A stretch of DNA of 64,000 nucleotides from a virus. The notes beneath the pieces were generated by a model. The model ran no database searches and had not been told where the DNA came from. It saw only the letters and a program-made list of their open reading frames with translations. The stretch is taken from positions 14,729 to 78,728 of IMG/VR virus record IMGVR_UViG_3300042503_000110; one strand, written 5' to 3'. Of the stretch, positions 1 through 64,000 are shown one piece after another. A program made the translations under genes and the position numbers. Each line of letters starts with the position of its first letter. Within the stretch, counting starts at the first letter, position 1.

Positions 1-1
1 A

Positions 2-535
2 AATGATGTTACCAACCTATTTGATGACACCATGACTGTTGCTTACAAAGTAGCAGGTAAATGGGTATTTCATCAATGGCAAGCTACTACCGATCCTGGA
101 ACAAAAGGTGTTATGCAGTTCCATAACCCTGGCGGAGTAGCGCGTCTAGTTGCTGGTCAATATCGTGGAAGCCACGCTATTGGGTTGCACCAAGGAAAGT
201 ATGAAGCGTTGAAACAAAAAGCAAACGTAAAAGTTTACCGTGACGCTAACAAAGACATGACTTATGATGAGTCTAAAATCACTGAAGGTGTGTATGGTAT
301 TAACATCCACAAAGCAGGTGCAGATTCTACATTTGTAGAGAACTGGTCTGAAGGATGTCAAGTATTCAAACGTGAAAAAGATTTTAACCAATTTATGGAA
401 ATCATGCGCCAAGCACGTGGTGTCCATGGTAACTCTTTCACTTACACTTTGATTGAGTCTGGGGACTTTCTTGCCGCAGACAAAGCAGCTGGAGAAGCAA
501 AGAAAGCAGCAAAAGCAGCTAAGGCAAAAAAATAA
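2..535 (+). CDS. L,D-transpeptidase (YkuD)-like peptidoglycan enzyme, probable endolysin; 5'-truncated by window edge
   Basis: Frame is open from position 2 (NDVTNLFDDTM...). GINIH-x12-SEGCQVF resembles the His/Cys YkuD catalytic motif. Ala/Lys-rich C-terminal tail. Confidence 0.65.
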   Translation, partial: NDVTNLFDDTMTVAYKVAGKWVFHQWQATTDPGTKGVMQFHNPGGVARLVAGQYRGSHAIGLHQGKYEALKQKANVKVYRDANKDMTYDESKITEGVYGINIHKAGADSTFVENWSEGCQVFKREKDFNQFMEIMRQARGVHGNSFTYTLIESGDFLAADKAAGEAKKAAKAAKAKK

Positions 536-994
536 ATGAAAAATTGGAAGGCCCTTTGTAGTCTTCTTTTCTTAGTCAACTCCTGCTTTTGTCAAACATT
601 GTCAAAGGCAGGGGATGGCTGGGACTTAAAAATTGATTCGGCAATCAACCTAATTAAAAACTATGACATTGATAAGTACATAGTTTTTACTGAAGTCTGT
701 GAGCGGATTGATTTTTGGAACAGTTCTTTTTCTTCCACAGGTATAGTTGAAGGTCGCTATACCATACTTGTAGCAGATGCAGACATTAAGTTAAATTCAA
801 TTAACAACTTAGCCTGCGTCTTAGTTCACGAAAGCCAGCATCTTTTCTACGCAAAAGAAGGCATTGTTTTAAGTGAAGCGGAAGAAGAATATAAATGCTA
901 CATGTACGAGTTGTCCTTCATCAAAAACATTCCAACCCCTGAGCCATGGTTACTGGCAAATCTTTATGAAAAACTGCAAAAATATAGACAATGA
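536..994 (+). CDS. Secreted zincin-like metallopeptidase
   Basis: N-terminal signal peptide (CFC|QT); HESQH (HExxH) at 827-841 with downstream Glu (EEEYKCY). Confidence 0.6.
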   Translation: MKNWKALCSLLFLVNSCFCQTLSKAGDGWDLKIDSAINLIKNYDIDKYIVFTEVCERIDFWNSSFSSTGIVEGRYTILVADADIKLNSINNLACVLVHESQHLFYAKEGIVLSEAEEEYKCYMYELSFIKNIPTPEPWLLANLYEKLQKYRQ

Positions 995-2880
995 AAAAAC
1001 TAATTCTATTTGTAGTCGGGGTAATAACCTTGGCTACTAACCTATTTGCACAAAGTGCAAACACTTCTCCAGGTACGGGCCATTGGGTTGTTATTGACTC
1101 AGGCTATCAAGTAGCTACAACTACTGTAGGACAAACAGTAGCTCCACTTCATTTTTACAACACTTCTACTTCTGAAAAGATCACAGGTATGCAGTTTCGT
1201 GTATTCTACGACAACACTGCATTTACTGCTGTAGTGCCTTCCTTAAAGATCTCTACTTCAGACCAATACCTTCAGTATGTAGATAGTAACGCACAGGGAT
1301 TCTTAACTGTAACTTTAGCGTACACAGGTTCTAGTGCTAGTTTTAACTATTCTAACGGAGCAACTTTTGACCTGACTTTCACTCATGCTAGTAGTGCTAT
1401 TTGGAACAACTTAGATTCTATTAAGACTATGAAAGTTGCAGGTGTTAAATCATTTGCAAACAAAGCTGCTACTAACTGGGGTAACGACACTACTTTGGTA
1501 GTTTACTCTTACGGAGGTCGTTTCAATCAGAAAGTTTTAAGATTCGCTGCTAAGTTCAAAAACGTTACAGGCTCTGATGCTAAGAGTTTGTGGGTGTCTT
1601 TAGAAAAGAAAGCACCAACTGGGTCTTGGACTCAAGTAGATGCTAAGGCAACTAACTCTGTAGGACATGTTGTGTTTAGAGAATTTTTAGATACTACATA
1701 TTGGGATGTCCGCATGGTTGTTAAAGGAGACACAATGACTCCAGGTAACGTATTCTCTACTGCGGATGCACAGAAGATTAACCAATCTATACTAGGTCAA
1801 TACACTCCCTCAGGCTTTGATTACTACACAATGGATGTAAATGGAACTACTGGAGACATTAATATTGCTGACGTATACTCTGTGTATGGAAGATTAGCTG
1901 GTAGATTTACTTCTTGGCCTAACTCTAAGAAAGACGTAATGTTCTTTACTGTCGCTGAGTACAACGCAATCAACGGGGCTACATCTAACTTAACTTCAAC
2001 TTATGCTACTGTAAATAACTTTAATTACACTATTGACGGTAGAGACTCCATTACCTATTACGTAGCAGTAAAAGGAGACGCAAACTCTACAGGATTTAAG
2101 ATGGCTCGTTTGACTCCTATTAAAATTGTCAACCAAGCAAATGCTAAGAAATACATTATTGACCAAACAGTATCTTATGACAATCCTACTTTAGATAAAG
2201 TAGAAATCAACATGCCGAAAATTACCGTGGAGAGTGGAAACTTAGTAAACGTACCAGTTAAAGTTCTTACAAACGGAAAATCTTTGGGCGCTCTTCAGTT
2301 AGATCTTAAATACGACACATCTTACTTAGAGTTTAAGAACATTGAAATGACTGAAAAATTAATGAAGTGGACTGCATACACTAATCCTTCAGGAGGAATT
2401 GTTTCCTGGGGAGGAGCAGACTTAACTAACACTAATCTATTGGTTGATGGAGAACAAGCATTTACCTTACAGTTTATTGCTAAAAAACCACAAGACTCTT
2501 GGGCAACCGCAGCTATCTGGACATCTGAAAAATACGTAGGTGATGACAAAGCAAAAGACATGGTAATCACTCCTACTATGGGTATCGTAGAGGTGCGTAG
2601 AAAAGGCACAGTAGCAATGAAAGATATTTCATCTATGCTGGCGTTTCCTAATCCTACAGTAGATTACGTAGAGATTCATTTTAAAGTAGAAGAAGAAAGC
2701 CAAGTTGATTTATCTCTGTACAACGAAGTAGGTCAATTAATTGAAACTATCTTACATACAAAAATGCCTAAAGGGTCATACCAATACACTACAAATCTAG
2801 AAAGATTATCTAATGGAACTTACATTTTGGTACTAAGAACAAACAAACAGTTACTAAATTCTAAACTATTAATTATATAA
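991..2880 (+). CDS. Secreted cohesin / dockerin-like protein with type IX secretion (T9SS type A) C-terminal domain
   Basis: Signal peptide LFA|QS; two cohesin-like domains (ITGMQFRVFYD; VNVPVKV..LGALQLDLKYD); Ca-loop DVNGTTGDINIAD; C-terminal FPNP...LSNGTYIL...SKLLII typical of a T9SS CTD. Confidence 0.8.
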   Translation: MKKLILFVVGVITLATNLFAQSANTSPGTGHWVVIDSGYQVATTTVGQTVAPLHFYNTSTSEKITGMQFRVFYDNTAFTAVVPSLKISTSDQYLQYVDSNAQGFLTVTLAYTGSSASFNYSNGATFDLTFTHASSAIWNNLDSIKTMKVAGVKSFANKAATNWGNDTTLVVYSYGGRFNQKVLRFAAKFKNVTGSDAKSLWVSLEKKAPTGSWTQVDAKATNSVGHVVFREFLDTTYWDVRMVVKGDTMTPGNVFSTADAQKINQSILGQYTPSGFDYYTMDVNGTTGDINIADVYSVYGRLAGRFTSWPNSKKDVMFFTVAEYNAINGATSNLTSTYATVNNFNYTIDGRDSITYYVAVKGDANSTGFKMARLTPIKIVNQANAKKYIIDQTVSYDNPTLDKVEINMPKITVESGNLVNVPVKVLTNGKSLGALQLDLKYDTSYLEFKNIEMTEKLMKWTAYTNPSGGIVSWGGADLTNTNLLVDGEQAFTLQFIAKKPQDSWATAAIWTSEKYVGDDKAKDMVITPTMGIVEVRRKGTVAMKDISSMLAFPNPTVDYVEIHFKVEEESQVDLSLYNEVGQLIETILHTKMPKGSYQYTTNLERLSNGTYILVLRTNKQLLNSKLLII

Positions 2881-2884
2881 AACT

Positions 2885-3235
2885 ATGAGTTTAAAGAACA
2901 AACTTGGCTTCGGCCAAGCAGAACCCGTAGCAGTCGAGCCTAACAATAGGTTTTATTACATGCTACAACAGATGCAAGCTAATCGTTGGAGAATTACTGC
3001 CATCGTATTAGGTTTATTTTTCTTCATTATTGTTGGGATTAACTCAGCAGTATTCTTTGGAGTCGAGATTCAAGAATCTTGGAAAGAAATGTTACTTATC
3101 CTTTTTGGAGCCTTTGTAGGTAATTTGAACAAAGTAGTAGACTACTGGTTTAATTCAGAAGACCGCGACAAAATGCTTATTCAAAAAGTAGATGAGGAGG
3201 ATGGAGTATCTTTGTCTAACACAACTAACTCTTAA
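2885..3235 (+). CDS. Two-TM membrane protein (holin-like DYWF tail)
   Basis: Hydrophobic segments ITAIVLGLFFFIIVGI and MLLILFGAFVGNL followed by VVDYWFNS. Confidence 0.55.
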   Translation: MSLKNKLGFGQAEPVAVEPNNRFYYMLQQMQANRWRITAIVLGLFFFIIVGINSAVFFGVEIQESWKEMLLILFGAFVGNLNKVVDYWFNSEDRDKMLIQKVDEEDGVSLSNTTNS

Positions 3236-3239
3236 TATT

Positions 3240-3560
3240 ATGTCAGAAGAACAAGAAGGCGGAATGTCTGGAGTAAAGAAAGCTATTATCGGAGCCATCA
3301 CCACCGCAGTTACTGCAGGTGGTGCTTGGTTCGCTACTACTTTAGGTGGTGGAGAAGAGAAAGATAATACTCCAACAGCTGTAACAGCGCCCGCACCCGT
3401 AATCAACATTACTAACAGTAATGAGAATCAACAGAAGCAACAAAATAATGGCGGTGGCAACACTGTAATTATTAAGGAAAAAACAGTTCCTGCTCCTGCT
3501 CCTACCCCTGCGACTGCACCAGCTTCTAAACCTCCAGCAGATGAAGAAGATCCTTGGTAG
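3240..3560 (+). CDS. Single-TM anchored protein with Pro/Thr/Asn-rich extended tail
   Basis: ATG at 3240, 4 nt after the upstream stop, is preferred over 3192; AIIGAITTAVTAGGAWF TM; PAPAPTPATAP linker ending DEEDPW. Confidence 0.6.
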   Translation: MSEEQEGGMSGVKKAIIGAITTAVTAGGAWFATTLGGGEEKDNTPTAVTAPAPVINITNSNENQQKQQNNGGGNTVIIKEKTVPAPAPTPATAPASKPPADEEDPW

Positions 3561-4230
3561 CCTATTGATTGTAATCCTTGTCTATGGTTGTGGTTCTATG
3601 AAGACCACAACCGAGGATGAGGTTATTGAGAAAGCAGACATCTCTACTGTCTCTAACTATACGGACTCTATCAAGAGAACCGTACAAGTTATTAGTATGG
3701 ACATGACTAAAGTATTGGCTATGTATCCAGACTTGCAAGAGAAGAACGTAGGGTTAGGTTTTGCGGAATCCGTATTAGATTATTTAGATGAGACAAATCG
3801 TTTTGTATTTACTGAGGAAAAGGGTGAAATCAAGGAAAGGATGGTAACTCAGTTCAAAGCCTCTAAAAAAGGAGTCTTTGAAGAACCCATTGATGGCAAA
3901 GGAAAGATCAAAGCAGCACAATACTTTGTGTATGTGACTGTGGCAGATTTTGCCGTAGATGAAGACGAAACTGTAGAAGGAGCTAAAGCTAAAGTAGTTG
4001 TTACTACTTTTATCCGTTTACAAGTTCGTTTTGTAGATGCAAAAACAGGACAAATCTTTATTGGCTCAGGAGAAGGAGAGTCCACTAAAACTGGAGAATC
4101 TTTTCTTAAGTCGCTAGACGGAATGAAATTTTCTCAAAGCACAGTAGGTAAGGCTACACGTAAATCACTAGAAACTGCTACAACTAAAGTGATTGAAAAC
4201 CTTATCAAGAACGGTGTCTTTAAGAGTTAA
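3541..4230 (+). CDS. CsgG/HfaB-like (curli-secretion channel family) lipoprotein
   Basis: Lipobox LVYG|C; pattern NRFVFTE...AAQYFVYVTVADF...IRLQVRFVDAKTGQI typical of the CsgG/TolB-N-like superfamily. Confidence 0.7.
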   Translation: MKKILGSLLIVILVYGCGSMKTTTEDEVIEKADISTVSNYTDSIKRTVQVISMDMTKVLAMYPDLQEKNVGLGFAESVLDYLDETNRFVFTEEKGEIKERMVTQFKASKKGVFEEPIDGKGKIKAAQYFVYVTVADFAVDEDETVEGAKAKVVVTTFIRLQVRFVDAKTGQIFIGSGEGESTKTGESFLKSLDGMKFSQSTVGKATRKSLETATTKVIENLIKNGVFKS

Positions 4231-5575
4231 CATATTAATCTTGTTTATGTGTATAGGACTGAGTTTAAACGCTCAGTCCTTTACATATTCGTACACAGAC
4301 CCGTGTACAAAAGAGCTAAAGTTTATATTCGCAGATATGAACTCTCCTATAGTGATTAGTTACTATGGGCAAGTCAGAAGTTTTAATTACGCAGAACTTC
4401 AGGATGGTACATTTGACAATTGGTTAAATAGTACCTACTTGAATTTTCGAAACGCTAAACCCTGCGAAGGAGTATTTTCAACAACTACAACCACTACCTC
4501 AACTAATACAGTAACATCTTTAGTTAGTAGTGTGATGAATTTAAACTCAATATCTAGTTTAGATTTATCCTCAACTTCTATGGGATCTAGTACCTCTATA
4601 GGAAGTACAACATCTTCAGGAACAACAAGTACAGACAGTAAAAATGAAAGTTCGAACGACAAGCCCAGTAGCAATGGAGATAATAATTCTACTGGTAATT
4701 CTGGGGATAACTCTGGTCAAGGTGGCGAATCATCTGGACAAGGGTCCAATACGTCGCAAGGACAAGTAAGTGTTGGGAGCAAATCTAAGGGAGGCTCTGG
4801 CGGAAGTGGTGGAAGTGGCGGAGAGGGCGAAACTCCAGCCGAAGAAAAAACCCCTGAAAAAATTGAAGAACAAAAGTCCGAAACCCAACAAGCAGGCGGA
4901 AGTGCGTCTGCAAAGTCAGCAGCAAAAGGTAAAGTAGAAACACAGAAACCAGCTATCCTAGTTACAGGAGACATTGTAGGTGTTCAGACAGTTAAAGACC
5001 AAGCACAAGACGCGCGTGGTACTATGTCTTTTACTCGTGTTAAAGGAGATGGCACAGCTTCAATTGGATTGTCTGCTGACTATATGGTTAATGCAAAGAT
5101 TGGAAACTTTAACGGTATGCGATCTTGGATGGGCGTTAACAAAAAAGGACACAAGCACATTAACGTATTATCTGCGGGAATTAACTTAATGCCTAGGTCT
5201 TACAACGGCTCATTGCTTTTTGTAAGAGTAAACTCGCTTAAAAACTTTACAGCTCTGTACGGAGCAGCCGCTTCTTACGGAGAGTTATTTAAAGAAGAAG
5301 TAATCTCTACTCTTCTTATAGGAGGTTTTATGTACAAAGGACAACTAACTAAACATATTGACGCTACCATTATCGCAGCTAGTGTGTACGCACCATACAC
5401 AAAATACTACACTGAGAGTTTGTTTGAGTCTCAGCCTATTATAGTTCCGTTCCTAAACATTAACTATTCTATAACTAAGACTTTTAAATTTGGCTTAACC
5501 GCAGGAGGTACGTATATCGCAAACCAGGATATAGTAAACTATCAAGTCTTAATGGGAGGTAAACTAAAGATATGA
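4193..5575 (+). CDS. Outer-membrane beta-barrel protein with long S/T/G-rich linker
   Basis: Signal LNA|QS; low-complexity linker about 4480-4930; alternating amphipathic strands ending YQVLMGGKLKI; start codon uncertain (TTG 4193 or GTG 4214). Confidence 0.6.
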   Translation: MKTLSRTVSLRVNILILFMCIGLSLNAQSFTYSYTDPCTKELKFIFADMNSPIVISYYGQVRSFNYAELQDGTFDNWLNSTYLNFRNAKPCEGVFSTTTTTTSTNTVTSLVSSVMNLNSISSLDLSSTSMGSSTSIGSTTSSGTTSTDSKNESSNDKPSSNGDNNSTGNSGDNSGQGGESSGQGSNTSQGQVSVGSKSKGGSGGSGGSGGEGETPAEEKTPEKIEEQKSETQQAGGSASAKSAAKGKVETQKPAILVTGDIVGVQTVKDQAQDARGTMSFTRVKGDGTASIGLSADYMVNAKIGNFNGMRSWMGVNKKGHKHINVLSAGINLMPRSYNGSLLFVRVNSLKNFTALYGAAASYGELFKEEVISTLLIGGFMYKGQLTKHIDATIIAASVYAPYTKYYTESLFESQPIIVPFLNINYSITKTFKFGLTAGGTYIANQDIVNYQVLMGGKLKI

Positions 5576-6555
5576 GATGGCTGATTGTTCTTTTTTTATT
5601 CTCGTCTCCTCTAATAGCACAATTTACCTATTCGGGATATCTCTATAATGCGAATGGTTCTGGCGCAGCTAACGTGGCTGTTAAACTGTACAGAAGAACA
5701 AACTCAACCATTGCAGGATTTACTAACCAACAAAATTATAATGGACACTCTTACTATCGTTCTACTGGAAGTGCTACTTGGACTACTGCTAGGTCTAACT
5801 GTGTAGCTATGGGTGGACACTTAGTAACCATTACAACTTCAGGTGAACAATCATTTATATTTAATATATGGCCTTCAGGATGGATAGGACTAACAGATGA
5901 AGTCAGTGAAGGTACTTGGAGATGGGTAACAGGAGAAACTTATTCTTATACTAACTGGAACTCTGGAGAACCAAACAATGCAGGTAATGAAGACTACGTA
6001 CAGTTTGTATCTAATGGAAGGTGGAATGACTTACCTAACAACTACAATCTTCCTTATGTACTAGAGTTTGAATATTTAGTTACAACTTCTTCTTGGACTC
6101 TCTATAAAACAATCTATACTAACTCTTCAGGTTATTATTCTATTTCAGAAGCCTACGATCCATCAAAGGAATACTATATTCAGATAGATGCGCCTACCAG
6201 AGTTCAAGCCTACACCAATGCAGACATACAAAACATTTCTAATATTATCTTAGGTAAGACTACAATTAACGGTCTTACCTATCATAGATTTGATCTTAAT
6301 GACGACGGGCGAATAAACATAGCTGACAAGTATTATCTATCTGGTAGAAAGGCAGGAAGATTTAATCGGTGGAAAACTGCACCTGATGTAAGAATCTTCA
6401 CACTTGCTCAGTATAATGCTATAGTCGCATCTAAAGTAAATGTGCGCACAACTTACCCTGGAGTAGCTACATTTACAACCTCAACACTTACTACAGGAGG
6501 AACACTAAACTTATATCTTATTGCTCCAGGGTACTCAGGACAAGTAACTTATTAA
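5572..6555 (+). CDS. Secreted C-type lectin with dockerin-like domain
   Basis: Signal LIA|QF; WIGL, EPN (5968-5976) and WND (6022-6030) CTL motifs; DLNDDGRINIAD Ca-loop; paralogous to the middle part of 991..2880. Confidence 0.8.
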   Translation: MRWLIVLFLFSSPLIAQFTYSGYLYNANGSGAANVAVKLYRRTNSTIAGFTNQQNYNGHSYYRSTGSATWTTARSNCVAMGGHLVTITTSGEQSFIFNIWPSGWIGLTDEVSEGTWRWVTGETYSYTNWNSGEPNNAGNEDYVQFVSNGRWNDLPNNYNLPYVLEFEYLVTTSSWTLYKTIYTNSSGYYSISEAYDPSKEYYIQIDAPTRVQAYTNADIQNISNIILGKTTINGLTYHRFDLNDDGRINIADKYYLSGRKAGRFNRWKTAPDVRIFTLAQYNAIVASKVNVRTTYPGVATFTTSTLTTGGTLNLYLIAPGYSGQVTY

Positions 6556-6557
6556 CC

Positions 6558-6998
6558 ATGAAAAAACTAATTATAATTCTCACAGCTGCTATTACAGCAT
6601 CGTTAAGCGGTCAATGTTACAAAATTGACACAGTTAGAAATCACACACAGATGAAGGAACTTGCAGGGAGACCTGTAGATTTTGGAATTGTAACAACAGC
6701 CGAACAATTAATTGCAGATAAGTATAGTATTTGTGACACAGGCATTAAGGTAGACTTAGCACTAAACACTATTGGTATTCCAGAAAGAATAATTAACATT
6801 GCAGGAATCCAGTTACTAAAAAGAGACTATATAGTAAATATGTCCATTACTGCTAATAACATTACACATTATTCTAGGCACATTAAGACAGTTTACGTAA
6901 ATGCAATGTTCTTAACTGTAGAGCAAATTCCTCACAATAAAAAAGCCTATTCAAAAGCAGTTGAGAAGTGTTTAATAGATTTAGTTAAGAAGTTATAG
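6558..6998 (+). CDS. Secreted hypothetical protein, last gene of the surface operon
   Basis: Signal peptide LSG|QC; starts 2 nt after the upstream stop. Confidence 0.6.
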   Translation: MKKLIIILTAAITASLSGQCYKIDTVRNHTQMKELAGRPVDFGIVTTAEQLIADKYSICDTGIKVDLALNTIGIPERIINIAGIQLLKRDYIVNMSITANNITHYSRHIKTVYVNAMFLTVEQIPHNKKAYSKAVEKCLIDLVKKL

Positions 6999-7066
6999 TG
7001 GGAATCTTTATCTTAACTTTCTATGTTAATTATGAAAAATTAACTTGATGAGTTATAACTTTTAAC

Positions 7067-7096
7067 TTGACTTTTTTTGGTTGTATATTATCTTTG
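7067..7096 (+). promoter_or_regulatory. Bacteroidota sigma70-type promoter (-33 TTG, -7 TATCTTTG)
   Basis: TTG 7067-7069, 19-nt spacer, TATCTTTG 7089-7096, upstream of ATG 7111. Confidence 0.75.
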
Positions 7097-7110
7097 TTTA
7101 AAACCAACCA

Positions 7111-7503
7111 ATGAAAGTAGCAAGAAAATACGAATCGGGCGTGCAACTTCATCAAGCATACATAGATATTTTACTACGTCTGGCAGGACATAGATTGTCA
7201 GATTTGTACACTAGTATTCTAGCGCACAGCTCTTATTATGGCACAATTAACAAAGAGATTAAAGACTCTATTGCAGAAAGAAATCAGACTTCTGCGCAGG
7301 TTATCTCTAACGCAATCACTCGGTTACGTAAATTAGGGCTGTTAGAAAAGAATATAATAAACAAGAAACTTTCTCCTATAGCTAGAGATAATGCTTCTAT
7401 TACTTTGTTATTGTCTTTGAAGGAATTGGCCCCCGTAGTATTGAATACAACATCTCCTGAATCTAATATAACATCTAATGTTAAGTTCGAAACGGCACAC
7501 TAA
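7111..7503 (+). CDS. Winged-helix/HTH DNA-binding protein
   Basis: IAERNQTSAQVISNAITRLRKLGLL helix-turn-helix pattern. Confidence 0.55.
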   Translation: MKVARKYESGVQLHQAYIDILLRLAGHRLSDLYTSILAHSSYYGTINKEIKDSIAERNQTSAQVISNAITRLRKLGLLEKNIINKKLSPIARDNASITLLLSLKELAPVVLNTTSPESNITSNVKFETAH

Positions 7504-8035
7504 CGAAATCAAATTCAACACGCATGGATTCTTTTCTTCTGTAGCTAGAAAGACAGGATATAGTGTGTCAGATGTTAATACTGTTTATACTTGGTACATA
7601 AACAAAAGTTTAGAAGAGGCGCAGAATACTCCTGCATGTAAGGTAAAATTAAAAGGATTAGGTGCTATGAAGTTTAGTCCTGGTCTTTCTATTCGTAATC
7701 TCACAGGTTTTATTGCTGGACTAGAGACAGCAGTCAATGAGTTTTTAGATCCTGAGTTAGAACCTAAGGTTGCGTACAGTATTATAGTTGCCAAACATAA
7801 GGTTCTTTTAAATGCCCTTTATTCTTTTAGAGAAAGAATAACGAAACTTAAAGACACAGGTTTTGTGAACGAAACGTATCACATAAACAAAATGACTCGA
7901 TCAGAACAACTGGAAAACCAACTAAACCAAATATATGAATCTATTCAAAGAATACCTGAGTATCAGCAAAAAAGGACTTCAGAACGCGGACAAGATTTTA
8001 CATGGACTGACGAACAAGGTAGCAAACCGTTTTAG
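7478..8035 (+). CDS. HU/IHF-like N-terminal domain protein
   Basis: VARKTGYSVSDVNTV...KVKLKGLGAMKF resembles HU/IHF. Confidence 0.45.
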   Translation: MLSSKRHTNEIKFNTHGFFSSVARKTGYSVSDVNTVYTWYINKSLEEAQNTPACKVKLKGLGAMKFSPGLSIRNLTGFIAGLETAVNEFLDPELEPKVAYSIIVAKHKVLLNALYSFRERITKLKDTGFVNETYHINKMTRSEQLENQLNQIYESIQRIPEYQQKRTSERGQDFTWTDEQGSKPF

Positions 8036-8315
8036 ACTATTAAGCAATGAGAAGAAAGAAGTTATATCTTCCCGAATGGACATTTGCCTTGGATGCCCTT
8101 ACAATTCTATCAATGCTAGAATATCCGAGGAATATGAACAACTCACTGGAAAGCACTACGACACGTCCAGACCTGAGCTACACTGTTCGCTATGTGGCTG
8201 CATCCTCGAAATTAAAACGTCTTCCCTATCTTCGGATTGTGGTATCGTAGACTGGAACGAAGATAATCCAGATAAAAAACTAAACCCTAAATGGACTCAA
8301 TATGAACAAAACTAA
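7935..8315 (+). CDS. Cys-rich zinc-finger protein
   Basis: RMDICLGC...CSLCGC...C..KW. Confidence 0.6.
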   Translation: MNLFKEYLSISKKGLQNADKILHGLTNKVANRFRLLSNEKKEVISSRMDICLGCPYNSINARISEEYEQLTGKHYDTSRPELHCSLCGCILEIKTSSLSSDCGIVDWNEDNPDKKLNPKWTQYEQN

Positions 8316-8445
8316 CACACAACCCCAGAACCAAACCACAATCACTAATGGCTGTGGTGGCAAAAAAGGCACTAAATGCGGAGTAGAACTTTACATTATG
8401 CCTCATGACTCTCAAATCAGCATAACCAAAGCTGTTAAAAAGTAA
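8302..8445 (+). CDS. Small hypothetical protein (47 aa), absent from the ORF track
   Basis: ATG 8302 to TAA 8445 (MNKTNTQ...GCGGKKGTKCGVELY...) fills the gap between neighbouring genes. Confidence 0.5.
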   Translation: MNKTNTQPQNQTTITNGCGGKKGTKCGVELYIMPHDSQISITKAVKK

Positions 8446-8452
8446 TCAGACA

Positions 8453-8668
8453 ATGCAAACCAACCAACCGAAGTCTTCTAGAAGGGAAAAAGAAATCATT
8501 CAACCCTCTAAAACATTCCAAGATTCTTTGTTCTCTGTAACAAAGGTTTTTTGGAAAGCTGGTTATCAGTATAGCCAGAAGGGAAAGAATGAAGATTTTT
8601 ATGCTACTCTTCTAGAGGACTTTATGAATTTATCCTACCAAGAATTTTTAACCAAATATGGCGAATAA
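8453..8668 (+). CDS. Hypothetical protein
   Basis: Compact ORF overlapping the next gene. Confidence 0.55.
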   Translation: MQTNQPKSSRREKEIIQPSKTFQDSLFSVTKVFWKAGYQYSQKGKNEDFYATLLEDFMNLSYQEFLTKYGE

Positions 8669-8972
8669 AAAGCAAACATACGTATCAGCAGAACTAGAAT
8701 GGGCAGAATCTAAACTAGCCGAATGGCGAGCGTACATAGATAACAACCCTATCAATACTCTGAAGGACAGAATAGAATGGAAGCCAACATCCAAAGGTGG
8801 AACCATGCCTATGGTAATTGCCTCAATCGAGAGTCAGATTAAATCTCTTAGAGATACCATGAAAGAGTACCTAGCCTTACTAGATGTTGTAGATAAGCTT
8901 AGAGAAAAAGAAGAAGCCAAACAAGAGGCTCGTGGTTCTCAAGAGATTAACGGTAAAATGAAAAACTTTTAA
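8658..8972 (+). CDS. Helical protein directly upstream of terminase (candidate small terminase)
   Basis: Position 2 nt before the large terminase; coiled-coil character. Confidence 0.45.
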   Translation: MANKKQTYVSAELEWAESKLAEWRAYIDNNPINTLKDRIEWKPTSKGGTMPMVIASIESQIKSLRDTMKEYLALLDVVDKLREKEEAKQEARGSQEINGKMKNF

Positions 8973-8974
8973 GT

Positions 8975-10987
8975 ATGCATTTAGACAGTCCAGAATTTTT
9001 AATTAACGTAAAGTCTTTGCCTGACCCAGAGTCAGCAGAGTATACTGCGTTTTGGCAAAATGAGGACAAAAAGATAAATGAAGGAGTAACTATAAATGGT
9101 TTCTACTTTTCTCCTTTTGTATACTGGCATTTAAATTTTGGGGCCTTATACATTGACGAAAAGGTAGGAAATAGAAATATAAGGAAACTAGGTAAGCCCC
9201 AGTTATGGGATACATACCTAGAAGTGGATGATGCGATTTACCGCGCAGAGAATCACCCAGATGGAAAGAAAGGTCTGGTGATAGTAGGTAGTCGACGTAT
9301 TTCAAAAACCATTCTTACATCTTCATACATTGCCCATAAGGCAATTACACTTCAGGGAGGGGACAATCTAATTTCCGCTCTAAACCAACCTGACTTGAAT
9401 AACACTACTCAAGCCGTGGATCTTATTTTGCGTAACCTCCCTGATTATTTTAGATTCCCCCGTATTGAAGACGACTGGAAACGTCAAGTAACTTTAGGTT
9501 ACAAAGACAAAAAGTCCAACGCAAGACACGAGTGGTCTAAGATACATGTAAGAAACTTTGACGAAGGGAACAATACGGAAGCAGCAGCAGGTCTTACTCT
9601 ATCCTCTTTCATGCTTGAAGAAGCAGGTAAAGGCAGAATCTTGAACTGCTTGGCTGCGACTATCCCATGTTTTGACTCACCTTATGGATGGCGTTGTTCT
9701 CCTATTGTAATTGGAACATCGGGAGACATGACTAAGGCAGGAGACTTAGAAGAACTTTTTAATAACCCTGACGCATATAACTTTCTTCCCGTAGCTGTAG
9801 AAGAGTCTGGAAAGTCTTACGGACTATTTGTCCCAGGAACAAAGTCTCTTAAAGTACCTAAAGAACCAACTCCTCTTGGACTTTACCTAGAGAAAGAAGA
9901 TCCTTCTGAACTAGATAACATTACTATTTGGGTAGCCAACCAAGACAAGGGTAAGGAAATGATTATAAAGAACAGGGAGCAAGTTAAAAAAGCCTCTGGT
10001 CTTGAAGCTTATCTAAAGGAGGTCATGTACTACCCGCTCACGCACGAGGAGTGTTTTATGGAAATGTCACAGAACATTTTTCCTGTAGACCTTCTTCAGG
10101 AGCAATTACAGAAACTTGTAGCAAATGAAGTACGTGCAGATTTTGTAGAATTGTACGTAAAGCCTGATGGAAAAGTAGGACACAAGTTCACGGATAAAAA
10201 GCCTGTAGAAAACTTTCCAACTAAACCAGCAGATAATCTAGAAGGCGTAACCCAAATATGGGAGTATCCTATTCTAGATGCACCTTATGGACTTTATACA
10301 GCAGGGACTGACCCATACAAACAATCTCAAGCACAATACTCTACTTCATTAGGATCTACTTACATTTATAAAAGAGTTCATAATCTTTCAGGTGAAGGTT
10401 GGCAGAATATTGTTGTGGCCGCATACACAGGTCGTCCTAAGAAGATTGACATGTGGTACGAGAATACCAAGAACCTATTAAAATTCTATAATGCCAAGAG
10501 TCTTTGTGAAAACATGGACTATGGTTTTATTCAACACTGCGTAGAGAAAAATGAAGGTGCACGTATTCTAGAACGTACTCCATCATTCTTAACGGACATC
10601 CACCCCAACTCTATGGTAAACCGTGACTACGGAATACACATGACCAAAGAGATTAAGGCTTATCTACTAGGTCTTATTATCGAGTATATAACTGAAGTCA
10701 TTGATGTAGAGCGTGATGCAGCAGGAAATATTACAAAAGAACGCTTAGGTGTAACTAGAATTTTAGATCCCCTTTTGATAAAAGAATTAATAAAATATAC
10801 ACCAAAACTCAATGTTGACCGTATTATTGCATTTGGTTTGACATTGGCTATGACTCGAAGTCTTTCTAATAAAATTACCATCCATAGTAATGCAGAGGAC
10901 GACAGGATTAGAGAATACTTTCAAACCAAAAAAACTTCTAGTCCATTTAGGATTGGAGGATCAACACCATTTTCAAGATTTAGATAA
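8975..10987 (+). CDS. terL: Terminase large subunit
   Basis: Walker A-like GSRRISKT, Walker B FMLEEAG, coupling motif IGTSG, RNase H-like GTDPY...DRIIAF; precedes portal. Confidence 0.9.
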   Translation: MHLDSPEFLINVKSLPDPESAEYTAFWQNEDKKINEGVTINGFYFSPFVYWHLNFGALYIDEKVGNRNIRKLGKPQLWDTYLEVDDAIYRAENHPDGKKGLVIVGSRRISKTILTSSYIAHKAITLQGGDNLISALNQPDLNNTTQAVDLILRNLPDYFRFPRIEDDWKRQVTLGYKDKKSNARHEWSKIHVRNFDEGNNTEAAAGLTLSSFMLEEAGKGRILNCLAATIPCFDSPYGWRCSPIVIGTSGDMTKAGDLEELFNNPDAYNFLPVAVEESGKSYGLFVPGTKSLKVPKEPTPLGLYLEKEDPSELDNITIWVANQDKGKEMIIKNREQVKKASGLEAYLKEVMYYPLTHEECFMEMSQNIFPVDLLQEQLQKLVANEVRADFVELYVKPDGKVGHKFTDKKPVENFPTKPADNLEGVTQIWEYPILDAPYGLYTAGTDPYKQSQAQYSTSLGSTYIYKRVHNLSGEGWQNIVVAAYTGRPKKIDMWYENTKNLLKFYNAKSLCENMDYGFIQHCVEKNEGARILERTPSFLTDIHPNSMVNRDYGIHMTKEIKAYLLGLIIEYITEVIDVERDAAGNITKERLGVTRILDPLLIKELIKYTPKLNVDRIIAFGLTLAMTRSLSNKITIHSNAEDDRIREYFQTKKTSSPFRIGGSTPFSRFR

Positions 10988-10995
10988 CTACAACT

Positions 10996-13440
10996 ATGAT
11001 AATTGAAGCTTTAAAAGAATACAATGACCCGCTAAATCATGCGTATTTTTATCCTAAACAGTTTGTAACTAGGAAGGAAAAAGGCACTGAGCAGTTTATT
11101 AAGTCTACTTTAGACTACTTTGCTAACATTGCTTTTGCTCAGTACAAACAAAATATACAATTCCGTAAAAACTATAGATTGTTTAACGGTGAATTTAACT
11201 TTGAGGATTATGTTAATCAGCCAGAGTTCAAAGAGATTCTTGATTACTTGGCAGATGTACCTGACCAAGAGCCTGAAGTTCCTCAGTATCTTAAACATTA
11301 TTCTATAGTAACTCCGCCAATTAACCAACTTAAAGGTGAATTGATTAATCGCCCACACAAGTACAAGGTAAAGGCAGTAGACGATGCGGCTATAGAAGAG
11401 ACAATTGATTTCAGAACTAATCTCCTTAAAGACTATTTCTTAAATCAACTACAAGCTAAGCTAGAAGGCCAGCCTATATCTCCTGAAGAGATGGCTGCTC
11501 AAGAACAAGAGATTCAAAACAAAATTTTAGACTATACTTCTTTAGCAGAAGAGTGGGGTAATAAAACATTAACTGCACTTAAGTATCACTTTAACTTTAA
11601 AGAGAAATCAGCGCAGGCTTTTCTTGATTTCTTAATTACAGGTAAAGAGTATCACCACTTCTATCCAGATAACTCTCGTGTAGGTTATAGTTACAAAGTA
11701 GAGAACCCTTCAAACGTTTGGTACTTAGCAAATCGTAATGCTATCTACACAGATGATTGTTGGGCAATTGGAACTATTGAAGTTCTTTCTGTTTCTGAGA
11801 TTCTTGCACGTTACCAATTAACAGGAGAGGAAGTTGAGCATCTTGAAACCAGAGCAATCCAGAATCTTCGTAACAACGAATATTCTCCACTAGCTCCAGC
11901 ACTTCCTAACCCTAACGATCCTTTGTGGCAGTTGACCTTCGAAAACGTAGGTGACTTTGCTAACGGAGGTATTGACCATAACGTATTCTCGTTTAACTCT
12001 CAGCACGCCTTTACAGTAGTTACTTGTTACTGGCAGTCTAAGAAGTTAATCTACAAAAGAACTTTCCTAGATGAGCAAGGCTTCCAGCAAGAAATGTTTG
12101 TAAACGAAGATTACAAGTTTGACAAACGTATGGGAGATGTATCTCTTGAAGAGATTTGGATTAACGAGTGGTGGAGAGGAATTAAGATAGGAGCAGATAT
12201 CTACATCAACGTAGAGCCTTTAGAGTATCTTTCTTCGAGTCCTATTGTAGGAGTAATCAACACAGCACGTAATACTCAAGGTAAATCTTTCTTAGACTTG
12301 CTTAAGCCGTACCAGATTCTTTATAACATTGCAATGAACCAATTGTGGGAGTTGCTTGAAAAAGAAATAGGTGTTGTGTTCCTAGGTGACTTGAAGGTGA
12401 TTCCTAAGAAAGATTCTCAAGACCCTATTGAGATGCTTTTGTGGAACGCTAAGAACAGAGGTACATTGTTTATCGATACTTCTATTGAGAATACAGGAGG
12501 TGCAGTTCAGTTTAACCAAATGTCTCGCGTAGACCTTTCTCGTTCTGCTGAGATACAGACTCGTATTCAATTAGCACAAATCTTAAGAAACGAAGCTTAT
12601 GAATTGATTGGTATTACTCGTCAGCGTTTAGGAGCAACTCAACCTTCAGAAACTGCTACAGCTACCAACCATGCAATGGTACAATCTTTTGCACAGACTG
12701 AAACTTGGTTTGCTTGGCACGACACTATTCTTCAAAAAGTCTATCAGACTATTCTAGATATGACTCAATACATAGAGTTGCAGAAGCCAACTTCTACATT
12801 AAACTATCTTAACTCTGAATTAGAGAATGTCTTTCTCCAGATTACGAAAGATGAACTTCTTCACGAGTTATTTGTGTTTGTAACTTCATACGCAGAAGAT
12901 AAAGCTACTCTTGACCAATTGAAACAGTTGGCACAACCTGCAATGCAGAACGGAGCCGAGCTTATCGAGATGCTTGACTTGTTTACTGCATCATCTGAAA
13001 GAAACTTACGTAAGACTCTAGAAGATGTACAGAAGCGTAAGCAAGCAATGATGGAGCAACAGAACCAGTTGAAGCAACAAGAGATGGCTCAACAGCAAGA
13101 ACAGTTCCAGCAAAAAATGCAAATGGACGCTGCTGAAAAAGCTGAACAGGCTCGTCGTGATGATATGAACAAAGAACTTGACAGACAAAACCGCCTAGAA
13201 GTTGAAAAGCTTAGAGGTATTGCAAACGAAGGTTCGTTTAATCCAACAGCAGACACAACTGATTTGCTAATCAAACAAACGTCTCTATCTCAACAAATCT
13301 CTAAGGATGCTTTTGAAAAAGCAACCAAGCAAAGACAAAACTCTTTAAAAGAAAGAGAACTTGATCTTAAAGAGAAGGAGATAGACACTAGTCTTCAGAT
13401 AGCAAAAACCAATAAAAACAAGTATGATAAGAAAAAGTAA
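10996..13440 (+). CDS. Portal protein (crAss-like)
   Basis: 814 aa following TerL; INEWWRGIKIG, LLKPYQILYNI, GITRQRLG, Gln-rich crown and C-terminal KTNKNKYD typical of crAss portals. Confidence 0.85.
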   Translation: MIIEALKEYNDPLNHAYFYPKQFVTRKEKGTEQFIKSTLDYFANIAFAQYKQNIQFRKNYRLFNGEFNFEDYVNQPEFKEILDYLADVPDQEPEVPQYLKHYSIVTPPINQLKGELINRPHKYKVKAVDDAAIEETIDFRTNLLKDYFLNQLQAKLEGQPISPEEMAAQEQEIQNKILDYTSLAEEWGNKTLTALKYHFNFKEKSAQAFLDFLITGKEYHHFYPDNSRVGYSYKVENPSNVWYLANRNAIYTDDCWAIGTIEVLSVSEILARYQLTGEEVEHLETRAIQNLRNNEYSPLAPALPNPNDPLWQLTFENVGDFANGGIDHNVFSFNSQHAFTVVTCYWQSKKLIYKRTFLDEQGFQQEMFVNEDYKFDKRMGDVSLEEIWINEWWRGIKIGADIYINVEPLEYLSSSPIVGVINTARNTQGKSFLDLLKPYQILYNIAMNQLWELLEKEIGVVFLGDLKVIPKKDSQDPIEMLLWNAKNRGTLFIDTSIENTGGAVQFNQMSRVDLSRSAEIQTRIQLAQILRNEAYELIGITRQRLGATQPSETATATNHAMVQSFAQTETWFAWHDTILQKVYQTILDMTQYIELQKPTSTLNYLNSELENVFLQITKDELLHELFVFVTSYAEDKATLDQLKQLAQPAMQNGAELIEMLDLFTASSERNLRKTLEDVQKRKQAMMEQQNQLKQQEMAQQQEQFQQKMQMDAAEKAEQARRDDMNKELDRQNRLEVEKLRGIANEGSFNPTADTTDLLIKQTSLSQQISKDAFEKATKQRQNSLKERELDLKEKEIDTSLQIAKTNKNKYDKKK

Positions 13441-13442
13441 GA

Positions 13443-13463
13443 AGCCAAATTTACAGTTTGGCT
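13443..13463 (+). other. Stem-loop just after the portal stop (weak terminator or mRNA stabiliser)
   Basis: AGCCAAA-tttacag-TTTGGCT with no adjacent U-tract. Confidence 0.35.
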
Positions 13464-13490
13464 ATAATAATCACGACTTTTTTTAACTTG

Positions 13491-13520
13491 TTGAATTAAT
13501 TTTTTTAAACATTAATTTTG
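13491..13520 (+). promoter_or_regulatory. Bacteroidota-type promoter for scaffold/capsid genes
   Basis: TTG 13491-13493, N19, TAATTTTG 13513-13520. Confidence 0.75.
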
Positions 13521-13539
13521 AACTAACCAAACCAACCAC

Positions 13540-14712
13540 ATGATAACAAATGACAATCCACTAGAAAGTCTAGAGTTCTTAGATTTACTATCAGGAGAAG
13601 ATCCAATTGATTCTCCCGCCTATGACCCCAACAAGAATATCGCACCTGATATTCTTTCTGGCAAACCATTAACTCCTCCAGATGATAATTTGGATGACGA
13701 AGATGAAGATGACGATACATCTAGTTCTAACGATGAGCCACCAGCTCCCGCACAGAAAACTCAAAGTCAACCTCCTGCAAATGAACCTGCAGATGAGGAT
13801 GAACCTTTAGATGATGATGAGGACGATGATGACATCAACTACTTTGAAACCTTTGGAAAAGGATTAATCAAAGCAGGAATGTTGGAAGTAGGAGAAGGAG
13901 AAGATCCAGAAAAGATTGAGTGGACTGAAGAAACTTTCTTAAATAAGATGGAAGAAACCATTGAGAAGAAAGCTTGGGATACTTTAGAAAGCATTGCTTT
14001 GGAAACTTACGGAGAAGCAGGAGTTAAACTTGTTGAGGACTTATTTATAAATAAAGTTCCAGTTAACGAGTACTTGACTATGTTCCGTAACGAAGAGGTT
14101 GTAGCTAACATTGACTTGAACAGTGAAATGAATCAAGAAAGAGTTGTACGTCTCTACCTAGCAAAGACAGGAATGGAAGAAGAAGAAATCGACGATCAGA
14201 TTGCTTATGCAAAAGATAACGAAAGACTTCCTTCTTACGCTAAAAAGTATCACGGAAAACTGCTTGAGAGAATGGAGTATGAGCGTCAAACTATGGCACA
14301 AGAAAGTGCTGCTAGAGTAGAGGCCGCTCAACAGAAAGAACAAGAGCGTCAAGAGTTGTATGCTAATGTTCTTGAGAAATCCATTAAGGACGGATCAATT
14401 GAAGGATATCCTATAAACGAAAACTCTGCTGGGGAGTTGTTTGATTTTGTTTTAGCTAAATCAGTACAATTACCTAACGGACAAAAAATCAGCGAATTTG
14501 AATACAAACTAGCTGTAATGCGTCAAGAGGATCCATCTAAATTTTTAGCTGTAGCAAGACTAGTTCAGAACGGCCTAGACTTGAGTCCAATTAAAAAGAA
14601 AGGTGTATCTGAAGAGACAAACTCAATTTTCAACGAATTGAGAACCAAAACTAAAAAGCCCGCCAAGAGCAACAAGTCTGACCAAGACATGTTCTCTAGG
14701 TACTTTAAATAA
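13540..14712 (+). CDS. Acidic scaffolding-like protein preceding the major capsid protein
   Basis: Very D/E-rich N-terminus, coiled-coil body, position between portal and MCP as in crAss-like phages. Confidence 0.6.
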   Translation: MITNDNPLESLEFLDLLSGEDPIDSPAYDPNKNIAPDILSGKPLTPPDDNLDDEDEDDDTSSSNDEPPAPAQKTQSQPPANEPADEDEPLDDDEDDDDINYFETFGKGLIKAGMLEVGEGEDPEKIEWTEETFLNKMEETIEKKAWDTLESIALETYGEAGVKLVEDLFINKVPVNEYLTMFRNEEVVANIDLNSEMNQERVVRLYLAKTGMEEEEIDDQIAYAKDNERLPSYAKKYHGKLLERMEYERQTMAQESAARVEAAQQKEQERQELYANVLEKSIKDGSIEGYPINENSAGELFDFVLAKSVQLPNGQKISEFEYKLAVMRQEDPSKFLAVARLVQNGLDLSPIKKKGVSEETNSIFNELRTKTKKPAKSNKSDQDMFSRYFK

Positions 14713-14732
14713 TAACATAAACTAAAAGAACT

Positions 14733-16277
14733 ATGCCAAATCAAAACATTCCAAGAGTCAATGGGCGAGTGATAGCTAACGCCCACATGACTAGTTCTTA
14801 CTATTCCAAAAATGGTTTGAACAAACTGACCGACAAAAACTTTGTCGAAACTATGTTGCGTACTAAGCCTGACCAGTATGACAAAATGATGATTCGTTTG
14901 TTTACAGACACTCGTTTGTATTCTAACGATTTGATCGATCTTGTTATGAAGTCTGGCAAGCCCTTCATGGTAAACGATCCTAATGGTGTTTTCACCTACA
15001 AGATTAAGAAACGCGCTGAACTTCCTAAAGTTGTAGCTGCTTACTCTGCTGGTACTACTTCAGCTTTGCCTGCAAAGCCTGGTATCGACGGACAAGAGTT
15101 TGACATTATCCTTGACAAGCAAGTATTTGCTGTTAACGATATTATCACTTCTCACCGTTACGAGCAAGAGGTTCAAGTTCAGATTGTGTCTGAAGGTGAG
15201 CGTTTTCAAAATGCTTTCCGTTATCGTTGCCGTGCTGCTGGTGCTAACTCTGCTGATTTCGTAAGCTCACGCTTCTTGACAGTAGGGGTTGAGTACTTCA
15301 AAGTTGGTAACGTATTGGGTGAGTTCTCTACTAGCTTCTCTGGTTTAGGCTTGTTCGATGGTCACTTAGAAGTTATGGCTGATGTTCTTAACCAATATGG
15401 TGTAGAGCATACCATCACTGACTGGGCTGATGCTACCAAATTAGGTGCACAAACTGACGCTTCTGGTAATCCTTTGGATATCACTTACTACTCTGTAACT
15501 GATCCTAACGCTGAAGGTGAGAAAACCAAAATCGTTGGTTGGGAGCCTACAGTATCTAGATTGCTTCGTATGGAGATGATGCGCATGCGTGCGAACATGT
15601 TGATGTGGGGTCGTCAAGGTAACACTAAAGATGAAAAAGGTCGTCCAACTCGTTTGAAGCCAGGTTTGTGGCAGCAATTGCACTTGGGTAACGTTATCTA
15701 CTATGATCGCGGTCAATTCAGCTTGAACCTTTTGCGTTCTGCAATCGGTGACTTGTTCTACAACCGTGTGAAAGTATCTGAGCGTTATGTAAAAGTATAC
15801 ACTAACCGTGCAGGTATGGAATTGGCTTCATCTGCAATGCGTAAAGACTTCAACAACTCTAACTTCATGTTGTCTGCTGACAAATTCATGGATGGTAAAG
15901 ATCGTTTGAAGCAAGGTTACGCTTTACAGTTTGACCACTTCATGACTACTGAAACTGGTCCTGTTGAGTTCATCGAACTTGAACAATTGAACGAGCATGC
16001 TACTTTCTTGGAATTAGGTCCTAATAAGAAAGTTCCACCAATTTTCATCATCATGGACGTGAGCAACGAAGGTGGCTCTAACATCCGCGAGGTGAAATTG
16101 TCAACTCGTCCTAACATGTACTACCAGTACATCCCTGGTTCAGTAGGTTTCGGAAGTCAACAAACTGTAATTGCTAACAAAGATCCTTATAGCACTTACA
16201 TCATGAAAGACTTCTGCGGTATCTTCTTGGAAGATCCAACCAGAACTGTAATCATTAAAGAATACCCACGCCTCTAA
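14733..16277 (+). CDS. Major capsid protein (crAss-like)
   Basis: 514 aa, synteny, strong high-expression codon bias, GLWQQL and GIFLEDPTRT motifs, followed by a strong hairpin. Confidence 0.85.
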   Translation: MPNQNIPRVNGRVIANAHMTSSYYSKNGLNKLTDKNFVETMLRTKPDQYDKMMIRLFTDTRLYSNDLIDLVMKSGKPFMVNDPNGVFTYKIKKRAELPKVVAAYSAGTTSALPAKPGIDGQEFDIILDKQVFAVNDIITSHRYEQEVQVQIVSEGERFQNAFRYRCRAAGANSADFVSSRFLTVGVEYFKVGNVLGEFSTSFSGLGLFDGHLEVMADVLNQYGVEHTITDWADATKLGAQTDASGNPLDITYYSVTDPNAEGEKTKIVGWEPTVSRLLRMEMMRMRANMLMWGRQGNTKDEKGRPTRLKPGLWQQLHLGNVIYYDRGQFSLNLLRSAIGDLFYNRVKVSERYVKVYTNRAGMELASSAMRKDFNNSNFMLSADKFMDGKDRLKQGYALQFDHFMTTETGPVEFIELEQLNEHATFLELGPNKKVPPIFIIMDVSNEGGSNIREVKLSTRPNMYYQYIPGSVGFGSQQTVIANKDPYSTYIMKDFCGIFLEDPTRTVIIKEYPRL

Positions 16278-16285
16278 TCTAGGCG

Positions 16286-16325
16286 GTCTCTAGAGGGGGA
16301 GCCGAAAACTCCCCCTTACAGGGAC
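16286..16325 (+). terminator. GC-rich stem-loop after MCP (leaky terminator or mRNA stabiliser)
   Basis: AGGGGGAG-ccgaaaa-CTCCCCCT (16294-16316), extended by GTCTCT/AGGGAC; short U-run. Confidence 0.6.
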
Positions 16326-16353
16326 ATAGATTAAACAAAAACAAAAACCAACC

Positions 16354-17292
16354 ATGACTAAAGAATTATTAAAGGGAGTGCGTATAATCCGCCCTTACAA
16401 AAAATCGATCTCTAATCCTCGCACATTAGAAGGATCATTAGCCCAAAACGGCTACAACTTTATCCCAGGAACTGCTCGAAAGTTTTATCCGAGAGTAGAT
16501 TCAAGGGGTGTAATAAGAACAGGACTCGATGAAAACTCTCCGAAGTTGAAAGGAATCCTGGACTTAAAAACAAGGGAACAAGAAACTGCACGAGTTAAGC
16601 AATTAAAAGAGTACTACGAATCTTTGCTTGACGAGTCACTTGAACCTAACAGTACGTTCTATGACGAAATAAAAGAAAATGGAATTAACCTCGAGGACGG
16701 AGATAACATTTTTAATATGGACAATCCAAGAGATGCAGTAAACTTTTACTGGTTGATGGAGACAGAAATGGTTGCACCTAGTTTAGATGCAATTGAGTCT
16801 GGCGAAACTGACGGATCTATGGTAAGATTTTACGTATTTGATGGAACCGTTGAGACTAAGAGTACATTTGAACGCAAGAAGCGTATTAACAGTGCGATTG
16901 CGGCTTTAGATAAAATGAGCCAAATCAAACGTAAGAAAGTTCAAAAGCTTATTGGCTTAGGTCTTTCTAATACAGCTTCCGAGGAAGAAGTATACAATGC
17001 AGTGGATGAGTACTTAAGAACTCCTTCAACTGCTTTGGGACTTGATCCTATAGAAAACTTTATGAGAATCATGAATTACAGTGATGACTTGTTAGATGTC
17101 AAATCTTTGATTCGCGATCTTGTAGACACAAACATTGTCCGTGTAAAAGGTTCTGTAGTTTACGAAGGTGAGCATGTGTGGGCTAAATCAGCAGAGGAGT
17201 TTGAACTTCTTTTGGTTGACCCTAAGAACACCGTAGAATACGATTCTTTCAAAGACAAGTTAAAACAAAAACTAAAGATTAATACCTTATAA
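16354..17292 (+). CDS. Conserved crAss-like protein downstream of MCP
   Basis: Synteny; 312 aa. Confidence 0.6.
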   Translation: MTKELLKGVRIIRPYKKSISNPRTLEGSLAQNGYNFIPGTARKFYPRVDSRGVIRTGLDENSPKLKGILDLKTREQETARVKQLKEYYESLLDESLEPNSTFYDEIKENGINLEDGDNIFNMDNPRDAVNFYWLMETEMVAPSLDAIESGETDGSMVRFYVFDGTVETKSTFERKKRINSAIAALDKMSQIKRKKVQKLIGLGLSNTASEEEVYNAVDEYLRTPSTALGLDPIENFMRIMNYSDDLLDVKSLIRDLVDTNIVRVKGSVVYEGEHVWAKSAEEFELLLVDPKNTVEYDSFKDKLKQKLKINTL

Positions 17293-18008
17293 TGATACCT
17301 GTTCAAGAGTTGATATACGAGTTTAAACTGATGATTAACAAAGTTAATCGCCAGGACAATGTGGATATTCCAGTTGAGGATATTATCATTTATTTGAATC
17401 GTGCTCAACTCTCTTGGGTTAAAACTAAGATTAACCCTAACAACGTATACAAAACAGGGTATGAGTCTATTAGGAAACGTATTGATGACTTGCAGACCTT
17501 AAAGGTTACTAATGCAAAACTCAATGCAATTAAAACGAATGATACTTATCTAGTAGGCTATGAGTGCCCATTAGACCAAGCAGCAGATTATATGTTCTAC
17601 GTATCTGGCCACTGTGCTGCCACAAAAAACAAATGTGTGCAGAACATTGGAATAGATTTAGTAAAGCAAGGAGACATCCGAACCATGTATTTTGACGCGA
17701 ACTTTAGCCCTTCATTTGAATGGAGAAGCACACTAGCTACCATAGGCGATGATAAGTTGTACGTATATACTGGAGAGGAGTTTACAGTGAATGAAGTCTT
17801 TTTAACTTACTTACGTTATCCTAAAACTATTGATGTTGAAGGTTACGAGAAGTTAGATGGAACTTTATCTAAAGATGTAAACTGTGAACTTCCTGCTTAT
17901 GCTAAATATGATATAGTAGATTTAGCCGTAAAATTTGCAGCACAATCTAATGATAATCAAACTCAGGCATTATTTGCCGAAGATAGGTTCGTTAAACACT
18001 CTGAATAA
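17292..18008 (+). CDS. Tail ring / head-tail adaptor protein
   Basis: YLNRAQ, YLRYPK..., CELP..IVDLAV pattern of crAss ring proteins. Confidence 0.6.
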   Translation: MIPVQELIYEFKLMINKVNRQDNVDIPVEDIIIYLNRAQLSWVKTKINPNNVYKTGYESIRKRIDDLQTLKVTNAKLNAIKTNDTYLVGYECPLDQAADYMFYVSGHCAATKNKCVQNIGIDLVKQGDIRTMYFDANFSPSFEWRSTLATIGDDKLYVYTGEEFTVNEVFLTYLRYPKTIDVEGYEKLDGTLSKDVNCELPAYAKYDIVDLAVKFAAQSNDNQTQALFAEDRFVKHSE

Positions 18009-18019
18009 TATAAAATAAC

Positions 18020-19360
18020 ATGAATCACAAAATCACACAAGTATTCGTGCCTACCTCAGTAAACACCTCGTTGACTACTGACGCTTTAGGCAAACAAGTG
18101 ATGGGCGTGTACAACCCCAACACTTATGCTAACATTGGTGGAACTACTGCTGACGCAGACTTCTTGGTTGCAATTGGCTCAGCTGCCGTTGGAAGCAAGT
18201 ATGGCTCTTTCAAAAGTTCTCCCATCAAATTGTCTAACATTATCTCTACCCGTAAAACACAGGCAGATACTACTGTTAAACAACAGATCACTTACATCGG
18301 TTACGATGACGTAAACGATTCTAAGTCTCCCGTTTTCGGTTGTGACGAAGAGTACACTTTGACTATCAAGATTGATGAGTACTGGTCTAAAGGTATTTTC
18401 CAACCTATGATTCAGGAGTCAGTACGTGTTAAAACCACTTGCTGCACTGAGTGTGGTGGAAACTGCGATGCTTTAGGTTGCTACCCTTTCATGATTGAAT
18501 TGGTAAACAAAGTAAACAGCAATCCTTTGTTGAGCAAGTATGTAGTTGCTACTATGGTAAACAAAGGTAGTGCACCTACCTACAAGTTCCGTTTGGTAGT
18601 AGCTGACCCAGGTGACAGTACTGCAGAGACTTCTGTATTGACTGCTTTGCGTTCTGCTTATGCTTCTTTCGTTGCAACTGCTGGTACTGACATCGTTATC
18701 ACTTCAGACACTGATGGTGACTCTGATGCGGATAGCTTAGGTACTACTATGTATGAGTTGACTTCTAACGTAGCTGCTATCAACAGCGGTGCGCAAGAGT
18801 TGCCTCCTTACAATGGTATTGCTTGGGAAAAATTCGAAGCTAGTGCTGGTTCAGTAACTGCTTGCGGTATTGAACTTGAAGGTAAAGCTTTGGACGAATT
18901 TGGAAACGCTTGTGTTCCTGATGCAGTTCCTTACGTGTTTAACTTGGTTCGTTTCCAAGCTGTAGTTCACAAAGGACCTTTCACCACTATGGATTTTGAC
19001 TTGCCTTCAGATTGCGGAAACTGGGCCGTGACTAAAGTTCAAGACATTAAATATCCTGTAGGTGTTGGTGCTGCGATTGCAGAATTTGAGCGTCACCATT
19101 TCACTAATAACTTGCCTGCAACTGCAGATGCTCGTTACTACTGGAATCCAATTTACAACGAAGATGCTAACCAGTACTTGTATGTTAACTCTGCAACTAC
19201 TTATGACATGTATGAGATCACTTACTTGGAGGATTCTCCTGTAGGTTTCGAGAACAAAACTCGTAACACTCATTCATTGGTTGTGTTGGCTTCTTCAGGT
19301 GTTACTGCTGCGGTAACTACTGCGTTGAACAACGTATTGCCTACTGTTCTCCACGTGTAA
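18020..19360 (+). CDS. Abundant structural protein (auxiliary-capsid-like)
   Basis: MCP-like codon bias; own downstream terminator; Cys cluster CCTECGGNC. Confidence 0.55.
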   Translation: MNHKITQVFVPTSVNTSLTTDALGKQVMGVYNPNTYANIGGTTADADFLVAIGSAAVGSKYGSFKSSPIKLSNIISTRKTQADTTVKQQITYIGYDDVNDSKSPVFGCDEEYTLTIKIDEYWSKGIFQPMIQESVRVKTTCCTECGGNCDALGCYPFMIELVNKVNSNPLLSKYVVATMVNKGSAPTYKFRLVVADPGDSTAETSVLTALRSAYASFVATAGTDIVITSDTDGDSDADSLGTTMYELTSNVAAINSGAQELPPYNGIAWEKFEASAGSVTACGIELEGKALDEFGNACVPDAVPYVFNLVRFQAVVHKGPFTTMDFDLPSDCGNWAVTKVQDIKYPVGVGAAIAEFERHHFTNNLPATADARYYWNPIYNEDANQYLYVNSATTYDMYEITYLEDSPVGFENKTRNTHSLVVLASSGVTAAVTTALNNVLPTVLHV

Positions 19361-19367
19361 TTTATTT

Positions 19368-19392
19368 GGGGGAGGTAACACTCCCCCTTTTT
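19368..19392 (+). terminator. Rho-independent terminator
   Basis: GGGGGAG-gtaaca-CTCCCCC then TTTTT. Confidence 0.75.
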
Positions 19393-19414
19393 ACCTTTAA
19401 CCCAAAAAAAATAA

Positions 19415-19858
19415 ATGAAAGATTTAATTTTAAAAACTGGAACATACGTAGAGTTAGTTACCAACAAAAACACTCAAAGCAAAGCTGTCCCTGGCGCTTC
19501 TTTGGAGAAGTTTGTGGTTACTCTACTAAAGAATCCAACTTGCTGTGCCAAGTTCGTTTCTTTGACTAAAGGAGTTGTTACAGGTATTGCTGCTGGAGGT
19601 AGTACTACTTTGCAAGCCCCTGCGGGTGATTTAACTATTGCTAGCCAAACTATTGGTGCAGGCTCTTCAATTTCCTTTACATTGAACAATTCTTTTATCA
19701 AGGCGGATTCTGTAATTTTAGCTACGGTAAATGACACAACTGGGACAGGTGTTTTATTCTGTATGGTAGATAATATTGTTGCAGGTTCTTGCACAATAAC
19801 AATCTACGCGCTTACTGCAAACACTGGTGTTGTAACTGTTGGATTTGCAATTTTCTAA
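19415..19858 (+). CDS. Small beta-rich structural protein (head fibre/decoration-like)
   Basis: Thr/Gly/Ala beta-strand-rich C-terminal domain; flanked by terminators in the structural module. Confidence 0.5.
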   Translation: MKDLILKTGTYVELVTNKNTQSKAVPGASLEKFVVTLLKNPTCCAKFVSLTKGVVTGIAAGGSTTLQAPAGDLTIASQTIGAGSSISFTLNNSFIKADSVILATVNDTTGTGVLFCMVDNIVAGSCTITIYALTANTGVVTVGFAIF

Positions 19859-19868
19859 ACAAACTAAT

Positions 19869-19894
19869 AGGGGAGAGAAATCTCCCCTTTATTT
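19869..19894 (+). terminator. Rho-independent terminator
   Basis: AGGGGAGA-gaaa-TCTCCCCT then TTATTT. Confidence 0.7.
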
Positions 19895-19900
19895 AAACCT

Positions 19901-20413
19901 ATGCCAAACATTAAATTAAACCTAGAAGTATATAAATCAAAAGATTGTGGTACTATGGCTGTGCTAGACACATCCTATTATCCTGTAGCTCCTGACACTG
20001 CAAGCATAACTATTGACGTGCCAGGTTACGATACTCCTTACAATTTTCCTTTTGTTTTAAATGAGATTAACATTTTAAACGCCTACTCGTTTGGCTTGGT
20101 TGCTAGTGATGAAGATAGTGCCCAGTATCAATTACCTGATGGTGTCTATCATCTCACAATTACTACTTGTCCTGACTTAGGATTAAATAGCAGATTTCAT
20201 TTAAGAACCTGCAACATTGATTGTCGTCTTGCAGCTCAATGGGTAAAATACATTGACTGTTGTGAAGACGAAAAAATGCTCTATTACTTAGATAGAGTTG
20301 ACTTTTTACTTCGTGGTGCGGAAGCGCATGCCGATTTGTGCAACCCTGAAAAGGCTACTGAACTTTATAGAAAAGCAGATGACTTACTCCGAAGAATTGA
20401 GCTTGACTGTTAA
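19901..20413 (+). CDS. Cys-rich structural protein (tail hub-like)
   Basis: LPDGVY motif, several Cys, synteny. Confidence 0.5.
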   Translation: MPNIKLNLEVYKSKDCGTMAVLDTSYYPVAPDTASITIDVPGYDTPYNFPFVLNEINILNAYSFGLVASDEDSAQYQLPDGVYHLTITTCPDLGLNSRFHLRTCNIDCRLAAQWVKYIDCCEDEKMLYYLDRVDFLLRGAEAHADLCNPEKATELYRKADDLLRRIELDC

Positions 20414-20567
20414 GAAGAAACTTGCTAATGCTGCATACAAAGAGTTACAGCATATCAAGTATCTTACAAAACCATACCATAAGAAGTCGCGTAAATACGT
20501 TAGCTTCTTAAGATACCAACACTGCCTTGAATGTGCAGACACATTAAACTTTAAATTAAAACACTAA
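20379..20567 (+). CDS. Small basic hypothetical protein
   Basis: ATG 20379 preferred over TTG 20298; ends 1 nt before the next gene. Confidence 0.5.
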   Translation: MTYSEELSLTVKKKLANAAYKELQHIKYLTKPYHKKSRKYVSFLRYQHCLECADTLNFKLKH

Positions 20568-20568
20568 A

Positions 20569-21123
20569 ATGGCCAAATGTTGTCAAACTAATAACTGCGT
20601 AGAAATACAACCTTCAGGTTGTGTTAAGTACACTGGTACACCCACCGCTAATGGTTTATTGGATAAACAAGACTATTGTGATCCTTACCTAAACGATGTC
20701 ATCAAGTTTATTGATGATACTATGACTGGGTTGGATACTCGCGTAGGTCTTGATAAAACAGCTCTTGACACTGCAAATTCAGCGTGCGGAACTGTTCCTC
20801 TAATGAATCTTGCCACTGTTACCGTAAAGGATAACAAATATTACTCAGCTGAAGTAGTCCTAAAACTAGTAGCTGTGATATGTGAATTACGTTCTAGACT
20901 TAACTATCTAGTTAACGAAGATATTAATACTAATCAAGGAAACTTGCATTGGGAAGATTTGCCTCTAAGCCAAAACTTTAAAGATTGGATGCAACAAAAC
21001 GGTTATACAGCATGTTTAGGTAACGATCCCTGTGATCCTACTAAACAAATTTTAACATTGGGAACACTTCTTCAGGCTTTAATTAAAAAGATTTGTGAGT
21101 GCTGCGAGGGTACTATTCAATAA
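20569..21123 (+). CDS. Cys-rich fibre-associated protein
   Basis: N-terminal CC..C..GCVKYTG resembles the N-terminus of the next gene (CITYSG). Confidence 0.5.
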   Translation: MAKCCQTNNCVEIQPSGCVKYTGTPTANGLLDKQDYCDPYLNDVIKFIDDTMTGLDTRVGLDKTALDTANSACGTVPLMNLATVTVKDNKYYSAEVVLKLVAVICELRSRLNYLVNEDINTNQGNLHWEDLPLSQNFKDWMQQNGYTACLGNDPCDPTKQILTLGTLLQALIKKICECCEGTIQ

Positions 21124-21131
21124 AATAAACT

Positions 21132-23051
21132 ATGGGACATTGTACTGATTGTTACGGATCTTCGGTTGTAGCCCCTTGCAGTGATCAAGGTTGCTTATCG
21201 ACAAACTTTGGTAAGTGTATAACTTACTCAGGTGTAGACTTATTTTGTGCTACAGGCGCAATAGGAAATATTAGTGTTGGAGGAACTGCTGTGGTTCCTG
21301 GGACAACTACTACCCACGCAAACATCTCTGGTACTAACATTACAGGTACTGGTACAGGTGCTACATTCGACGTAGTTAGAACAGCAGGTTCTAATACGTA
21401 CAGTGTAATAGTGGCGAACAGAGGTTCTGGGTATGCTGCGCTTAATCAAATTAGAATTTTAGGTACTAGTGTAGGTGGAGCATCTCCAGCTAATGACATC
21501 ACTATTACTATTTCTACGTTGAATGCAGTTATTGCTTCAGGAGCTAATCTAGACACTATCATCACCACCTTCCACAATGCTTTGTGTTCTGGAATAAGTG
21601 GTGCAGGAGGATTAGATTACTCTACCTTAAACTACTCTTGTCTTCGTCAGAATGGAGTGCTTACTGGTATTGGTACTCCAATTACTACTGAAGCTCAATT
21701 TGTTCAAGCCGCTGCTGCTGCAATGTGTGCACTTAACACTACACTGCAGGACTACGATGGACAAATTATTCTAAACAACATTGAAGGAAGTATCCCAGGA
21801 TTACCTGGTACTTACAATCTAGACCAGTATTTGACTTCTCTTACTTCTTATGTAAACACCATTAGAGGTTATGTAGAGATGAATACTGTCTTGGACAATC
21901 CTTGCGTAGGTTATGCGTTTACTACTAAACCTAGTACCGATATAATTGCTGATTATATTAACTGGATTACAACTAACATGTGCGGAATGTATACTTCATT
22001 AAATGGAAGTATTACCAGCACAACTACTACTGCAAATAACTTAAAAACTTATATTGCAGGTGCAGGAACAATTCCTTCAGTTGTAAATACATCTACACTT
22101 CCTGGAGGTTCTACTACTAGTAATGCTTCAGCAGCGATTACATTGCTTGTTTCACAAGTTGCGTCTATCAATACTGCTTTATCTAGTGTACCATCAGCAA
22201 ACTACGCATTAACTTGGGCTACTTGTTTCCCAGGATCTTTCCCAGCTAACTCTGTATTCAAGAGTCAAACTTGGAACTACTCCAATACAGCGACTACTTT
22301 ACAAACTCAGTTAGACAGAATCGTAGCAGTACTTTCAAGACTTAATATTAAGTTTGACGCTACCTTATTTACCGTAGATGCTACGTCTAGTTGTGGTGCT
22401 ACAATCGGACTTCAGTCAGGAGTTGCATTTACTCCTGCTAGTTTGAATGCTGCTGTCTTGAATGACTTAGGTGATGTAACAACTTCATCTCTTGTTAATG
22501 GAGACTTCTTGACTTACGATACAGGTATTTGGAAAAACAAAGTAGTTACTGTTAAAATCAACGGTTCTACTGCAAATGTTACTAAGACTGTAAGTGCGAG
22601 TGAGATTAGCTTTGACTTAGCAATCACAAGTGCTACTCCAGCTATCTATCCTCTTGCGCCTTTCAACACTGTAGAGTATACTGTTGCTAATGCTCCAAGA
22701 TTTCCTATGGGAGGTCAACCTTTTCCTTATGCTGTGTTGCATGGTAATATGGTTACTCTTCATGGAGTATTGCAAATGAATACAAGTAGTTTTAGCTGGA
22801 ACCATCTTGGAACTAAGCTGATTGCTACTCTTCCTGCTCCTGTTAGACCTCTTACTACGGATGTTTACTTTAACGTAGAACTTTACGTTAAAGTGGGTGC
22901 GAACTACTCACCTACGTACACTAGAGCTACAGGACAAATCACACCTACTGGAAACTTAATTCTTCACTTAATGAATCCTGCTGGAGGTATTGTACTTACG
23001 TCAAGTGATTTAATTGAAGTCTTAATCGGAGGCGTTACCTACGCTATCTAA
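21132..23051 (+). CDS. Tail fibre / receptor-binding protein
   Basis: Cys-rich N-terminus; GTGATFDV..GSGY..PANDITI module; LNDLGDV..GDFLTYD..WKN fibre repeat; C-terminal GNMVTLHG..IATLPAPVRP head domain. Confidence 0.7.
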   Translation: MGHCTDCYGSSVVAPCSDQGCLSTNFGKCITYSGVDLFCATGAIGNISVGGTAVVPGTTTTHANISGTNITGTGTGATFDVVRTAGSNTYSVIVANRGSGYAALNQIRILGTSVGGASPANDITITISTLNAVIASGANLDTIITTFHNALCSGISGAGGLDYSTLNYSCLRQNGVLTGIGTPITTEAQFVQAAAAAMCALNTTLQDYDGQIILNNIEGSIPGLPGTYNLDQYLTSLTSYVNTIRGYVEMNTVLDNPCVGYAFTTKPSTDIIADYINWITTNMCGMYTSLNGSITSTTTTANNLKTYIAGAGTIPSVVNTSTLPGGSTTSNASAAITLLVSQVASINTALSSVPSANYALTWATCFPGSFPANSVFKSQTWNYSNTATTLQTQLDRIVAVLSRLNIKFDATLFTVDATSSCGATIGLQSGVAFTPASLNAAVLNDLGDVTTSSLVNGDFLTYDTGIWKNKVVTVKINGSTANVTKTVSASEISFDLAITSATPAIYPLAPFNTVEYTVANAPRFPMGGQPFPYAVLHGNMVTLHGVLQMNTSSFSWNHLGTKLIATLPAPVRPLTTDVYFNVELYVKVGANYSPTYTRATGQITPTGNLILHLMNPAGGIVLTSSDLIEVLIGGVTYAI

Positions 23052-23101
23052 AGATATTGGCGGGAATTTAAAGGTTGGTTTTCCTCGTCTGATGCTGAAA
23101 T

Positions 23102-23125
23102 GAGCCTAGGTGACTAGGCTCTTTT
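23102..23125 (+). terminator. Rho-independent terminator
   Basis: GAGCCTAG-gtga-CTAGGCTC then TTTT. Confidence 0.75.
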
Positions 23126-23139
23126 AGTTTAATATAAAC

Positions 23140-23169
23140 TTGACTAAAAATGAAATTTAAGTATATTTG
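23140..23169 (+). promoter_or_regulatory. Bacteroidota-type promoter for the tail operon
   Basis: TTG 23140-23142, N19, TATATTTG 23162-23169. Confidence 0.8.
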
Positions 23170-23183
23170 TAATACCCAGAGTT

Positions 23184-23825
23184 ATGTTAACTAACGGAGA
23201 ATTAATAGCAAGAGTTAAAAACGCTAACAAATTTGTTAGTGATGATGACGTTATTAGCGATAGGTTCATCTATGATTTGCTAAAAGCAAAGGCTTCTGTC
23301 CTAGTTAAACGGGAACTAAATCTTCGTAAATTATTAGCTTCAGATAACGTTTATCAAGCATACGAATGTATCTGTTTAATTGAGGCTCCTGGTGCGGAAT
23401 GTGACTTAGGGTGTAATATAAGAAGAACTAAAAAGAAACTGCCTAAGATTGAAGAAGGTCTTTATTCCTACTTTATTCAGGGAGTGTTTAATACATCTAA
23501 TTCTGAAGAACTTTTTCCTACTACTATTCGCGATTTTATTAATCACGGTAGACTTCGTATTAAGACTCCTAAGAAGTTTTATACGATACGTAACGGCTAT
23601 CTTTATGTACTTGATCCCGATGTAGAATCAGTAAACATGTACGCATATTTTACAGAGTCTATAGAAGACATAGATGGAGTAGAATGTTTGAGCATGTACG
23701 ACAAAGAATTTAAGATAGCATCTTATCTTATAGATCCTTTGGTTCAATTAGTAAACCAGGAGTTAATTAACTACCATAAATTACCAGTTGAGCAAGAGGA
23801 TAACAACAGAGATGAACAAATATAA
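23184..23825 (+). CDS. Tail ring protein
   Basis: ISDRFI, NGYLY and C-terminal EDNNRD features; synteny. Confidence 0.55.
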   Translation: MLTNGELIARVKNANKFVSDDDVISDRFIYDLLKAKASVLVKRELNLRKLLASDNVYQAYECICLIEAPGAECDLGCNIRRTKKKLPKIEEGLYSYFIQGVFNTSNSEELFPTTIRDFINHGRLRIKTPKKFYTIRNGYLYVLDPDVESVNMYAYFTESIEDIDGVECLSMYDKEFKIASYLIDPLVQLVNQELINYHKLPVEQEDNNRDEQI

Positions 23826-23827
23826 CT

Positions 23828-24283
23828 ATGGAAGTTAGCCAACCTAAGAAGACACTGAAAAGATTAAGTTCCGATGTTAATTGTAATAACGCAGCTGCCT
23901 ATCGGAAGTTTATAAAAGAAACCCAACGTTCTGACATTAGCTACGAAATGTTTTCTAAAATCCCTGAGTTAGTTCACGAAGAGATGCTTAGAAAATTAAA
24001 GTCTGGTCCATACGCAATCTTGATACCGAAACTTGGGGTATTAAAATTAATTAAAGTAATTCCCTACATTAAGGGACATGCTTTGATAGACTGGGGCAGA
24101 TACAATAAGACAAAAGTGTGGGCTCCTTATAGAAACAATCACTCCGATGGTTATATTTATAAGACACATCTCTACACTTACACAAGAAAGTACCCAAACC
24201 TAGGTCTTTTTGAGTTTCAAGTAATTCGTAAACATCAAAGAGAACTAGCACAACTTATAAAAAATAACGAACTAAACCGATGA
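23828..24283 (+). CDS. IHF/HU-like protein of the crAss tail module
   Basis: IPKLGVLKLIK, IDWG, NNHSDGYIY; located between ring genes. Confidence 0.55.
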   Translation: MEVSQPKKTLKRLSSDVNCNNAAAYRKFIKETQRSDISYEMFSKIPELVHEEMLRKLKSGPYAILIPKLGVLKLIKVIPYIKGHALIDWGRYNKTKVWAPYRNNHSDGYIYKTHLYTYTRKYPNLGLFEFQVIRKHQRELAQLIKNNELNR

Positions 24284-25116
24284 AGTACGAGCACATAAAC
24301 TTCATATCTTCTGAGCCTCTTATTGCGGAGGTTAAACAAGAGCTTAAAAGTTACTTTGAGTCAGGGGCTATCTCTGAAGTTTTAGTACCTACTTTCATAG
24401 ACCAGGCTTTACGTAAGTTAAAGGTAATGGTGCTTACTCCAGAGGATGTTGTATTGCACTTTGTAAATTATAAGTCTGAGTTGCCCTGCAACTTTGCTCT
24501 TTTAGATCGAGCAACATTGTATGATTCTGATATTACGTTCTCTTCAGGTATGACATCTCTTAAGGGGTACTGGTATCAATCTTACGAAGTTCTAGAAGGC
24601 TGCGTAGACTGTACTCCTAAGACGGAATACTTTGAGCAGTTAATGATTCCTACTCCTGGCTTTAAAATAACTATGAAGAATCCAAAGTGGGTAAGAGTTT
24701 ATCACGGATCAAAAGCTTTATGTACTGAAGGTTGTCCTAACCTAAACGAGCCTAGTCCTGATATTATCCAAATACACGATAACAAAACAGTTAGTTCTTC
24801 TTTTGAAGAGGGCTGTGTGTACGTAAGATATTTCTCTAGACCAATGGATGATGATGGAATCCCTACTGTGCCTGAGATACTTGAGGTCGAGGAATACGTT
24901 AAATCTTATATGAAGTTTAAATTCTTTGAAATGTTGTGGCACTCACAGATTGACGAAAGTGCAGCACAGGTAGAACGAAAATTTCAATACTACAAACAAG
25001 ATCAATTAAATAAACTACAAGCTGCCTTTGCTTATCTTTTGACTAAGACTAAACAACAAAGTGCGGACAGTGTAGTAAAAGGACGTAAACAGTTTGTTAA
25101 GTTTCATATCAAGTAA
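24280..25116 (+). CDS. Tail ring / tubular protein
   Basis: ELPCNF, SSSFEEGCVYVRY..PMDDDGIP pattern; directly precedes the muzzle gene. Confidence 0.6.
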   Translation: MKYEHINFISSEPLIAEVKQELKSYFESGAISEVLVPTFIDQALRKLKVMVLTPEDVVLHFVNYKSELPCNFALLDRATLYDSDITFSSGMTSLKGYWYQSYEVLEGCVDCTPKTEYFEQLMIPTPGFKITMKNPKWVRVYHGSKALCTEGCPNLNEPSPDIIQIHDNKTVSSSFEEGCVYVRYFSRPMDDDGIPTVPEILEVEEYVKSYMKFKFFEMLWHSQIDESAAQVERKFQYYKQDQLNKLQAAFAYLLTKTKQQSADSVVKGRKQFVKFHIK

Positions 25117-28100
25117 TGGAGAATAAAATAAATCAGAACCTCATTGGTCTTAATTTAGATGCTATTACTTGGCAAGTAAAGGAAAACCAAATTACGTGGG
25201 CATTGAACGCAAACATTCAAGCGCACGATGGAGATTCTATTACCTATACAAATGAACCAGGAAACACTCCTTGTTACTCTTTTACGGAAGGGCAATTAGC
25301 GGGATTTAAAGTTGTAGGATTTACTAACATTGTAGAGCAATCTAAAGTTATTTTATTTCTTACTCACCCTGATGGAAGATCTCGTATAGGACAAATTACT
25401 TCGATAAATGATTCTTGTCTTGACATAGAAATAACTGAAAAGGACTGTGGTTGTAAAGAAGGAACTGTAATTACTGAAGGAGTAGTTGTATCTAACTTAC
25501 CTAACGTAGAGATTATTCCTACCTGTCCTGATGGATATTATTATGACCCAGCAGACCAGCTCTGCAAAAGAATCCAATATGCTCAGCCTGAGATACAGAA
25601 AGAAACATTTGTTCTAACAGCAACTAATAACTCAGCTTTTGGATTTATGAATCCTGTCCTCTATGATGAAGGCTGGAACTCTAGAGGTTGGGGTGGTAAT
25701 GGTTCTTTTAATAATGGAATAACCCGTCTAACTCTACCTTGGTGGAGATTCAATGGGACACCAGGAAATCCTGGACGTATTAACGAAATAGCTGTAAGAA
25801 TTTCTTCAGGGTCTGTTGTAAATACTTGGTTAAGTTTTACTACTACTTTGTGTGTGGCTGAAGAGAAAGTATACTACTTTGCTATTGCAGCAGACAATGC
25901 TTTTAGAGCAAAGTTAGATGGTGTTACTATTCTTGACCCGACTTTATCTTCTTTGTATGATATCTCTGGATTAGAAGACCAATGGAGAACAAATGTATTT
26001 GGTTCTCCTACAGCAGTCAATGCAGATCGCATAGGCTATGGTATGCTTCACATCTACCCATTAAGACTTACTGCGGGAAACCATATTCTACAACTTGAGT
26101 ATGTTGACTATGGTACTCCTCAAATGATTGCTGCTGAGATTTACGATAATACTCATGCTGAGATAATCGCAGCTACTTCTATTGGAGACCTTGATTTAAT
26201 TTGGACTACCGACAACCAAACCCAAGTAGAATCTATAACAGCAATAGACTGCCCTGATGGATACACTTTAGGAGCAGATGAAGATTGTAATTTAAGTTGC
26301 GTACTCAAAATTGAGAGTGAACCTACTTATGTACAAAGCGCACCTTCTTGTTGTAAGTACGAAGACATTGTAGTCGATGACTGCCAAGATATTTGTCCAG
26401 ACTCTTGCTATGAATACGTAGTAGGATTTATACCTAACAATGCTACTGTTGTAGTGGATGGGGTTACTACTGTTATTCCCGACCCTGTATCAAGTATTGA
26501 GAAGACATTTAGTTACGTTGATTGTTTAGGTAATCCTGTTTCAAACTTTATCTTAGGAGACAATAAAAGATTCACAGCAAGAAAAGGAACTCTTGAACTA
26601 AACCACAAGAGGCTTATCATCTTCCAGGAAACAAAAGTTATTGACCCAGCAACTCCTACATTCTCTAAAGACAACTGTTGTTTAAAGTTTGATATTGCAT
26701 TTCCTATCAATGCAGAATATCGCATAGACGAGTGTGAGACTAAAATTTATTATGTAGGACGTAATATTCCGCCTAGATACTTCTCTATTGAATATCCTTA
26801 CGGAAGAGATTCCTGTGGAAATTCTAGAGATTGTATTAAAGACTCTTGCGAAGACTCTAAGTTGTTTCCTGACTTCTGTATTCCAGAAGTTCACGCAACT
26901 AGCGTAGATAGTAACGGACAGTTAAAAGCAGGGGTTTATTCTTTTGCCATAGCTTATGCAGACGAGCAGGGAATTGAACTTACTGACTACTGTGACCTTA
27001 CTAATCCTATTCCTGTATTTGAGCGTAGCATTACTGAACAAACAGAATACGTTACTTCTAAGTCAATAAGTGTACAAGTTCAGCATAAGACTAGAATCTT
27101 TGAATACTTTAACTTAGTAGTAGCTGAGAACGTAAACACAGTTACTAACTATCACTTAGTAGGAACCTACAGAGTAAATCAATACACCGACCAAGATACG
27201 TTGACTTACACAGGGGACTTTAAATCTACGTTCTCTTCTATTGTACCTCTTATTAGATCTCCTCACTATGAGACTGCAAACATTATTGAGAAACAAAACG
27301 ACATCTTAATGATTGCAGACCTAGAAGAGTTTCCTAAATTTAACTTTCAACCGTTTGCCTCTAAGCTGAATCTTTTCTGGGAGACAGTAGAGATGCCAGC
27401 AGATAATGATTTAGACTACTCTTCTCCCGAAGTTGCCTACTTCTTCCGCACTTATCAGCGTGACGAGGTGTATGCTTTTGGTATAAAGTTTAGATTAAAG
27501 AACGGAAAGTATACAGACGTATTCCATATTCCTGGAAGAAGACCTGACTCCAATGATCTTGAATTAGAATCTTCTGCTACAAACAAAGACGTATTTGTAG
27601 CCGAGACTGATTGTTTGATTCCAGACTCTTCTCCTAGATGGAAAGTTTACAATACCGCAGGATTTGGTGGTTCAGTTTTAAAAGACCCTGACTTAGCTAA
27701 CGATATTGAAAAACAATACAACTGCGCTATTACTGTACACGAGCGTGGACAGTTTGCTTATTGGGAATCTATTGATGTGTATCCTTGCTACGATGAAATT
27801 TGGGAACAATCAACTGACCCTAACGCACCTTACTTTAATCCAGATGCTTTAGCGGGTAAACCTATCCGTCACCATAAGTTTCCTGACTCTGCAATTTCGC
27901 ACATTCACGGAAACAAAAGATTAACTACAGAGTTATTCAACGACCAAATAGGAAACGAATCTACTAGTGTACTATATCCTGTAGGAGTTCGTTTAAATGA
28001 AGAACTAATTGTTGCGCTTCTAAACGAAAAACTACCTAACGGTCAATACAAACACACAGTGTTTGATCCCATCAACAAAAAGAACGTACCAATCAAAGAT

Positions 28101-31100
28101 GTAATCTGTGGCTACGAGCTAGTTAGGGGCAATCGTGTAGGTAATAAGTCTGTAGTAGCTAAAGGTCTTTTATATGATGTAGGGGAGTTTGAAGATACTT
28201 CTGGGGACGGAGTTGCCAAAAAGTACTACTATTCTAATTATCCCTATAACGATTTGCGTGTAGATCCATTTTTGCGCATAGACTCTAAATGGTACAATGA
28301 CAGTAGAGGACCGAGATTAGGTTGGCTAGGCATTCCGTTAGGAGGAAATGATTTAAACGACTCAATTGTACCAAGATTAAATGGATTTAAAACATACTCT
28401 GACAATGGTGGAAATAATAGATATACTTTTTACTCTCCAGACACTTCTTTCCAATATCCTAAGATTGGTACGGAACTAAAATTAGAGACCGTAGAATTTG
28501 GTAAAGTATTTGGGCACTTTGTTTCTGTACTTGAGCACCCAAGATATAGATTCTTAGATAAAGGGACATACTTTGACGCTGGGCTTTTAGCAGGTCTAAC
28601 TTCGGTAGACCTTGAAGGAGATACACAAGTTGACGCTAGTGTTACAGGCGGGCTTAGAAATACAGTACGTCCTGGTATTCGTTACGATAGGATGTTGGTT
28701 AACGAGCAGATTATTTTGGATATAGTAGAGAAACTTATTCCATTTGTAAACTTTGCCTACCAATATAACTCTATTGCAAACTACAATCAGTTTATTTCAA
28801 TAGATCCTCAGCGTACTTTAAGTCATCGTGGACAGTCTAGAAGATTTATTGAGTTAGGGTATTATGCAAATGAACGTATAGTTCAAGTATTTGATGATGC
28901 TCCTTTACACAATAGACTTAGAGAAACTTCAGTTTATCTTAAACTAAAAGATTTCTTACCTCAACACGAATCTCAAATCTTTGATGACAGTCGTTACTTA
29001 GCATCTGAGCACAGAGGTGCGCCTACTGACCTAAACGAAGACAAGAAAACTAGAGCATACTATGCCTCAGTTAAAAGACAATTCCCTAATCAGTACGGAG
29101 TAGTCGAGAATCTTAAGTACGTATCTACTGGATACAAGCAAGATGTTATCTTAGACATAAACGGAGAAGCGACTGTAGAGTACAAATACTATCCTGCATT
29201 TGGTGGAGATACTTATATTACTCCATTTGCTTTAAAACGTAAACACTCGTTCTTTACTCGTAACTTGGTAAACCTTCCAGCCAAAGTAGATGAGGTTCCT
29301 TTTGACTACTGGTTATTCCCTAACATGGCATATCCAACTTACTTTATAGGAACGTCTACTGAAGCTGCGGACATTACTGCAGTTGATTTTGCTACTGCAG
29401 CTGGTGTAATTATTCTTGGAATAACTGGAATTACTTTAGGTGCAAGTTTAACAGGTGCGGTAGCAGTAGTAGCATTAGTTGCAAGTAATGCACTAATTTT
29501 AACAGGAATTAATGCTTTGTGGTCAAAGTTTGTAAAGAAAACTGCACTAGACAAAAACCAACAGCATCGTTACTATAAAGATGGTATCTTCTACACAGCT
29601 TCTTACGGTATTCCTATTTTCTTTGTAGAGTCAGATGTTAACGTACACTTCCGTCACGGAAGAGATATGGACAAAGAAAACTTCTACCCTAACGTAGGTG
29701 GAGGTGTGCCTGATGAGTGGTTACAAGAAGCTACTGTACCAATTAAGTTTGATAACTTCTATCATTACAACGCGACTTACTCTGCACAGAATCAATCTCC
29801 TAACTTCCCTTACAAATTAAAGTACCCTAATCTTGAGTGTATTATTAATCATCAGAACAGAGTAATCTACTCTGACCAAGCAAGTGATTCTAATCTTACT
29901 TCAGATAAGTGGTTAGCTTTCCGCCCAGGTAACTTCTATGACTTCCCTAAACAAGGTGGTCGTTTGATTGACTTGAACGCAGGGGAGAGTGAAAGAGTAT
30001 ATGCTAGGTTTGAAAATACCACAAAGGTTTACAATGCACGTATTGTCCTTAGCTCTACTTCTCCTTACCAGTTAGAGATAGGTAACGCAGATATGTTTAA
30101 ACAGAAACCTGTAGACTTATCAGCAACTGACTTGGGCTATATTGGATCGCAGCACAAAGCGTACATACGTTGTGAGTACGGAACCTTCTGGGTAGACGCT
30201 AAACGTGGTCACGTATACCAAATCACAGGTGGAGGATTTAACGAGATTAAATCTGAACTTAACTACAATTGGTTCAAAGAAAATCTTCCTTTCCAAATCT
30301 TAAAAGATTTCCCTGAAGCAGATGTAGACAGTCCTTCTTTAGGTATTGGTATTGTAATGGGCTGGGACGAGAGATTTGAGCGTGTCTTTATCACTAAACT
30401 AGATTATAGAGTAAGACCTCAATATCTTCAAGGACCTGCTAAGATTGAATACATCACCGACAGATTAGATGCCGATTACAAGTACTATGTGTTGAACGAT
30501 AATGGAGTTAAGACTAGAGTAGACTTTAGCAATAAACTATACTTTGAGAATAAGTCGTGGACTGTAGCCTACAGCCCTAAGATGAAAAACTTTATCTCAT
30601 TCTACTCATTCTTACCGAACTTCTTTATTTCCCAACTAGGTAACTTCCAGACTATCATCACTACTCCTGCAGGTTCTTCTTTGTGGAATCATAACTTAAG
30701 TCCATACTTGTATCAGACTTATTATGGCAAACTATATCCTTACATCATAGAGTACTTAGTAAATACTATTCCGATGAATGGTAGCGTCACAAGTGTTTCT
30801 ATGATTCTAGATATCCAAGAGTACTTCTCTAAATACGAGTACTACTCATTAGGAACTACTAACAACAAGAATACTGCAAACTTCACAAAAGCGATTATCT
30901 ATAACAGAGAGCAGTCGTCAGGTATTATCAGCTTAGTTCCTGAGATTTACGGCAACACTCGTCAAAAGGTTTTGTATCCAAGAATGACAACTAACGGTAT
31001 TGAAACTCTTTTATCTAGAAGAGAAAACAAATACACGTTTAATGGCTTCTGGAACATAGCCGCACAAGCGAATGGTCAACCTCTTTGGACTACTAAGTGG

Positions 31101-31292
31101 GATGATTTACAGAACAACTACTTTATAGATAAACTACCAAACACAAAAGCTATTAGAAATTTAAGTATTGCTTATCAGAAAAATAAGATAAAGTCTGACT
31201 TTACGAAAGTTAGATTAATACAAGATAAGTATAATAGATATAAATTTGTGAATAATCTACAAATAACACAACTAAATAACACTACCTTATAA
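25116..31292 (+). CDS. Tail muzzle / stabilisation protein with Cys-rich PA14-like insertion
   Basis: 2058 aa; GLNLD..ALNA start, GQLKAGVYSFAIAY, YQRDEVYAFGI..HIPGR, IRHHKFPD, FGGDTYI, SWTVAYS..FYSFLP motifs of crAss muzzle proteins. Confidence 0.75.
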   Translation: MENKINQNLIGLNLDAITWQVKENQITWALNANIQAHDGDSITYTNEPGNTPCYSFTEGQLAGFKVVGFTNIVEQSKVILFLTHPDGRSRIGQITSINDSCLDIEITEKDCGCKEGTVITEGVVVSNLPNVEIIPTCPDGYYYDPADQLCKRIQYAQPEIQKETFVLTATNNSAFGFMNPVLYDEGWNSRGWGGNGSFNNGITRLTLPWWRFNGTPGNPGRINEIAVRISSGSVVNTWLSFTTTLCVAEEKVYYFAIAADNAFRAKLDGVTILDPTLSSLYDISGLEDQWRTNVFGSPTAVNADRIGYGMLHIYPLRLTAGNHILQLEYVDYGTPQMIAAEIYDNTHAEIIAATSIGDLDLIWTTDNQTQVESITAIDCPDGYTLGADEDCNLSCVLKIESEPTYVQSAPSCCKYEDIVVDDCQDICPDSCYEYVVGFIPNNATVVVDGVTTVIPDPVSSIEKTFSYVDCLGNPVSNFILGDNKRFTARKGTLELNHKRLIIFQETKVIDPATPTFSKDNCCLKFDIAFPINAEYRIDECETKIYYVGRNIPPRYFSIEYPYGRDSCGNSRDCIKDSCEDSKLFPDFCIPEVHATSVDSNGQLKAGVYSFAIAYADEQGIELTDYCDLTNPIPVFERSITEQTEYVTSKSISVQVQHKTRIFEYFNLVVAENVNTVTNYHLVGTYRVNQYTDQDTLTYTGDFKSTFSSIVPLIRSPHYETANIIEKQNDILMIADLEEFPKFNFQPFASKLNLFWETVEMPADNDLDYSSPEVAYFFRTYQRDEVYAFGIKFRLKNGKYTDVFHIPGRRPDSNDLELESSATNKDVFVAETDCLIPDSSPRWKVYNTAGFGGSVLKDPDLANDIEKQYNCAITVHERGQFAYWESIDVYPCYDEIWEQSTDPNAPYFNPDALAGKPIRHHKFPDSAISHIHGNKRLTTELFNDQIGNESTSVLYPVGVRLNEELIVALLNEKLPNGQYKHTVFDPINKKNVPIKDVICGYELVRGNRVGNKSVVAKGLLYDVGEFEDTSGDGVAKKYYYSNYPYNDLRVDPFLRIDSKWYNDSRGPRLGWLGIPLGGNDLNDSIVPRLNGFKTYSDNGGNNRYTFYSPDTSFQYPKIGTELKLETVEFGKVFGHFVSVLEHPRYRFLDKGTYFDAGLLAGLTSVDLEGDTQVDASVTGGLRNTVRPGIRYDRMLVNEQIILDIVEKLIPFVNFAYQYNSIANYNQFISIDPQRTLSHRGQSRRFIELGYYANERIVQVFDDAPLHNRLRETSVYLKLKDFLPQHESQIFDDSRYLASEHRGAPTDLNEDKKTRAYYASVKRQFPNQYGVVENLKYVSTGYKQDVILDINGEATVEYKYYPAFGGDTYITPFALKRKHSFFTRNLVNLPAKVDEVPFDYWLFPNMAYPTYFIGTSTEAADITAVDFATAAGVIILGITGITLGASLTGAVAVVALVASNALILTGINALWSKFVKKTALDKNQQHRYYKDGIFYTASYGIPIFFVESDVNVHFRHGRDMDKENFYPNVGGGVPDEWLQEATVPIKFDNFYHYNATYSAQNQSPNFPYKLKYPNLECIINHQNRVIYSDQASDSNLTSDKWLAFRPGNFYDFPKQGGRLIDLNAGESERVYARFENTTKVYNARIVLSSTSPYQLEIGNADMFKQKPVDLSATDLGYIGSQHKAYIRCEYGTFWVDAKRGHVYQITGGGFNEIKSELNYNWFKENLPFQILKDFPEADVDSPSLGIGIVMGWDERFERVFITKLDYRVRPQYLQGPAKIEYITDRLDADYKYYVLNDNGVKTRVDFSNKLYFENKSWTVAYSPKMKNFISFYSFLPNFFISQLGNFQTIITTPAGSSLWNHNLSPYLYQTYYGKLYPYIIEYLVNTIPMNGSVTSVSMILDIQEYFSKYEYYSLGTTNNKNTANFTKAIIYNREQSSGIISLVPEIYGNTRQKVLYPRMTTNGIETLLSRRENKYTFNGFWNIAAQANGQPLWTTKWDDLQNNYFIDKLPNTKAIRNLSIAYQKNKIKSDFTKVRLIQDKYNRYKFVNNLQITQLNNTTL

Positions 31293-31300
31293 CTACCGCT

Positions 31301-31681
31301 ATGGCAGAAAAAGAAATTTTCACAACAGTCCGTCCTGAATTAGTAATAGGCCAACTGTTCCAGTCTAGAGACACAATCCACATTGCGCATCTTCAGACCG
31401 TAAGTTATGCAGAGCATAAAGCTTTGAATGAGTACTATGACTCTTTACTAAATTTAACCGATGGTTTACTAGAAACTTATTTCGGCACAATCGGAAAAAG
31501 AATTAATATCAAGATCCCTGCGTCTGAGTACGTAAATCCACAGCAGCATCTTAAGCAGTTAATGGACTACGTTAAAAAGCACAGAGGGGTTTTTGGTATT
31601 GAGAATACTCATCTCCAAAACATCGTTGACGAAATCTTAGCTTTAATTGCTAAGACTTTGTATTTATTAACCTTATCATAA
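31301..31681 (+). CDS. Ferritin/Dps-like four-helix protein (DUF5856-like)
   Basis: HIAHLQT.SYAEHKAL.EYYD...D.L.E; LQNIVDEI...LYLLTL. Confidence 0.65.
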   Translation: MAEKEIFTTVRPELVIGQLFQSRDTIHIAHLQTVSYAEHKALNEYYDSLLNLTDGLLETYFGTIGKRINIKIPASEYVNPQQHLKQLMDYVKKHRGVFGIENTHLQNIVDEILALIAKTLYLLTLS

Positions 31682-31691
31682 AATCACGACA

Positions 31692-32582
31692 ATGAATAAC
31701 TTGTATAAAAACTACATGATGAAGAAGGGTGGGCAGTGGATTCAAGCTGCTATTAAAAAACCTGGTGCATTAACTAAGCAAGCAAAAGCTGCTGGTATGT
31801 CTGTTCCTGCTTTCAGAGAACAAGTATTAGCTAATAAAGAAGATTACTCTGGCACTACAGTACGTAGAGCTAATCTAGCTAAAACTTTATCTAAAATGAA
31901 AAAGGGACAAGGCGGTATGGAATTTAAAGATCCAATGGGTCCTGACCGTATGATGGGTGAGGCAGAGATGGTAGACAATAATTCTTTGACAGGAAGCGAG
32001 TTTGAAGTAGCTCCTTCTATTCAAGCCCTTGACCCTAATTTAGATTTTGCACGTCAAGATATTGCTAGCCTAGAAAAACAAGCAGAACGTGATAACGTAA
32101 AAACTTATCAAAGAATGCTTAATCAGAAGTATGGGGCTGGCTTATCAGAAGATGGTGCATGGGGTCCTAAAACTCAAGCTGCTTATGAGAAGTTTATTAT
32201 GGCTAAGAAAGCCGCTCCTGCAAGTAAAGAGCCTAACCCAATGACTAAGAATCCTGAAAGAGACTTACCTAATTTTGAGAGAATGTCTCCAATAGAGATT
32301 AAAGCTAAGAAGAAGGCTGAACCTATGACTTTATTGCCTAAGCGTCCTATTCCTCAGATTCAACCTACAATGAGTAACTTTATGAACAGCCCTGCTGCTA
32401 AATTTAACTCTCGTAGTTATTCTGACAATACCAGAGTAGCACCTGCCGCTAGACCAATGACTCGTACTGCGCCTGCTGCTAAACCTGCAAATCGTTTTGA
32501 CCGAACCACAATAGGACCAACTCCTAGCGGATACCGTTCTGTATTGTACGATCAGTTTCTACAAAGAAACAAATTAAAGTAA
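31692..32582 (+). CDS. Modular internal virion protein with peptidoglycan-binding-like domain
   Basis: Basic WIQAAIKKPGAL module; VKTYQRMLN..GLSEDGAWGPKTQAA PG-binding motif. Confidence 0.6.
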   Translation: MNNLYKNYMMKKGGQWIQAAIKKPGALTKQAKAAGMSVPAFREQVLANKEDYSGTTVRRANLAKTLSKMKKGQGGMEFKDPMGPDRMMGEAEMVDNNSLTGSEFEVAPSIQALDPNLDFARQDIASLEKQAERDNVKTYQRMLNQKYGAGLSEDGAWGPKTQAAYEKFIMAKKAAPASKEPNPMTKNPERDLPNFERMSPIEIKAKKKAEPMTLLPKRPIPQIQPTMSNFMNSPAAKFNSRSYSDNTRVAPAARPMTRTAPAAKPANRFDRTTIGPTPSGYRSVLYDQFLQRNKLK

Positions 32583-32585
32583 TCT

Positions 32586-34115
32586 ATGGAAATTAAAGCC
32601 TTATATAAAAAGTTCTTAAAGCACAAAGGAATCTCTGCGCCTAAAAATAAAGTGCAGAGTAAAAAACCTATCACCGTAAGTAATGTAGGATTGTGGGACA
32701 AAAGCAAAAAGAAAGTTATTGTTCCTTCTAACAGAATTACTATGAAAGGTCCCAAGGGCGAACAAGACTTTTTTAAAAGGCCTGTATTAGCTACTGGGTT
32801 GCAGTCAGGTAAACAAGTCTTGATGCAACCTGGTGGCGAATACTATTTTCCAGAAGATAAGCAGGTGTTTGAAAAGCGCATGCAGGGTGGTGGAACAGTT
32901 CAGACTAATATGCTTCAGCCTATTAAGAAAGACGAAGAGTCTCTTCCTGTTATTCTAGATTCTTTATTCTCTCAGTTTCAAAAAACCAAGCAAGAGTTTG
33001 GCGTAGAACCTGAAGAGCCTGAGACACCTTCTTTACAAACAGGAGGACACGTTATTCAGCCTGGAGAAACATTTTTTGGTATAGCTAATAAGTATAATTT
33101 AACTAAAGAGGATTTAATAGATGCCAATCCTGACGTAGATATAAATACTATTCAAATAGGCCAAAGTCTTAAAATTCCTGTAATAGAATCTGTAGGACAA
33201 GTAGAGATAAATGCTGCTGCTGCAAAAACTCCTACAAAATGGTTTGATTATGTTAACCCAATGAACTGGGGAGCACCGAATTATGATGATGCTGGAAACT
33301 TTAGACAAGCTTTTAGAAAAGCTAGAATTGAAGGAGAAAATGATTTTATGTGGTATGGAGATAGATATTCTTCTGACTTAGCTAATCTAGAAAATAAAAG
33401 ACAAGAGCTAGTAAAAGATATTGCAGAAGAAACTGAAACTTTAGAGCCTATTAAAACTAATAGACGTAAAGTTAATGAACAACTCCCCACATCTACTGGA
33501 ATTAACAACGACATTCTTTTACGCCAAGCATACAAAGAATCTACCTTTGATCCCAAAGCTCAGTCATCTGCAGGCTATATGGGATTGGCTCAGATTGGTG
33601 ACGAAGTTATTAAAGATTATAAAAAGGCTACAGGTGTTCAGAGTGTAGATGCTTATGATCCAGAACAAAACGCTGCTGTACAAAGATGGGCAATGAATCA
33701 AATTTATAACTCTGATTTTGTTAATAAAAAAAATCAGTCAGATGAGGTTCGATTAGCTAAAACATTGGCAAGTTACAATTGGGGTAAAGGAAATGTTAGA
33801 AATTATTTAAAAAGACAAAAAGCAAAAGGAGTTGATATTTACAATTCATTAGATTGGTTAGAAGAACTTCCACAAGAAACAAGGGACTATGTACATAAAA
33901 TACAATTAAGAGATGTTCCTGAGTTTGATATACAGTTTAACCAAGCTATAAAGAATAAAAAATATTCTCCTTACGTAGAATTATATCAGAATAAGGCAAA
34001 CGGAGGAATTATTAATACATTCCAAATGGGCGGCATGTCTATACCAGGAGTTAACGGGACTGTAATAGCCAATACTAATGCTCCATCTCTTTACAAAAAA
34101 TATAAACGTAAATGA
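32586..34115 (+). CDS. LysM + lytic transglycosylase (SLT) virion protein
   Basis: LysM HVIQPGETFFGIANKYNL..IQIGQSLKIP; SLT ES..PKAQSSAGYMGLAQI, SYNWG, ETRDYV. Confidence 0.8.
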   Translation: MEIKALYKKFLKHKGISAPKNKVQSKKPITVSNVGLWDKSKKKVIVPSNRITMKGPKGEQDFFKRPVLATGLQSGKQVLMQPGGEYYFPEDKQVFEKRMQGGGTVQTNMLQPIKKDEESLPVILDSLFSQFQKTKQEFGVEPEEPETPSLQTGGHVIQPGETFFGIANKYNLTKEDLIDANPDVDINTIQIGQSLKIPVIESVGQVEINAAAAKTPTKWFDYVNPMNWGAPNYDDAGNFRQAFRKARIEGENDFMWYGDRYSSDLANLENKRQELVKDIAEETETLEPIKTNRRKVNEQLPTSTGINNDILLRQAYKESTFDPKAQSSAGYMGLAQIGDEVIKDYKKATGVQSVDAYDPEQNAAVQRWAMNQIYNSDFVNKKNQSDEVRLAKTLASYNWGKGNVRNYLKRQKAKGVDIYNSLDWLEELPQETRDYVHKIQLRDVPEFDIQFNQAIKNKKYSPYVELYQNKANGGIINTFQMGGMSIPGVNGTVIANTNAPSLYKKYKRK

Positions 34116-34582
34116 AACAAATGATAAAACGTAAAGACGGATCATACTCACAACGTGGCTTGTGGGATAACATCCGCGCCAATCGTGGTTCAGGCAAAAA
34201 GCCTACTGCACAGATGCTTAAGCAAGAAAAGAAGATTAAAGCAGAGGAAAAGTCTAGCATGAAGTACGGAGGTCGTTTGTATAAATCTTATAAGCAAGGT
34301 GGTACTATTGCGCACACTACTAAAGGCCCTGGTGCAAACTACCGTCCTACTAAATCAGGAGCAGGGATGACTGCTAAAGGAGTAGCTGCATACAGAAGAG
34401 CAAATCCAGGTTCTAAACTACAAACAGCAGTAACAGGTAAAGTTAAACCAGGAAGTAAAGCTGCTAATCGTAGAAAATCATATTGTGCTCGTTCATTAGG
34501 ACAGTTAAGACAGGCTTCTGCTAAAACTAAAAACGATCCTAACTCAAGAATACGTCAGGCAAGAAGGCGGTGGAAATGTTAA
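34112..34582 (+). CDS. Highly basic small protein (DUF6321-like C-terminal domain)
   Basis: GLWDNIRA module plus GMTAKGVAAYRRANPGSKL..RRKSYCAR..DPNSRI..RRWKC. Confidence 0.6.
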   Translation: MKQMIKRKDGSYSQRGLWDNIRANRGSGKKPTAQMLKQEKKIKAEEKSSMKYGGRLYKSYKQGGTIAHTTKGPGANYRPTKSGAGMTAKGVAAYRRANPGSKLQTAVTGKVKPGSKAANRRKSYCARSLGQLRQASAKTKNDPNSRIRQARRRWKC

Positions 34583-34606
34583 TCATTAACTTTTAAAATT
34601 AATAAC

Positions 34607-34756
34607 ATGGCAACTAAATCAAAATCAACCAGCGTTTCTTCTTTATTTAAAGAGAAACCTAAAGTAAACAGACCAGGCGTACACGCTAAAACAAAAGCTT
34701 CTAAGTTGAAGCAGAGCAAGAACTACAAGAAAAGTTACAGGGGGCAAGGGAAATAA
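34607..34756 (+). CDS. Small basic protein ending YRGQGK (49 aa), absent from the ORF track
   Basis: MATKSKS...RPGVHAK...KNYKKSYRGQGK*; this C-terminus recurs in small phage proteins. Confidence 0.65.
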   Translation: MATKSKSTSVSSLFKEKPKVNRPGVHAKTKASKLKQSKNYKKSYRGQGK

Positions 34757-34773
34757 AATCCCTTGCTTTTTTT
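34744..34773 (+). terminator. Rho-independent terminator overlapping the next promoter
   Basis: GCAAGGGA-aataaaa-TCCCTTGC then T7. Confidence 0.75.
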
Positions 34774-34792
34774 GCTTTATAAAGTATATTTG
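34763..34792 (+). promoter_or_regulatory. Bacteroidota-type promoter for cargo genes
   Basis: TTG 34763-34765, N19, TATATTTG 34785-34792. Confidence 0.75.
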
Positions 34793-34853
34793 TAATTACC
34801 TATAATATAATGAGTTATTAACTTTTAATGTTATAACTATAAAAATTAATCCA

Positions 34854-37733
34854 ATGTTAAGGCACTCTCTTTATAAAAAACTAGGAAAGAAATACCAAAA
34901 CGGAGCTAAGACTAATGTTGCCGCTGAATTTAAAGCGCCCGCTCCTTTCGGTACTTATACAACACCCAATCAACCACAAGGTACTATTACTACTCAGGAT
35001 GCTTCTTTTGCTCCTGGGGTATTTAGTAATGAGAAGGCAGACAATACCTTTACTCCTTTTCCTGCTCCTTTAAATATATTTGACGTTAATCTTCAGACAC
35101 CTCAAGTTGAGCAAGGTCCGCTTACAGAATCTGATACGTCTGAACGAGGTCTTAGTGCTGAACCAGCAGCTGAGACTAAACCTAAAGAAAAAGAATCTCA
35201 ATGGCAAGACTATGCCACATTAGGATTAGCTGGTGTATCTGGTGGACTAAACTTCTTAGATACTCAAAAAAGAGATCGTGAGCTACAACAATCAATTCAA
35301 CAAAGAGATAGTAAACCTTTATACGATTACAACTGGATGTACGGTAGAACTACTTCTGGTGGTACAGAATATCAACCCATTATTATGGCACAACAAGGCG
35401 CAAACATCCGTAAGCCTTTAAACTCATTAGAAGCATCTAATGTAGAAATAGAAGGTGGAGAGTTCTTGATACTCCCTGACGGAACAACTGAAATTGCAAA
35501 AGGCCCATCACACGCAAAAGGTGGCATAGATACAATCCTTCCTAACGGAACTAAAGTATTCTCTAACCATCTCCGTCCTATGGACTTGCATAAGATGCCA
35601 GCCGAGTATAAGAAAATGTTACTAGGAGGCTACATGCAAGCAGGCGGTGAAGTTGGTGATTTAGGATTAGACTATCTTGAAGATATGATTGGCTCAGGTA
35701 AAAAACCTAAAGGCAAGGACGCACAGAAGACTTTTGCTGAGATTGCTAAACGTTACGACCTTGCAATGTATCAGAAAGTATTAGATAATCCTTTTGCTTC
35801 TGCTGTAGATAAACAAACAGCTTCTGTTATGCTAAAGCGTAACGCTGAAATTCTTGAGCAACTTTTCCGCGACCAGCAAATGCTTAACGGTAATTCTAGC
35901 GGAGAACCTATGGAAGGTATGAAGAATGGTGGCATAAACAACCCTGGTTTTAAATCACTTCCTGGATATGTTCAAGCTAAGATTATGTCGAACATGACAG
36001 ATGGGGGTAAGTATAAGCTTCCTGAAGGAGCTAACGTAGTTTCTGAAGCAGATGTTGCTAAAGCTAACGCAGGTGACTATGTACGTTTCTCTGACGGAAC
36101 TATAAAAAAGCTTACAAAGAAAGACGTTAAAACAATTGACAAAGGATTTAATAAGGACTTCTCCGTTATGAAACAACGTTGGGATGATCCTAAACTAAAC
36201 CCTGTTAAAGACCAGATGTGGAACAAGTACATTCAAGCTAATCCGAATGCAAAGATTAGCAAAGAGCAGTACTTAAATAACTACATTAAAACTCAAGAGC
36301 AACTTTATGCAATTGACGCTGCTGCAGCTAAAGACCCAAGTATTGACTTATCGAATCCAGAGTGGGACAGAACCGCAGGAGGCGCAAAGAATAAACGATA
36401 CAAAGAACTAACTAAAAAGTTAGGACTTCCTGAATTAAACGAGGAGCAGATTACTCAGTTCCAACAAGGATACAAAGACTTAGCTGCTATTCAAGAAGAC
36501 CCTCAATACAAAGAATCACTTGCTGACTTTGACTTAGCACCTAAAGGGGTGGGAGACCAACAATACTTAGGTAAAGCTATTTCTCCAGCAGATGCTATTT
36601 TAGGTAATACTACTGTAAGACAACTTCAGTATTTAAAGAACAAAGAAGAAGTTCCTACCTACGAGTATGAGAACGTACCTGAGGAAACTCCAACTGGTGG
36701 AGACTACAACTTACAAGGTAAGAATGCTAGAGGCAAGTATGAGCCTATGCCATTCCCACTAAGTCAGGCTATTCCTGCTGCTTACGGACTTGCACAAGCA
36801 CAAGAAACTTTCCCCTATGCTATTCCTGAAGTAGAGGCTCCTTATATCAGACCTCAGACTTTAAACATTCAAAGTCAACTGCAAGACGCAGATAACAATG
36901 CTATTGCTGCTATGCGTTATGGAGCAGATCCTAATCTTGCATACATAGCAGGACTAGATGCAAAGCAAAAGTCATTTGAGACCAAACAGAACTACGATGC
37001 AGAAGGTAGATCTCGTGCTGATATATACAATGCAGATGCTAAGTTTAAAGCAGACACTGTAAACGCAGGTGCTTTTAACCAAGTCTACAATGATTTGTAT
37101 GCAACAGCTAAATCTAATCAGTCTGAAGAAAAAGTAAAAGCAGTAAATGCACTAGCTACTAACAGAGCAAAGTGGGCTCAAGACGAGAATCTAAAGAAGT
37201 TTTATTTTAACAACTTCGTTACCAACTACGACTTTGATTCCAACGATCCTAATAAGGAGATGAAAGCAAAAGGAAGTCAACAATTTAGTATTACTGGAGT
37301 TAATCCTACACAGAAAACTACTCCGTCTACAACAGGAACTCCCTCTGTAACTACAGCCCCAACTACAACTCCAGCTACGTCTCCAACTTCAACTGCACCT
37401 ACACAAACTAATCAACCACAAACTTCTATGCCAACTTCCTCTACGATGAGAAGAAGCCTTGACCCTAACCTACCGCTTTCTATGCAGTATGGGGTTAATA
37501 ACCCAGGTATTCCTGAAGTAGGTGGTTTTACTCCAAAGAGAAGTTTAAATCCTAACTTACCTTTATCCATGCAGTATGGTCCTACTTTTAATCAACCTAC
37601 TGATGTCAACTTATTGACTCTTCCGCAATCTATGGGTGGAGCAGGGTTGCCGCCAAATGAGTTTGAGATGGGGGGACAGTTAGACAGTTACTTGAATCCA
37701 TTTAAAAAGAAAAAAGGTTTTAGAAAAAAATAA
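34854..37733 (+). CDS. Internal virion cargo protein
   Basis: NVEIEGGE..GPSHAKGGID domain seen in crAss cargo proteins; multiple xxGG motifs; no Cys seen. Confidence 0.6.
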   Translation: MLRHSLYKKLGKKYQNGAKTNVAAEFKAPAPFGTYTTPNQPQGTITTQDASFAPGVFSNEKADNTFTPFPAPLNIFDVNLQTPQVEQGPLTESDTSERGLSAEPAAETKPKEKESQWQDYATLGLAGVSGGLNFLDTQKRDRELQQSIQQRDSKPLYDYNWMYGRTTSGGTEYQPIIMAQQGANIRKPLNSLEASNVEIEGGEFLILPDGTTEIAKGPSHAKGGIDTILPNGTKVFSNHLRPMDLHKMPAEYKKMLLGGYMQAGGEVGDLGLDYLEDMIGSGKKPKGKDAQKTFAEIAKRYDLAMYQKVLDNPFASAVDKQTASVMLKRNAEILEQLFRDQQMLNGNSSGEPMEGMKNGGINNPGFKSLPGYVQAKIMSNMTDGGKYKLPEGANVVSEADVAKANAGDYVRFSDGTIKKLTKKDVKTIDKGFNKDFSVMKQRWDDPKLNPVKDQMWNKYIQANPNAKISKEQYLNNYIKTQEQLYAIDAAAAKDPSIDLSNPEWDRTAGGAKNKRYKELTKKLGLPELNEEQITQFQQGYKDLAAIQEDPQYKESLADFDLAPKGVGDQQYLGKAISPADAILGNTTVRQLQYLKNKEEVPTYEYENVPEETPTGGDYNLQGKNARGKYEPMPFPLSQAIPAAYGLAQAQETFPYAIPEVEAPYIRPQTLNIQSQLQDADNNAIAAMRYGADPNLAYIAGLDAKQKSFETKQNYDAEGRSRADIYNADAKFKADTVNAGAFNQVYNDLYATAKSNQSEEKVKAVNALATNRAKWAQDENLKKFYFNNFVTNYDFDSNDPNKEMKAKGSQQFSITGVNPTQKTTPSTTGTPSVTTAPTTTPATSPTSTAPTQTNQPQTSMPTSSTMRRSLDPNLPLSMQYGVNNPGIPEVGGFTPKRSLNPNLPLSMQYGPTFNQPTDVNLLTLPQSMGGAGLPPNEFEMGGQLDSYLNPFKKKKGFRKK
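37449..37580 (+). repeat. Intragenic duplication encoding (R/K)RSL(D/N)PNLPLSMQYG twice
   Basis: Copies at 37449-37493 and 37536-37580 with synonymous divergence. Confidence 0.8.
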
Positions 37734-37739
37734 CCAACT

Positions 37740-39407
37740 ATGATTTCGCATAAATCAAAAGGATTTGTATACCCAGAATATATCTCTCCGCTACCAGCAG
37801 ATGAGTTTATTAAAGGTGCGCTTCTTAAACAGAAGATGTACGATGAGGGTATTGACAAAGTACAACAACAATTAGATACCTACGGACAAATTCGCAAAGG
37901 TCTTTTGAAAGAAGAAGACAAGGCATACTTTGACCAAGAAGCAACTAAGCTAGTAAACGCATTAAATAAAAATGCGGGATTAGACTTTGCTAACAAAAAC
38001 AATGTCCGCTCTGCGTTATCTCTTGGAAACAATCTAGTTAATGACCCTATCATCTCTAACGCTGCGGAGTCTACTGCTACCTATAAAAAGATGATGGAAG
38101 AGTACAGCAAGTTAGATCCTAAAAACAGAAGTTCTGTAAATGACTACTTCTTTATGAAGGACATTAACAACTGGATGAAAGACGGCAAAACTGGTTCTAA
38201 ACTCAGATACAATCCTTATACTGTTTACACAGACGAGCACGTTAAATTATGGGGTGAACTATCTCAAAAATTAAAACCAGATGAAGTAGAAGTTCCTATG
38301 TTTGATGGTAAGAGTGGGGAGTGGATTGTTCAAAAGAAGTATTCGGGTGTAAGTGCAGAGCGTTTTAGAACTGCATATCTTAATGGACTAAGCGCACAAG
38401 CTAAAGCCCAGTTAGAGATGGAAGCACGTTACGTTTTTGAGACAGGAGATAGAGATCAAATAATGTCTCTTTATAACCAAGACGTAACTACCAAAATTAC
38501 TGCTTTAAATTTAGATATAGATAAAGCTACGACTCAACGTACTGAACTTGCGGGTAAATACGGAAACCAATCTCCTGAAGTACGTAAGGCAGATGAGCAA
38601 CTGAATCAACTTAGGGCTACTCAACGTTTCTACGAGGAGAAACAAACGGCTGAAATTAAAGACAACGATTTGATTACTTTCTTGAGAGATGATAAGATTT
38701 TTGACGCAGCAGGTGGTTTTGCTTACAAGAACGAAAGTACTAAACTTGAAGCTAATCCTTATGTAGTAGATATACGTAAGATGCAGAACAACATAGCTGA
38801 GTACAGAGCTAAAGCAGAAATTGATATTCTTAAAGAACAAGAACTTGTTAGACGTGGGTTAAAAGACGGTGCAGCTGTTGCTGGACTTAGTATGGGATCT
38901 TATTTACCTGATAGTCAGTATAACGGTAGTCCAGTTATTCAAGACCTTAATCCAATTTATGGCCAAACTAGAAGTACTCAAGAGGCTGGTTTAATCCAAA
39001 ACGGTCTTGTTAAATTTGCAGAAGGAAAAACTGTAAATGAAGCACTTCAAGCAATAATGGATGAAGGTAAAATATCAGGAGAAGACAGACGTGATATTAA
39101 TGAGATGTTCTTACCTTCTGGAGTTTTAGAAAGACTGCCAGTAGCAGAGCAACGTGCAAGACAAAAAAGAGGTGATAGATTAGTTGAAGAAATGTTTTGG
39201 AAGTTTAAAGGTATTTACGAAACCCTACAAGGAACTAGAACAATTACACAGGGAGAAGATACTTATAATCTAAAACCAACTGATACTGTTTCAGTTCTAG
39301 AAATGACTGGCGGGGTAAGAGATATGAGCGTTTCATCTCTATTAAATAGGGATGGAAGTTATTTATCTCAGATTAAAGAAATTAGAGTTAAGACATTAAA
39401 CAAGTAG
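37740..39407 (+). CDS. Internal virion cargo / ejection protein
   Basis: Helical, no Cys seen; YISPLP..KQKMYD N-terminus; synteny before the giant genes. Confidence 0.55.
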   Translation: MISHKSKGFVYPEYISPLPADEFIKGALLKQKMYDEGIDKVQQQLDTYGQIRKGLLKEEDKAYFDQEATKLVNALNKNAGLDFANKNNVRSALSLGNNLVNDPIISNAAESTATYKKMMEEYSKLDPKNRSSVNDYFFMKDINNWMKDGKTGSKLRYNPYTVYTDEHVKLWGELSQKLKPDEVEVPMFDGKSGEWIVQKKYSGVSAERFRTAYLNGLSAQAKAQLEMEARYVFETGDRDQIMSLYNQDVTTKITALNLDIDKATTQRTELAGKYGNQSPEVRKADEQLNQLRATQRFYEEKQTAEIKDNDLITFLRDDKIFDAAGGFAYKNESTKLEANPYVVDIRKMQNNIAEYRAKAEIDILKEQELVRRGLKDGAAVAGLSMGSYLPDSQYNGSPVIQDLNPIYGQTRSTQEAGLIQNGLVKFAEGKTVNEALQAIMDEGKISGEDRRDINEMFLPSGVLERLPVAEQRARQKRGDRLVEEMFWKFKGIYETLQGTRTITQGEDTYNLKPTDTVSVLEMTGGVRDMSVSSLLNRDGSYLSQIKEIRVKTLNK

Positions 39408-39416
39408 TAAGTAGGT

Positions 39417-42400
39417 ATGGCAAAAAAAGTAGATAGTTCCTTTAACTTTTTAGGAATAGATCCTCGCCTAAATGTAGGAGATCCAAATGTTGTTAAAACA
39501 GCAGTTGATAGGTCAATCAACAGTGACCCTGTTTTATTTAATGCTTATCATACTAAAGAACTTGTAAGACCTAGATTAGATGAAATAAGAAGGCAAAATG
39601 AAATGGAGCGTCTGCGTAATGTAGACGTAAACTCTTTCAATTACCTAGCAAAGAAAGCAGGATACGATGAAGGTTATGCTGCTAGTCTTTTTAATCGAGT
39701 GCAGGACTTATCTTCTATGGAAACCCAAGAAGCTTTGGCAACTTACAGTGACCTGTTAGGAGAATTAAATGATCTAAAAGAACAGGCAACTACAGAACAG
39801 TTTGGAGGTATAGATAAATTAGCAGACTTTGGAGAGGGCTTTTTTGAGACAGCTAAAGGACTTACTAATCTTACTAATTCATTGTTTGGTGGTGAGGCAC
39901 AGTTTACTGACCCGTCAGAATATTTAGGTAAGAATAAAAATGATGTAATGGCGCAAAAGGCTTTAGATGAAGTCTTTACTCCTACAGAAATTTATAACTA
40001 CGCCAAAAGAGTTTTAGATCGCCAACACAAACAAATATCTATTAAGAAGTTCTCTCAAGAGAATGGAGGTGCAGACAAAATATTGAGTCTTATTGAATCC
40101 AAGAATCGTGACTTAACAAGCATGAATGGATTTGATGATTTGATTCTTCCTGTTTTAAATAATCAATTTACTACCCCTGGTTCTGACTATTTTAGAGGCG
40201 AAGGTGGTGACATGACCGCACAAGATGTTAGAGAGTTTCAGGATTACACTAAACAGCTTTTTACAACTGACCTAACTAAACGTAGTTCTTGGGGGTCTCA
40301 TATTGGAAATGACGGAATTGGTTATGGTAAGTATGATTTAGAGAAAGAGGCGCTTAATGACTACAAGTCTGTATTACAAGAAGAACTCTTTACTGTTGTA
40401 GATGAACGTAGAGGTCTTATAGATCAAGACAAACTAAAGAAAAACTCCAAAGAAGATTTGGTCTACCAAGGTAAGATAACCAGACTAAACTCTGCTTTAG
40501 ACAAACTTGTATCAAGAGAAAAGAATATTGACCAAGTATATGGAGTATCTGTAGGAGACCGTAGTGGTTTTCTTAGAGGTACTTTAGGTAGTGCCTATAT
40601 GGCTACTAGGGACTTTGCTACTTTTATTACTCCAGGATTTGATAGTCCAAAATTTGATATAGAGACACAACTTCTTAGGAATGCTATGTATAAACCAGAG
40701 GTTGTAAAGTACGACAAGTACGGAAACCCTGTTTTATCTAATCAAGTATTTTATGAGACTGCTTCTGGAAACAAAGCTAACTGGTCAGGTTTATTTGAGG
40801 CAGGTGGCGCAATGATTGGTGATATGACTCCTGCTATTCTTACAGGGGGTTTTGTTGCTCGTGCAGTAGGGGCAGGTCTATCATTAGCAGCTACAGAAGC
40901 CGCAGAGGCTACATTTGCCGCAAGAGCTGTATCCTCTACAGCTAAGGCTTACGATAAAGTAAACAGATACGGCAATCTAAGACTGGCAGATAGAGTCAGT
41001 ACTTTTGGTACAATCTACGGATCTACCAAGCCTAGAATCTATGAGCAAGAAAAGAAATGGGGTGGAGACGCAGAAGGTAGGGCAACCTATCTTGCTATTG
41101 CAGAAGCTGCCGCTGAGTCAATAGGTTTTCCAGATGTAGGAATGCTTAAGGTAACTCCTTATAGTAGAGGACTTGGCGCAGCTGCTAGGACTGCTACAGG
41201 AGTTAATCTTACACGTTCTCAGTTAGCAGGTGCTTATTTAAGAGGTGGTGCAGAATTTGCAAAGAACGCTGTTAAAGCAAACCTAGTAGAATCTTTTGAA
41301 GAAGAGATGTCTTTACTTGGTGAGACTTTAGTTAGCCAAGCTTATGCTGATGAATACGCTAAAGCAGGAAGAGAGCAGACTGAGTTTTCCGCAGAAAACA
41401 TTGTTGATACTTTTGTAGAGTCATTTAAAGGCGGACTTCTTTATAGTGGCTTAATGACTGGACAAAATCATTACAGAGCTACCCGTAAAGACGCACTCCT
41501 AGATCAAGCCGAATATGAGGCTGCACTTAACCCTGAATTATTTAAAGCTAAGTTAAAAGAGATTCACCAGAAAAACCCAGCTGAACTTTCTGAAAAACAA
41601 TTAGCAGATGGGATTGTAACTATAGATAATCTTTCTAACACATTTAAGGGTCTTTCTCAGCTAGAGAACTTAAGAGACTTAAATACTTTCTTTGAGGATG
41701 AAGAGTCTCGTAGAAGATTATTTACTGCTGCTAGACAACGTGATGTACTTCGTAGTATTGACTTTGATAGTTTAACGCCAGAACAACAAGAGGAGTTTAC
41801 TAAAGCAAAACTTTCAGGTAAGATTGCGAAAAACGCTACCAAAGAATATAATAAAGTACGTCAGCAGATTGCTAATCTTGTAACAGAAACCCAAGGTAAG
41901 AAGTTAACTCCAGAAGAATCAATTCAATTAATTGCCCTACAAGCCCAAGCTTTTAAATTAAAAGAAGTAACAAACACAATTGATTTAAGAAAATTAAATA
42001 ATTCTCAAATGGAGACACTGGCTTCTATGGGAATTATACAAGATAAAGACTTCCAGTTTACCCAAGAAGACTTGGATAAGATGATTGGGGAAGTTGATAC
42101 AGAAATTCTTAAAACTGAAAAGCGTGCATTTGAATATGCTTCTATGAGCAAAGCAGAAAAAGCAGAAGCCATTAAGAAAGCATACGAGAAGAAGATAGCA
42201 GAAATCAATCAAGTAGATGAGCCTAATGTACTTATGGAGTCTTTAATTAAACTTAAGAGAGACTATGAGTACCTAGAGAAGAATGTTCCAAACATTAATC
42301 CAGAAATCTTAGCTAACAAACAAGCATTGCTGGATGCGTTTGAACAAAAGTTCGACTCACTTACACAGAGAGATGAGTTTGGTAACAATGCTTTTGAAGC

Positions 42401-45400
42401 TAAACTAAGAGAGTTAGATGTAGATAAAGCAATTACTGATTACAACATAGAAGATTTAGTTAAGTTATCACGTCAACTTAATTTCAATAAAGAGCATATC
42501 AACGAAGACCTGGCTGAACTTTTGGGCGATCAAGTTAGCCAAGCACAGGCTCAGATAATTGAAAACTTAAATAAACTTACTGGAGATGCAAAAGTTCAGG
42601 CTCTGGCAAAAATCCTAGACCAAACTATAAAGCAAAACACCATTACTTATTTTGATAAAGCTTCTTTCTTAAAATTCTTAACCTACGATAAGAAGTTCTA
42701 CGATGCTCAAACAAACAAACTAACTCGTACTGAAACTGTAAGTGCAGCTGTAAGTGATGAAGAGTTTGAAAAAGTAAGAGCAGAAGTTATTAGACAAAGA
42801 GGACTACGTAAGAGTGCGTCTATGTCAACTACTGGCAGCGTAGACAACGTGAGTGCGCCTGTAGATTCTCAATTCCAGGAAGATGCTTTGCGTACAATGG
42901 CAAAACAAGCAGCTACTGCTTCTAATCAAACAGATGAAGACGGCACGTCTCCACGTTCTGTTCTTGAAAAGCAATATGCTGATTCTTTCCTAGCAGGAAA
43001 AACTCCCGCAGAATCTGTAGCTGCACTTAAAGACAGAATAGGACAACTCCTTAATGCAGGAAGTGCTAGAGCAACTACTTTACTTAATGCGTTTAATAAC
43101 CTACTTACCAGTAAAGATACAGTTGCATTTGACTCTCAACTTGCTTCCTTAAAGGCAGCGTTAAAAGCAGAGGCAGACTCTTTACGTAGTAAAGATAGAA
43201 ACTCAAAAGCAGCCCAAGCACTTGATGGGGTAATTGCTGAACTAGGTTTATGGCAGAATACCGCTAAGAAACTTTTGATTCTTAACCCTGCTACTGACTT
43301 TGCTCCTTTAGTAAACATTACTCCACCACCTGTAACTCCAGAAGTACCTCCAGTAGTTGATTTAGAAGAGGACGACAATACTCTAACTCCTAATCAAATT
43401 AAATCTAAACAGGAAGAAATCAACAAACTAGATGAAGTCCAAAAAAGAAGACGCTCTCGTTTACTTGACCTAACTAGTCCTGTTAGAAGTAATGGAATAG
43501 AGTTAGATCCAAAAGACCAAATTAACCAAGACCCTGTAGTTAAGCGTAGAGTAGCTTTTATTAATGACCTAGCTTCTACTCCAGATGCTAAGATTAAAAT
43601 CTTTAATAAGAAACAATTCTTACGTGAGTTTTTAGCCTCTAAGTATCCTAATAAAACAAGTGTTGAAATCGAGCAGGATTTAAAGACCATTGAAACTTTC
43701 TTTGCACAGCTACCAAAAACTACTGTAGACAATTGGCTTACTCTTGAAAACCAAGCAGAGATTCTGACTCCTATAACAGACTTGTTAGGAACAGAGTTTT
43801 TAGATAAAGGTCAAGTTAATTACTACGTAGCAAATAAAGGGGCTGGTTTAGTTACGACTCCTGAAGTTATAATGACGGCTGCGGATAACAATGGTAAGAT
43901 TATCCTTAAAGACGGTTATCCTTTAGAACTTAGTTTTGTTGCAGACAACAATACTGGTAATAATTCTAAATTTGCAGATGTTCCTTGGAAACTTTCAGGT
44001 AGAATACAAGATGAATCAGACAACTTAACTATTAAACAAGGTGATGTAATCGATACCCATAAACAAACCTTTGCTGATAAGAAAGCTGTAAAAGCTTATC
44101 TCGAAAAGAACGACACCAGTATTATGGGGCCGTTTGAAATTAGCGAAGGAGTTCTTGTAACTAAGGGCGCTACATCTACAACTATTGCTGATTTAGAAAA
44201 TAACCCACAGCTACAATCTGCAAGTATCAGAGATTTTGCTCTTCCTACTCAAAAAGGAACATTGATTGCAGGAAAACAATTTAAGTATAATGTAGGTCGT
44301 TTATATTACGACAATAATGGTAATCCTGTTTTACTTGGAAATAACAAACTTGATACAGATGAAATTTTAGCAATAGCTGAAATTATTTATTCTTCCGAGG
44401 AAGTTATAGATCCTAGTGAGTTGGATGCGGCTTTGTTTGATTTAGTCAATCAGATTAACAAAGACAGTAAGTTAGTATTCTTTCCAACAGAGCCTTTAAT
44501 GAATACAGAGGGGCAGTACGTATACCCCCAACTATTGAGTCCTAGTAAAGTAACTATTAACGAAAAAGGAGAACGTAAGTACAAAAAGCTGTCTAAGGAA
44601 GAGTTTATTGAAGAAATGAAGAACTCTTACTACAAAGCAAGTGCTGCGTATTTAGAGGGAGGAACTAAGTTCAACCAAAAGATAACTCGTTTTGGCATGC
44701 AGAACGGTAAGCCTGTCACATATCCACAGCCCTACCTAGAGTTTATTAAAGAGACTCACACTATTCCAGTAAACTCTGAAGGAGAAATTGTCCCGCTTGT
44801 AAATAAGATAGTTTATCCTAGTCCTTCCATATTTGAAGAGGCAAAGAAAACTTTTAAACTATCTGAAGATACTAAGAGCCAACCTCCTAGTAAAGGTAGT
44901 GTGTCAGCAAAGTCAAATCCTGTACCTCCAAAAAACACTAAAAAGAGTACAGACCCAGCTAAGACACCTGTTCCTAACGATGTGTTTAACATGATTCCAT
45001 TTAGTGAACTTCCTGCTTTCTTGGAGTCACTAGGTTTAGGTGCGTTGATTCCTACTTACTCAGAAGATACCTATAATGCTCTGTTAGCTGAGATTCAAAG
45101 TAATCCTTCTTTTACTCCTTTTGTCTTTACAAAAGACGGACAAGGTGTAATGAGGAGCGACTATGTAGGTAACAATCCTCAGGCATCTTTCTTACGAGCT
45201 GCGATAACTTTAAATGGTAAGACATACTTTGTTTACTTCAGACCAGGTTCTCATACTACGGGAGTAAATATTGGTGCAGTAATGACTGAAGGTAACGTAA
45301 GTTTTACAACTCAAATACCTCAGCCAACTCAGACACAAACTTTGCCCGAAGTTCCTACCACTACTGGAGGTAAGTTAGAGAACGTAAGGTTCCAAAACAA

Positions 45401-45785
45401 AGACTACAAAGTAGAATTAGTCCAGCAAGAAGACGGTACTTTCCAAGTTGCAAATATCTTTAATCCTGATGGCAAAAGTATTCCGCTCCAAACTGCTACG
45501 GGAATAAGTGTAATGATGTTATTAGATGACGAAGCTTTAGGTAAAAAAGATACAGGATTTATGAGTGTTAATGACTTGATGAATGCTGCTAATCAAACAC
45601 CACAAAGACCATCTGCTCCATCTAAACCTGCGCCTAAAACTCCTACAAATACTGTCTTTACTGAAGATGAATCTCAACAAGCTAAAGAGAACAAAGACAG
45701 TTGTGCTAAAGGATTAGGAGAGGTTCCTTCTTTCAAAAAAATTAATAATCAAGTTCCTACTGGGAACAGGATTCGCAAAAAATAG
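39417..45785 (+). CDS. Giant cargo/ejection protein with membrane-inserting segments
   Basis: 2122 aa; Gly/Ala-rich hydrophobic stretch at about 40790-40920; single Cys near the C-terminus. Confidence 0.6.
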   Translation: MAKKVDSSFNFLGIDPRLNVGDPNVVKTAVDRSINSDPVLFNAYHTKELVRPRLDEIRRQNEMERLRNVDVNSFNYLAKKAGYDEGYAASLFNRVQDLSSMETQEALATYSDLLGELNDLKEQATTEQFGGIDKLADFGEGFFETAKGLTNLTNSLFGGEAQFTDPSEYLGKNKNDVMAQKALDEVFTPTEIYNYAKRVLDRQHKQISIKKFSQENGGADKILSLIESKNRDLTSMNGFDDLILPVLNNQFTTPGSDYFRGEGGDMTAQDVREFQDYTKQLFTTDLTKRSSWGSHIGNDGIGYGKYDLEKEALNDYKSVLQEELFTVVDERRGLIDQDKLKKNSKEDLVYQGKITRLNSALDKLVSREKNIDQVYGVSVGDRSGFLRGTLGSAYMATRDFATFITPGFDSPKFDIETQLLRNAMYKPEVVKYDKYGNPVLSNQVFYETASGNKANWSGLFEAGGAMIGDMTPAILTGGFVARAVGAGLSLAATEAAEATFAARAVSSTAKAYDKVNRYGNLRLADRVSTFGTIYGSTKPRIYEQEKKWGGDAEGRATYLAIAEAAAESIGFPDVGMLKVTPYSRGLGAAARTATGVNLTRSQLAGAYLRGGAEFAKNAVKANLVESFEEEMSLLGETLVSQAYADEYAKAGREQTEFSAENIVDTFVESFKGGLLYSGLMTGQNHYRATRKDALLDQAEYEAALNPELFKAKLKEIHQKNPAELSEKQLADGIVTIDNLSNTFKGLSQLENLRDLNTFFEDEESRRRLFTAARQRDVLRSIDFDSLTPEQQEEFTKAKLSGKIAKNATKEYNKVRQQIANLVTETQGKKLTPEESIQLIALQAQAFKLKEVTNTIDLRKLNNSQMETLASMGIIQDKDFQFTQEDLDKMIGEVDTEILKTEKRAFEYASMSKAEKAEAIKKAYEKKIAEINQVDEPNVLMESLIKLKRDYEYLEKNVPNINPEILANKQALLDAFEQKFDSLTQRDEFGNNAFEAKLRELDVDKAITDYNIEDLVKLSRQLNFNKEHINEDLAELLGDQVSQAQAQIIENLNKLTGDAKVQALAKILDQTIKQNTITYFDKASFLKFLTYDKKFYDAQTNKLTRTETVSAAVSDEEFEKVRAEVIRQRGLRKSASMSTTGSVDNVSAPVDSQFQEDALRTMAKQAATASNQTDEDGTSPRSVLEKQYADSFLAGKTPAESVAALKDRIGQLLNAGSARATTLLNAFNNLLTSKDTVAFDSQLASLKAALKAEADSLRSKDRNSKAAQALDGVIAELGLWQNTAKKLLILNPATDFAPLVNITPPPVTPEVPPVVDLEEDDNTLTPNQIKSKQEEINKLDEVQKRRRSRLLDLTSPVRSNGIELDPKDQINQDPVVKRRVAFINDLASTPDAKIKIFNKKQFLREFLASKYPNKTSVEIEQDLKTIETFFAQLPKTTVDNWLTLENQAEILTPITDLLGTEFLDKGQVNYYVANKGAGLVTTPEVIMTAADNNGKIILKDGYPLELSFVADNNTGNNSKFADVPWKLSGRIQDESDNLTIKQGDVIDTHKQTFADKKAVKAYLEKNDTSIMGPFEISEGVLVTKGATSTTIADLENNPQLQSASIRDFALPTQKGTLIAGKQFKYNVGRLYYDNNGNPVLLGNNKLDTDEILAIAEIIYSSEEVIDPSELDAALFDLVNQINKDSKLVFFPTEPLMNTEGQYVYPQLLSPSKVTINEKGERKYKKLSKEEFIEEMKNSYYKASAAYLEGGTKFNQKITRFGMQNGKPVTYPQPYLEFIKETHTIPVNSEGEIVPLVNKIVYPSPSIFEEAKKTFKLSEDTKSQPPSKGSVSAKSNPVPPKNTKKSTDPAKTPVPNDVFNMIPFSELPAFLESLGLGALIPTYSEDTYNALLAEIQSNPSFTPFVFTKDGQGVMRSDYVGNNPQASFLRAAITLNGKTYFVYFRPGSHTTGVNIGAVMTEGNVSFTTQIPQPTQTQTLPEVPTTTGGKLENVRFQNKDYKVELVQQEDGTFQVANIFNPDGKSIPLQTATGISVMMLLDDEALGKKDTGFMSVNDLMNAANQTPQRPSAPSKPAPKTPTNTVFTEDESQQAKENKDSCAKGLGEVPSFKKINNQVPTGNRIRKK

Positions 45786-45794
45786 TAATTGAGT

Positions 45795-45802
45795 TATATT
45801 TG
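45795..45802 (+). promoter_or_regulatory. -7 promoter element upstream of the virion RNAP gene
   Basis: TATATTTG; imperfect -33 (TCG at 45773-45775). Confidence 0.6.
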
Positions 45803-45819
45803 TATTAAAACAATAAAAA

Positions 45820-48800
45820 ATGATCTGTCCTAATTTTAGTAATCCTCAGATAAGCAAACAATTTTATGATTTAGCTGGAGTAGTAGGTGAAGACTTTGCT
45901 TACTTTTTATGGGATAAAAATGATGGGTTGCCTTTAACTTTAAAAGTTAATCCTAATAATCCTGCTGAGGTTATTCCTAATCCTTTATATGAATCTTTGG
46001 ATGAAAAGTTTGGCGGAGATTTTGTAAAAGCTACTTTGGGAACTGCATTAACATACGGTTCAACATTTAAAAAAGCTAATCCAAAGTTTAACTCATTTAC
46101 ACCCCAACAACAAGCTGATGCTATTAGTGGTTATGTAAACAATCTAGATATTAGTTTAGAGGATGCAACTCAAAACTATATTAAGAAAGCAAACACAATT
46201 AATAGAACATTCAAACGTGCCTACAAAAACCAAGAACAAGTAGTTGCTAGAGAAGATTTGCGTAAAGACCCTAACTCTGTAGTTAATCAAGTAGAAGATT
46301 TAACCGCAGAAGACCGCACAGCAGCTTACGAGTTCTTCAAGACAAACAATCTTTTAAATAAGATTAGTTTTAAGAACGCCCAAGGAGTAGTAAACTCTGG
46401 AGCTTACGCACAGTGGACTAAGAAAGGAGTAACCTTATATAAAGGTTCCGACTACACAGACCTTTATCACGAAGCTTGGCACGAGTTTACCCAGTGGTTT
46501 TTAACTCCACAAGAGAAAGCAATTCTTTATGGTGCAGTAAGAGCAAGAGAAGGCTCAGTTACTCTAGGAGATATATCGGTTCCTTACTATGCGCTAAGTC
46601 AACGTCAAGCTGAAGAAGTATTGGCGGAAGAGTTTAGAGCATTTTCTATCAAGAAAGCCCGTAACGAGAAGGCAGAAAATCTTGAGCCAAAAGTAAAAGG
46701 TTTCTTTGAGAGACTATATGACTGGTTGCAATGGTTGTTCTATGGTGCACCTAAGACAAACACTCCTGTAGAAACCTTTAATCTACAGAACGTAAATTCT
46801 TTGTTTGAAGCTTTCTACAATGGGGACATCTCTACTACTAGAAAAGCGGCTGACAACATTATAGAAGATTCTTTAAATAGAAGTACTGCATTTAGTGTAC
46901 CCATTGTTACTGATGAGGGAGTTAAGCAGCGTGACATTGACCCTGCTACTGGTGCAGAGATTATCAGTTACGTAAGTTACAGTATCTACAAGCAGATGCG
47001 CGACCAAAAAATCGGCATGAGTTCTTTGTTGAATCCTGAAACTAGAGCAAAAATTATCCCTGAATTATACATAGCAGTAAGAGCAGAGATTAACGACATC
47101 ATTGATAAGTTAGAAGTTGACTATGAGAAAGCTATAGCTGCTGGTAAAGAAGCTACTGCTAGTATGATAGATGAGCAGATGGTCAACCTAATTGATTTGG
47201 TAAACGAAGACGAAGCGTGGCAGCGTGTAGTCGACATGCACCAAATTAGTTCCCAAGCACAAATCTTCCTTGTTGAAGAGATTGACGATACTAAGGACGA
47301 AAAACAAGACCAACAGGCAGACAACGAGCCTATTGAAGAAAATACTCGTAACACAGTAGAATACGGAGATAAATCAAACGTAAATCCTCTAGACCTTTAC
47401 GATCCTTATGTGGTTGAGTTGATTAAAGGGATGCCTGATATTATCCGTTCAGGCGACAGAGAGATTCCAAGTACAGGACGTAACTTAGGTTTACCTTTAA
47501 ATGGAGACTTCCAACGCAACAAGAACTTACTTCAGAACTTGTTATCAGGTGTAACTAACTATCAGCAAGCAATTGACACTCTAGTTCTAGCTAGTGAACA
47601 ACACCCACAACTTAAGTATCTTATCCAGCTTTTACCTGACCCTAATGCAGAAACTCTTTCTTTAGAAGAAACTTCTTTACAGGCACAGTTCGTACAAGCC
47701 TTGTCCATGCCTCGCATAGACCCTTATTCTATTAAGGCACGAGAGACTACTGAGTTAACAAATGACGGAGAAGTTAAAAACATAACCTTTAATACTTTCT
47801 ACATAAGCACTCTTACCCAAGATGCTTTGTTAGAGTACTTGGATGATGAGTTTCAGAAATCAGCAGTTAGTGATTTTAAATCAGAGGCTGACCAAGCTAC
47901 TAGTAGACAAAGACAATTTGTAAACAAATCAATTAGTGGATTAGAGTTTGCTACATTCTCTACCGCTTCTTTACTTGATGAATACAAAATTACTCCTGAG
48001 AGTTCAGACAGTCTTCTTTTTGAGTTTATGGATTCTGCTTTTGGTGTGGACTTATACCAGGGCATTGATCCGCAATACTTATTTGATGCTAAAGGAAACA
48101 TAAAACTAAGCAATAGTCGTTACACCAAAGCAGAAAGAAACGCGCTTAACAAAGTTTCTATTGCTACTTATAACAAGGTAAAACTATACCACCTTATAAA
48201 CAACCTTCCTAAAGGAATAGGTAAGTCAATGAAAGACTTAATTCCTGCTAGGATTGAGACTCCTGCAAAAACTTTTATTGAAGACGTAAAAGCATCTCTA
48301 GTAAAAGAAATAGAAGGATTAAATAAAGTAATTGAAAAGACTACCAAAGAAGAACACAAACAAGCACTGCAAGAAATCTTAGATCTTTATAACTCATTAA
48401 TTAAAGGTAATAATAATCTAAGAAACGAAAGACAGATTCTTTTCCGTTCTATCGAAAACCACTACAACAAGGTAGTTAAGTCAGCTTCTTATTTAAATGA
48501 TGAGAACAACTTAGAGTGGTCTATTCGTGAGTGGCAGCATGTAGTAACACAAGCCGCAGGTTTAAACCAAGCTACTAGTTTAGCGGACCTTACTGGGCAT
48601 TTGTCTACTAGTGATTTTGTCGCTAACTCTAGATTAATTAACAGAGCATTTGACACAGAGACAGGTAGTCGCATCTCTAACAGGGATGGAGACAATGTAC
48701 TATTTGAATTAGTTAATATCTCTGGATACTCAACTAAACCAGAAGGAAAGAAAACAATTAACCTTGACCCTGATGATAAGTTGATTCAGGATCTAACAGC

Positions 48801-51800
48801 TTTTATCAAAGACGGTATTGTAGAGAACCTACGTTACGGTGCTAAATCAACAAGTCTTGGTCTTAGAACAAATGGTTCAAGAGCAGACAGATTGTTTTTT
48901 GATCGTAGTAAGTTCGCCTATAACGAAGAGACTGGTAGAATAATACTAGACCCTCAGGTAATTACTACATTTAAAAACTACTTACGTTATGAACTAAGTA
49001 GGATGTATGATGACAGAGCTGAATCTACTGCTAAAGAAAAACGTGGGTTTGACTTAATCATTCTTAAAGACATCTTAGGAGATAGAGTAGAGAGTTTAAA
49101 GGCAATGATTAAAAACTCTACTGAAGGCAAAGAAGCTACAGTAGAGAGTGTGCTTAAGACAATTAGTGGGGCTGAGATGAATGTGCGCATAACTGATTAC
49201 TTTAATAATGAAATAAACGCCTTCAAACAAGACTTAGCAGAAGCCCTTAACCAAGGTAATGTAGAAGCCAAAGGTAAAAAAGGAAAGTCTCTCGCTGAAG
49301 TATTTAAAGAAATATACAAACAAGAACAACCATTAGAAGTTGTCCTTGCTGATTATGTTACACACTACTATACACAACAGATAGAGTTTCTTCATTTATT
49401 TGTAGGAGACCCTTCTAACTTCCAAATTAAAGGAGGTAATTGGCGTGAATTGTTTAAGCGTCTAGGTGCTTCTATCTCTCCAGGTAAGCAGCCTATTATT
49501 TCTCAACAGCTTTTACGTTCTTGGAACAACTCAACTAACGGAGTGTTAGGTAGAGGATTAGAGAAACTTTATAAGCAACCTAAGAAACAAGAACCAAGAG
49601 AATATGATGGAACTTTTAATTACGTTCAGTTTAAGGACGTTCCTTCATTCACACAAGACCAACACGATATTTATCGCGAGGATCTTGTAAATAACTACGC
49701 TGAGTGGTTACGCTCTACTGATACAAAGAAACTTCCTATCGAGGCTTACCGAGCTAAAGCAGAGGAGTTGTTCCAAAAAACTATTGATGGAGCAGAGGGA
49801 CAATCAAAAGAAGCGGATGGTCAAGCTTATGCTAATCTAGACTTTGTACGATTCTACCTAAACAGTATCGGTGAGTGGTTTCCTAAGCAGGAGAAAGCAT
49901 ACCAACACGAATTAAAGGTAGCAGCTAAGATACAAGAGTATAGAAAAAACCCAACTCAAGAACTACGTAGTGAGGTTGAGGATTTAATAGCTAATGCTAA
50001 TGTGGGCATACTAGTTTCTTTGAAATTAGGTTACTGGGGTTCTCCCACTAACGATCCTAAATACATTACTTTAGGTAAGTATTCAGTTGCTCCTCTTATT
50101 CCTTCAGCTTTGTTTGACAAAGACTTAGAGTCTTTGATGTCAGATATGTTGGAGAAAGGTGTGGACTTTGCTACGTTTGACTCAGGTAATAAGATGTCGC
50201 TTCCTGTAGAAAGTATTGATTTCTACACTCAAGAAGGACAAGGGGCAGAGGAACGTCAAGTAATTAACAAGATTCCAGAAGCAAACATAGTTAACTTCCC
50301 GATGCAGGGACTTAGAAGACAGCAGTACATTGCTCCTAAGTTCAAGAATGAAGCTACGCTTTCTACTCAGTTAGTTAAGTTAATCTTTTCTAACTTCTAT
50401 GTAGACGGTAAGTTCTCTTCTCAGTATGCAGTTGTGCCTGGCTTAGAAGATAAAATAAACAATCTACAAGCAGCCTTTATCAATAACCTACAAGTAATTG
50501 TAGAAACTGAAAAAGCAAAGATCTACTCAGCTATTGGAGCCACTCTTGAAGGTGACGCAGTTACGTCTATTGATGTACAGAAGTTTGCAGACTGGGTACA
50601 TAAAGAGTTCGACAAGAAAGATGTGCCACAATCTGTATACAACTATTTACAAGTAGAGAACAATAGATTTAAATTCTCATTAGACGTTGCTCCTCAGCGT
50701 GCATTGTTTGAGAGCATACTATCTTCAGCTTTAAGTAAGAGAGTAATCAGACCAAAGATGTTTGGTGAGGCGCTTATCCAGGTTTCTTCTTTAGGATATA
50801 ACAACCTTAATACTCGCTACACTAAACCTAGTAAGTCACAAGTTGCTAAATACGGTAACAGTGGACTAAGAGACTACGGTAGGATTGTAAATGGCAAACA
50901 TCAACCTGCCGAAGTCAAGGTAGGGTTCAACCCTAAAAAGCACGCACCTTTACTTAAACTTCAGTATAAAGGTGAGGAAATTTTAACTGTAAACAGATTA
51001 AATCAAGCCTTGTTAGATGATGAGTGGGTACAGCAGAACTCTGACAGACTTACTATTGTAGGTGTTCGTATTCCTGTACAGGGTCTTAACTCTATGGAAC
51101 ACTTCCGCGTGAAGGAGTTTCTTCCAGAGGTAGTAGGTCCTGTCATGATTGTTCCGCCATCACTTGTAACTAAATCAGGATCTGACTTTGACATAGATAA
51201 ATTATTTATGTTCGAGCCACAGTTGGATGACGATGCTAATCTTATTAGAAGAAAGTCTACTTTTATTGATAATCCTAAAGCGGTTTACGATTTTGTTAAG
51301 TTAAAGAAACAGACTATCAGTGAATTGTCTGAATTAAATAGCCTCTTAGAAAACAAAAGACAGCAGTTTATTTTAACTAATACAGCAGAGTCTTCAGAGT
51401 CTAAAACTTATGAGGGTCTTATTGCAAGTAACGGGGCGATTATCCGTCCTCTAAAGAATAGCAAGAAAGAACTTAACGAACAAAAAGAAGGTGAGTTATT
51501 TGAAAAGATTGCTCTCCAGGCTACCTCACTAGAAACTTTCTTGGAGACACAAAAAGGTGATCCTGAGATTACTGCGTTACTTAAAAAGATTAAGAGTGCT
51601 AAAAATCTCCTACTTCAGCTTAAAGATTACTCTCCTGCAAGTATCAAAGCAGGTGCTTCAAATGATTTAATTAGTAACATAAGTGAAGTTCTTTCTGAGC
51701 CAGCAGTAATGCCCGCGTTCTTGACTCCTAACGATTCTCCTATTCTAAGAGGATTAGCAGAAGAGTACAGAGATAAGTACCGATCTAAAGAAGATAAGAT

Positions 51801-54378
51801 TACATCTACTTCTATTTTCTCGCCTAGAACTTCTATTAAGATATTCAGAGAGAACGCTACTGGTAAGAAAGCCCTTGGTATTGATGCAAAGACAAATGCC
51901 TTGCATAAGCTGTTCCAACAGGTAGGATTGAAGTATACCGCATCTTTATCTAATCTTTATTTCTTAAAGTCCAATAAAGATAACGAGGGTAACATTATCC
52001 TAGGAGGTCTTTACGATGCAAACGGTGAGCACTTAATCTCAGATATTATTAACGAGTTTATTAACGGACACGTAGACATCGAGAAAGAAGAGTGGATTAA
52101 CTACTTTAACGCAGACAAGAATAGAACCAGCGTAATCCTACAAATGGTTCTTAGTGGAACTCCTATTAGGGATGCAGTGTTAATTGCTAACCAACCTATT
52201 GTTCAGCACTTCTTAAAGAACAGTAAGATAAGTCAGACTTCCGAACTTCTTTCAGCTAAAAGAGCAAACGTTATGTCTTACTTAGAAGCTGGACTTCGTA
52301 AGTTAAACTTAAATAAGTTTATTGTAAGAAATGAATTAGGGATTCCTCAAATCGGTCCTACTATTGCTAACATGTTGCAGGATGATTTATTTGCCAAACA
52401 TCTAAACAATCTATCTGAAGCAAACTATAGACCATCAGTTGAAAACAGTCGAGCAGCATACAACGATATGCTGGACAGTAACTCGTCTGACATTGCTGCG
52501 CAGTTAGTGTTCTTGAGCCAATACTATGTAGCTTCCGAGATGAATCAAAACTTACTTGACCTAACAAGTATTGTTGACTTTAACACAGCAAGTTATAGAA
52601 ACATCAACGACTTCTATCAGTTAGATAACTTGAAAGAGGTAGCTGAGAACTTTAACCAGGAAGCTGTAGATAAGATTTTAAACAATAGTGTACTATCTCC
52701 GTTCAATATAAGTAACCAAGCAATTTCTATAAGTGAGCAAATCTTTGATGTAATGGCTAGTAGAGAGTATCAGGCCATACTCAATAACTTTATAGAAGAC
52801 AATGGTAAATTCTGGACAGGAGATCAGCGTGTTTCTGAAGTAAACAACTTAAACAATGCTGTGGTACATGCTCTTATTCAGAAATACTCTGAACTCGACG
52901 GCCAAGATTTCTACAGTAAGTACGGACCTAAGTCTACATTCTTGACTAAAGGCGCTACTGGAAACTTATTTAGTGAGTACATTGCTTTGTTTACTAAAGG
53001 TTCTCAGATTGCAGATGCAAATCTTAAGAACTTTATGCGTAAAAATTTATTCTTAAGGAACTTCCGTAAGAAAGACGTAGAAGGAACTAAGAAATTTTAC
53101 ATAGCTACTCTTACTAACGAGAAGGATGTAGTCTATACCAATGCGATGCAACAGGCTTTCTCTGACGGATTGAACTATGATAAGTCAACTCCAGAGATAA
53201 ACGCTAGGGTTCGTAAGTTCTTTGATGATGTGGCCAATGCTACAATCGTAGGACAAGGTTTCTCTATTAAGTTTAGAAGTATACACCCTTATCTTCCCGT
53301 TGAAGCATTAGAGAGTGCCGCTCGTGCCTCTTTTGAGTTACGTAGGGTAAAAGATCTATTGTTCAGTAAAGAAGCAAAGGCACAGAGAAAAGAAGGCAAC
53401 GAAGAATTGAGAGAGTCTATGATTAAACTTCTTGAGTTTATTCAATCGGTTCAGAAGATTTATGCTCGTAATGCTTACTCGCCACGTAAGAAGTCACTTA
53501 ATACCTGGAAGTTTTTTCCTGACTACGTTAACTTAGCAGTAGATAAAGGTATTCGTATCTCTTCTAGTTTGAAGAATGGTCTAGGACTAGCTCTTTCTTT
53601 AGCTTCAGAAAAACATCCTGTTACCTTTAGAGGTAAAGAATTTAAAACAGCAGAAGAAGTATTTAAATCTTTTGCTGGTGTTTTTACAATTGCTGAGGAT
53701 AATAATGCCCAACTAGGACAAGTAACACTTCTTAGACAAATTCTTGGAGAACGTTTCAAGCAAAATTTATCTTTGTTTGCTGAGGTTTATAAGAAAGGCG
53801 GCTCAGAGTTTCTGCGTAAATCTACTTATTTCCAAGGAGCAGAGTTTTTAAGAAGCACACCTACTTCAATGGGTGGATACATAGAAGCTATCTCTAACGC
53901 ATATGACGATGTGTACGATGAGATGTTTGCTGCTATGTTAGAGGCTGAGGAGCAAGGACAAACTTTAACAACTGAAGAAACTAGTGCAGATGAGACTACT
54001 ACCTTAAAGGAAGATAGAAGCCCATTCTCTGAAGGAGACGGTGTTGACTTTGATAACTTAGGAGAGTTTACAGCTAAAGGAGTTAACCTTAACTCAACTA
54101 AACCTAAAGCTAAGTCAACTGGTCCTAAGCCTCCTAAATCTATAGAAGGTGAAGAAGTTTCTCCTACCCCTCCTAATTTAAACACAGAGGAAGTTCCTGC
54201 AGTAGAAATTCCCGTAGGACAACAAAGAGTTCTTATAACCTATCCCGAAGTAACAACTGAAAATTTACAGAGACTATATCCAGAATTAAGTGAAAAACAA
54301 ATTAACGTAGTTGCGAATAACTTAAGGCAGGTATTTAAAGGGAAATTTCCTGATGTAGATTTTGAATCTAAATGCTAA
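45820..54378 (+). CDS. Virion DNA-dependent RNA polymerase (single-chain, double-psi barrel) with N-terminal zincin domain
   Basis: RIPVQG...GSDFDIDKLF (DFDID 51184-51198) as in phi14:2 gp66; ADGQAY; HEAWH (46468-46482)...EEVLAEEF. Confidence 0.9.
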   Translation: MICPNFSNPQISKQFYDLAGVVGEDFAYFLWDKNDGLPLTLKVNPNNPAEVIPNPLYESLDEKFGGDFVKATLGTALTYGSTFKKANPKFNSFTPQQQADAISGYVNNLDISLEDATQNYIKKANTINRTFKRAYKNQEQVVAREDLRKDPNSVVNQVEDLTAEDRTAAYEFFKTNNLLNKISFKNAQGVVNSGAYAQWTKKGVTLYKGSDYTDLYHEAWHEFTQWFLTPQEKAILYGAVRAREGSVTLGDISVPYYALSQRQAEEVLAEEFRAFSIKKARNEKAENLEPKVKGFFERLYDWLQWLFYGAPKTNTPVETFNLQNVNSLFEAFYNGDISTTRKAADNIIEDSLNRSTAFSVPIVTDEGVKQRDIDPATGAEIISYVSYSIYKQMRDQKIGMSSLLNPETRAKIIPELYIAVRAEINDIIDKLEVDYEKAIAAGKEATASMIDEQMVNLIDLVNEDEAWQRVVDMHQISSQAQIFLVEEIDDTKDEKQDQQADNEPIEENTRNTVEYGDKSNVNPLDLYDPYVVELIKGMPDIIRSGDREIPSTGRNLGLPLNGDFQRNKNLLQNLLSGVTNYQQAIDTLVLASEQHPQLKYLIQLLPDPNAETLSLEETSLQAQFVQALSMPRIDPYSIKARETTELTNDGEVKNITFNTFYISTLTQDALLEYLDDEFQKSAVSDFKSEADQATSRQRQFVNKSISGLEFATFSTASLLDEYKITPESSDSLLFEFMDSAFGVDLYQGIDPQYLFDAKGNIKLSNSRYTKAERNALNKVSIATYNKVKLYHLINNLPKGIGKSMKDLIPARIETPAKTFIEDVKASLVKEIEGLNKVIEKTTKEEHKQALQEILDLYNSLIKGNNNLRNERQILFRSIENHYNKVVKSASYLNDENNLEWSIREWQHVVTQAAGLNQATSLADLTGHLSTSDFVANSRLINRAFDTETGSRISNRDGDNVLFELVNISGYSTKPEGKKTINLDPDDKLIQDLTAFIKDGIVENLRYGAKSTSLGLRTNGSRADRLFFDRSKFAYNEETGRIILDPQVITTFKNYLRYELSRMYDDRAESTAKEKRGFDLIILKDILGDRVESLKAMIKNSTEGKEATVESVLKTISGAEMNVRITDYFNNEINAFKQDLAEALNQGNVEAKGKKGKSLAEVFKEIYKQEQPLEVVLADYVTHYYTQQIEFLHLFVGDPSNFQIKGGNWRELFKRLGASISPGKQPIISQQLLRSWNNSTNGVLGRGLEKLYKQPKKQEPREYDGTFNYVQFKDVPSFTQDQHDIYREDLVNNYAEWLRSTDTKKLPIEAYRAKAEELFQKTIDGAEGQSKEADGQAYANLDFVRFYLNSIGEWFPKQEKAYQHELKVAAKIQEYRKNPTQELRSEVEDLIANANVGILVSLKLGYWGSPTNDPKYITLGKYSVAPLIPSALFDKDLESLMSDMLEKGVDFATFDSGNKMSLPVESIDFYTQEGQGAEERQVINKIPEANIVNFPMQGLRRQQYIAPKFKNEATLSTQLVKLIFSNFYVDGKFSSQYAVVPGLEDKINNLQAAFINNLQVIVETEKAKIYSAIGATLEGDAVTSIDVQKFADWVHKEFDKKDVPQSVYNYLQVENNRFKFSLDVAPQRALFESILSSALSKRVIRPKMFGEALIQVSSLGYNNLNTRYTKPSKSQVAKYGNSGLRDYGRIVNGKHQPAEVKVGFNPKKHAPLLKLQYKGEEILTVNRLNQALLDDEWVQQNSDRLTIVGVRIPVQGLNSMEHFRVKEFLPEVVGPVMIVPPSLVTKSGSDFDIDKLFMFEPQLDDDANLIRRKSTFIDNPKAVYDFVKLKKQTISELSELNSLLENKRQQFILTNTAESSESKTYEGLIASNGAIIRPLKNSKKELNEQKEGELFEKIALQATSLETFLETQKGDPEITALLKKIKSAKNLLLQLKDYSPASIKAGASNDLISNISEVLSEPAVMPAFLTPNDSPILRGLAEEYRDKYRSKEDKITSTSIFSPRTSIKIFRENATGKKALGIDAKTNALHKLFQQVGLKYTASLSNLYFLKSNKDNEGNIILGGLYDANGEHLISDIINEFINGHVDIEKEEWINYFNADKNRTSVILQMVLSGTPIRDAVLIANQPIVQHFLKNSKISQTSELLSAKRANVMSYLEAGLRKLNLNKFIVRNELGIPQIGPTIANMLQDDLFAKHLNNLSEANYRPSVENSRAAYNDMLDSNSSDIAAQLVFLSQYYVASEMNQNLLDLTSIVDFNTASYRNINDFYQLDNLKEVAENFNQEAVDKILNNSVLSPFNISNQAISISEQIFDVMASREYQAILNNFIEDNGKFWTGDQRVSEVNNLNNAVVHALIQKYSELDGQDFYSKYGPKSTFLTKGATGNLFSEYIALFTKGSQIADANLKNFMRKNLFLRNFRKKDVEGTKKFYIATLTNEKDVVYTNAMQQAFSDGLNYDKSTPEINARVRKFFDDVANATIVGQGFSIKFRSIHPYLPVEALESAARASFELRRVKDLLFSKEAKAQRKEGNEELRESMIKLLEFIQSVQKIYARNAYSPRKKSLNTWKFFPDYVNLAVDKGIRISSSLKNGLGLALSLASEKHPVTFRGKEFKTAEEVFKSFAGVFTIAEDNNAQLGQVTLLRQILGERFKQNLSLFAEVYKKGGSEFLRKSTYFQGAEFLRSTPTSMGGYIEAISNAYDDVYDEMFAAMLEAEEQGQTLTTEETSADETTTLKEDRSPFSEGDGVDFDNLGEFTAKGVNLNSTKPKAKSTGPKPPKSIEGEEVSPTPPNLNTEEVPAVEIPVGQQRVLITYPEVTTENLQRLYPELSEKQINVVANNLRQVFKGKFPDVDFESKC

Positions 54379-54387
54379 GTCTTGAAT

Positions 54388-54395
54388 TATATTTG
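54388..54395 (+). promoter_or_regulatory. -7 promoter element
   Basis: TATATTTG 15 nt before ATG 54411; no TTG at the canonical spacing. Confidence 0.55.
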
Positions 54396-54410
54396 TATAA
54401 CTAGAAAACA

Positions 54411-57400
54411 ATGCCTAAATTTTGTATAATTGATTTTAACAACCCTATGACTGGTAGAAGACACCCGTCTTTGATTGGCTATATGCTAAACAAACAGGGT
54501 GTTAGTGTAGATACTGTTACTGAATTACTTGACTCTGCTTACTCGACAATAACTTCAGATGGCACTAAACACTGGGGTTCTAACACTAGGGCGACTAGTG
54601 ATTTCTTAGAGCCACGTATCGGTGATTTTATAGACAACTTCGAGATGCAAGTTGCTCCTGCTGTTCTTGACGAGATTGAAAACGTACAAAGGTTCTATGA
54701 TTCTAAAAATCTAAACATAGGTTCAGACTTAAATTTAATTCAAGTTAAGGATATTGTTAAAGACGCACAAGATTACGGCATATCTTTAGAGGTAGAAACT
54801 ATTAATCCTGAGGATAAACCTTCAGATAGAATTTACAGAGTATTTCCTACAGAAATATCAGAGAAAAGTAATGACGCAACCAATACTTTTATCTACAGTC
54901 AGTTAGAAAACTACTACGAGCAAGTAGGTATGCCCAATGCCTTAAGTCAAGTAGGAACTTATGTAGACGTAGTGAATCCTTCAGTAGTAAATATGCTGAA
55001 GAATATCGTAAATGATCCTAGCACTTCTCAGTTTGAGAAAGACATTCTCAACTCAATGCTGGCTGTTCTTCCACAGTTTCCAGAAATCTCTGTAAACTTT
55101 ACAAAGGACTTGATGACTTCTGAGTTTAATCCTGAGAATATCGTTCCTGCCCGCTACGACTCTAAGACAAATACCATTACGTTTTATGTAGGGCCTCTTT
55201 CTGATATAGATGCTCCCCAATTTAGGCAACTATTTCTGCACGAACTTACACATGCTCTTTTCTCCTCTACGTTAAAGAATCCTCAGACCCAGGCTGAAAA
55301 AGTATTTGCTTCTGAAATAAAGAGAATCTACGACTACTATAAGAGTAAATATCCTAATGCAGCTTATGTAGGTCAATTCTACGGACTAACCAATGAGCAT
55401 GAGTTCTTGTCTGAGTTTTTTAGTAACCCAGAGTTCCGTGCTATTTTAGAACAAGAAGCGCCTCCTGTTTATGGTTCTGTGTTTCAATCCGTTTTAAATT
55501 TCTTTAAGAAAATCTTTGGCGGTTTCTTAGCAAATACCAATCGTACAGATGTTGACTATCTCAACAAACTTTCAGCCCACTTATTCAATAACATTCTTAA
55601 CACAGGTATAAACACTACTGAAGTCTACACTTCTGAAGATGCCTTTAACTACGAAGTTACAGATAAAGTTTACGATGACTTTTTAAAGAGTATGAGCTTA
55701 CCTGGTCAACAGTCACTTGACCAGTTCTATGCAGCTTTAGATAGTCTTTTAAATAATCCTAAGCTTAATTGGGACTCTATTTACAAACACGCTAATGCTA
55801 CAGGTATTCAAACCCAACGATTAAACATATCGCAGGAAGCATTAGAGAACCTTGAAGTAAACGCTATTATCAGAAGTGATCTCAAAACCTCTTTTAAAGG
55901 AGTAATGACTCACTTGACTGAGACCCACAGCTTCTTAAAAAACTTAACCACCAGTATTAAAGACTTAGAAAAAGACCAAGCCTTACCCGAGCATGAGTTA
56001 TTTTCTAGAGCATACCACGCTAAACTTATTGGACAACAGTATTTAGATTACATTGCAGACTTCAAAAGCTTAATGGATAATCCTAGTAGTACAAGTCCTA
56101 TGGGTAGAACTATTCTTAACATTGAAGCAGTTGCTCGTGAATTGACTTTAGGGTTTGATAACATTGCTGCTCCAGCAATTGCTTCTAAGTTTGCAGAATA
56201 TTTTTGGCCTCAGACTGAACAGTTAAAGAAAGAAATTACTGCTGAGATTGAAAGGCTTACAAAGATTAAAGAAACAGCAGAGCGTGCTGGCAATACTAAA
56301 AAGGCTACAGCAACTCAAAAACTATTAAACGCTGAGGTCGATAGACTTAAAAATCTAGCTACTAAAGAGAATCTAACACAAGCCCTTAAAGGTGTACTTA
56401 TTAATGGAGACTTAGGGTCTAATACTCTAGGATCTAAGTTAGGTGCATTTATAGAATCAGCCGCCTTGAGTGGTAACTTAGTTACTGGTACTTTGGCTGG
56501 ATTTGTAGATGACCTTTACTCGAAGTCAGGAGAAGAAGCATTAGTTCTTGAGAGAACTATGAAAGACCTTGCTACTAGACTGCAGAATCACTTACAAGCA
56601 CAGGGGAAGGTTGCTGTTACATCTTTAAACTTTGCTGATGTATTTGGTAAATATGTTAGAAAAGTTACAGTTAAGGAAATAAAAAACGTAGGCGGAGTGT
56701 TAGAATTATCTGACCGTCAAACTTATGTGTTCCAGACTGAGATGGATGAGGTTGGATACTTGAATCGACATGCAGAACTTAAGTACGAAATTACTAAACT
56801 AGATAACAAGCCTAACAAAGACGAGGCAGACATGCTAGAATTAGAACGTCGCATAGATGAGCTAGCTGCATTTGAGGACGAGCATTTAGAAAGTTTATAT
56901 ACTGATGAGTATCATCGTATACAAGGACTTCTTTCTGAACCTGCCCGTAAGGCACGTCAGAATATTATTGATGAGATGCGTAAGATACAAATTAACGCAA
57001 CTCAAGGAGACCAGACAGACGAAGATCTAGATCGCCTAGAGGACTTAAAGATTCAGTTAGATGAATTAGAAAATCCTTTTGGTAAGACTCCTGAGCAACA
57101 AGAGATTGCTTACAACATACAGGAGTGGAAACAGGCTAGGCAAAATGCTGAGTTGTACACTTACAGAATAACAGATGAGAGTCGTGCTATCTTCAATGAC
57201 TTCTTTGACAGTAAGAAAGCAAAGGTTACTGAATACAAATTAGCATTAGCTAACTTACTAGGTATACCTGACCCGCAGACATTCCCTGACCTAGACACAG
57301 AAATATCTCAGAGACTACAAACTACCAGTTCAGATAGAATTGAACTTGCTAAAGCGCAATTAAAAGTAGCTGAGAATGATTTACAGAAATTTAAAAGAAA

Positions 57401-60344
57401 CAACGTAGTAAAGAAGATTAAGCCAGAGTTCTATGAACAGCGTAACTTTATCCTAGAAGGGATAGAGAACATCCACTCTAAGTATAGAACTGATATGGAC
57501 AGTAAAGAGGCCATAGGTGACTTATATCGTGAACTATTTACTCTTTTAAAGGCATATAAAAATAGAGACGGTGAGTACGAAGGTTCTAAAGTTCCTACAG
57601 AGTTGGTTGAATACTTGACTGAAGACGGAGAACTTATTAGAGTTAGTGTCTCTACTCGTGTAAAAGACATCGAGAATAGAATTGACGCTATCCGCGACGA
57701 GATGACCCGTGGTGTTCGTATGTCTAAAGAAGACAAGGACAACTTGATAGCTTTGTTTAACCAGCTTGGAGAAATCCAGGAAAGAACTAGCACCGAAGAC
57801 TACAAAAGAATAGTTAAAATTGAGCAGGCAAAGGCACGTACAGCTGCTATTGCTGAGTTAGGAGACAAAGCTGCTAACATGACTAATGCTCAGATAAACA
57901 GAAAGATTCTTCAAACTTACTACAAGTCTGAGTGGTACAAACAAAACCACAGAGACTTCAAAGCGACTGGAGAAGGTAATCCTTTATTTCATTGGAGAGT
58001 TACCTTACCTACTAATCCTGCGTTTATCTCTGAGGAAGAACCTTCTTTCCGTTGGACTACCATCGAAGTAAATGATACAGTAGATCTCAACACAGGACAA
58101 CCACTTTACATCAACAAGGCTGTAAGAAACTTTAGATACAGTAAGCGAGTTCCTTTGAAGCGTACAAGTAGTTTTAGAAACAACGATTACTCCAAGTTAG
58201 ATGCTACTGAACGCCAAATTATTGGGGAAGTAGTTGCTCAATTAGGACAACTTGAAGACGGCTTGCCTGTAAAACTTAAGTTAGGAACTGAACTCCCTGC
58301 TTACATGAAGACTGGACTTGAAAGTCTTAATGGAAGAGTAGGTAATCTTAAAGACCAAATCAAAGGGGTTGCTTCTAACTTATGGGATAGAGCTACAGGT
58401 AAAGATCAGGAAGACCCTACAGATAACGTAAGTCTTTTAGATAAACTAAGTGGGAACAAATCTGAACTTAATAAGTACAGCGATAGAATCCATTTAAAAT
58501 ATGTGAGTCCTATTGAGCCAGAAAAGATGAGCATTAACTTCTTTGAGTCAATCACTCAATATGGAGCGGATGCTTTACGATTCAAAAACTTGTATTCAAA
58601 TATGGCTTACATTTTTGGTACAAGAGATTTAGTCAATAAGAATCTAGGCGGAACTACTACGGCCAACGTAGTTAACAACTTAATTGAACGTAAGATCAAC
58701 GGTAAATCCCGCGTATCTCTTACAGGAAACCCTATCTTAAATGCTATAGGATACGTAAGTGATAAAGCTATTGTAGGACTAACCGCTAAAGCAACTCTTT
58801 CTGTTAACTTACCTTCAGCTATTAAGAACTTCTTGGCAGGTAGTTACAACATATACACCCAAGCAGGTCGTTTCGGATTAAACCAAAAAGACATTGCAGT
58901 AGGTAAAGGAGTTGCAGCAACTCACCTAAAAGATTTTTACAGAGCAAGTATAGAAGATGGTGTATCAACTCCTTATATTCAGAAGGTAAGATACTTTAAT
59001 ATTATGCCAGACGATCACTTGAATGAAGTCGGCAAAAATATGTACCGCACTAGTCTAGATAAGACCGATAACTACAACTTATTTAAGATGTACGGCTTTA
59101 CTAGACAGGCTTTAGAATTTGAGATGCGGGTTGGTGTAGCTGAGGCTTTGTCTAAGCAGCACTTAATCGAGCTAAACAACGGACAGTTTGTGCCTATAAT
59201 GGACGCATACGAAACCAATAGTGGACTACTAGTTCCCCGTGCAGACATCAAAGATTTAGCAGGATTCTCTAATCAGGAAAGTTACTTTAAAGGTAGATTA
59301 AACTTAATCAACAGTTTGATTCACGGTGCTTATGGTGCTATGGACAAGGCTGAATATCAACGTTACGCTATTGGTCGTTTTATAATGATGATGCGTAACT
59401 GGTTTGGGTATCAGTGGTTGAGTAGATTTGGTTCACGCAGAATGTCCATCAGAGCAGGTATGGAATTTGAAGGTATGTACAGAACTATGTGGAACGTAGT
59501 AGGGTACAAAGGCAAGTTCTGGCAGCTCATGAGTTATTCTGCTACTTCAGACCTCTTAAGTAATAACGAGAAAGAAAACCTTAAAGGTGTTCTTCTTGAT
59601 ACTATGGGTATGTCGGTGATTATGGGTCTTAGTTACCTTGTCAGTCAAGCTGTTTACTCAGATGACGATGATGATGTAGATAATGCAATGGCTTATTTAG
59701 CATTGTACAACCTTCTTTACTTAGAGGACGAATTAAATACTCTCCACCCTATCTTTGGTCCAGCGGCTATTGGTTATGCGCGTATCGAGAATAAGGTAAG
59801 CGGGGACAACTTTGCTACTTATTACTTTAAGAAATACTTCACAGAACCTTTCCGCGTAACTCAAGATATTACCAGAGCAATGATAGAGTATTCTCCGATG
59901 GGAGATTTGGGAATGTTCGATGAGTATGTACCTTTAAGTAAGAACGGTAAGGTAATGAACCCTAATCGTTATAAGCCAGATCCTTTCTTACAAGGTATGC
60001 CTGACGTATTAGCTCGTACTCTTAAACTATTTGCGTTAGATAAATCAGTAAACTACGTAACAGGAAACCAAGAGTTTATGTACCGTAAGTATGATTACTT
60101 AAATCCTAAGTACTTTACTGAGTCTTACGAAAAAGAATTAAGACAGGCTAAAAGAGGACAGCGTTCTAACAAACTTGAGATAAAAGCAATCAAAGAAGAA
60201 ATAAACATTATTGAAGATCCAGATACCAAGGCTCTTCTTTATGAAAAAATTGATCGTCTTGAAAAAGAAATAGAAGCAGATAAAGAAAGACAAGAGATAT
60301 TACAACAAAACTATACAGACTACCAAGCTGCTGATAGGAAGTAA
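54411..60344 (+). CDS. Giant cargo protein with zincin-like domain
   Basis: HELTH (55239-55253)...YGLTNEHEFLSE; long helical body; hydrophobic segment at about 59586-59657. Confidence 0.7.
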   Translation: MPKFCIIDFNNPMTGRRHPSLIGYMLNKQGVSVDTVTELLDSAYSTITSDGTKHWGSNTRATSDFLEPRIGDFIDNFEMQVAPAVLDEIENVQRFYDSKNLNIGSDLNLIQVKDIVKDAQDYGISLEVETINPEDKPSDRIYRVFPTEISEKSNDATNTFIYSQLENYYEQVGMPNALSQVGTYVDVVNPSVVNMLKNIVNDPSTSQFEKDILNSMLAVLPQFPEISVNFTKDLMTSEFNPENIVPARYDSKTNTITFYVGPLSDIDAPQFRQLFLHELTHALFSSTLKNPQTQAEKVFASEIKRIYDYYKSKYPNAAYVGQFYGLTNEHEFLSEFFSNPEFRAILEQEAPPVYGSVFQSVLNFFKKIFGGFLANTNRTDVDYLNKLSAHLFNNILNTGINTTEVYTSEDAFNYEVTDKVYDDFLKSMSLPGQQSLDQFYAALDSLLNNPKLNWDSIYKHANATGIQTQRLNISQEALENLEVNAIIRSDLKTSFKGVMTHLTETHSFLKNLTTSIKDLEKDQALPEHELFSRAYHAKLIGQQYLDYIADFKSLMDNPSSTSPMGRTILNIEAVARELTLGFDNIAAPAIASKFAEYFWPQTEQLKKEITAEIERLTKIKETAERAGNTKKATATQKLLNAEVDRLKNLATKENLTQALKGVLINGDLGSNTLGSKLGAFIESAALSGNLVTGTLAGFVDDLYSKSGEEALVLERTMKDLATRLQNHLQAQGKVAVTSLNFADVFGKYVRKVTVKEIKNVGGVLELSDRQTYVFQTEMDEVGYLNRHAELKYEITKLDNKPNKDEADMLELERRIDELAAFEDEHLESLYTDEYHRIQGLLSEPARKARQNIIDEMRKIQINATQGDQTDEDLDRLEDLKIQLDELENPFGKTPEQQEIAYNIQEWKQARQNAELYTYRITDESRAIFNDFFDSKKAKVTEYKLALANLLGIPDPQTFPDLDTEISQRLQTTSSDRIELAKAQLKVAENDLQKFKRNNVVKKIKPEFYEQRNFILEGIENIHSKYRTDMDSKEAIGDLYRELFTLLKAYKNRDGEYEGSKVPTELVEYLTEDGELIRVSVSTRVKDIENRIDAIRDEMTRGVRMSKEDKDNLIALFNQLGEIQERTSTEDYKRIVKIEQAKARTAAIAELGDKAANMTNAQINRKILQTYYKSEWYKQNHRDFKATGEGNPLFHWRVTLPTNPAFISEEEPSFRWTTIEVNDTVDLNTGQPLYINKAVRNFRYSKRVPLKRTSSFRNNDYSKLDATERQIIGEVVAQLGQLEDGLPVKLKLGTELPAYMKTGLESLNGRVGNLKDQIKGVASNLWDRATGKDQEDPTDNVSLLDKLSGNKSELNKYSDRIHLKYVSPIEPEKMSINFFESITQYGADALRFKNLYSNMAYIFGTRDLVNKNLGGTTTANVVNNLIERKINGKSRVSLTGNPILNAIGYVSDKAIVGLTAKATLSVNLPSAIKNFLAGSYNIYTQAGRFGLNQKDIAVGKGVAATHLKDFYRASIEDGVSTPYIQKVRYFNIMPDDHLNEVGKNMYRTSLDKTDNYNLFKMYGFTRQALEFEMRVGVAEALSKQHLIELNNGQFVPIMDAYETNSGLLVPRADIKDLAGFSNQESYFKGRLNLINSLIHGAYGAMDKAEYQRYAIGRFIMMMRNWFGYQWLSRFGSRRMSIRAGMEFEGMYRTMWNVVGYKGKFWQLMSYSATSDLLSNNEKENLKGVLLDTMGMSVIMGLSYLVSQAVYSDDDDDVDNAMAYLALYNLLYLEDELNTLHPIFGPAAIGYARIENKVSGDNFATYYFKKYFTEPFRVTQDITRAMIEYSPMGDLGMFDEYVPLSKNGKVMNPNRYKPDPFLQGMPDVLARTLKLFALDKSVNYVTGNQEFMYRKYDYLNPKYFTESYEKELRQAKRGQRSNKLEIKAIKEEINIIEDPDTKALLYEKIDRLEKEIEADKERQEILQQNYTDYQAADRK

Positions 60345-60348
60345 TCTA

Positions 60349-60378
60349 TTGTTTTTATTTTATTTTAAATTATATTTG
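60349..60378 (+). promoter_or_regulatory. Bacteroidota-type promoter for the fibre/lysis operon
   Basis: TTG 60349-60351, N19, TATATTTG 60371-60378. Confidence 0.8.
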
Positions 60379-60425
60379 TATGAGCGAGTCGTAAGACTGG
60401 TTTATTAACTTAAACGTATACAATT

Positions 60426-60737
60426 ATGGCATGGGACATTTCTCAAAAATTAGACGAGCAATCTAGAAGACTAAGACAGATTGCCGCAAGTACTGGTCTT
60501 ACAGCAGGGGCTGGAGGCTTTGTACGTTACTCAACAGGAGCAGTTAACGACACCGTATTTACTGCAGTTATTCCTCAAGAAGACACAGTGTTTACTTCAT
60601 TTAAAGTAAACGGAGTAGAGCAACTTACTCTTCGTGGTATGTCAGGAGTAACTTTCAAACAAGGTGCATACCTTTCAGGTGGCGGAATTATTACAGGATT
60701 TGCTATCTCTAGCGGTAGCATAATTGCGTATAAGTAA
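60426..60737 (+). CDS. Small beta-rich virion protein
   Basis: Ends ..ISSGSIIAYK; coupled to the downstream fibre gene. Confidence 0.5.
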   Translation: MAWDISQKLDEQSRRLRQIAASTGLTAGAGGFVRYSTGAVNDTVFTAVIPQEDTVFTSFKVNGVEQLTLRGMSGVTFKQGAYLSGGGIITGFAISSGSIIAYK

Positions 60738-62089
60738 TGTATCCTGGAATTGGTATAGGAATACATAGGCAGAAGTTTGCACAACAAGGGGGATTTTTCT
60801 CTAATTATGCCCTTCGTGTATCTACTGATGGCGGTACTACGGAAGCTGGCGGATGTGTTAGTTCCGCGAGTCCGTTATTGCAAGCTGCTTCCTTATTAGT
60901 AATACCAAGTGGGTACAAAGCAGGTAAGGTTTACTCTCAAATCCCTACTAATGGTAGTGGTGATTTAATTTTTTCGAGAGAAACTAACGCTACAAGAGTC
61001 AACAGTAGTAATTTAACTACTCAAGTTTCAAATAACATACAGCGACTAGACTATTCACAAGATAGTTGTCCTGCTTTTTTGTTTGAGCCACAAAGAACTA
61101 ACTTAATAGTAAATAGTGTATTTAGTGGAGGAGGTCCTACTCCGACAAGTTGGTTAGCTAATGCAGTTAATCCAGGACCACGAGTACCAGTTCCATCTAC
61201 AAAAACAAATATTGGGGTTGCTTATGAACTAACAGCTAACTCACAAGAAACGTTTTTTCAAAGTTCTTCCATTACAATTGCTACAAATTCAAGTTATGTT
61301 TTCTCGATAGAACTTGAAAATATAATTGGAATTATTCAGTATGCTCAAATACTAGCAGTTGCTGGTCAGCCTGCAGGTTCAACCATGACTTATTATCGAA
61401 ATGGAGTCCAAGTAGGAAGTCCATTTATGGGCGCAGAGGCTGGACGAATAAGCGCTGTATTAACAACAACTACTACAGGAGGCAGTGTTGCTATGAGAGT
61501 TGGCATCGGGGCAAGTGGAGGTAATCAAACAGGTACAGTAGTAATAAGTTGTTCTCAAATAGAACAAGGTAGATATGCAACTAGTTATATTTCTACAGCT
61601 GAAGGAGCCACAACAAGAATTACTGATACACTTAGTTTAAATAACATTAGAACAAATGGATTAATTTCTGCAAGTGGAGGTACTTGGTATATAGAATTAC
61701 TAAATAACATTCCATATGTAAGAGATTCTGGAACATTCCCATTATTTATATCAACTTCATCAACAAGTGGAGCAGGTTCAAGTGGTCTTGAATTTAGAAA
61801 TAATACTGCAGATTCATTAACAAGATTGTCAATTTTAAAAAGAATTTCAGGCACAGGTACAGTACTATTTACTACTACAAGCAATATCTTAAAAGTTGCA
61901 ATTATTTGGAATGGCACAACCGCTGATGTTTTTGTTAATGGAGTAAAGGAAGTAACCGCAACTGCATTTTCAATAACTAATATGCAATTTTTAAACGTTT
62001 CTGGGGCAGACGTACCTTTATTTATCCAGGCAATGGCTTTATACCCATCTCCTTTAAGCGATGAAGATTGTATTACATTAACAACCTAA
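60737..62089 (+). CDS. Fibre/spike protein with concanavalin A (LamG)-like C-terminal domain
   Basis: IPSGYKAGKVYS..GDLIFSR..RLDYS..EPQRTNL; QIEQGRYATSYI; KVAIIW..VFVNG..LSDEDCITLT. Confidence 0.6.
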   Translation: MYPGIGIGIHRQKFAQQGGFFSNYALRVSTDGGTTEAGGCVSSASPLLQAASLLVIPSGYKAGKVYSQIPTNGSGDLIFSRETNATRVNSSNLTTQVSNNIQRLDYSQDSCPAFLFEPQRTNLIVNSVFSGGGPTPTSWLANAVNPGPRVPVPSTKTNIGVAYELTANSQETFFQSSSITIATNSSYVFSIELENIIGIIQYAQILAVAGQPAGSTMTYYRNGVQVGSPFMGAEAGRISAVLTTTTTGGSVAMRVGIGASGGNQTGTVVISCSQIEQGRYATSYISTAEGATTRITDTLSLNNIRTNGLISASGGTWYIELLNNIPYVRDSGTFPLFISTSSTSGAGSSGLEFRNNTADSLTRLSILKRISGTGTVLFTTTSNILKVAIIWNGTTADVFVNGVKEVTATAFSITNMQFLNVSGADVPLFIQAMALYPSPLSDEDCITLTT

Positions 62090-62091
62090 TC

Positions 62092-62418
62092 ATGATATTT
62101 GCTAAATATTCAATACCTGATCAAAACACTTGGAATAACTTAAAGACGTTAATTCAATCTGAAGATATTTATACAAATTGTGCAGTCGTTGAAGTAGGTA
62201 ATATTTGTCTTGAAACCGACGAAGAAGGCAACTGCGTAAGTTTAGATCCAAACTATGCAGTGGACATCATGTGGCACAAAGAAATTCCCGCAAGCTTTAA
62301 TCAGTATGAAGTGTTTCCTAATCCAGTAGGTGTGCATACATTTGCTGGTTGCGAAGATTTGTATAAGAGTAGATTTTGTCAGTTTAACCCTGAATCACCT
62401 TTTTGTAATCTAGGATAA
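62092..62418 (+). CDS. Small fibre-associated (chaperone-like) protein
   Basis: ATG 62092, 2 nt after the fibre stop; YAVDIMW..PVGVHTFAG. Confidence 0.5.
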   Translation: MIFAKYSIPDQNTWNNLKTLIQSEDIYTNCAVVEVGNICLETDEEGNCVSLDPNYAVDIMWHKEIPASFNQYEVFPNPVGVHTFAGCEDLYKSRFCQFNPESPFCNLG

Positions 62419-62828
62419 TGAAAAGTACTACAGTATTATATACAGCTACTATGTTCTCTGCTTTCTTAGGCACTTACTTCTTTAATTTAGGGGCCGATAA
62501 TGCAGAACAATACTTAGCGGTAGTTGCTGTAGTTTTCATTGATGGATTCTTTGGAGTGTGGGCAGGTACTAAATTAGAAGGTTTTAGAACATACAAAGCC
62601 CTTAGCGTGCTTAAAACTTTAATGGTGTGGGTATTTATGCTTACAGGTATTTTAATGATTGAGAAAGGCTTTGAAGGTACTTTCTGGCTGAGTGAAACAG
62701 TCTGCGCACCTTTTATCCTATTCCAGCTTATCAGTGCATTGAAGAACGCAGCTAGGGCAGGACTTATAAAAAATGAATTACTTCAGATAATTCTAAGTAA
62801 AATAGACCAACACAAAGTAAATGAATAA
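62418..62828 (+). CDS. Holin (phage holin 4_1 / TcdE-like)
   Basis: Several TM segments; IDGFFGV..., QLISALKN..G motif. Confidence 0.65.
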   Translation: MKSTTVLYTATMFSAFLGTYFFNLGADNAEQYLAVVAVVFIDGFFGVWAGTKLEGFRTYKALSVLKTLMVWVFMLTGILMIEKGFEGTFWLSETVCAPFILFQLISALKNAARAGLIKNELLQIILSKIDQHKVNE

Positions 62829-63141
62829 ACTGACCACAGCCGTAATCGGCATACTACTGCTAGTAGTGAGCTATTTGTTATGGGAACGATATATGTTTCC
62901 TGTAAGCCACGACGAAGACAAATTTATGGCTTATCTAGATTCTATGAATAAACGTAATGAACTTATGTTTAACAAACTAGATTCTTTAAGCACAGTTAAA
63001 CACGACCAGTACAGACTCTATGAACAAATCAATCTTAAATATGATACGATACAAGTGGCTATTGATACTATGCCTGACATTGATGGCACAAAACTCTTAC
63101 TCACAATCTCTAGACAGCTTACCGCTAAAGGAGTTGAATAA
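62821..63141 (+). CDS. Inner-membrane spanin-like (Rz-like) protein
   Basis: N-terminal TM followed by a helical periplasmic domain; follows the holin. Confidence 0.5.
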   Translation: MNKLTTAVIGILLLVVSYLLWERYMFPVSHDEDKFMAYLDSMNKRNELMFNKLDSLSTVKHDQYRLYEQINLKYDTIQVAIDTMPDIDGTKLLLTISRQLTAKGVE

Positions 63142-63391
63142 CGAATTTCTTAAAGGTATCAAAGCCAGAGAAAGAGTAGTTGTTTTAAAAGAGATCATCA
63201 GAGTAGACAGTCTTCAGTTAGGTATCTATAAAGACTCTATAGTTCCTAACTATGAGAGTGTAATTAAGAAGTCTAAAGAAGAGGTGACTAAGCTGAATCG
63301 TGACTTGGTTATAAAAGAATCTGAACTTAAGATTTACCGTTACGGATTTATAGGCATGACCATTCTGGCCGTACTAGGATTTATATTTTAA
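63041..63391 (+). CDS. Overlapping spanin-like protein (signal peptide, coiled coil, C-terminal TM)
   Basis: MIRYKWLLILCLTLMAQNSYS|Q; C-terminal YGFIGMTILAVLGFIF; about 100-nt out-of-frame overlap with the upstream gene. Confidence 0.5.
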   Translation: MIRYKWLLILCLTLMAQNSYSQSLDSLPLKELNNEFLKGIKARERVVVLKEIIRVDSLQLGIYKDSIVPNYESVIKKSKEEVTKLNRDLVIKESELKIYRYGFIGMTILAVLGFIF

Positions 63392-63969
63392 TGAAAAACT
63401 TTATCTTACCTTTATTCCTGTTAGTAGTTGCACCGTTGAGTGCACAAAGGGATAGTATTTTAATCAAAACTCCAATCTACTCTTGTGTATACTCAGAGGT
63501 ACTTCAACAACCTAAAAGAGTATGGTACACAGTACAATGCCCTACTGGAAGTTATCCACGAAAGGGAATGGACTTCTATATAGTAGACAGTATTAAAACT
63601 TCTGACCACAAAGACTACGAGAATAACGTATGGGACAAAGGACACTGCGCACCAGCAGCGGACTTTAATTGTACCAGAGAAACTCTTTGGCAGACATTTT
63701 CTTACTTAAACTGTATTCTCCAACACGAGAAACTTAATAGAGGTGCTTGGAGATTACTAGAGGCTTATGAAAGGGAGTTAGCTAAACAAGGTAAAGTAGA
63801 AGTAGAGATAAGAGTAATTTACGGACCAAAGGCTACTAAGTTGCCTACTGGTGCAACTATTCCAACTGCTTTTTACAAGACAATTAAGTTTGGAAACAAA
63901 AAAGAGGTGTACTACTTCCTAAATGAAGCACCTAAAACAACTGATTTCAAGCAGTTCAAAGTTCTATAA
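63391..63969 (+). CDS. Secreted DNA/RNA non-specific endonuclease (NucA/Serratia beta-beta-alpha-Me family)
   Basis: Signal LSA|QR; WDKGHCAP, TF..LN..Q...LNRGAWRLLE, IPTAFYK. Confidence 0.85.
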   Translation: MKNFILPLFLLVVAPLSAQRDSILIKTPIYSCVYSEVLQQPKRVWYTVQCPTGSYPRKGMDFYIVDSIKTSDHKDYENNVWDKGHCAPAADFNCTRETLWQTFSYLNCILQHEKLNRGAWRLLEAYERELAKQGKVEVEIRVIYGPKATKLPTGATIPTAFYKTIKFGNKKEVYYFLNEAPKTTDFKQFKVL

Positions 63970-64000
63970 GTTGTTTTATTGCAAATTATTTTTTAGTTTG

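What the first reader, a model, noticed from the sequence alone, without database searches (positions are those of the whole stretch)
39417..60344. Head-to-tail cysteine pattern: three giant cargo proteins may form a covalent ejection chain
Seen (by-eye scan): in 6951 aa of the three giant proteins I find only four Cys, all at adjoining ends. They are C2096 of 2122 in protein A (45702), C3 (45826) and the very last residue C2852 (54373) of the RNAP, and C5 (54423) of protein C. The outer ends (A N-terminus, C C-terminus) have none, and disordered Pro/acidic linkers precede both C-terminal Cys regions. Inference: A-RNAP-C are joined by two inter-chain disulfides (or metal bridges) in gene order. 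The membrane-inserting protein A could then lead the RNAP and protein C through the tail as one unfolded string, released in the reducing cytoplasm. I am not aware of this having been described.
Basis: partly seen in the sequence, partly recalled or inferred. Interest (0 to 1): 0.88.

Follow-up and report, generated by a model that had tools for sequence, protein, structure and literature searches.

The report
Terminal cysteines chain crAss cargo proteins
Three giant proteins that this crAss-like phage carries in its particle, its RNA polymerase in the middle, have no cysteine except one at each end that faces the next protein; relatives keep one such pair at every gene break and none where the genes are fused, which points to untested end-to-end disulfide bonds that string the proteins into one thread.

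Summary
Proteins A (2122 aa), B (2852 aa) and C (1977 aa) hold four Cys in 6951 residues: A C2096, B C3, B C2852 (last residue) and C C5. About 86 would be expected at the Cys frequency of the rest of the window.

The pattern is a conserved rule, not a quirk of this phage.
- In 80 related IMG/VR loci, all 152 junctions between consecutive cargo proteins carry a C-terminal Cys facing an N-terminal Cys. Outer ends carry none, and internal Cys make up 0.0045% of 510,867 residues.
- Trains of 1, 2, 3, 4 and 5 proteins carry 0, 1, 2, 3 and 4 pairs.
- Cut sites differ between lineages.
- The rule survives homing-endonuclease inserts and, in crAss001 and DAC15, a first gene on the opposite strand.
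- Cultured phi14:2, crAss001, DAC15 and Fpv1 obey it.

Cyanophage A-4L shows the same signature (gp27 single Cys 1715 of 1717, gp26 single Cys 5), and there the disulfide has been seen by cryo-EM (PMC12002296).

Best reading: two inter-chain disulfides make a 783-kDa head-to-tail thread. The bond itself and its role in ejection are untested. The idea that A inserts into a membrane has no support.

I found no paper that describes this for Crassvirales. This scan had already noted the same idea on other DNA (233 notes, at least 197 genomes).

The parts
39417..45785 (+). Protein A, 2122 aa, 235.5 kDa. First protein ('car') of the train. Function unknown. It sits in the position of crAss001 gp47 and phi14:2 GenBank gp078.
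   Evidence: ORF. Single Cys. Seven homologues each have one Cys, 22 to 28 residues from the C-terminus. No PHROG or Pfam hit. No detectable homology to phi14:2 gp078.
45702..45704 (+). Codon of A Cys2096, 27 residues before the C-terminus: proposed partner of B Cys3.
   Evidence: Invariant column C2096 in alignment A4.
45820..54378 (+). Protein B, 2852 aa, 322.3 kDa. Middle car: a zincin-like module followed by a two-barrel virion RNA polymerase.
   Evidence: Profile of the B family against the crystallised phi14:2 RNAP: hhalign probability 99.5%, E 1.3e-22, 1311 columns. tblastn hits to annotated Crassvirales RNAP genes. crAss001 gp50 matches PDB 6VR4 at E 6e-32.
45826..45828 (+). Codon of B Cys3 (N-terminus MICPN).
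   Evidence: C3 and P4 are invariant in alignment A2. A Cys at residue 3 to 7 is present in most of the 93 B homologues.
46468..46482 (+). HEAWH (B residues 217-221), the zincin-like HExxH motif.
   Evidence: The module aligns to the C-terminal end of crAss001 gp47 (E 1e-5) and to cr50_1 residues 1640-1716 (E 7e-10).
51184..51198 (+). DFDID (B residues 1789-1793), the catalytic Asp triad of the RNAP.
   Evidence: D1789, D1791 and D1793 are invariant in 48 homologues.
54373..54375 (+). Codon of B Cys2852, the last residue: proposed partner of C Cys5.
   Evidence: Conserved in at least 90% of 48 divergent homologues and invariant in alignment A2.
54411..60344 (+). Protein C, 1977 aa, 225.6 kDa. 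Last car, with a second HExxH module (HELTH at residues 277-281, bases 55239-55253).
   Evidence: Of the 14 homologues listed, 13 have a Cys at residue 5 or 3; the fourteenth (P0105, 1674 aa) has none and begins inside the family, so it looks truncated. H277, E278 and H281 are invariant.
54423..54425 (+). Codon of C Cys5.
   Evidence: Invariant column C5 in alignment A3.
31301..39407 (+). Upstream Cys-free cargo-like ORFs: 126 aa (DUF5856), 296 aa, 509 aa (LysM plus SLT lytic transglycosylase), 959 aa and 555 aa. They are not part of the chain. Among them lies the 156-aa DUF6321 ORF (34112-34582), which has two Cys.
   Evidence: In related loci the two ORFs upstream of the train also have no Cys.
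45794..45805 (+). TTATATTTGTAT, a promoter-like 12-mer that contains TAnnTTTG, 9 nt after A's stop. Exact copies also lie at 54387-54398 and 60370-60381.
   Evidence: All three exact copies lie just after the stops of A, B and C.

Best explanation
The region is the cargo (ejection-protein) block of a distant crAss-like phage. B is the virion RNA polymerase, preceded by a zincin-like module. A and C are its flanking giant virion proteins. These proteins are kept free of cysteine, except for one 'coupler' Cys at each end that faces the next protein. Inside the particle, A Cys2096 bonds to B Cys3, and B Cys2852 bonds to C Cys5. The result is one 6951-residue (783 kDa) head-to-tail thread with the polarity of a single polypeptide: the post-translational equivalent of the fused polyprotein found in some relatives.

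The stubs beyond each bond are short, and no other Cys is present. The thread therefore stays unbranched, so it could pass partly unfolded through the tail after the Cys-free channel-forming cargo. The host's reducing cytoplasm would then separate the three proteins.

Shown here: the Cys map, its conservation, the rule of one pair per gene break, and the RNAP identity of B. Shown elsewhere: the same signature is a real disulfide in phage A4, and disulfides exist in crAss001 virions. Inferred: that the bond forms in crAss-like particles, that the chain is linear, and that it serves ordered ejection and is released by reduction.
For: - Cys map: exact.
- B family: 93 homologues of 1787-4971 aa, down to 21% identity. 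Nearly all have 1-3 Cys, with one at residue 3-7 and one in the last 1-7 residues. The C-terminal Cys is kept in at least 90% of 48 divergent sequences.
- A family: a single Cys 22-28 residues from the C-terminus. C family: a single Cys at residue 5 or 3.
- 80 IMG/VR loci: 152 of 152 junctions are paired; 306 terminal against 23 internal Cys in 510,867 aa; no unpaired outer end.
- Adjacent-gene table: both Cys present 148, neither 85. The 16 discordant pairs are all Cys-rich ORFs outside the train, GIY-YIG inserts between cars, or one mis-set start.
- Number of pairs = number of proteins minus one, from 1 protein (P0063, 4424 aa, with both HExxH modules and DYDID, 0 Cys) to 5 proteins (L065).
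- Cut sites differ. The A|B break lies upstream of the zincin-like module here, downstream of it in crAss001, p-crAssphage and crAss002, and is absent in cr50_1.
- On an RNAP-core tree, an extra protein after B appears or disappears at least 10 times.
- The rule holds when the first gene is on the opposite strand (crAss001 gp47, DAC15 gp078) and across endonuclease inserts, so it acts on the proteins, not on junction DNA.
- phi14:2: three virion proteins proven by mass spectrometry have Cys at -1; at 3 and -2; and at 3.
- A-4L: gp27 has a single Cys 1715 of 1717 and gp26 a single Cys 5. Their disulfide is seen by cryo-EM (PMC12002296).
- crAss001 virions hold disulfides in the tail and portal vertex, and gp47, gp49 and gp50 are cargo by mass spectrometry (PMC10172136).
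- One thiol per end is too few ligands for a zinc site, which favours a disulfide (inference).
Against: - No experiment shows the bond in any crAss-like phage.
- The cytoplasm in which particles assemble is reducing, and the gut is anoxic, so when and whether the bond forms is unknown.
- Sequence cannot separate a linear chain from a cyclised middle protein plus a first-to-last link.
- In this clade A's Cys lies 22-28 residues from the end, a longer stub than elsewhere.
- In Intestiviridae the rule is looser. p-crAssphage gp44 has 7 internal Cys and cr271_1's last protein 15. p-crAssphage gp47 (Cys at -2) and crAss002 gp30 (Cys at -8) each carry a C-terminal Cys with no partner at the N-terminus of the next gene product.
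- In this window the 156-aa DUF6321 protein ends in an unpaired Cys.
- No homology links these proteins to A4 gp26, so A4 is a parallel, not a relative.
Confidence: 0.6

Rival explanations
1. The head-to-tail Cys pairs form as proposed, but their role is structural. They lock a folded, ordered internal core (a pre-ejectosome) and fix a 1:1:1 ratio of the RNAP module in the capsid. They do not serve to pull an unfolded thread through the tail.
For: In phage A4 the gp27-gp26 disulfide stabilises a folded 'mortise-and-tenon' pre-ejectosome, with a C-terminal helix docked in a cleft. crAss001 cargo proteins are predicted to be folded and helical, and are thought to lie in a capsid cargo zone.
Against: The strict removal of every other Cys, and the very short stubs (0-4 residues after the C-terminal Cys in 116 of 133 distinct tails; N-terminal Cys at residue 3-5 in 111 of 117), are what an unbranched thread needs. 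A static lock would not need them. The two roles do not exclude each other.
Confidence: 0.2
2. Different topology: each middle protein closes on itself through its own N- and C-terminal Cys, and the first and last proteins pair with each other (A with C).
For: Counting Cys fits this as well as it fits a chain. A fusion of two middle proteins would also keep only the outer pair.
Against: Two-protein trains (cr50_1, cr114_1, crAss002, Fpv1, L042, L053, L072) can only pair between proteins. In A4 the observed bond joins the products of adjacent genes. A closed loop of 2000-4000 residues would have to pass the tail doubled over. The model also needs two kinds of pairing where one suffices.
Confidence: 0.07
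3. The facing Cys pair up without a disulfide, for example through a bridging metal ion or another thiol chemistry.
For: The particles assemble in a reducing cell. B and C carry HExxH modules, so metal is present in the system.
Against: There is only one thiol per end, and no conserved His or second Cys beside it, which is too few ligands for a stable zinc site. The only solved example of this signature is a disulfide.
Confidence: 0.07
4. No pairing between neighbours. Either the terminal Cys are left over where selection against Cys is weak (floppy ends), or each Cys bonds to a second copy of the same protein or to another virion part.
For: Suppression of Cys in ejected proteins is known without any terminal Cys (Schitoviridae, PMC11445570). 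A few unpaired terminal Cys exist (p-crAssphage gp47, crAss002 gp30, the DUF6321 ORF here).
Against: Weak selection would also put Cys at the outer ends and would not conserve them. Instead, facing ends have a Cys at 152 of 152 junctions, no train has an unpaired Cys at an outer end, and each new gene break brings a new pair. Same-protein dimers would not need the facing-ends rule.
Confidence: 0.04

Closest known systems
Cyanopodophage A4 / Anabaena phage A-4L ejection proteins gp27 and gp26: Cys1715-Cys5 disulfide in the pre-ejectosome (PNAS 2025, PMC12002296)
   Same: Two large ejection proteins from adjacent genes. The upstream one has a single Cys 3 residues from its C-terminus and the downstream one a single Cys at residue 5 (my own count). 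The head-to-tail disulfide is seen in the virion.
   Different: A4 has one junction only, reported as a structural detail of a folded pentameric core. It was not described as a rule, as a multi-protein train, or as involving an RNA polymerase. No sequence homology to the C family was detected (hhalign probability 0.2%). The phage family (Saffermanviridae) and the host are different.
RNAP module of cultured crass-like phages: phi14:2 gp66 RNAP (PDB 6VR4) with its two flanking virion proteins, and crAss001 cargo proteins gp47, gp50 and gp49
   Same: B is homologous to the RNAP. The trio is virion-packaged and is fused into one polyprotein in some phages (bioRxiv 10.1101/2020.03.07.982082). The terminal-Cys pattern is the same.
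   Different: The papers I read do not mention the Cys pattern or any covalent link between these proteins. Here the break between A and B lies upstream of the zincin-like module rather than downstream of it. A shows no detectable homology to phi14:2 gp078.
Cys-free ejection proteins of Schitoviridae (N4 gp50, DEV gp71 to gp73)
   Same: A giant virion RNA polymerase and its co-ejected proteins with strongly suppressed Cys. This has been explained by passage through the periplasm, where disulfide-forming enzymes act (PMC11445570).
   Different: Those proteins have essentially no Cys at all, terminal ones included. The polymerase is a T7-like single-subunit enzyme, unrelated to the two-barrel enzyme here (PMC13434306).
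Polyvalent proteins of phages and conjugative elements (the concept behind the Pfam family ART-PolyVal, PF18760; the concept is cited from my own knowledge)
   Same: Very large multi-domain proteins delivered with the DNA, with swappable effector domains. ART-PolyVal occurs in the extra cars of L009 and L028, and fused to B or C homologues.
   Different: Polyvalent proteins are described as single polypeptides. Here the modules are often separate gene products that carry Cys couplers.

Membership tests
Two-barrel virion RNA polymerase of crAss-like phages (phi14:2 gp66, PDB 6VR4) | Catalytic DFDxD motif | tested here: met
   DFDID at B residues 1789-1793. All three Asp are invariant in 48 homologues.
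Two-barrel virion RNA polymerase of crAss-like phages (phi14:2 gp66, PDB 6VR4) | Sequence homology to the crystallised enzyme | tested here: met
   hhalign of the B-family profile against the phi14:2 RNAP: probability 99.5%, E 1.3e-22, 1311 columns. A direct HMM search of PDB found nothing; crAss001 gp50 bridges the gap.
Two-barrel virion RNA polymerase of crAss-like phages (phi14:2 gp66, PDB 6VR4) | Two double-psi beta-barrel fold | not tested
   No structure was predicted; B exceeds the 1200-residue limit.
Two-barrel virion RNA polymerase of crAss-like phages (phi14:2 gp66, PDB 6VR4) | Packaged in the virion and ejected into the host | not testable with these tools
   Only context is available. 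The gene lies downstream of terminase, portal, major head protein and a 2058-aa structural protein, and the orthologues in phi14:2 and crAss001 are virion proteins by mass spectrometry.
Disulfide-coupled ejection proteins (phage A4 gp27-gp26 type) | A lone Cys near the C-terminus of the upstream protein facing a lone Cys near the N-terminus of the next | tested here: met
   A at -27 facing B at 3, and B at -1 facing C at 5. A-4L has gp27 at -3 facing gp26 at 5.
Disulfide-coupled ejection proteins (phage A4 gp27-gp26 type) | The disulfide is observed in the particle | not testable with these tools
   It needs gels, mass spectrometry or cryo-EM of virions.
Disulfide-coupled ejection proteins (phage A4 gp27-gp26 type) | Common descent with gp26 and gp27 | tested here: not met
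   hhalign of the C family against A-4L gp26: probability 0.2%. I therefore treat A4 as working alike, not as the same family.
Cys-suppressed ejection proteins (as in Schitoviridae) | Cys frequency far below that of the phage's other proteins | tested here: met
   0.06% in the block 31301-60737 against 1.24% in the other ORFs of the window.
Zincin-like metallopeptidase module | HExxH motif conserved in the family | tested here: met
   B H217, E218 and H221 are at least 90% conserved. C H277, E278 and H281 are invariant.
Zincin-like metallopeptidase module | Match to a curated peptidase family or fold | tested here: inconclusive
   No Pfam or PHROG family. The only PDB hit for the C profile is weak: 8VB2 'tetrameric ejection protein gp48', E 0.008.

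The most novel reading that the evidence does not exclude
Crass-like phages use a modular, disulfide-coupled 'cargo train'. Any protein that carries an N-terminal and a C-terminal coupler Cys can be spliced into the thread and is injected in a fixed order with the RNA polymerase. Examples are the ART-PolyVal ADP-ribosyltransferase cars of L009 and L028. Gene fission and fusion are interchangeable, because a disulfide replaces the peptide bond, so the number of coupler Cys equals twice the number of proteins minus two. The reducing cytoplasm acts as the release switch. If so, Cys placement alone would give the composition and order of the injected proteins for uncultured members of the commonest human gut phages.
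Probability: 0.4. Interest if true: 0.88.

Novelty: new variant of a known kind. Interest (0 to 1): 0.78.

Why it matters
Crassvirales are the most abundant phages of the human gut. How their five or so cargo proteins, a roughly 280-kDa RNA polymerase among them, are ordered and pushed through the tail is openly stated as unknown (PMC10172136; PMC13434306, 2026).

A conserved end-to-end covalent tether would give a concrete and cheaply testable mechanism for ordered delivery, for equal amounts of each protein, and for redox-triggered release. It would explain why the same module occurs as one, two, three, four or five genes. It would also give a sequence-only rule with three uses:
- recognising which proteins are injected;
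- predicting the order in which they are linked;
- correcting start codons (crAss002 gp33, for example).

It would turn a single structural detail seen in phage A4 into a general principle.

Tried and rejected
- Complex prediction. A second request with the window's own pieces (C residues 1-600 and B's last 133 residues) gave 'no answer', score 0.00. This counts neither for nor against binding.
- Searches that found nothing for A, B and C: PHROGs, Pfam and PDB sequence searches gave no usable family; megablast against phages gave nothing.
- hhalign of the A family against phi14:2 gp078: no homology.
- hhalign of the C family against A-4L gp26: no homology.
- BLAST of first-car proteins against the long proteins that lack an N-terminal Cys (L042, L053, L072): no hit. 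I therefore cannot say whether A is fused there or missing. I can only say that those proteins have 1000-1900 extra N-terminal residues and that the ORF upstream has no Cys.
- L006 against L009. I expected a simple fusion of B with the 328-aa car. In fact only the last 22 residues, which hold the coupler motif, are shared, and the region before them is variable.
- Hydropathy scan for membrane helices: none in A, B, C or the Cys-free ORFs.
- Thioredoxin and glutaredoxin families: absent from this 66%-complete record.
- My small module HMMs were too insensitive to class the cut sites in all 80 loci, so the cut-site argument rests on the named phages.
- One treekit run did not return. I replaced it with MAFFT, FastTree and Fitch parsimony.
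- Explanation from junction DNA or coupled translation: rejected, because of the first genes on the opposite strand and the endonuclease inserts.
- Native-chemical-ligation-like joining: rejected, because the N-terminal Cys is never at residue 2.
Full report
**What is there**

The window is part of a 78.7-kb IMG/VR virus record that is 66% complete. All genes lie on the + strand. In order they are a large terminase, a portal, a major head protein and a 2058-aa structural protein with 30 Cys, followed by a block of ORFs from 31301 to 60737 that is almost free of cysteine.

The last three ORFs of the block are A (39417-45785, 2122 aa), B (45820-54378, 2852 aa) and C (54411-60344, 1977 aa). The other ORFs of the window hold 1.24% Cys, which predicts about 86. 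The chance that four Cys fall one in each facing 30-residue end window is about 8e-9.

**What the proteins are**

- A, B and C have no usable PHROG, Pfam or PDB sequence match.
- B carries an invariant DFDID (1789-1793) and a conserved HExxH (217-221).
- B hits the annotated RNAP genes of crAss001, p-crAssphage and other Crassvirales by tblastn.
- crAss001 gp50 matches PDB 6VR4, the phi14:2 virion RNAP, at E 6e-32.
- The B-family profile aligns to that crystallised protein with hhalign probability 99.5% over 1311 columns. B is therefore the virion RNA polymerase with a zincin-like module in front.
- C has a second invariant HExxH.
- A has no detectable relative of known function.
- None of the three has a hydrophobic helix by a Kyte-Doolittle scan, so 'membrane-inserting A' is unsupported.
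- The upstream Cys-free ORFs include a LysM plus SLT lytic transglycosylase. That is typical of ejected proteins.

**The pattern is a conserved rule**

- B homologues: of 93 (1787-4971 aa, down to 21% identity), nearly all have only 1-3 Cys, one at residue 3-7 and one in the last 1-7 residues.
- A homologues have one Cys, 22-28 residues from the C-terminus. C homologues have one, at residue 5 or 3.
- I fetched 80 loci from IMG/VR with the B alignment and mapped the ORFs. In every locus the first protein of the series has only a C-terminal Cys, the middle proteins have one at each end, and the last has only an N-terminal Cys.
- Counts: 152 of 152 junctions are paired. 510,867 residues hold 306 terminal and 23 internal Cys.
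- Over all adjacent gene pairs, 148 have both Cys, 85 have neither, and 16 are discordant. The discordant pairs are all Cys-rich small ORFs outside the series, GIY-YIG homing endonucleases inserted between two cargo genes, or one mis-set start.
- The N-terminal Cys sits at residue 3, 4 or 5 in 111 of 117 distinct N-termini, and never at residue 2. In 116 of 133 distinct C-terminal tails, 0-4 residues follow the Cys.

**One pair per gene break**

- Series of two, three, four and five proteins carry one, two, three and four pairs.
- P0063 unites both HExxH modules and the DYDID motif in one 4424-aa protein and has no Cys at all. In its relative L093 the ORFs upstream are also Cys-free.
- Where the RNAP protein lacks the N-terminal Cys (L042, L053, L072, Fpv1, cr50_1, cr114_1), the ORF upstream has no Cys.
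- The breaks lie at different places. The zincin-like module is at the N-terminus of B here, at the C-terminal end of the first protein in crAss001, p-crAssphage and crAss002, and internal in the fused cr50_1 protein. In Fpv1 an HExxH motif follows the RNAP motif in the same protein.
- An extra protein after B (170-1146 aa, of at least eight unrelated kinds) appears or disappears at least 10 times on an RNAP-core tree. This was a quick FastTree tree, so treat the number as rough.
- Two of the extra proteins are ART-PolyVal ADP-ribosyltransferases. The same domain is fused to B or C in other homologues.

**It acts on the proteins, not on the DNA**

In crAss001 and DAC15 the first protein (gp47, gp078) is encoded on the opposite strand, away from the start of the RNAP gene, yet it keeps its lone C-terminal Cys. 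Endonuclease genes that split a series do not disturb the rule. cr114_1 reads TAG as a sense codon (69 in-frame TAG in gp021) and still obeys it.

**Cultured phages**

| Phage | First protein (Cys) | RNAP protein (Cys) | Last protein (Cys) |
|---|---|---|---|
| phi14:2 (all three are MS-proven virion proteins) | gp078, 1797 aa (-1) | gp077, 2180 aa (3, -2) | gp076, 1421 aa (3) |
| crAss001 | gp47 (-3) | gp50 (5, one internal, -9) | gp49 (5) |

The three crAss001 proteins are the 'RNA polymerase-associated' cargo found by mass spectrometry (PMC10172136). That paper reports disulfides in the tail and at the portal vertex. [quoted passage not shown] A 2026 paper on N4 still calls the crassvirus ejection proteins unresolved. 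Six full-text searches found no description of the pattern for Crassvirales.

**Precedent**

I checked it. The paper shows by cryo-EM a disulfide between Cys1715 of gp27 and Cys5 of gp26, with the C-terminal helix of gp27 docked in a cleft of gp26 (PMC12002296). In the A-4L genome gp27 (1717 aa) has that one Cys and gp26 (1114 aa) has that one Cys, and the genes are adjacent. This is the same sequence signature, and there it is a real bond. I found no homology between gp26 and the C family, so A4 is a parallel, not a relative. Suppression of Cys in ejected proteins is itself known (N4 and DEV), but those proteins have no terminal Cys.

**Reading**

The most economical account of a lone Cys at each facing end, gained with each gene break and absent from fused forms, is a pairwise covalent link between consecutive gene products. 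One thiol per end points to a disulfide rather than a metal site.

Joining C-terminus to N-terminus keeps the polarity of a single chain. The short stubs and the absence of other Cys keep it unbranched. This fits passage, partly unfolded, through a tail whose constrictions are under 50 Å, followed by release in the reducing cytoplasm.

These last steps are inference. A structural lock of a folded core, as in A4, is equally compatible with the pairing.

Not excluded: cyclised middle proteins plus a first-to-last link, or a non-disulfide link.

Weak points:
- the reducing site of assembly and the anoxic gut;
- the looser pattern in Intestiviridae, with many internal Cys in the last protein and an unpaired C-terminal Cys in p-crAssphage gp47 and crAss002 gp30;
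- the unpaired last-residue Cys of the DUF6321 ORF in this window.

**Standing**

I class it as a new variant of a known kind, in that a published single junction in A4 is generalised to a multi-protein, order-wide rule that includes the virion RNAP.

The same idea has been raised by this scan on many other genomes (233 notes in at least 197 genomes). This window is one more instance, not an independent discovery.

Noticed in passing
window 45794-45805, 54387-54398, 60370-60381 (+): Three exact copies of TTATATTTGTAT lie 9, 9 and 26 nt after the stops of A, B and C. They are the only exact copies in the window. The 12-mer contains the Bacteroidota -7 promoter box TAnnTTTG, so B, C and the next gene may each have their own promoter. 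With one mismatch allowed, 4 matches were found against 1.0 expected.
   Followed up: partly
window 34112-34582 (+) and 34607-34756 (+): A very basic 156-aa DUF6321 protein lies inside the otherwise Cys-free block. It has Cys125 and a Cys as its last residue, with no partner at the start of the next large gene. A 49-aa, very basic ORF follows it. These may be DNA-associated internal proteins.
   Followed up: partly
window 32586-34115 (+): A Cys-free 509-aa protein with LysM and SLT lytic transglycosylase domains: probably an ejected cell-wall hydrolase.
   Followed up: partly
L009:18541-19524 and L028:18087-21524: Extra cargo proteins that carry both coupler Cys contain an ART-PolyVal ADP-ribosyltransferase domain (PF18760). 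These are effector-like passengers in the series.
   Followed up: partly
L028:21521-22165, L048:12361-13047, L066:7118-7639: GIY-YIG homing endonuclease genes are inserted between two cargo genes. The Cys rule holds across them.
   Followed up: yes
L090 (crAss002) 16299-29036: The annotated start of gp33 puts the Cys at residue 35. Met33 would give an N-terminus MSC..., like other members, so the annotated start is probably 32 codons too early.
   Followed up: partly
P0063 and L093:9451-20457: A 4424-aa protein unites both HExxH modules and the RNAP motif and has no Cys at all. It is a one-protein version of the series. Its downstream neighbour could not be read because the contig ends.
   Followed up: partly
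window: C-termini of ORFs ending at 34115, 37733, 45785 and 60344: Several cargo proteins end in short basic tails (…YKKYKRK, …KKKKGFRKK, …NRIRKK, …AADRK), and relatives do too (…GMYKKSKK). This may be a shared packaging or DNA-binding tag.
   Followed up: no
L004:18602-25484: The C homologue is split into a 204-aa ORF (Cys 5) and a 1780-aa ORF, separated by about 900 nt. This could be an intron or insert, or an assembly error.
   Followed up: no
L084 (p-crAssphage) gp47 and L090 (crAss002) gp30: In Intestiviridae a smaller cargo-block protein keeps a lone Cys 2 or 8 residues from its C-terminus, with no N-terminal Cys in the next gene product. Its partner, if any, is unknown.
   Followed up: no
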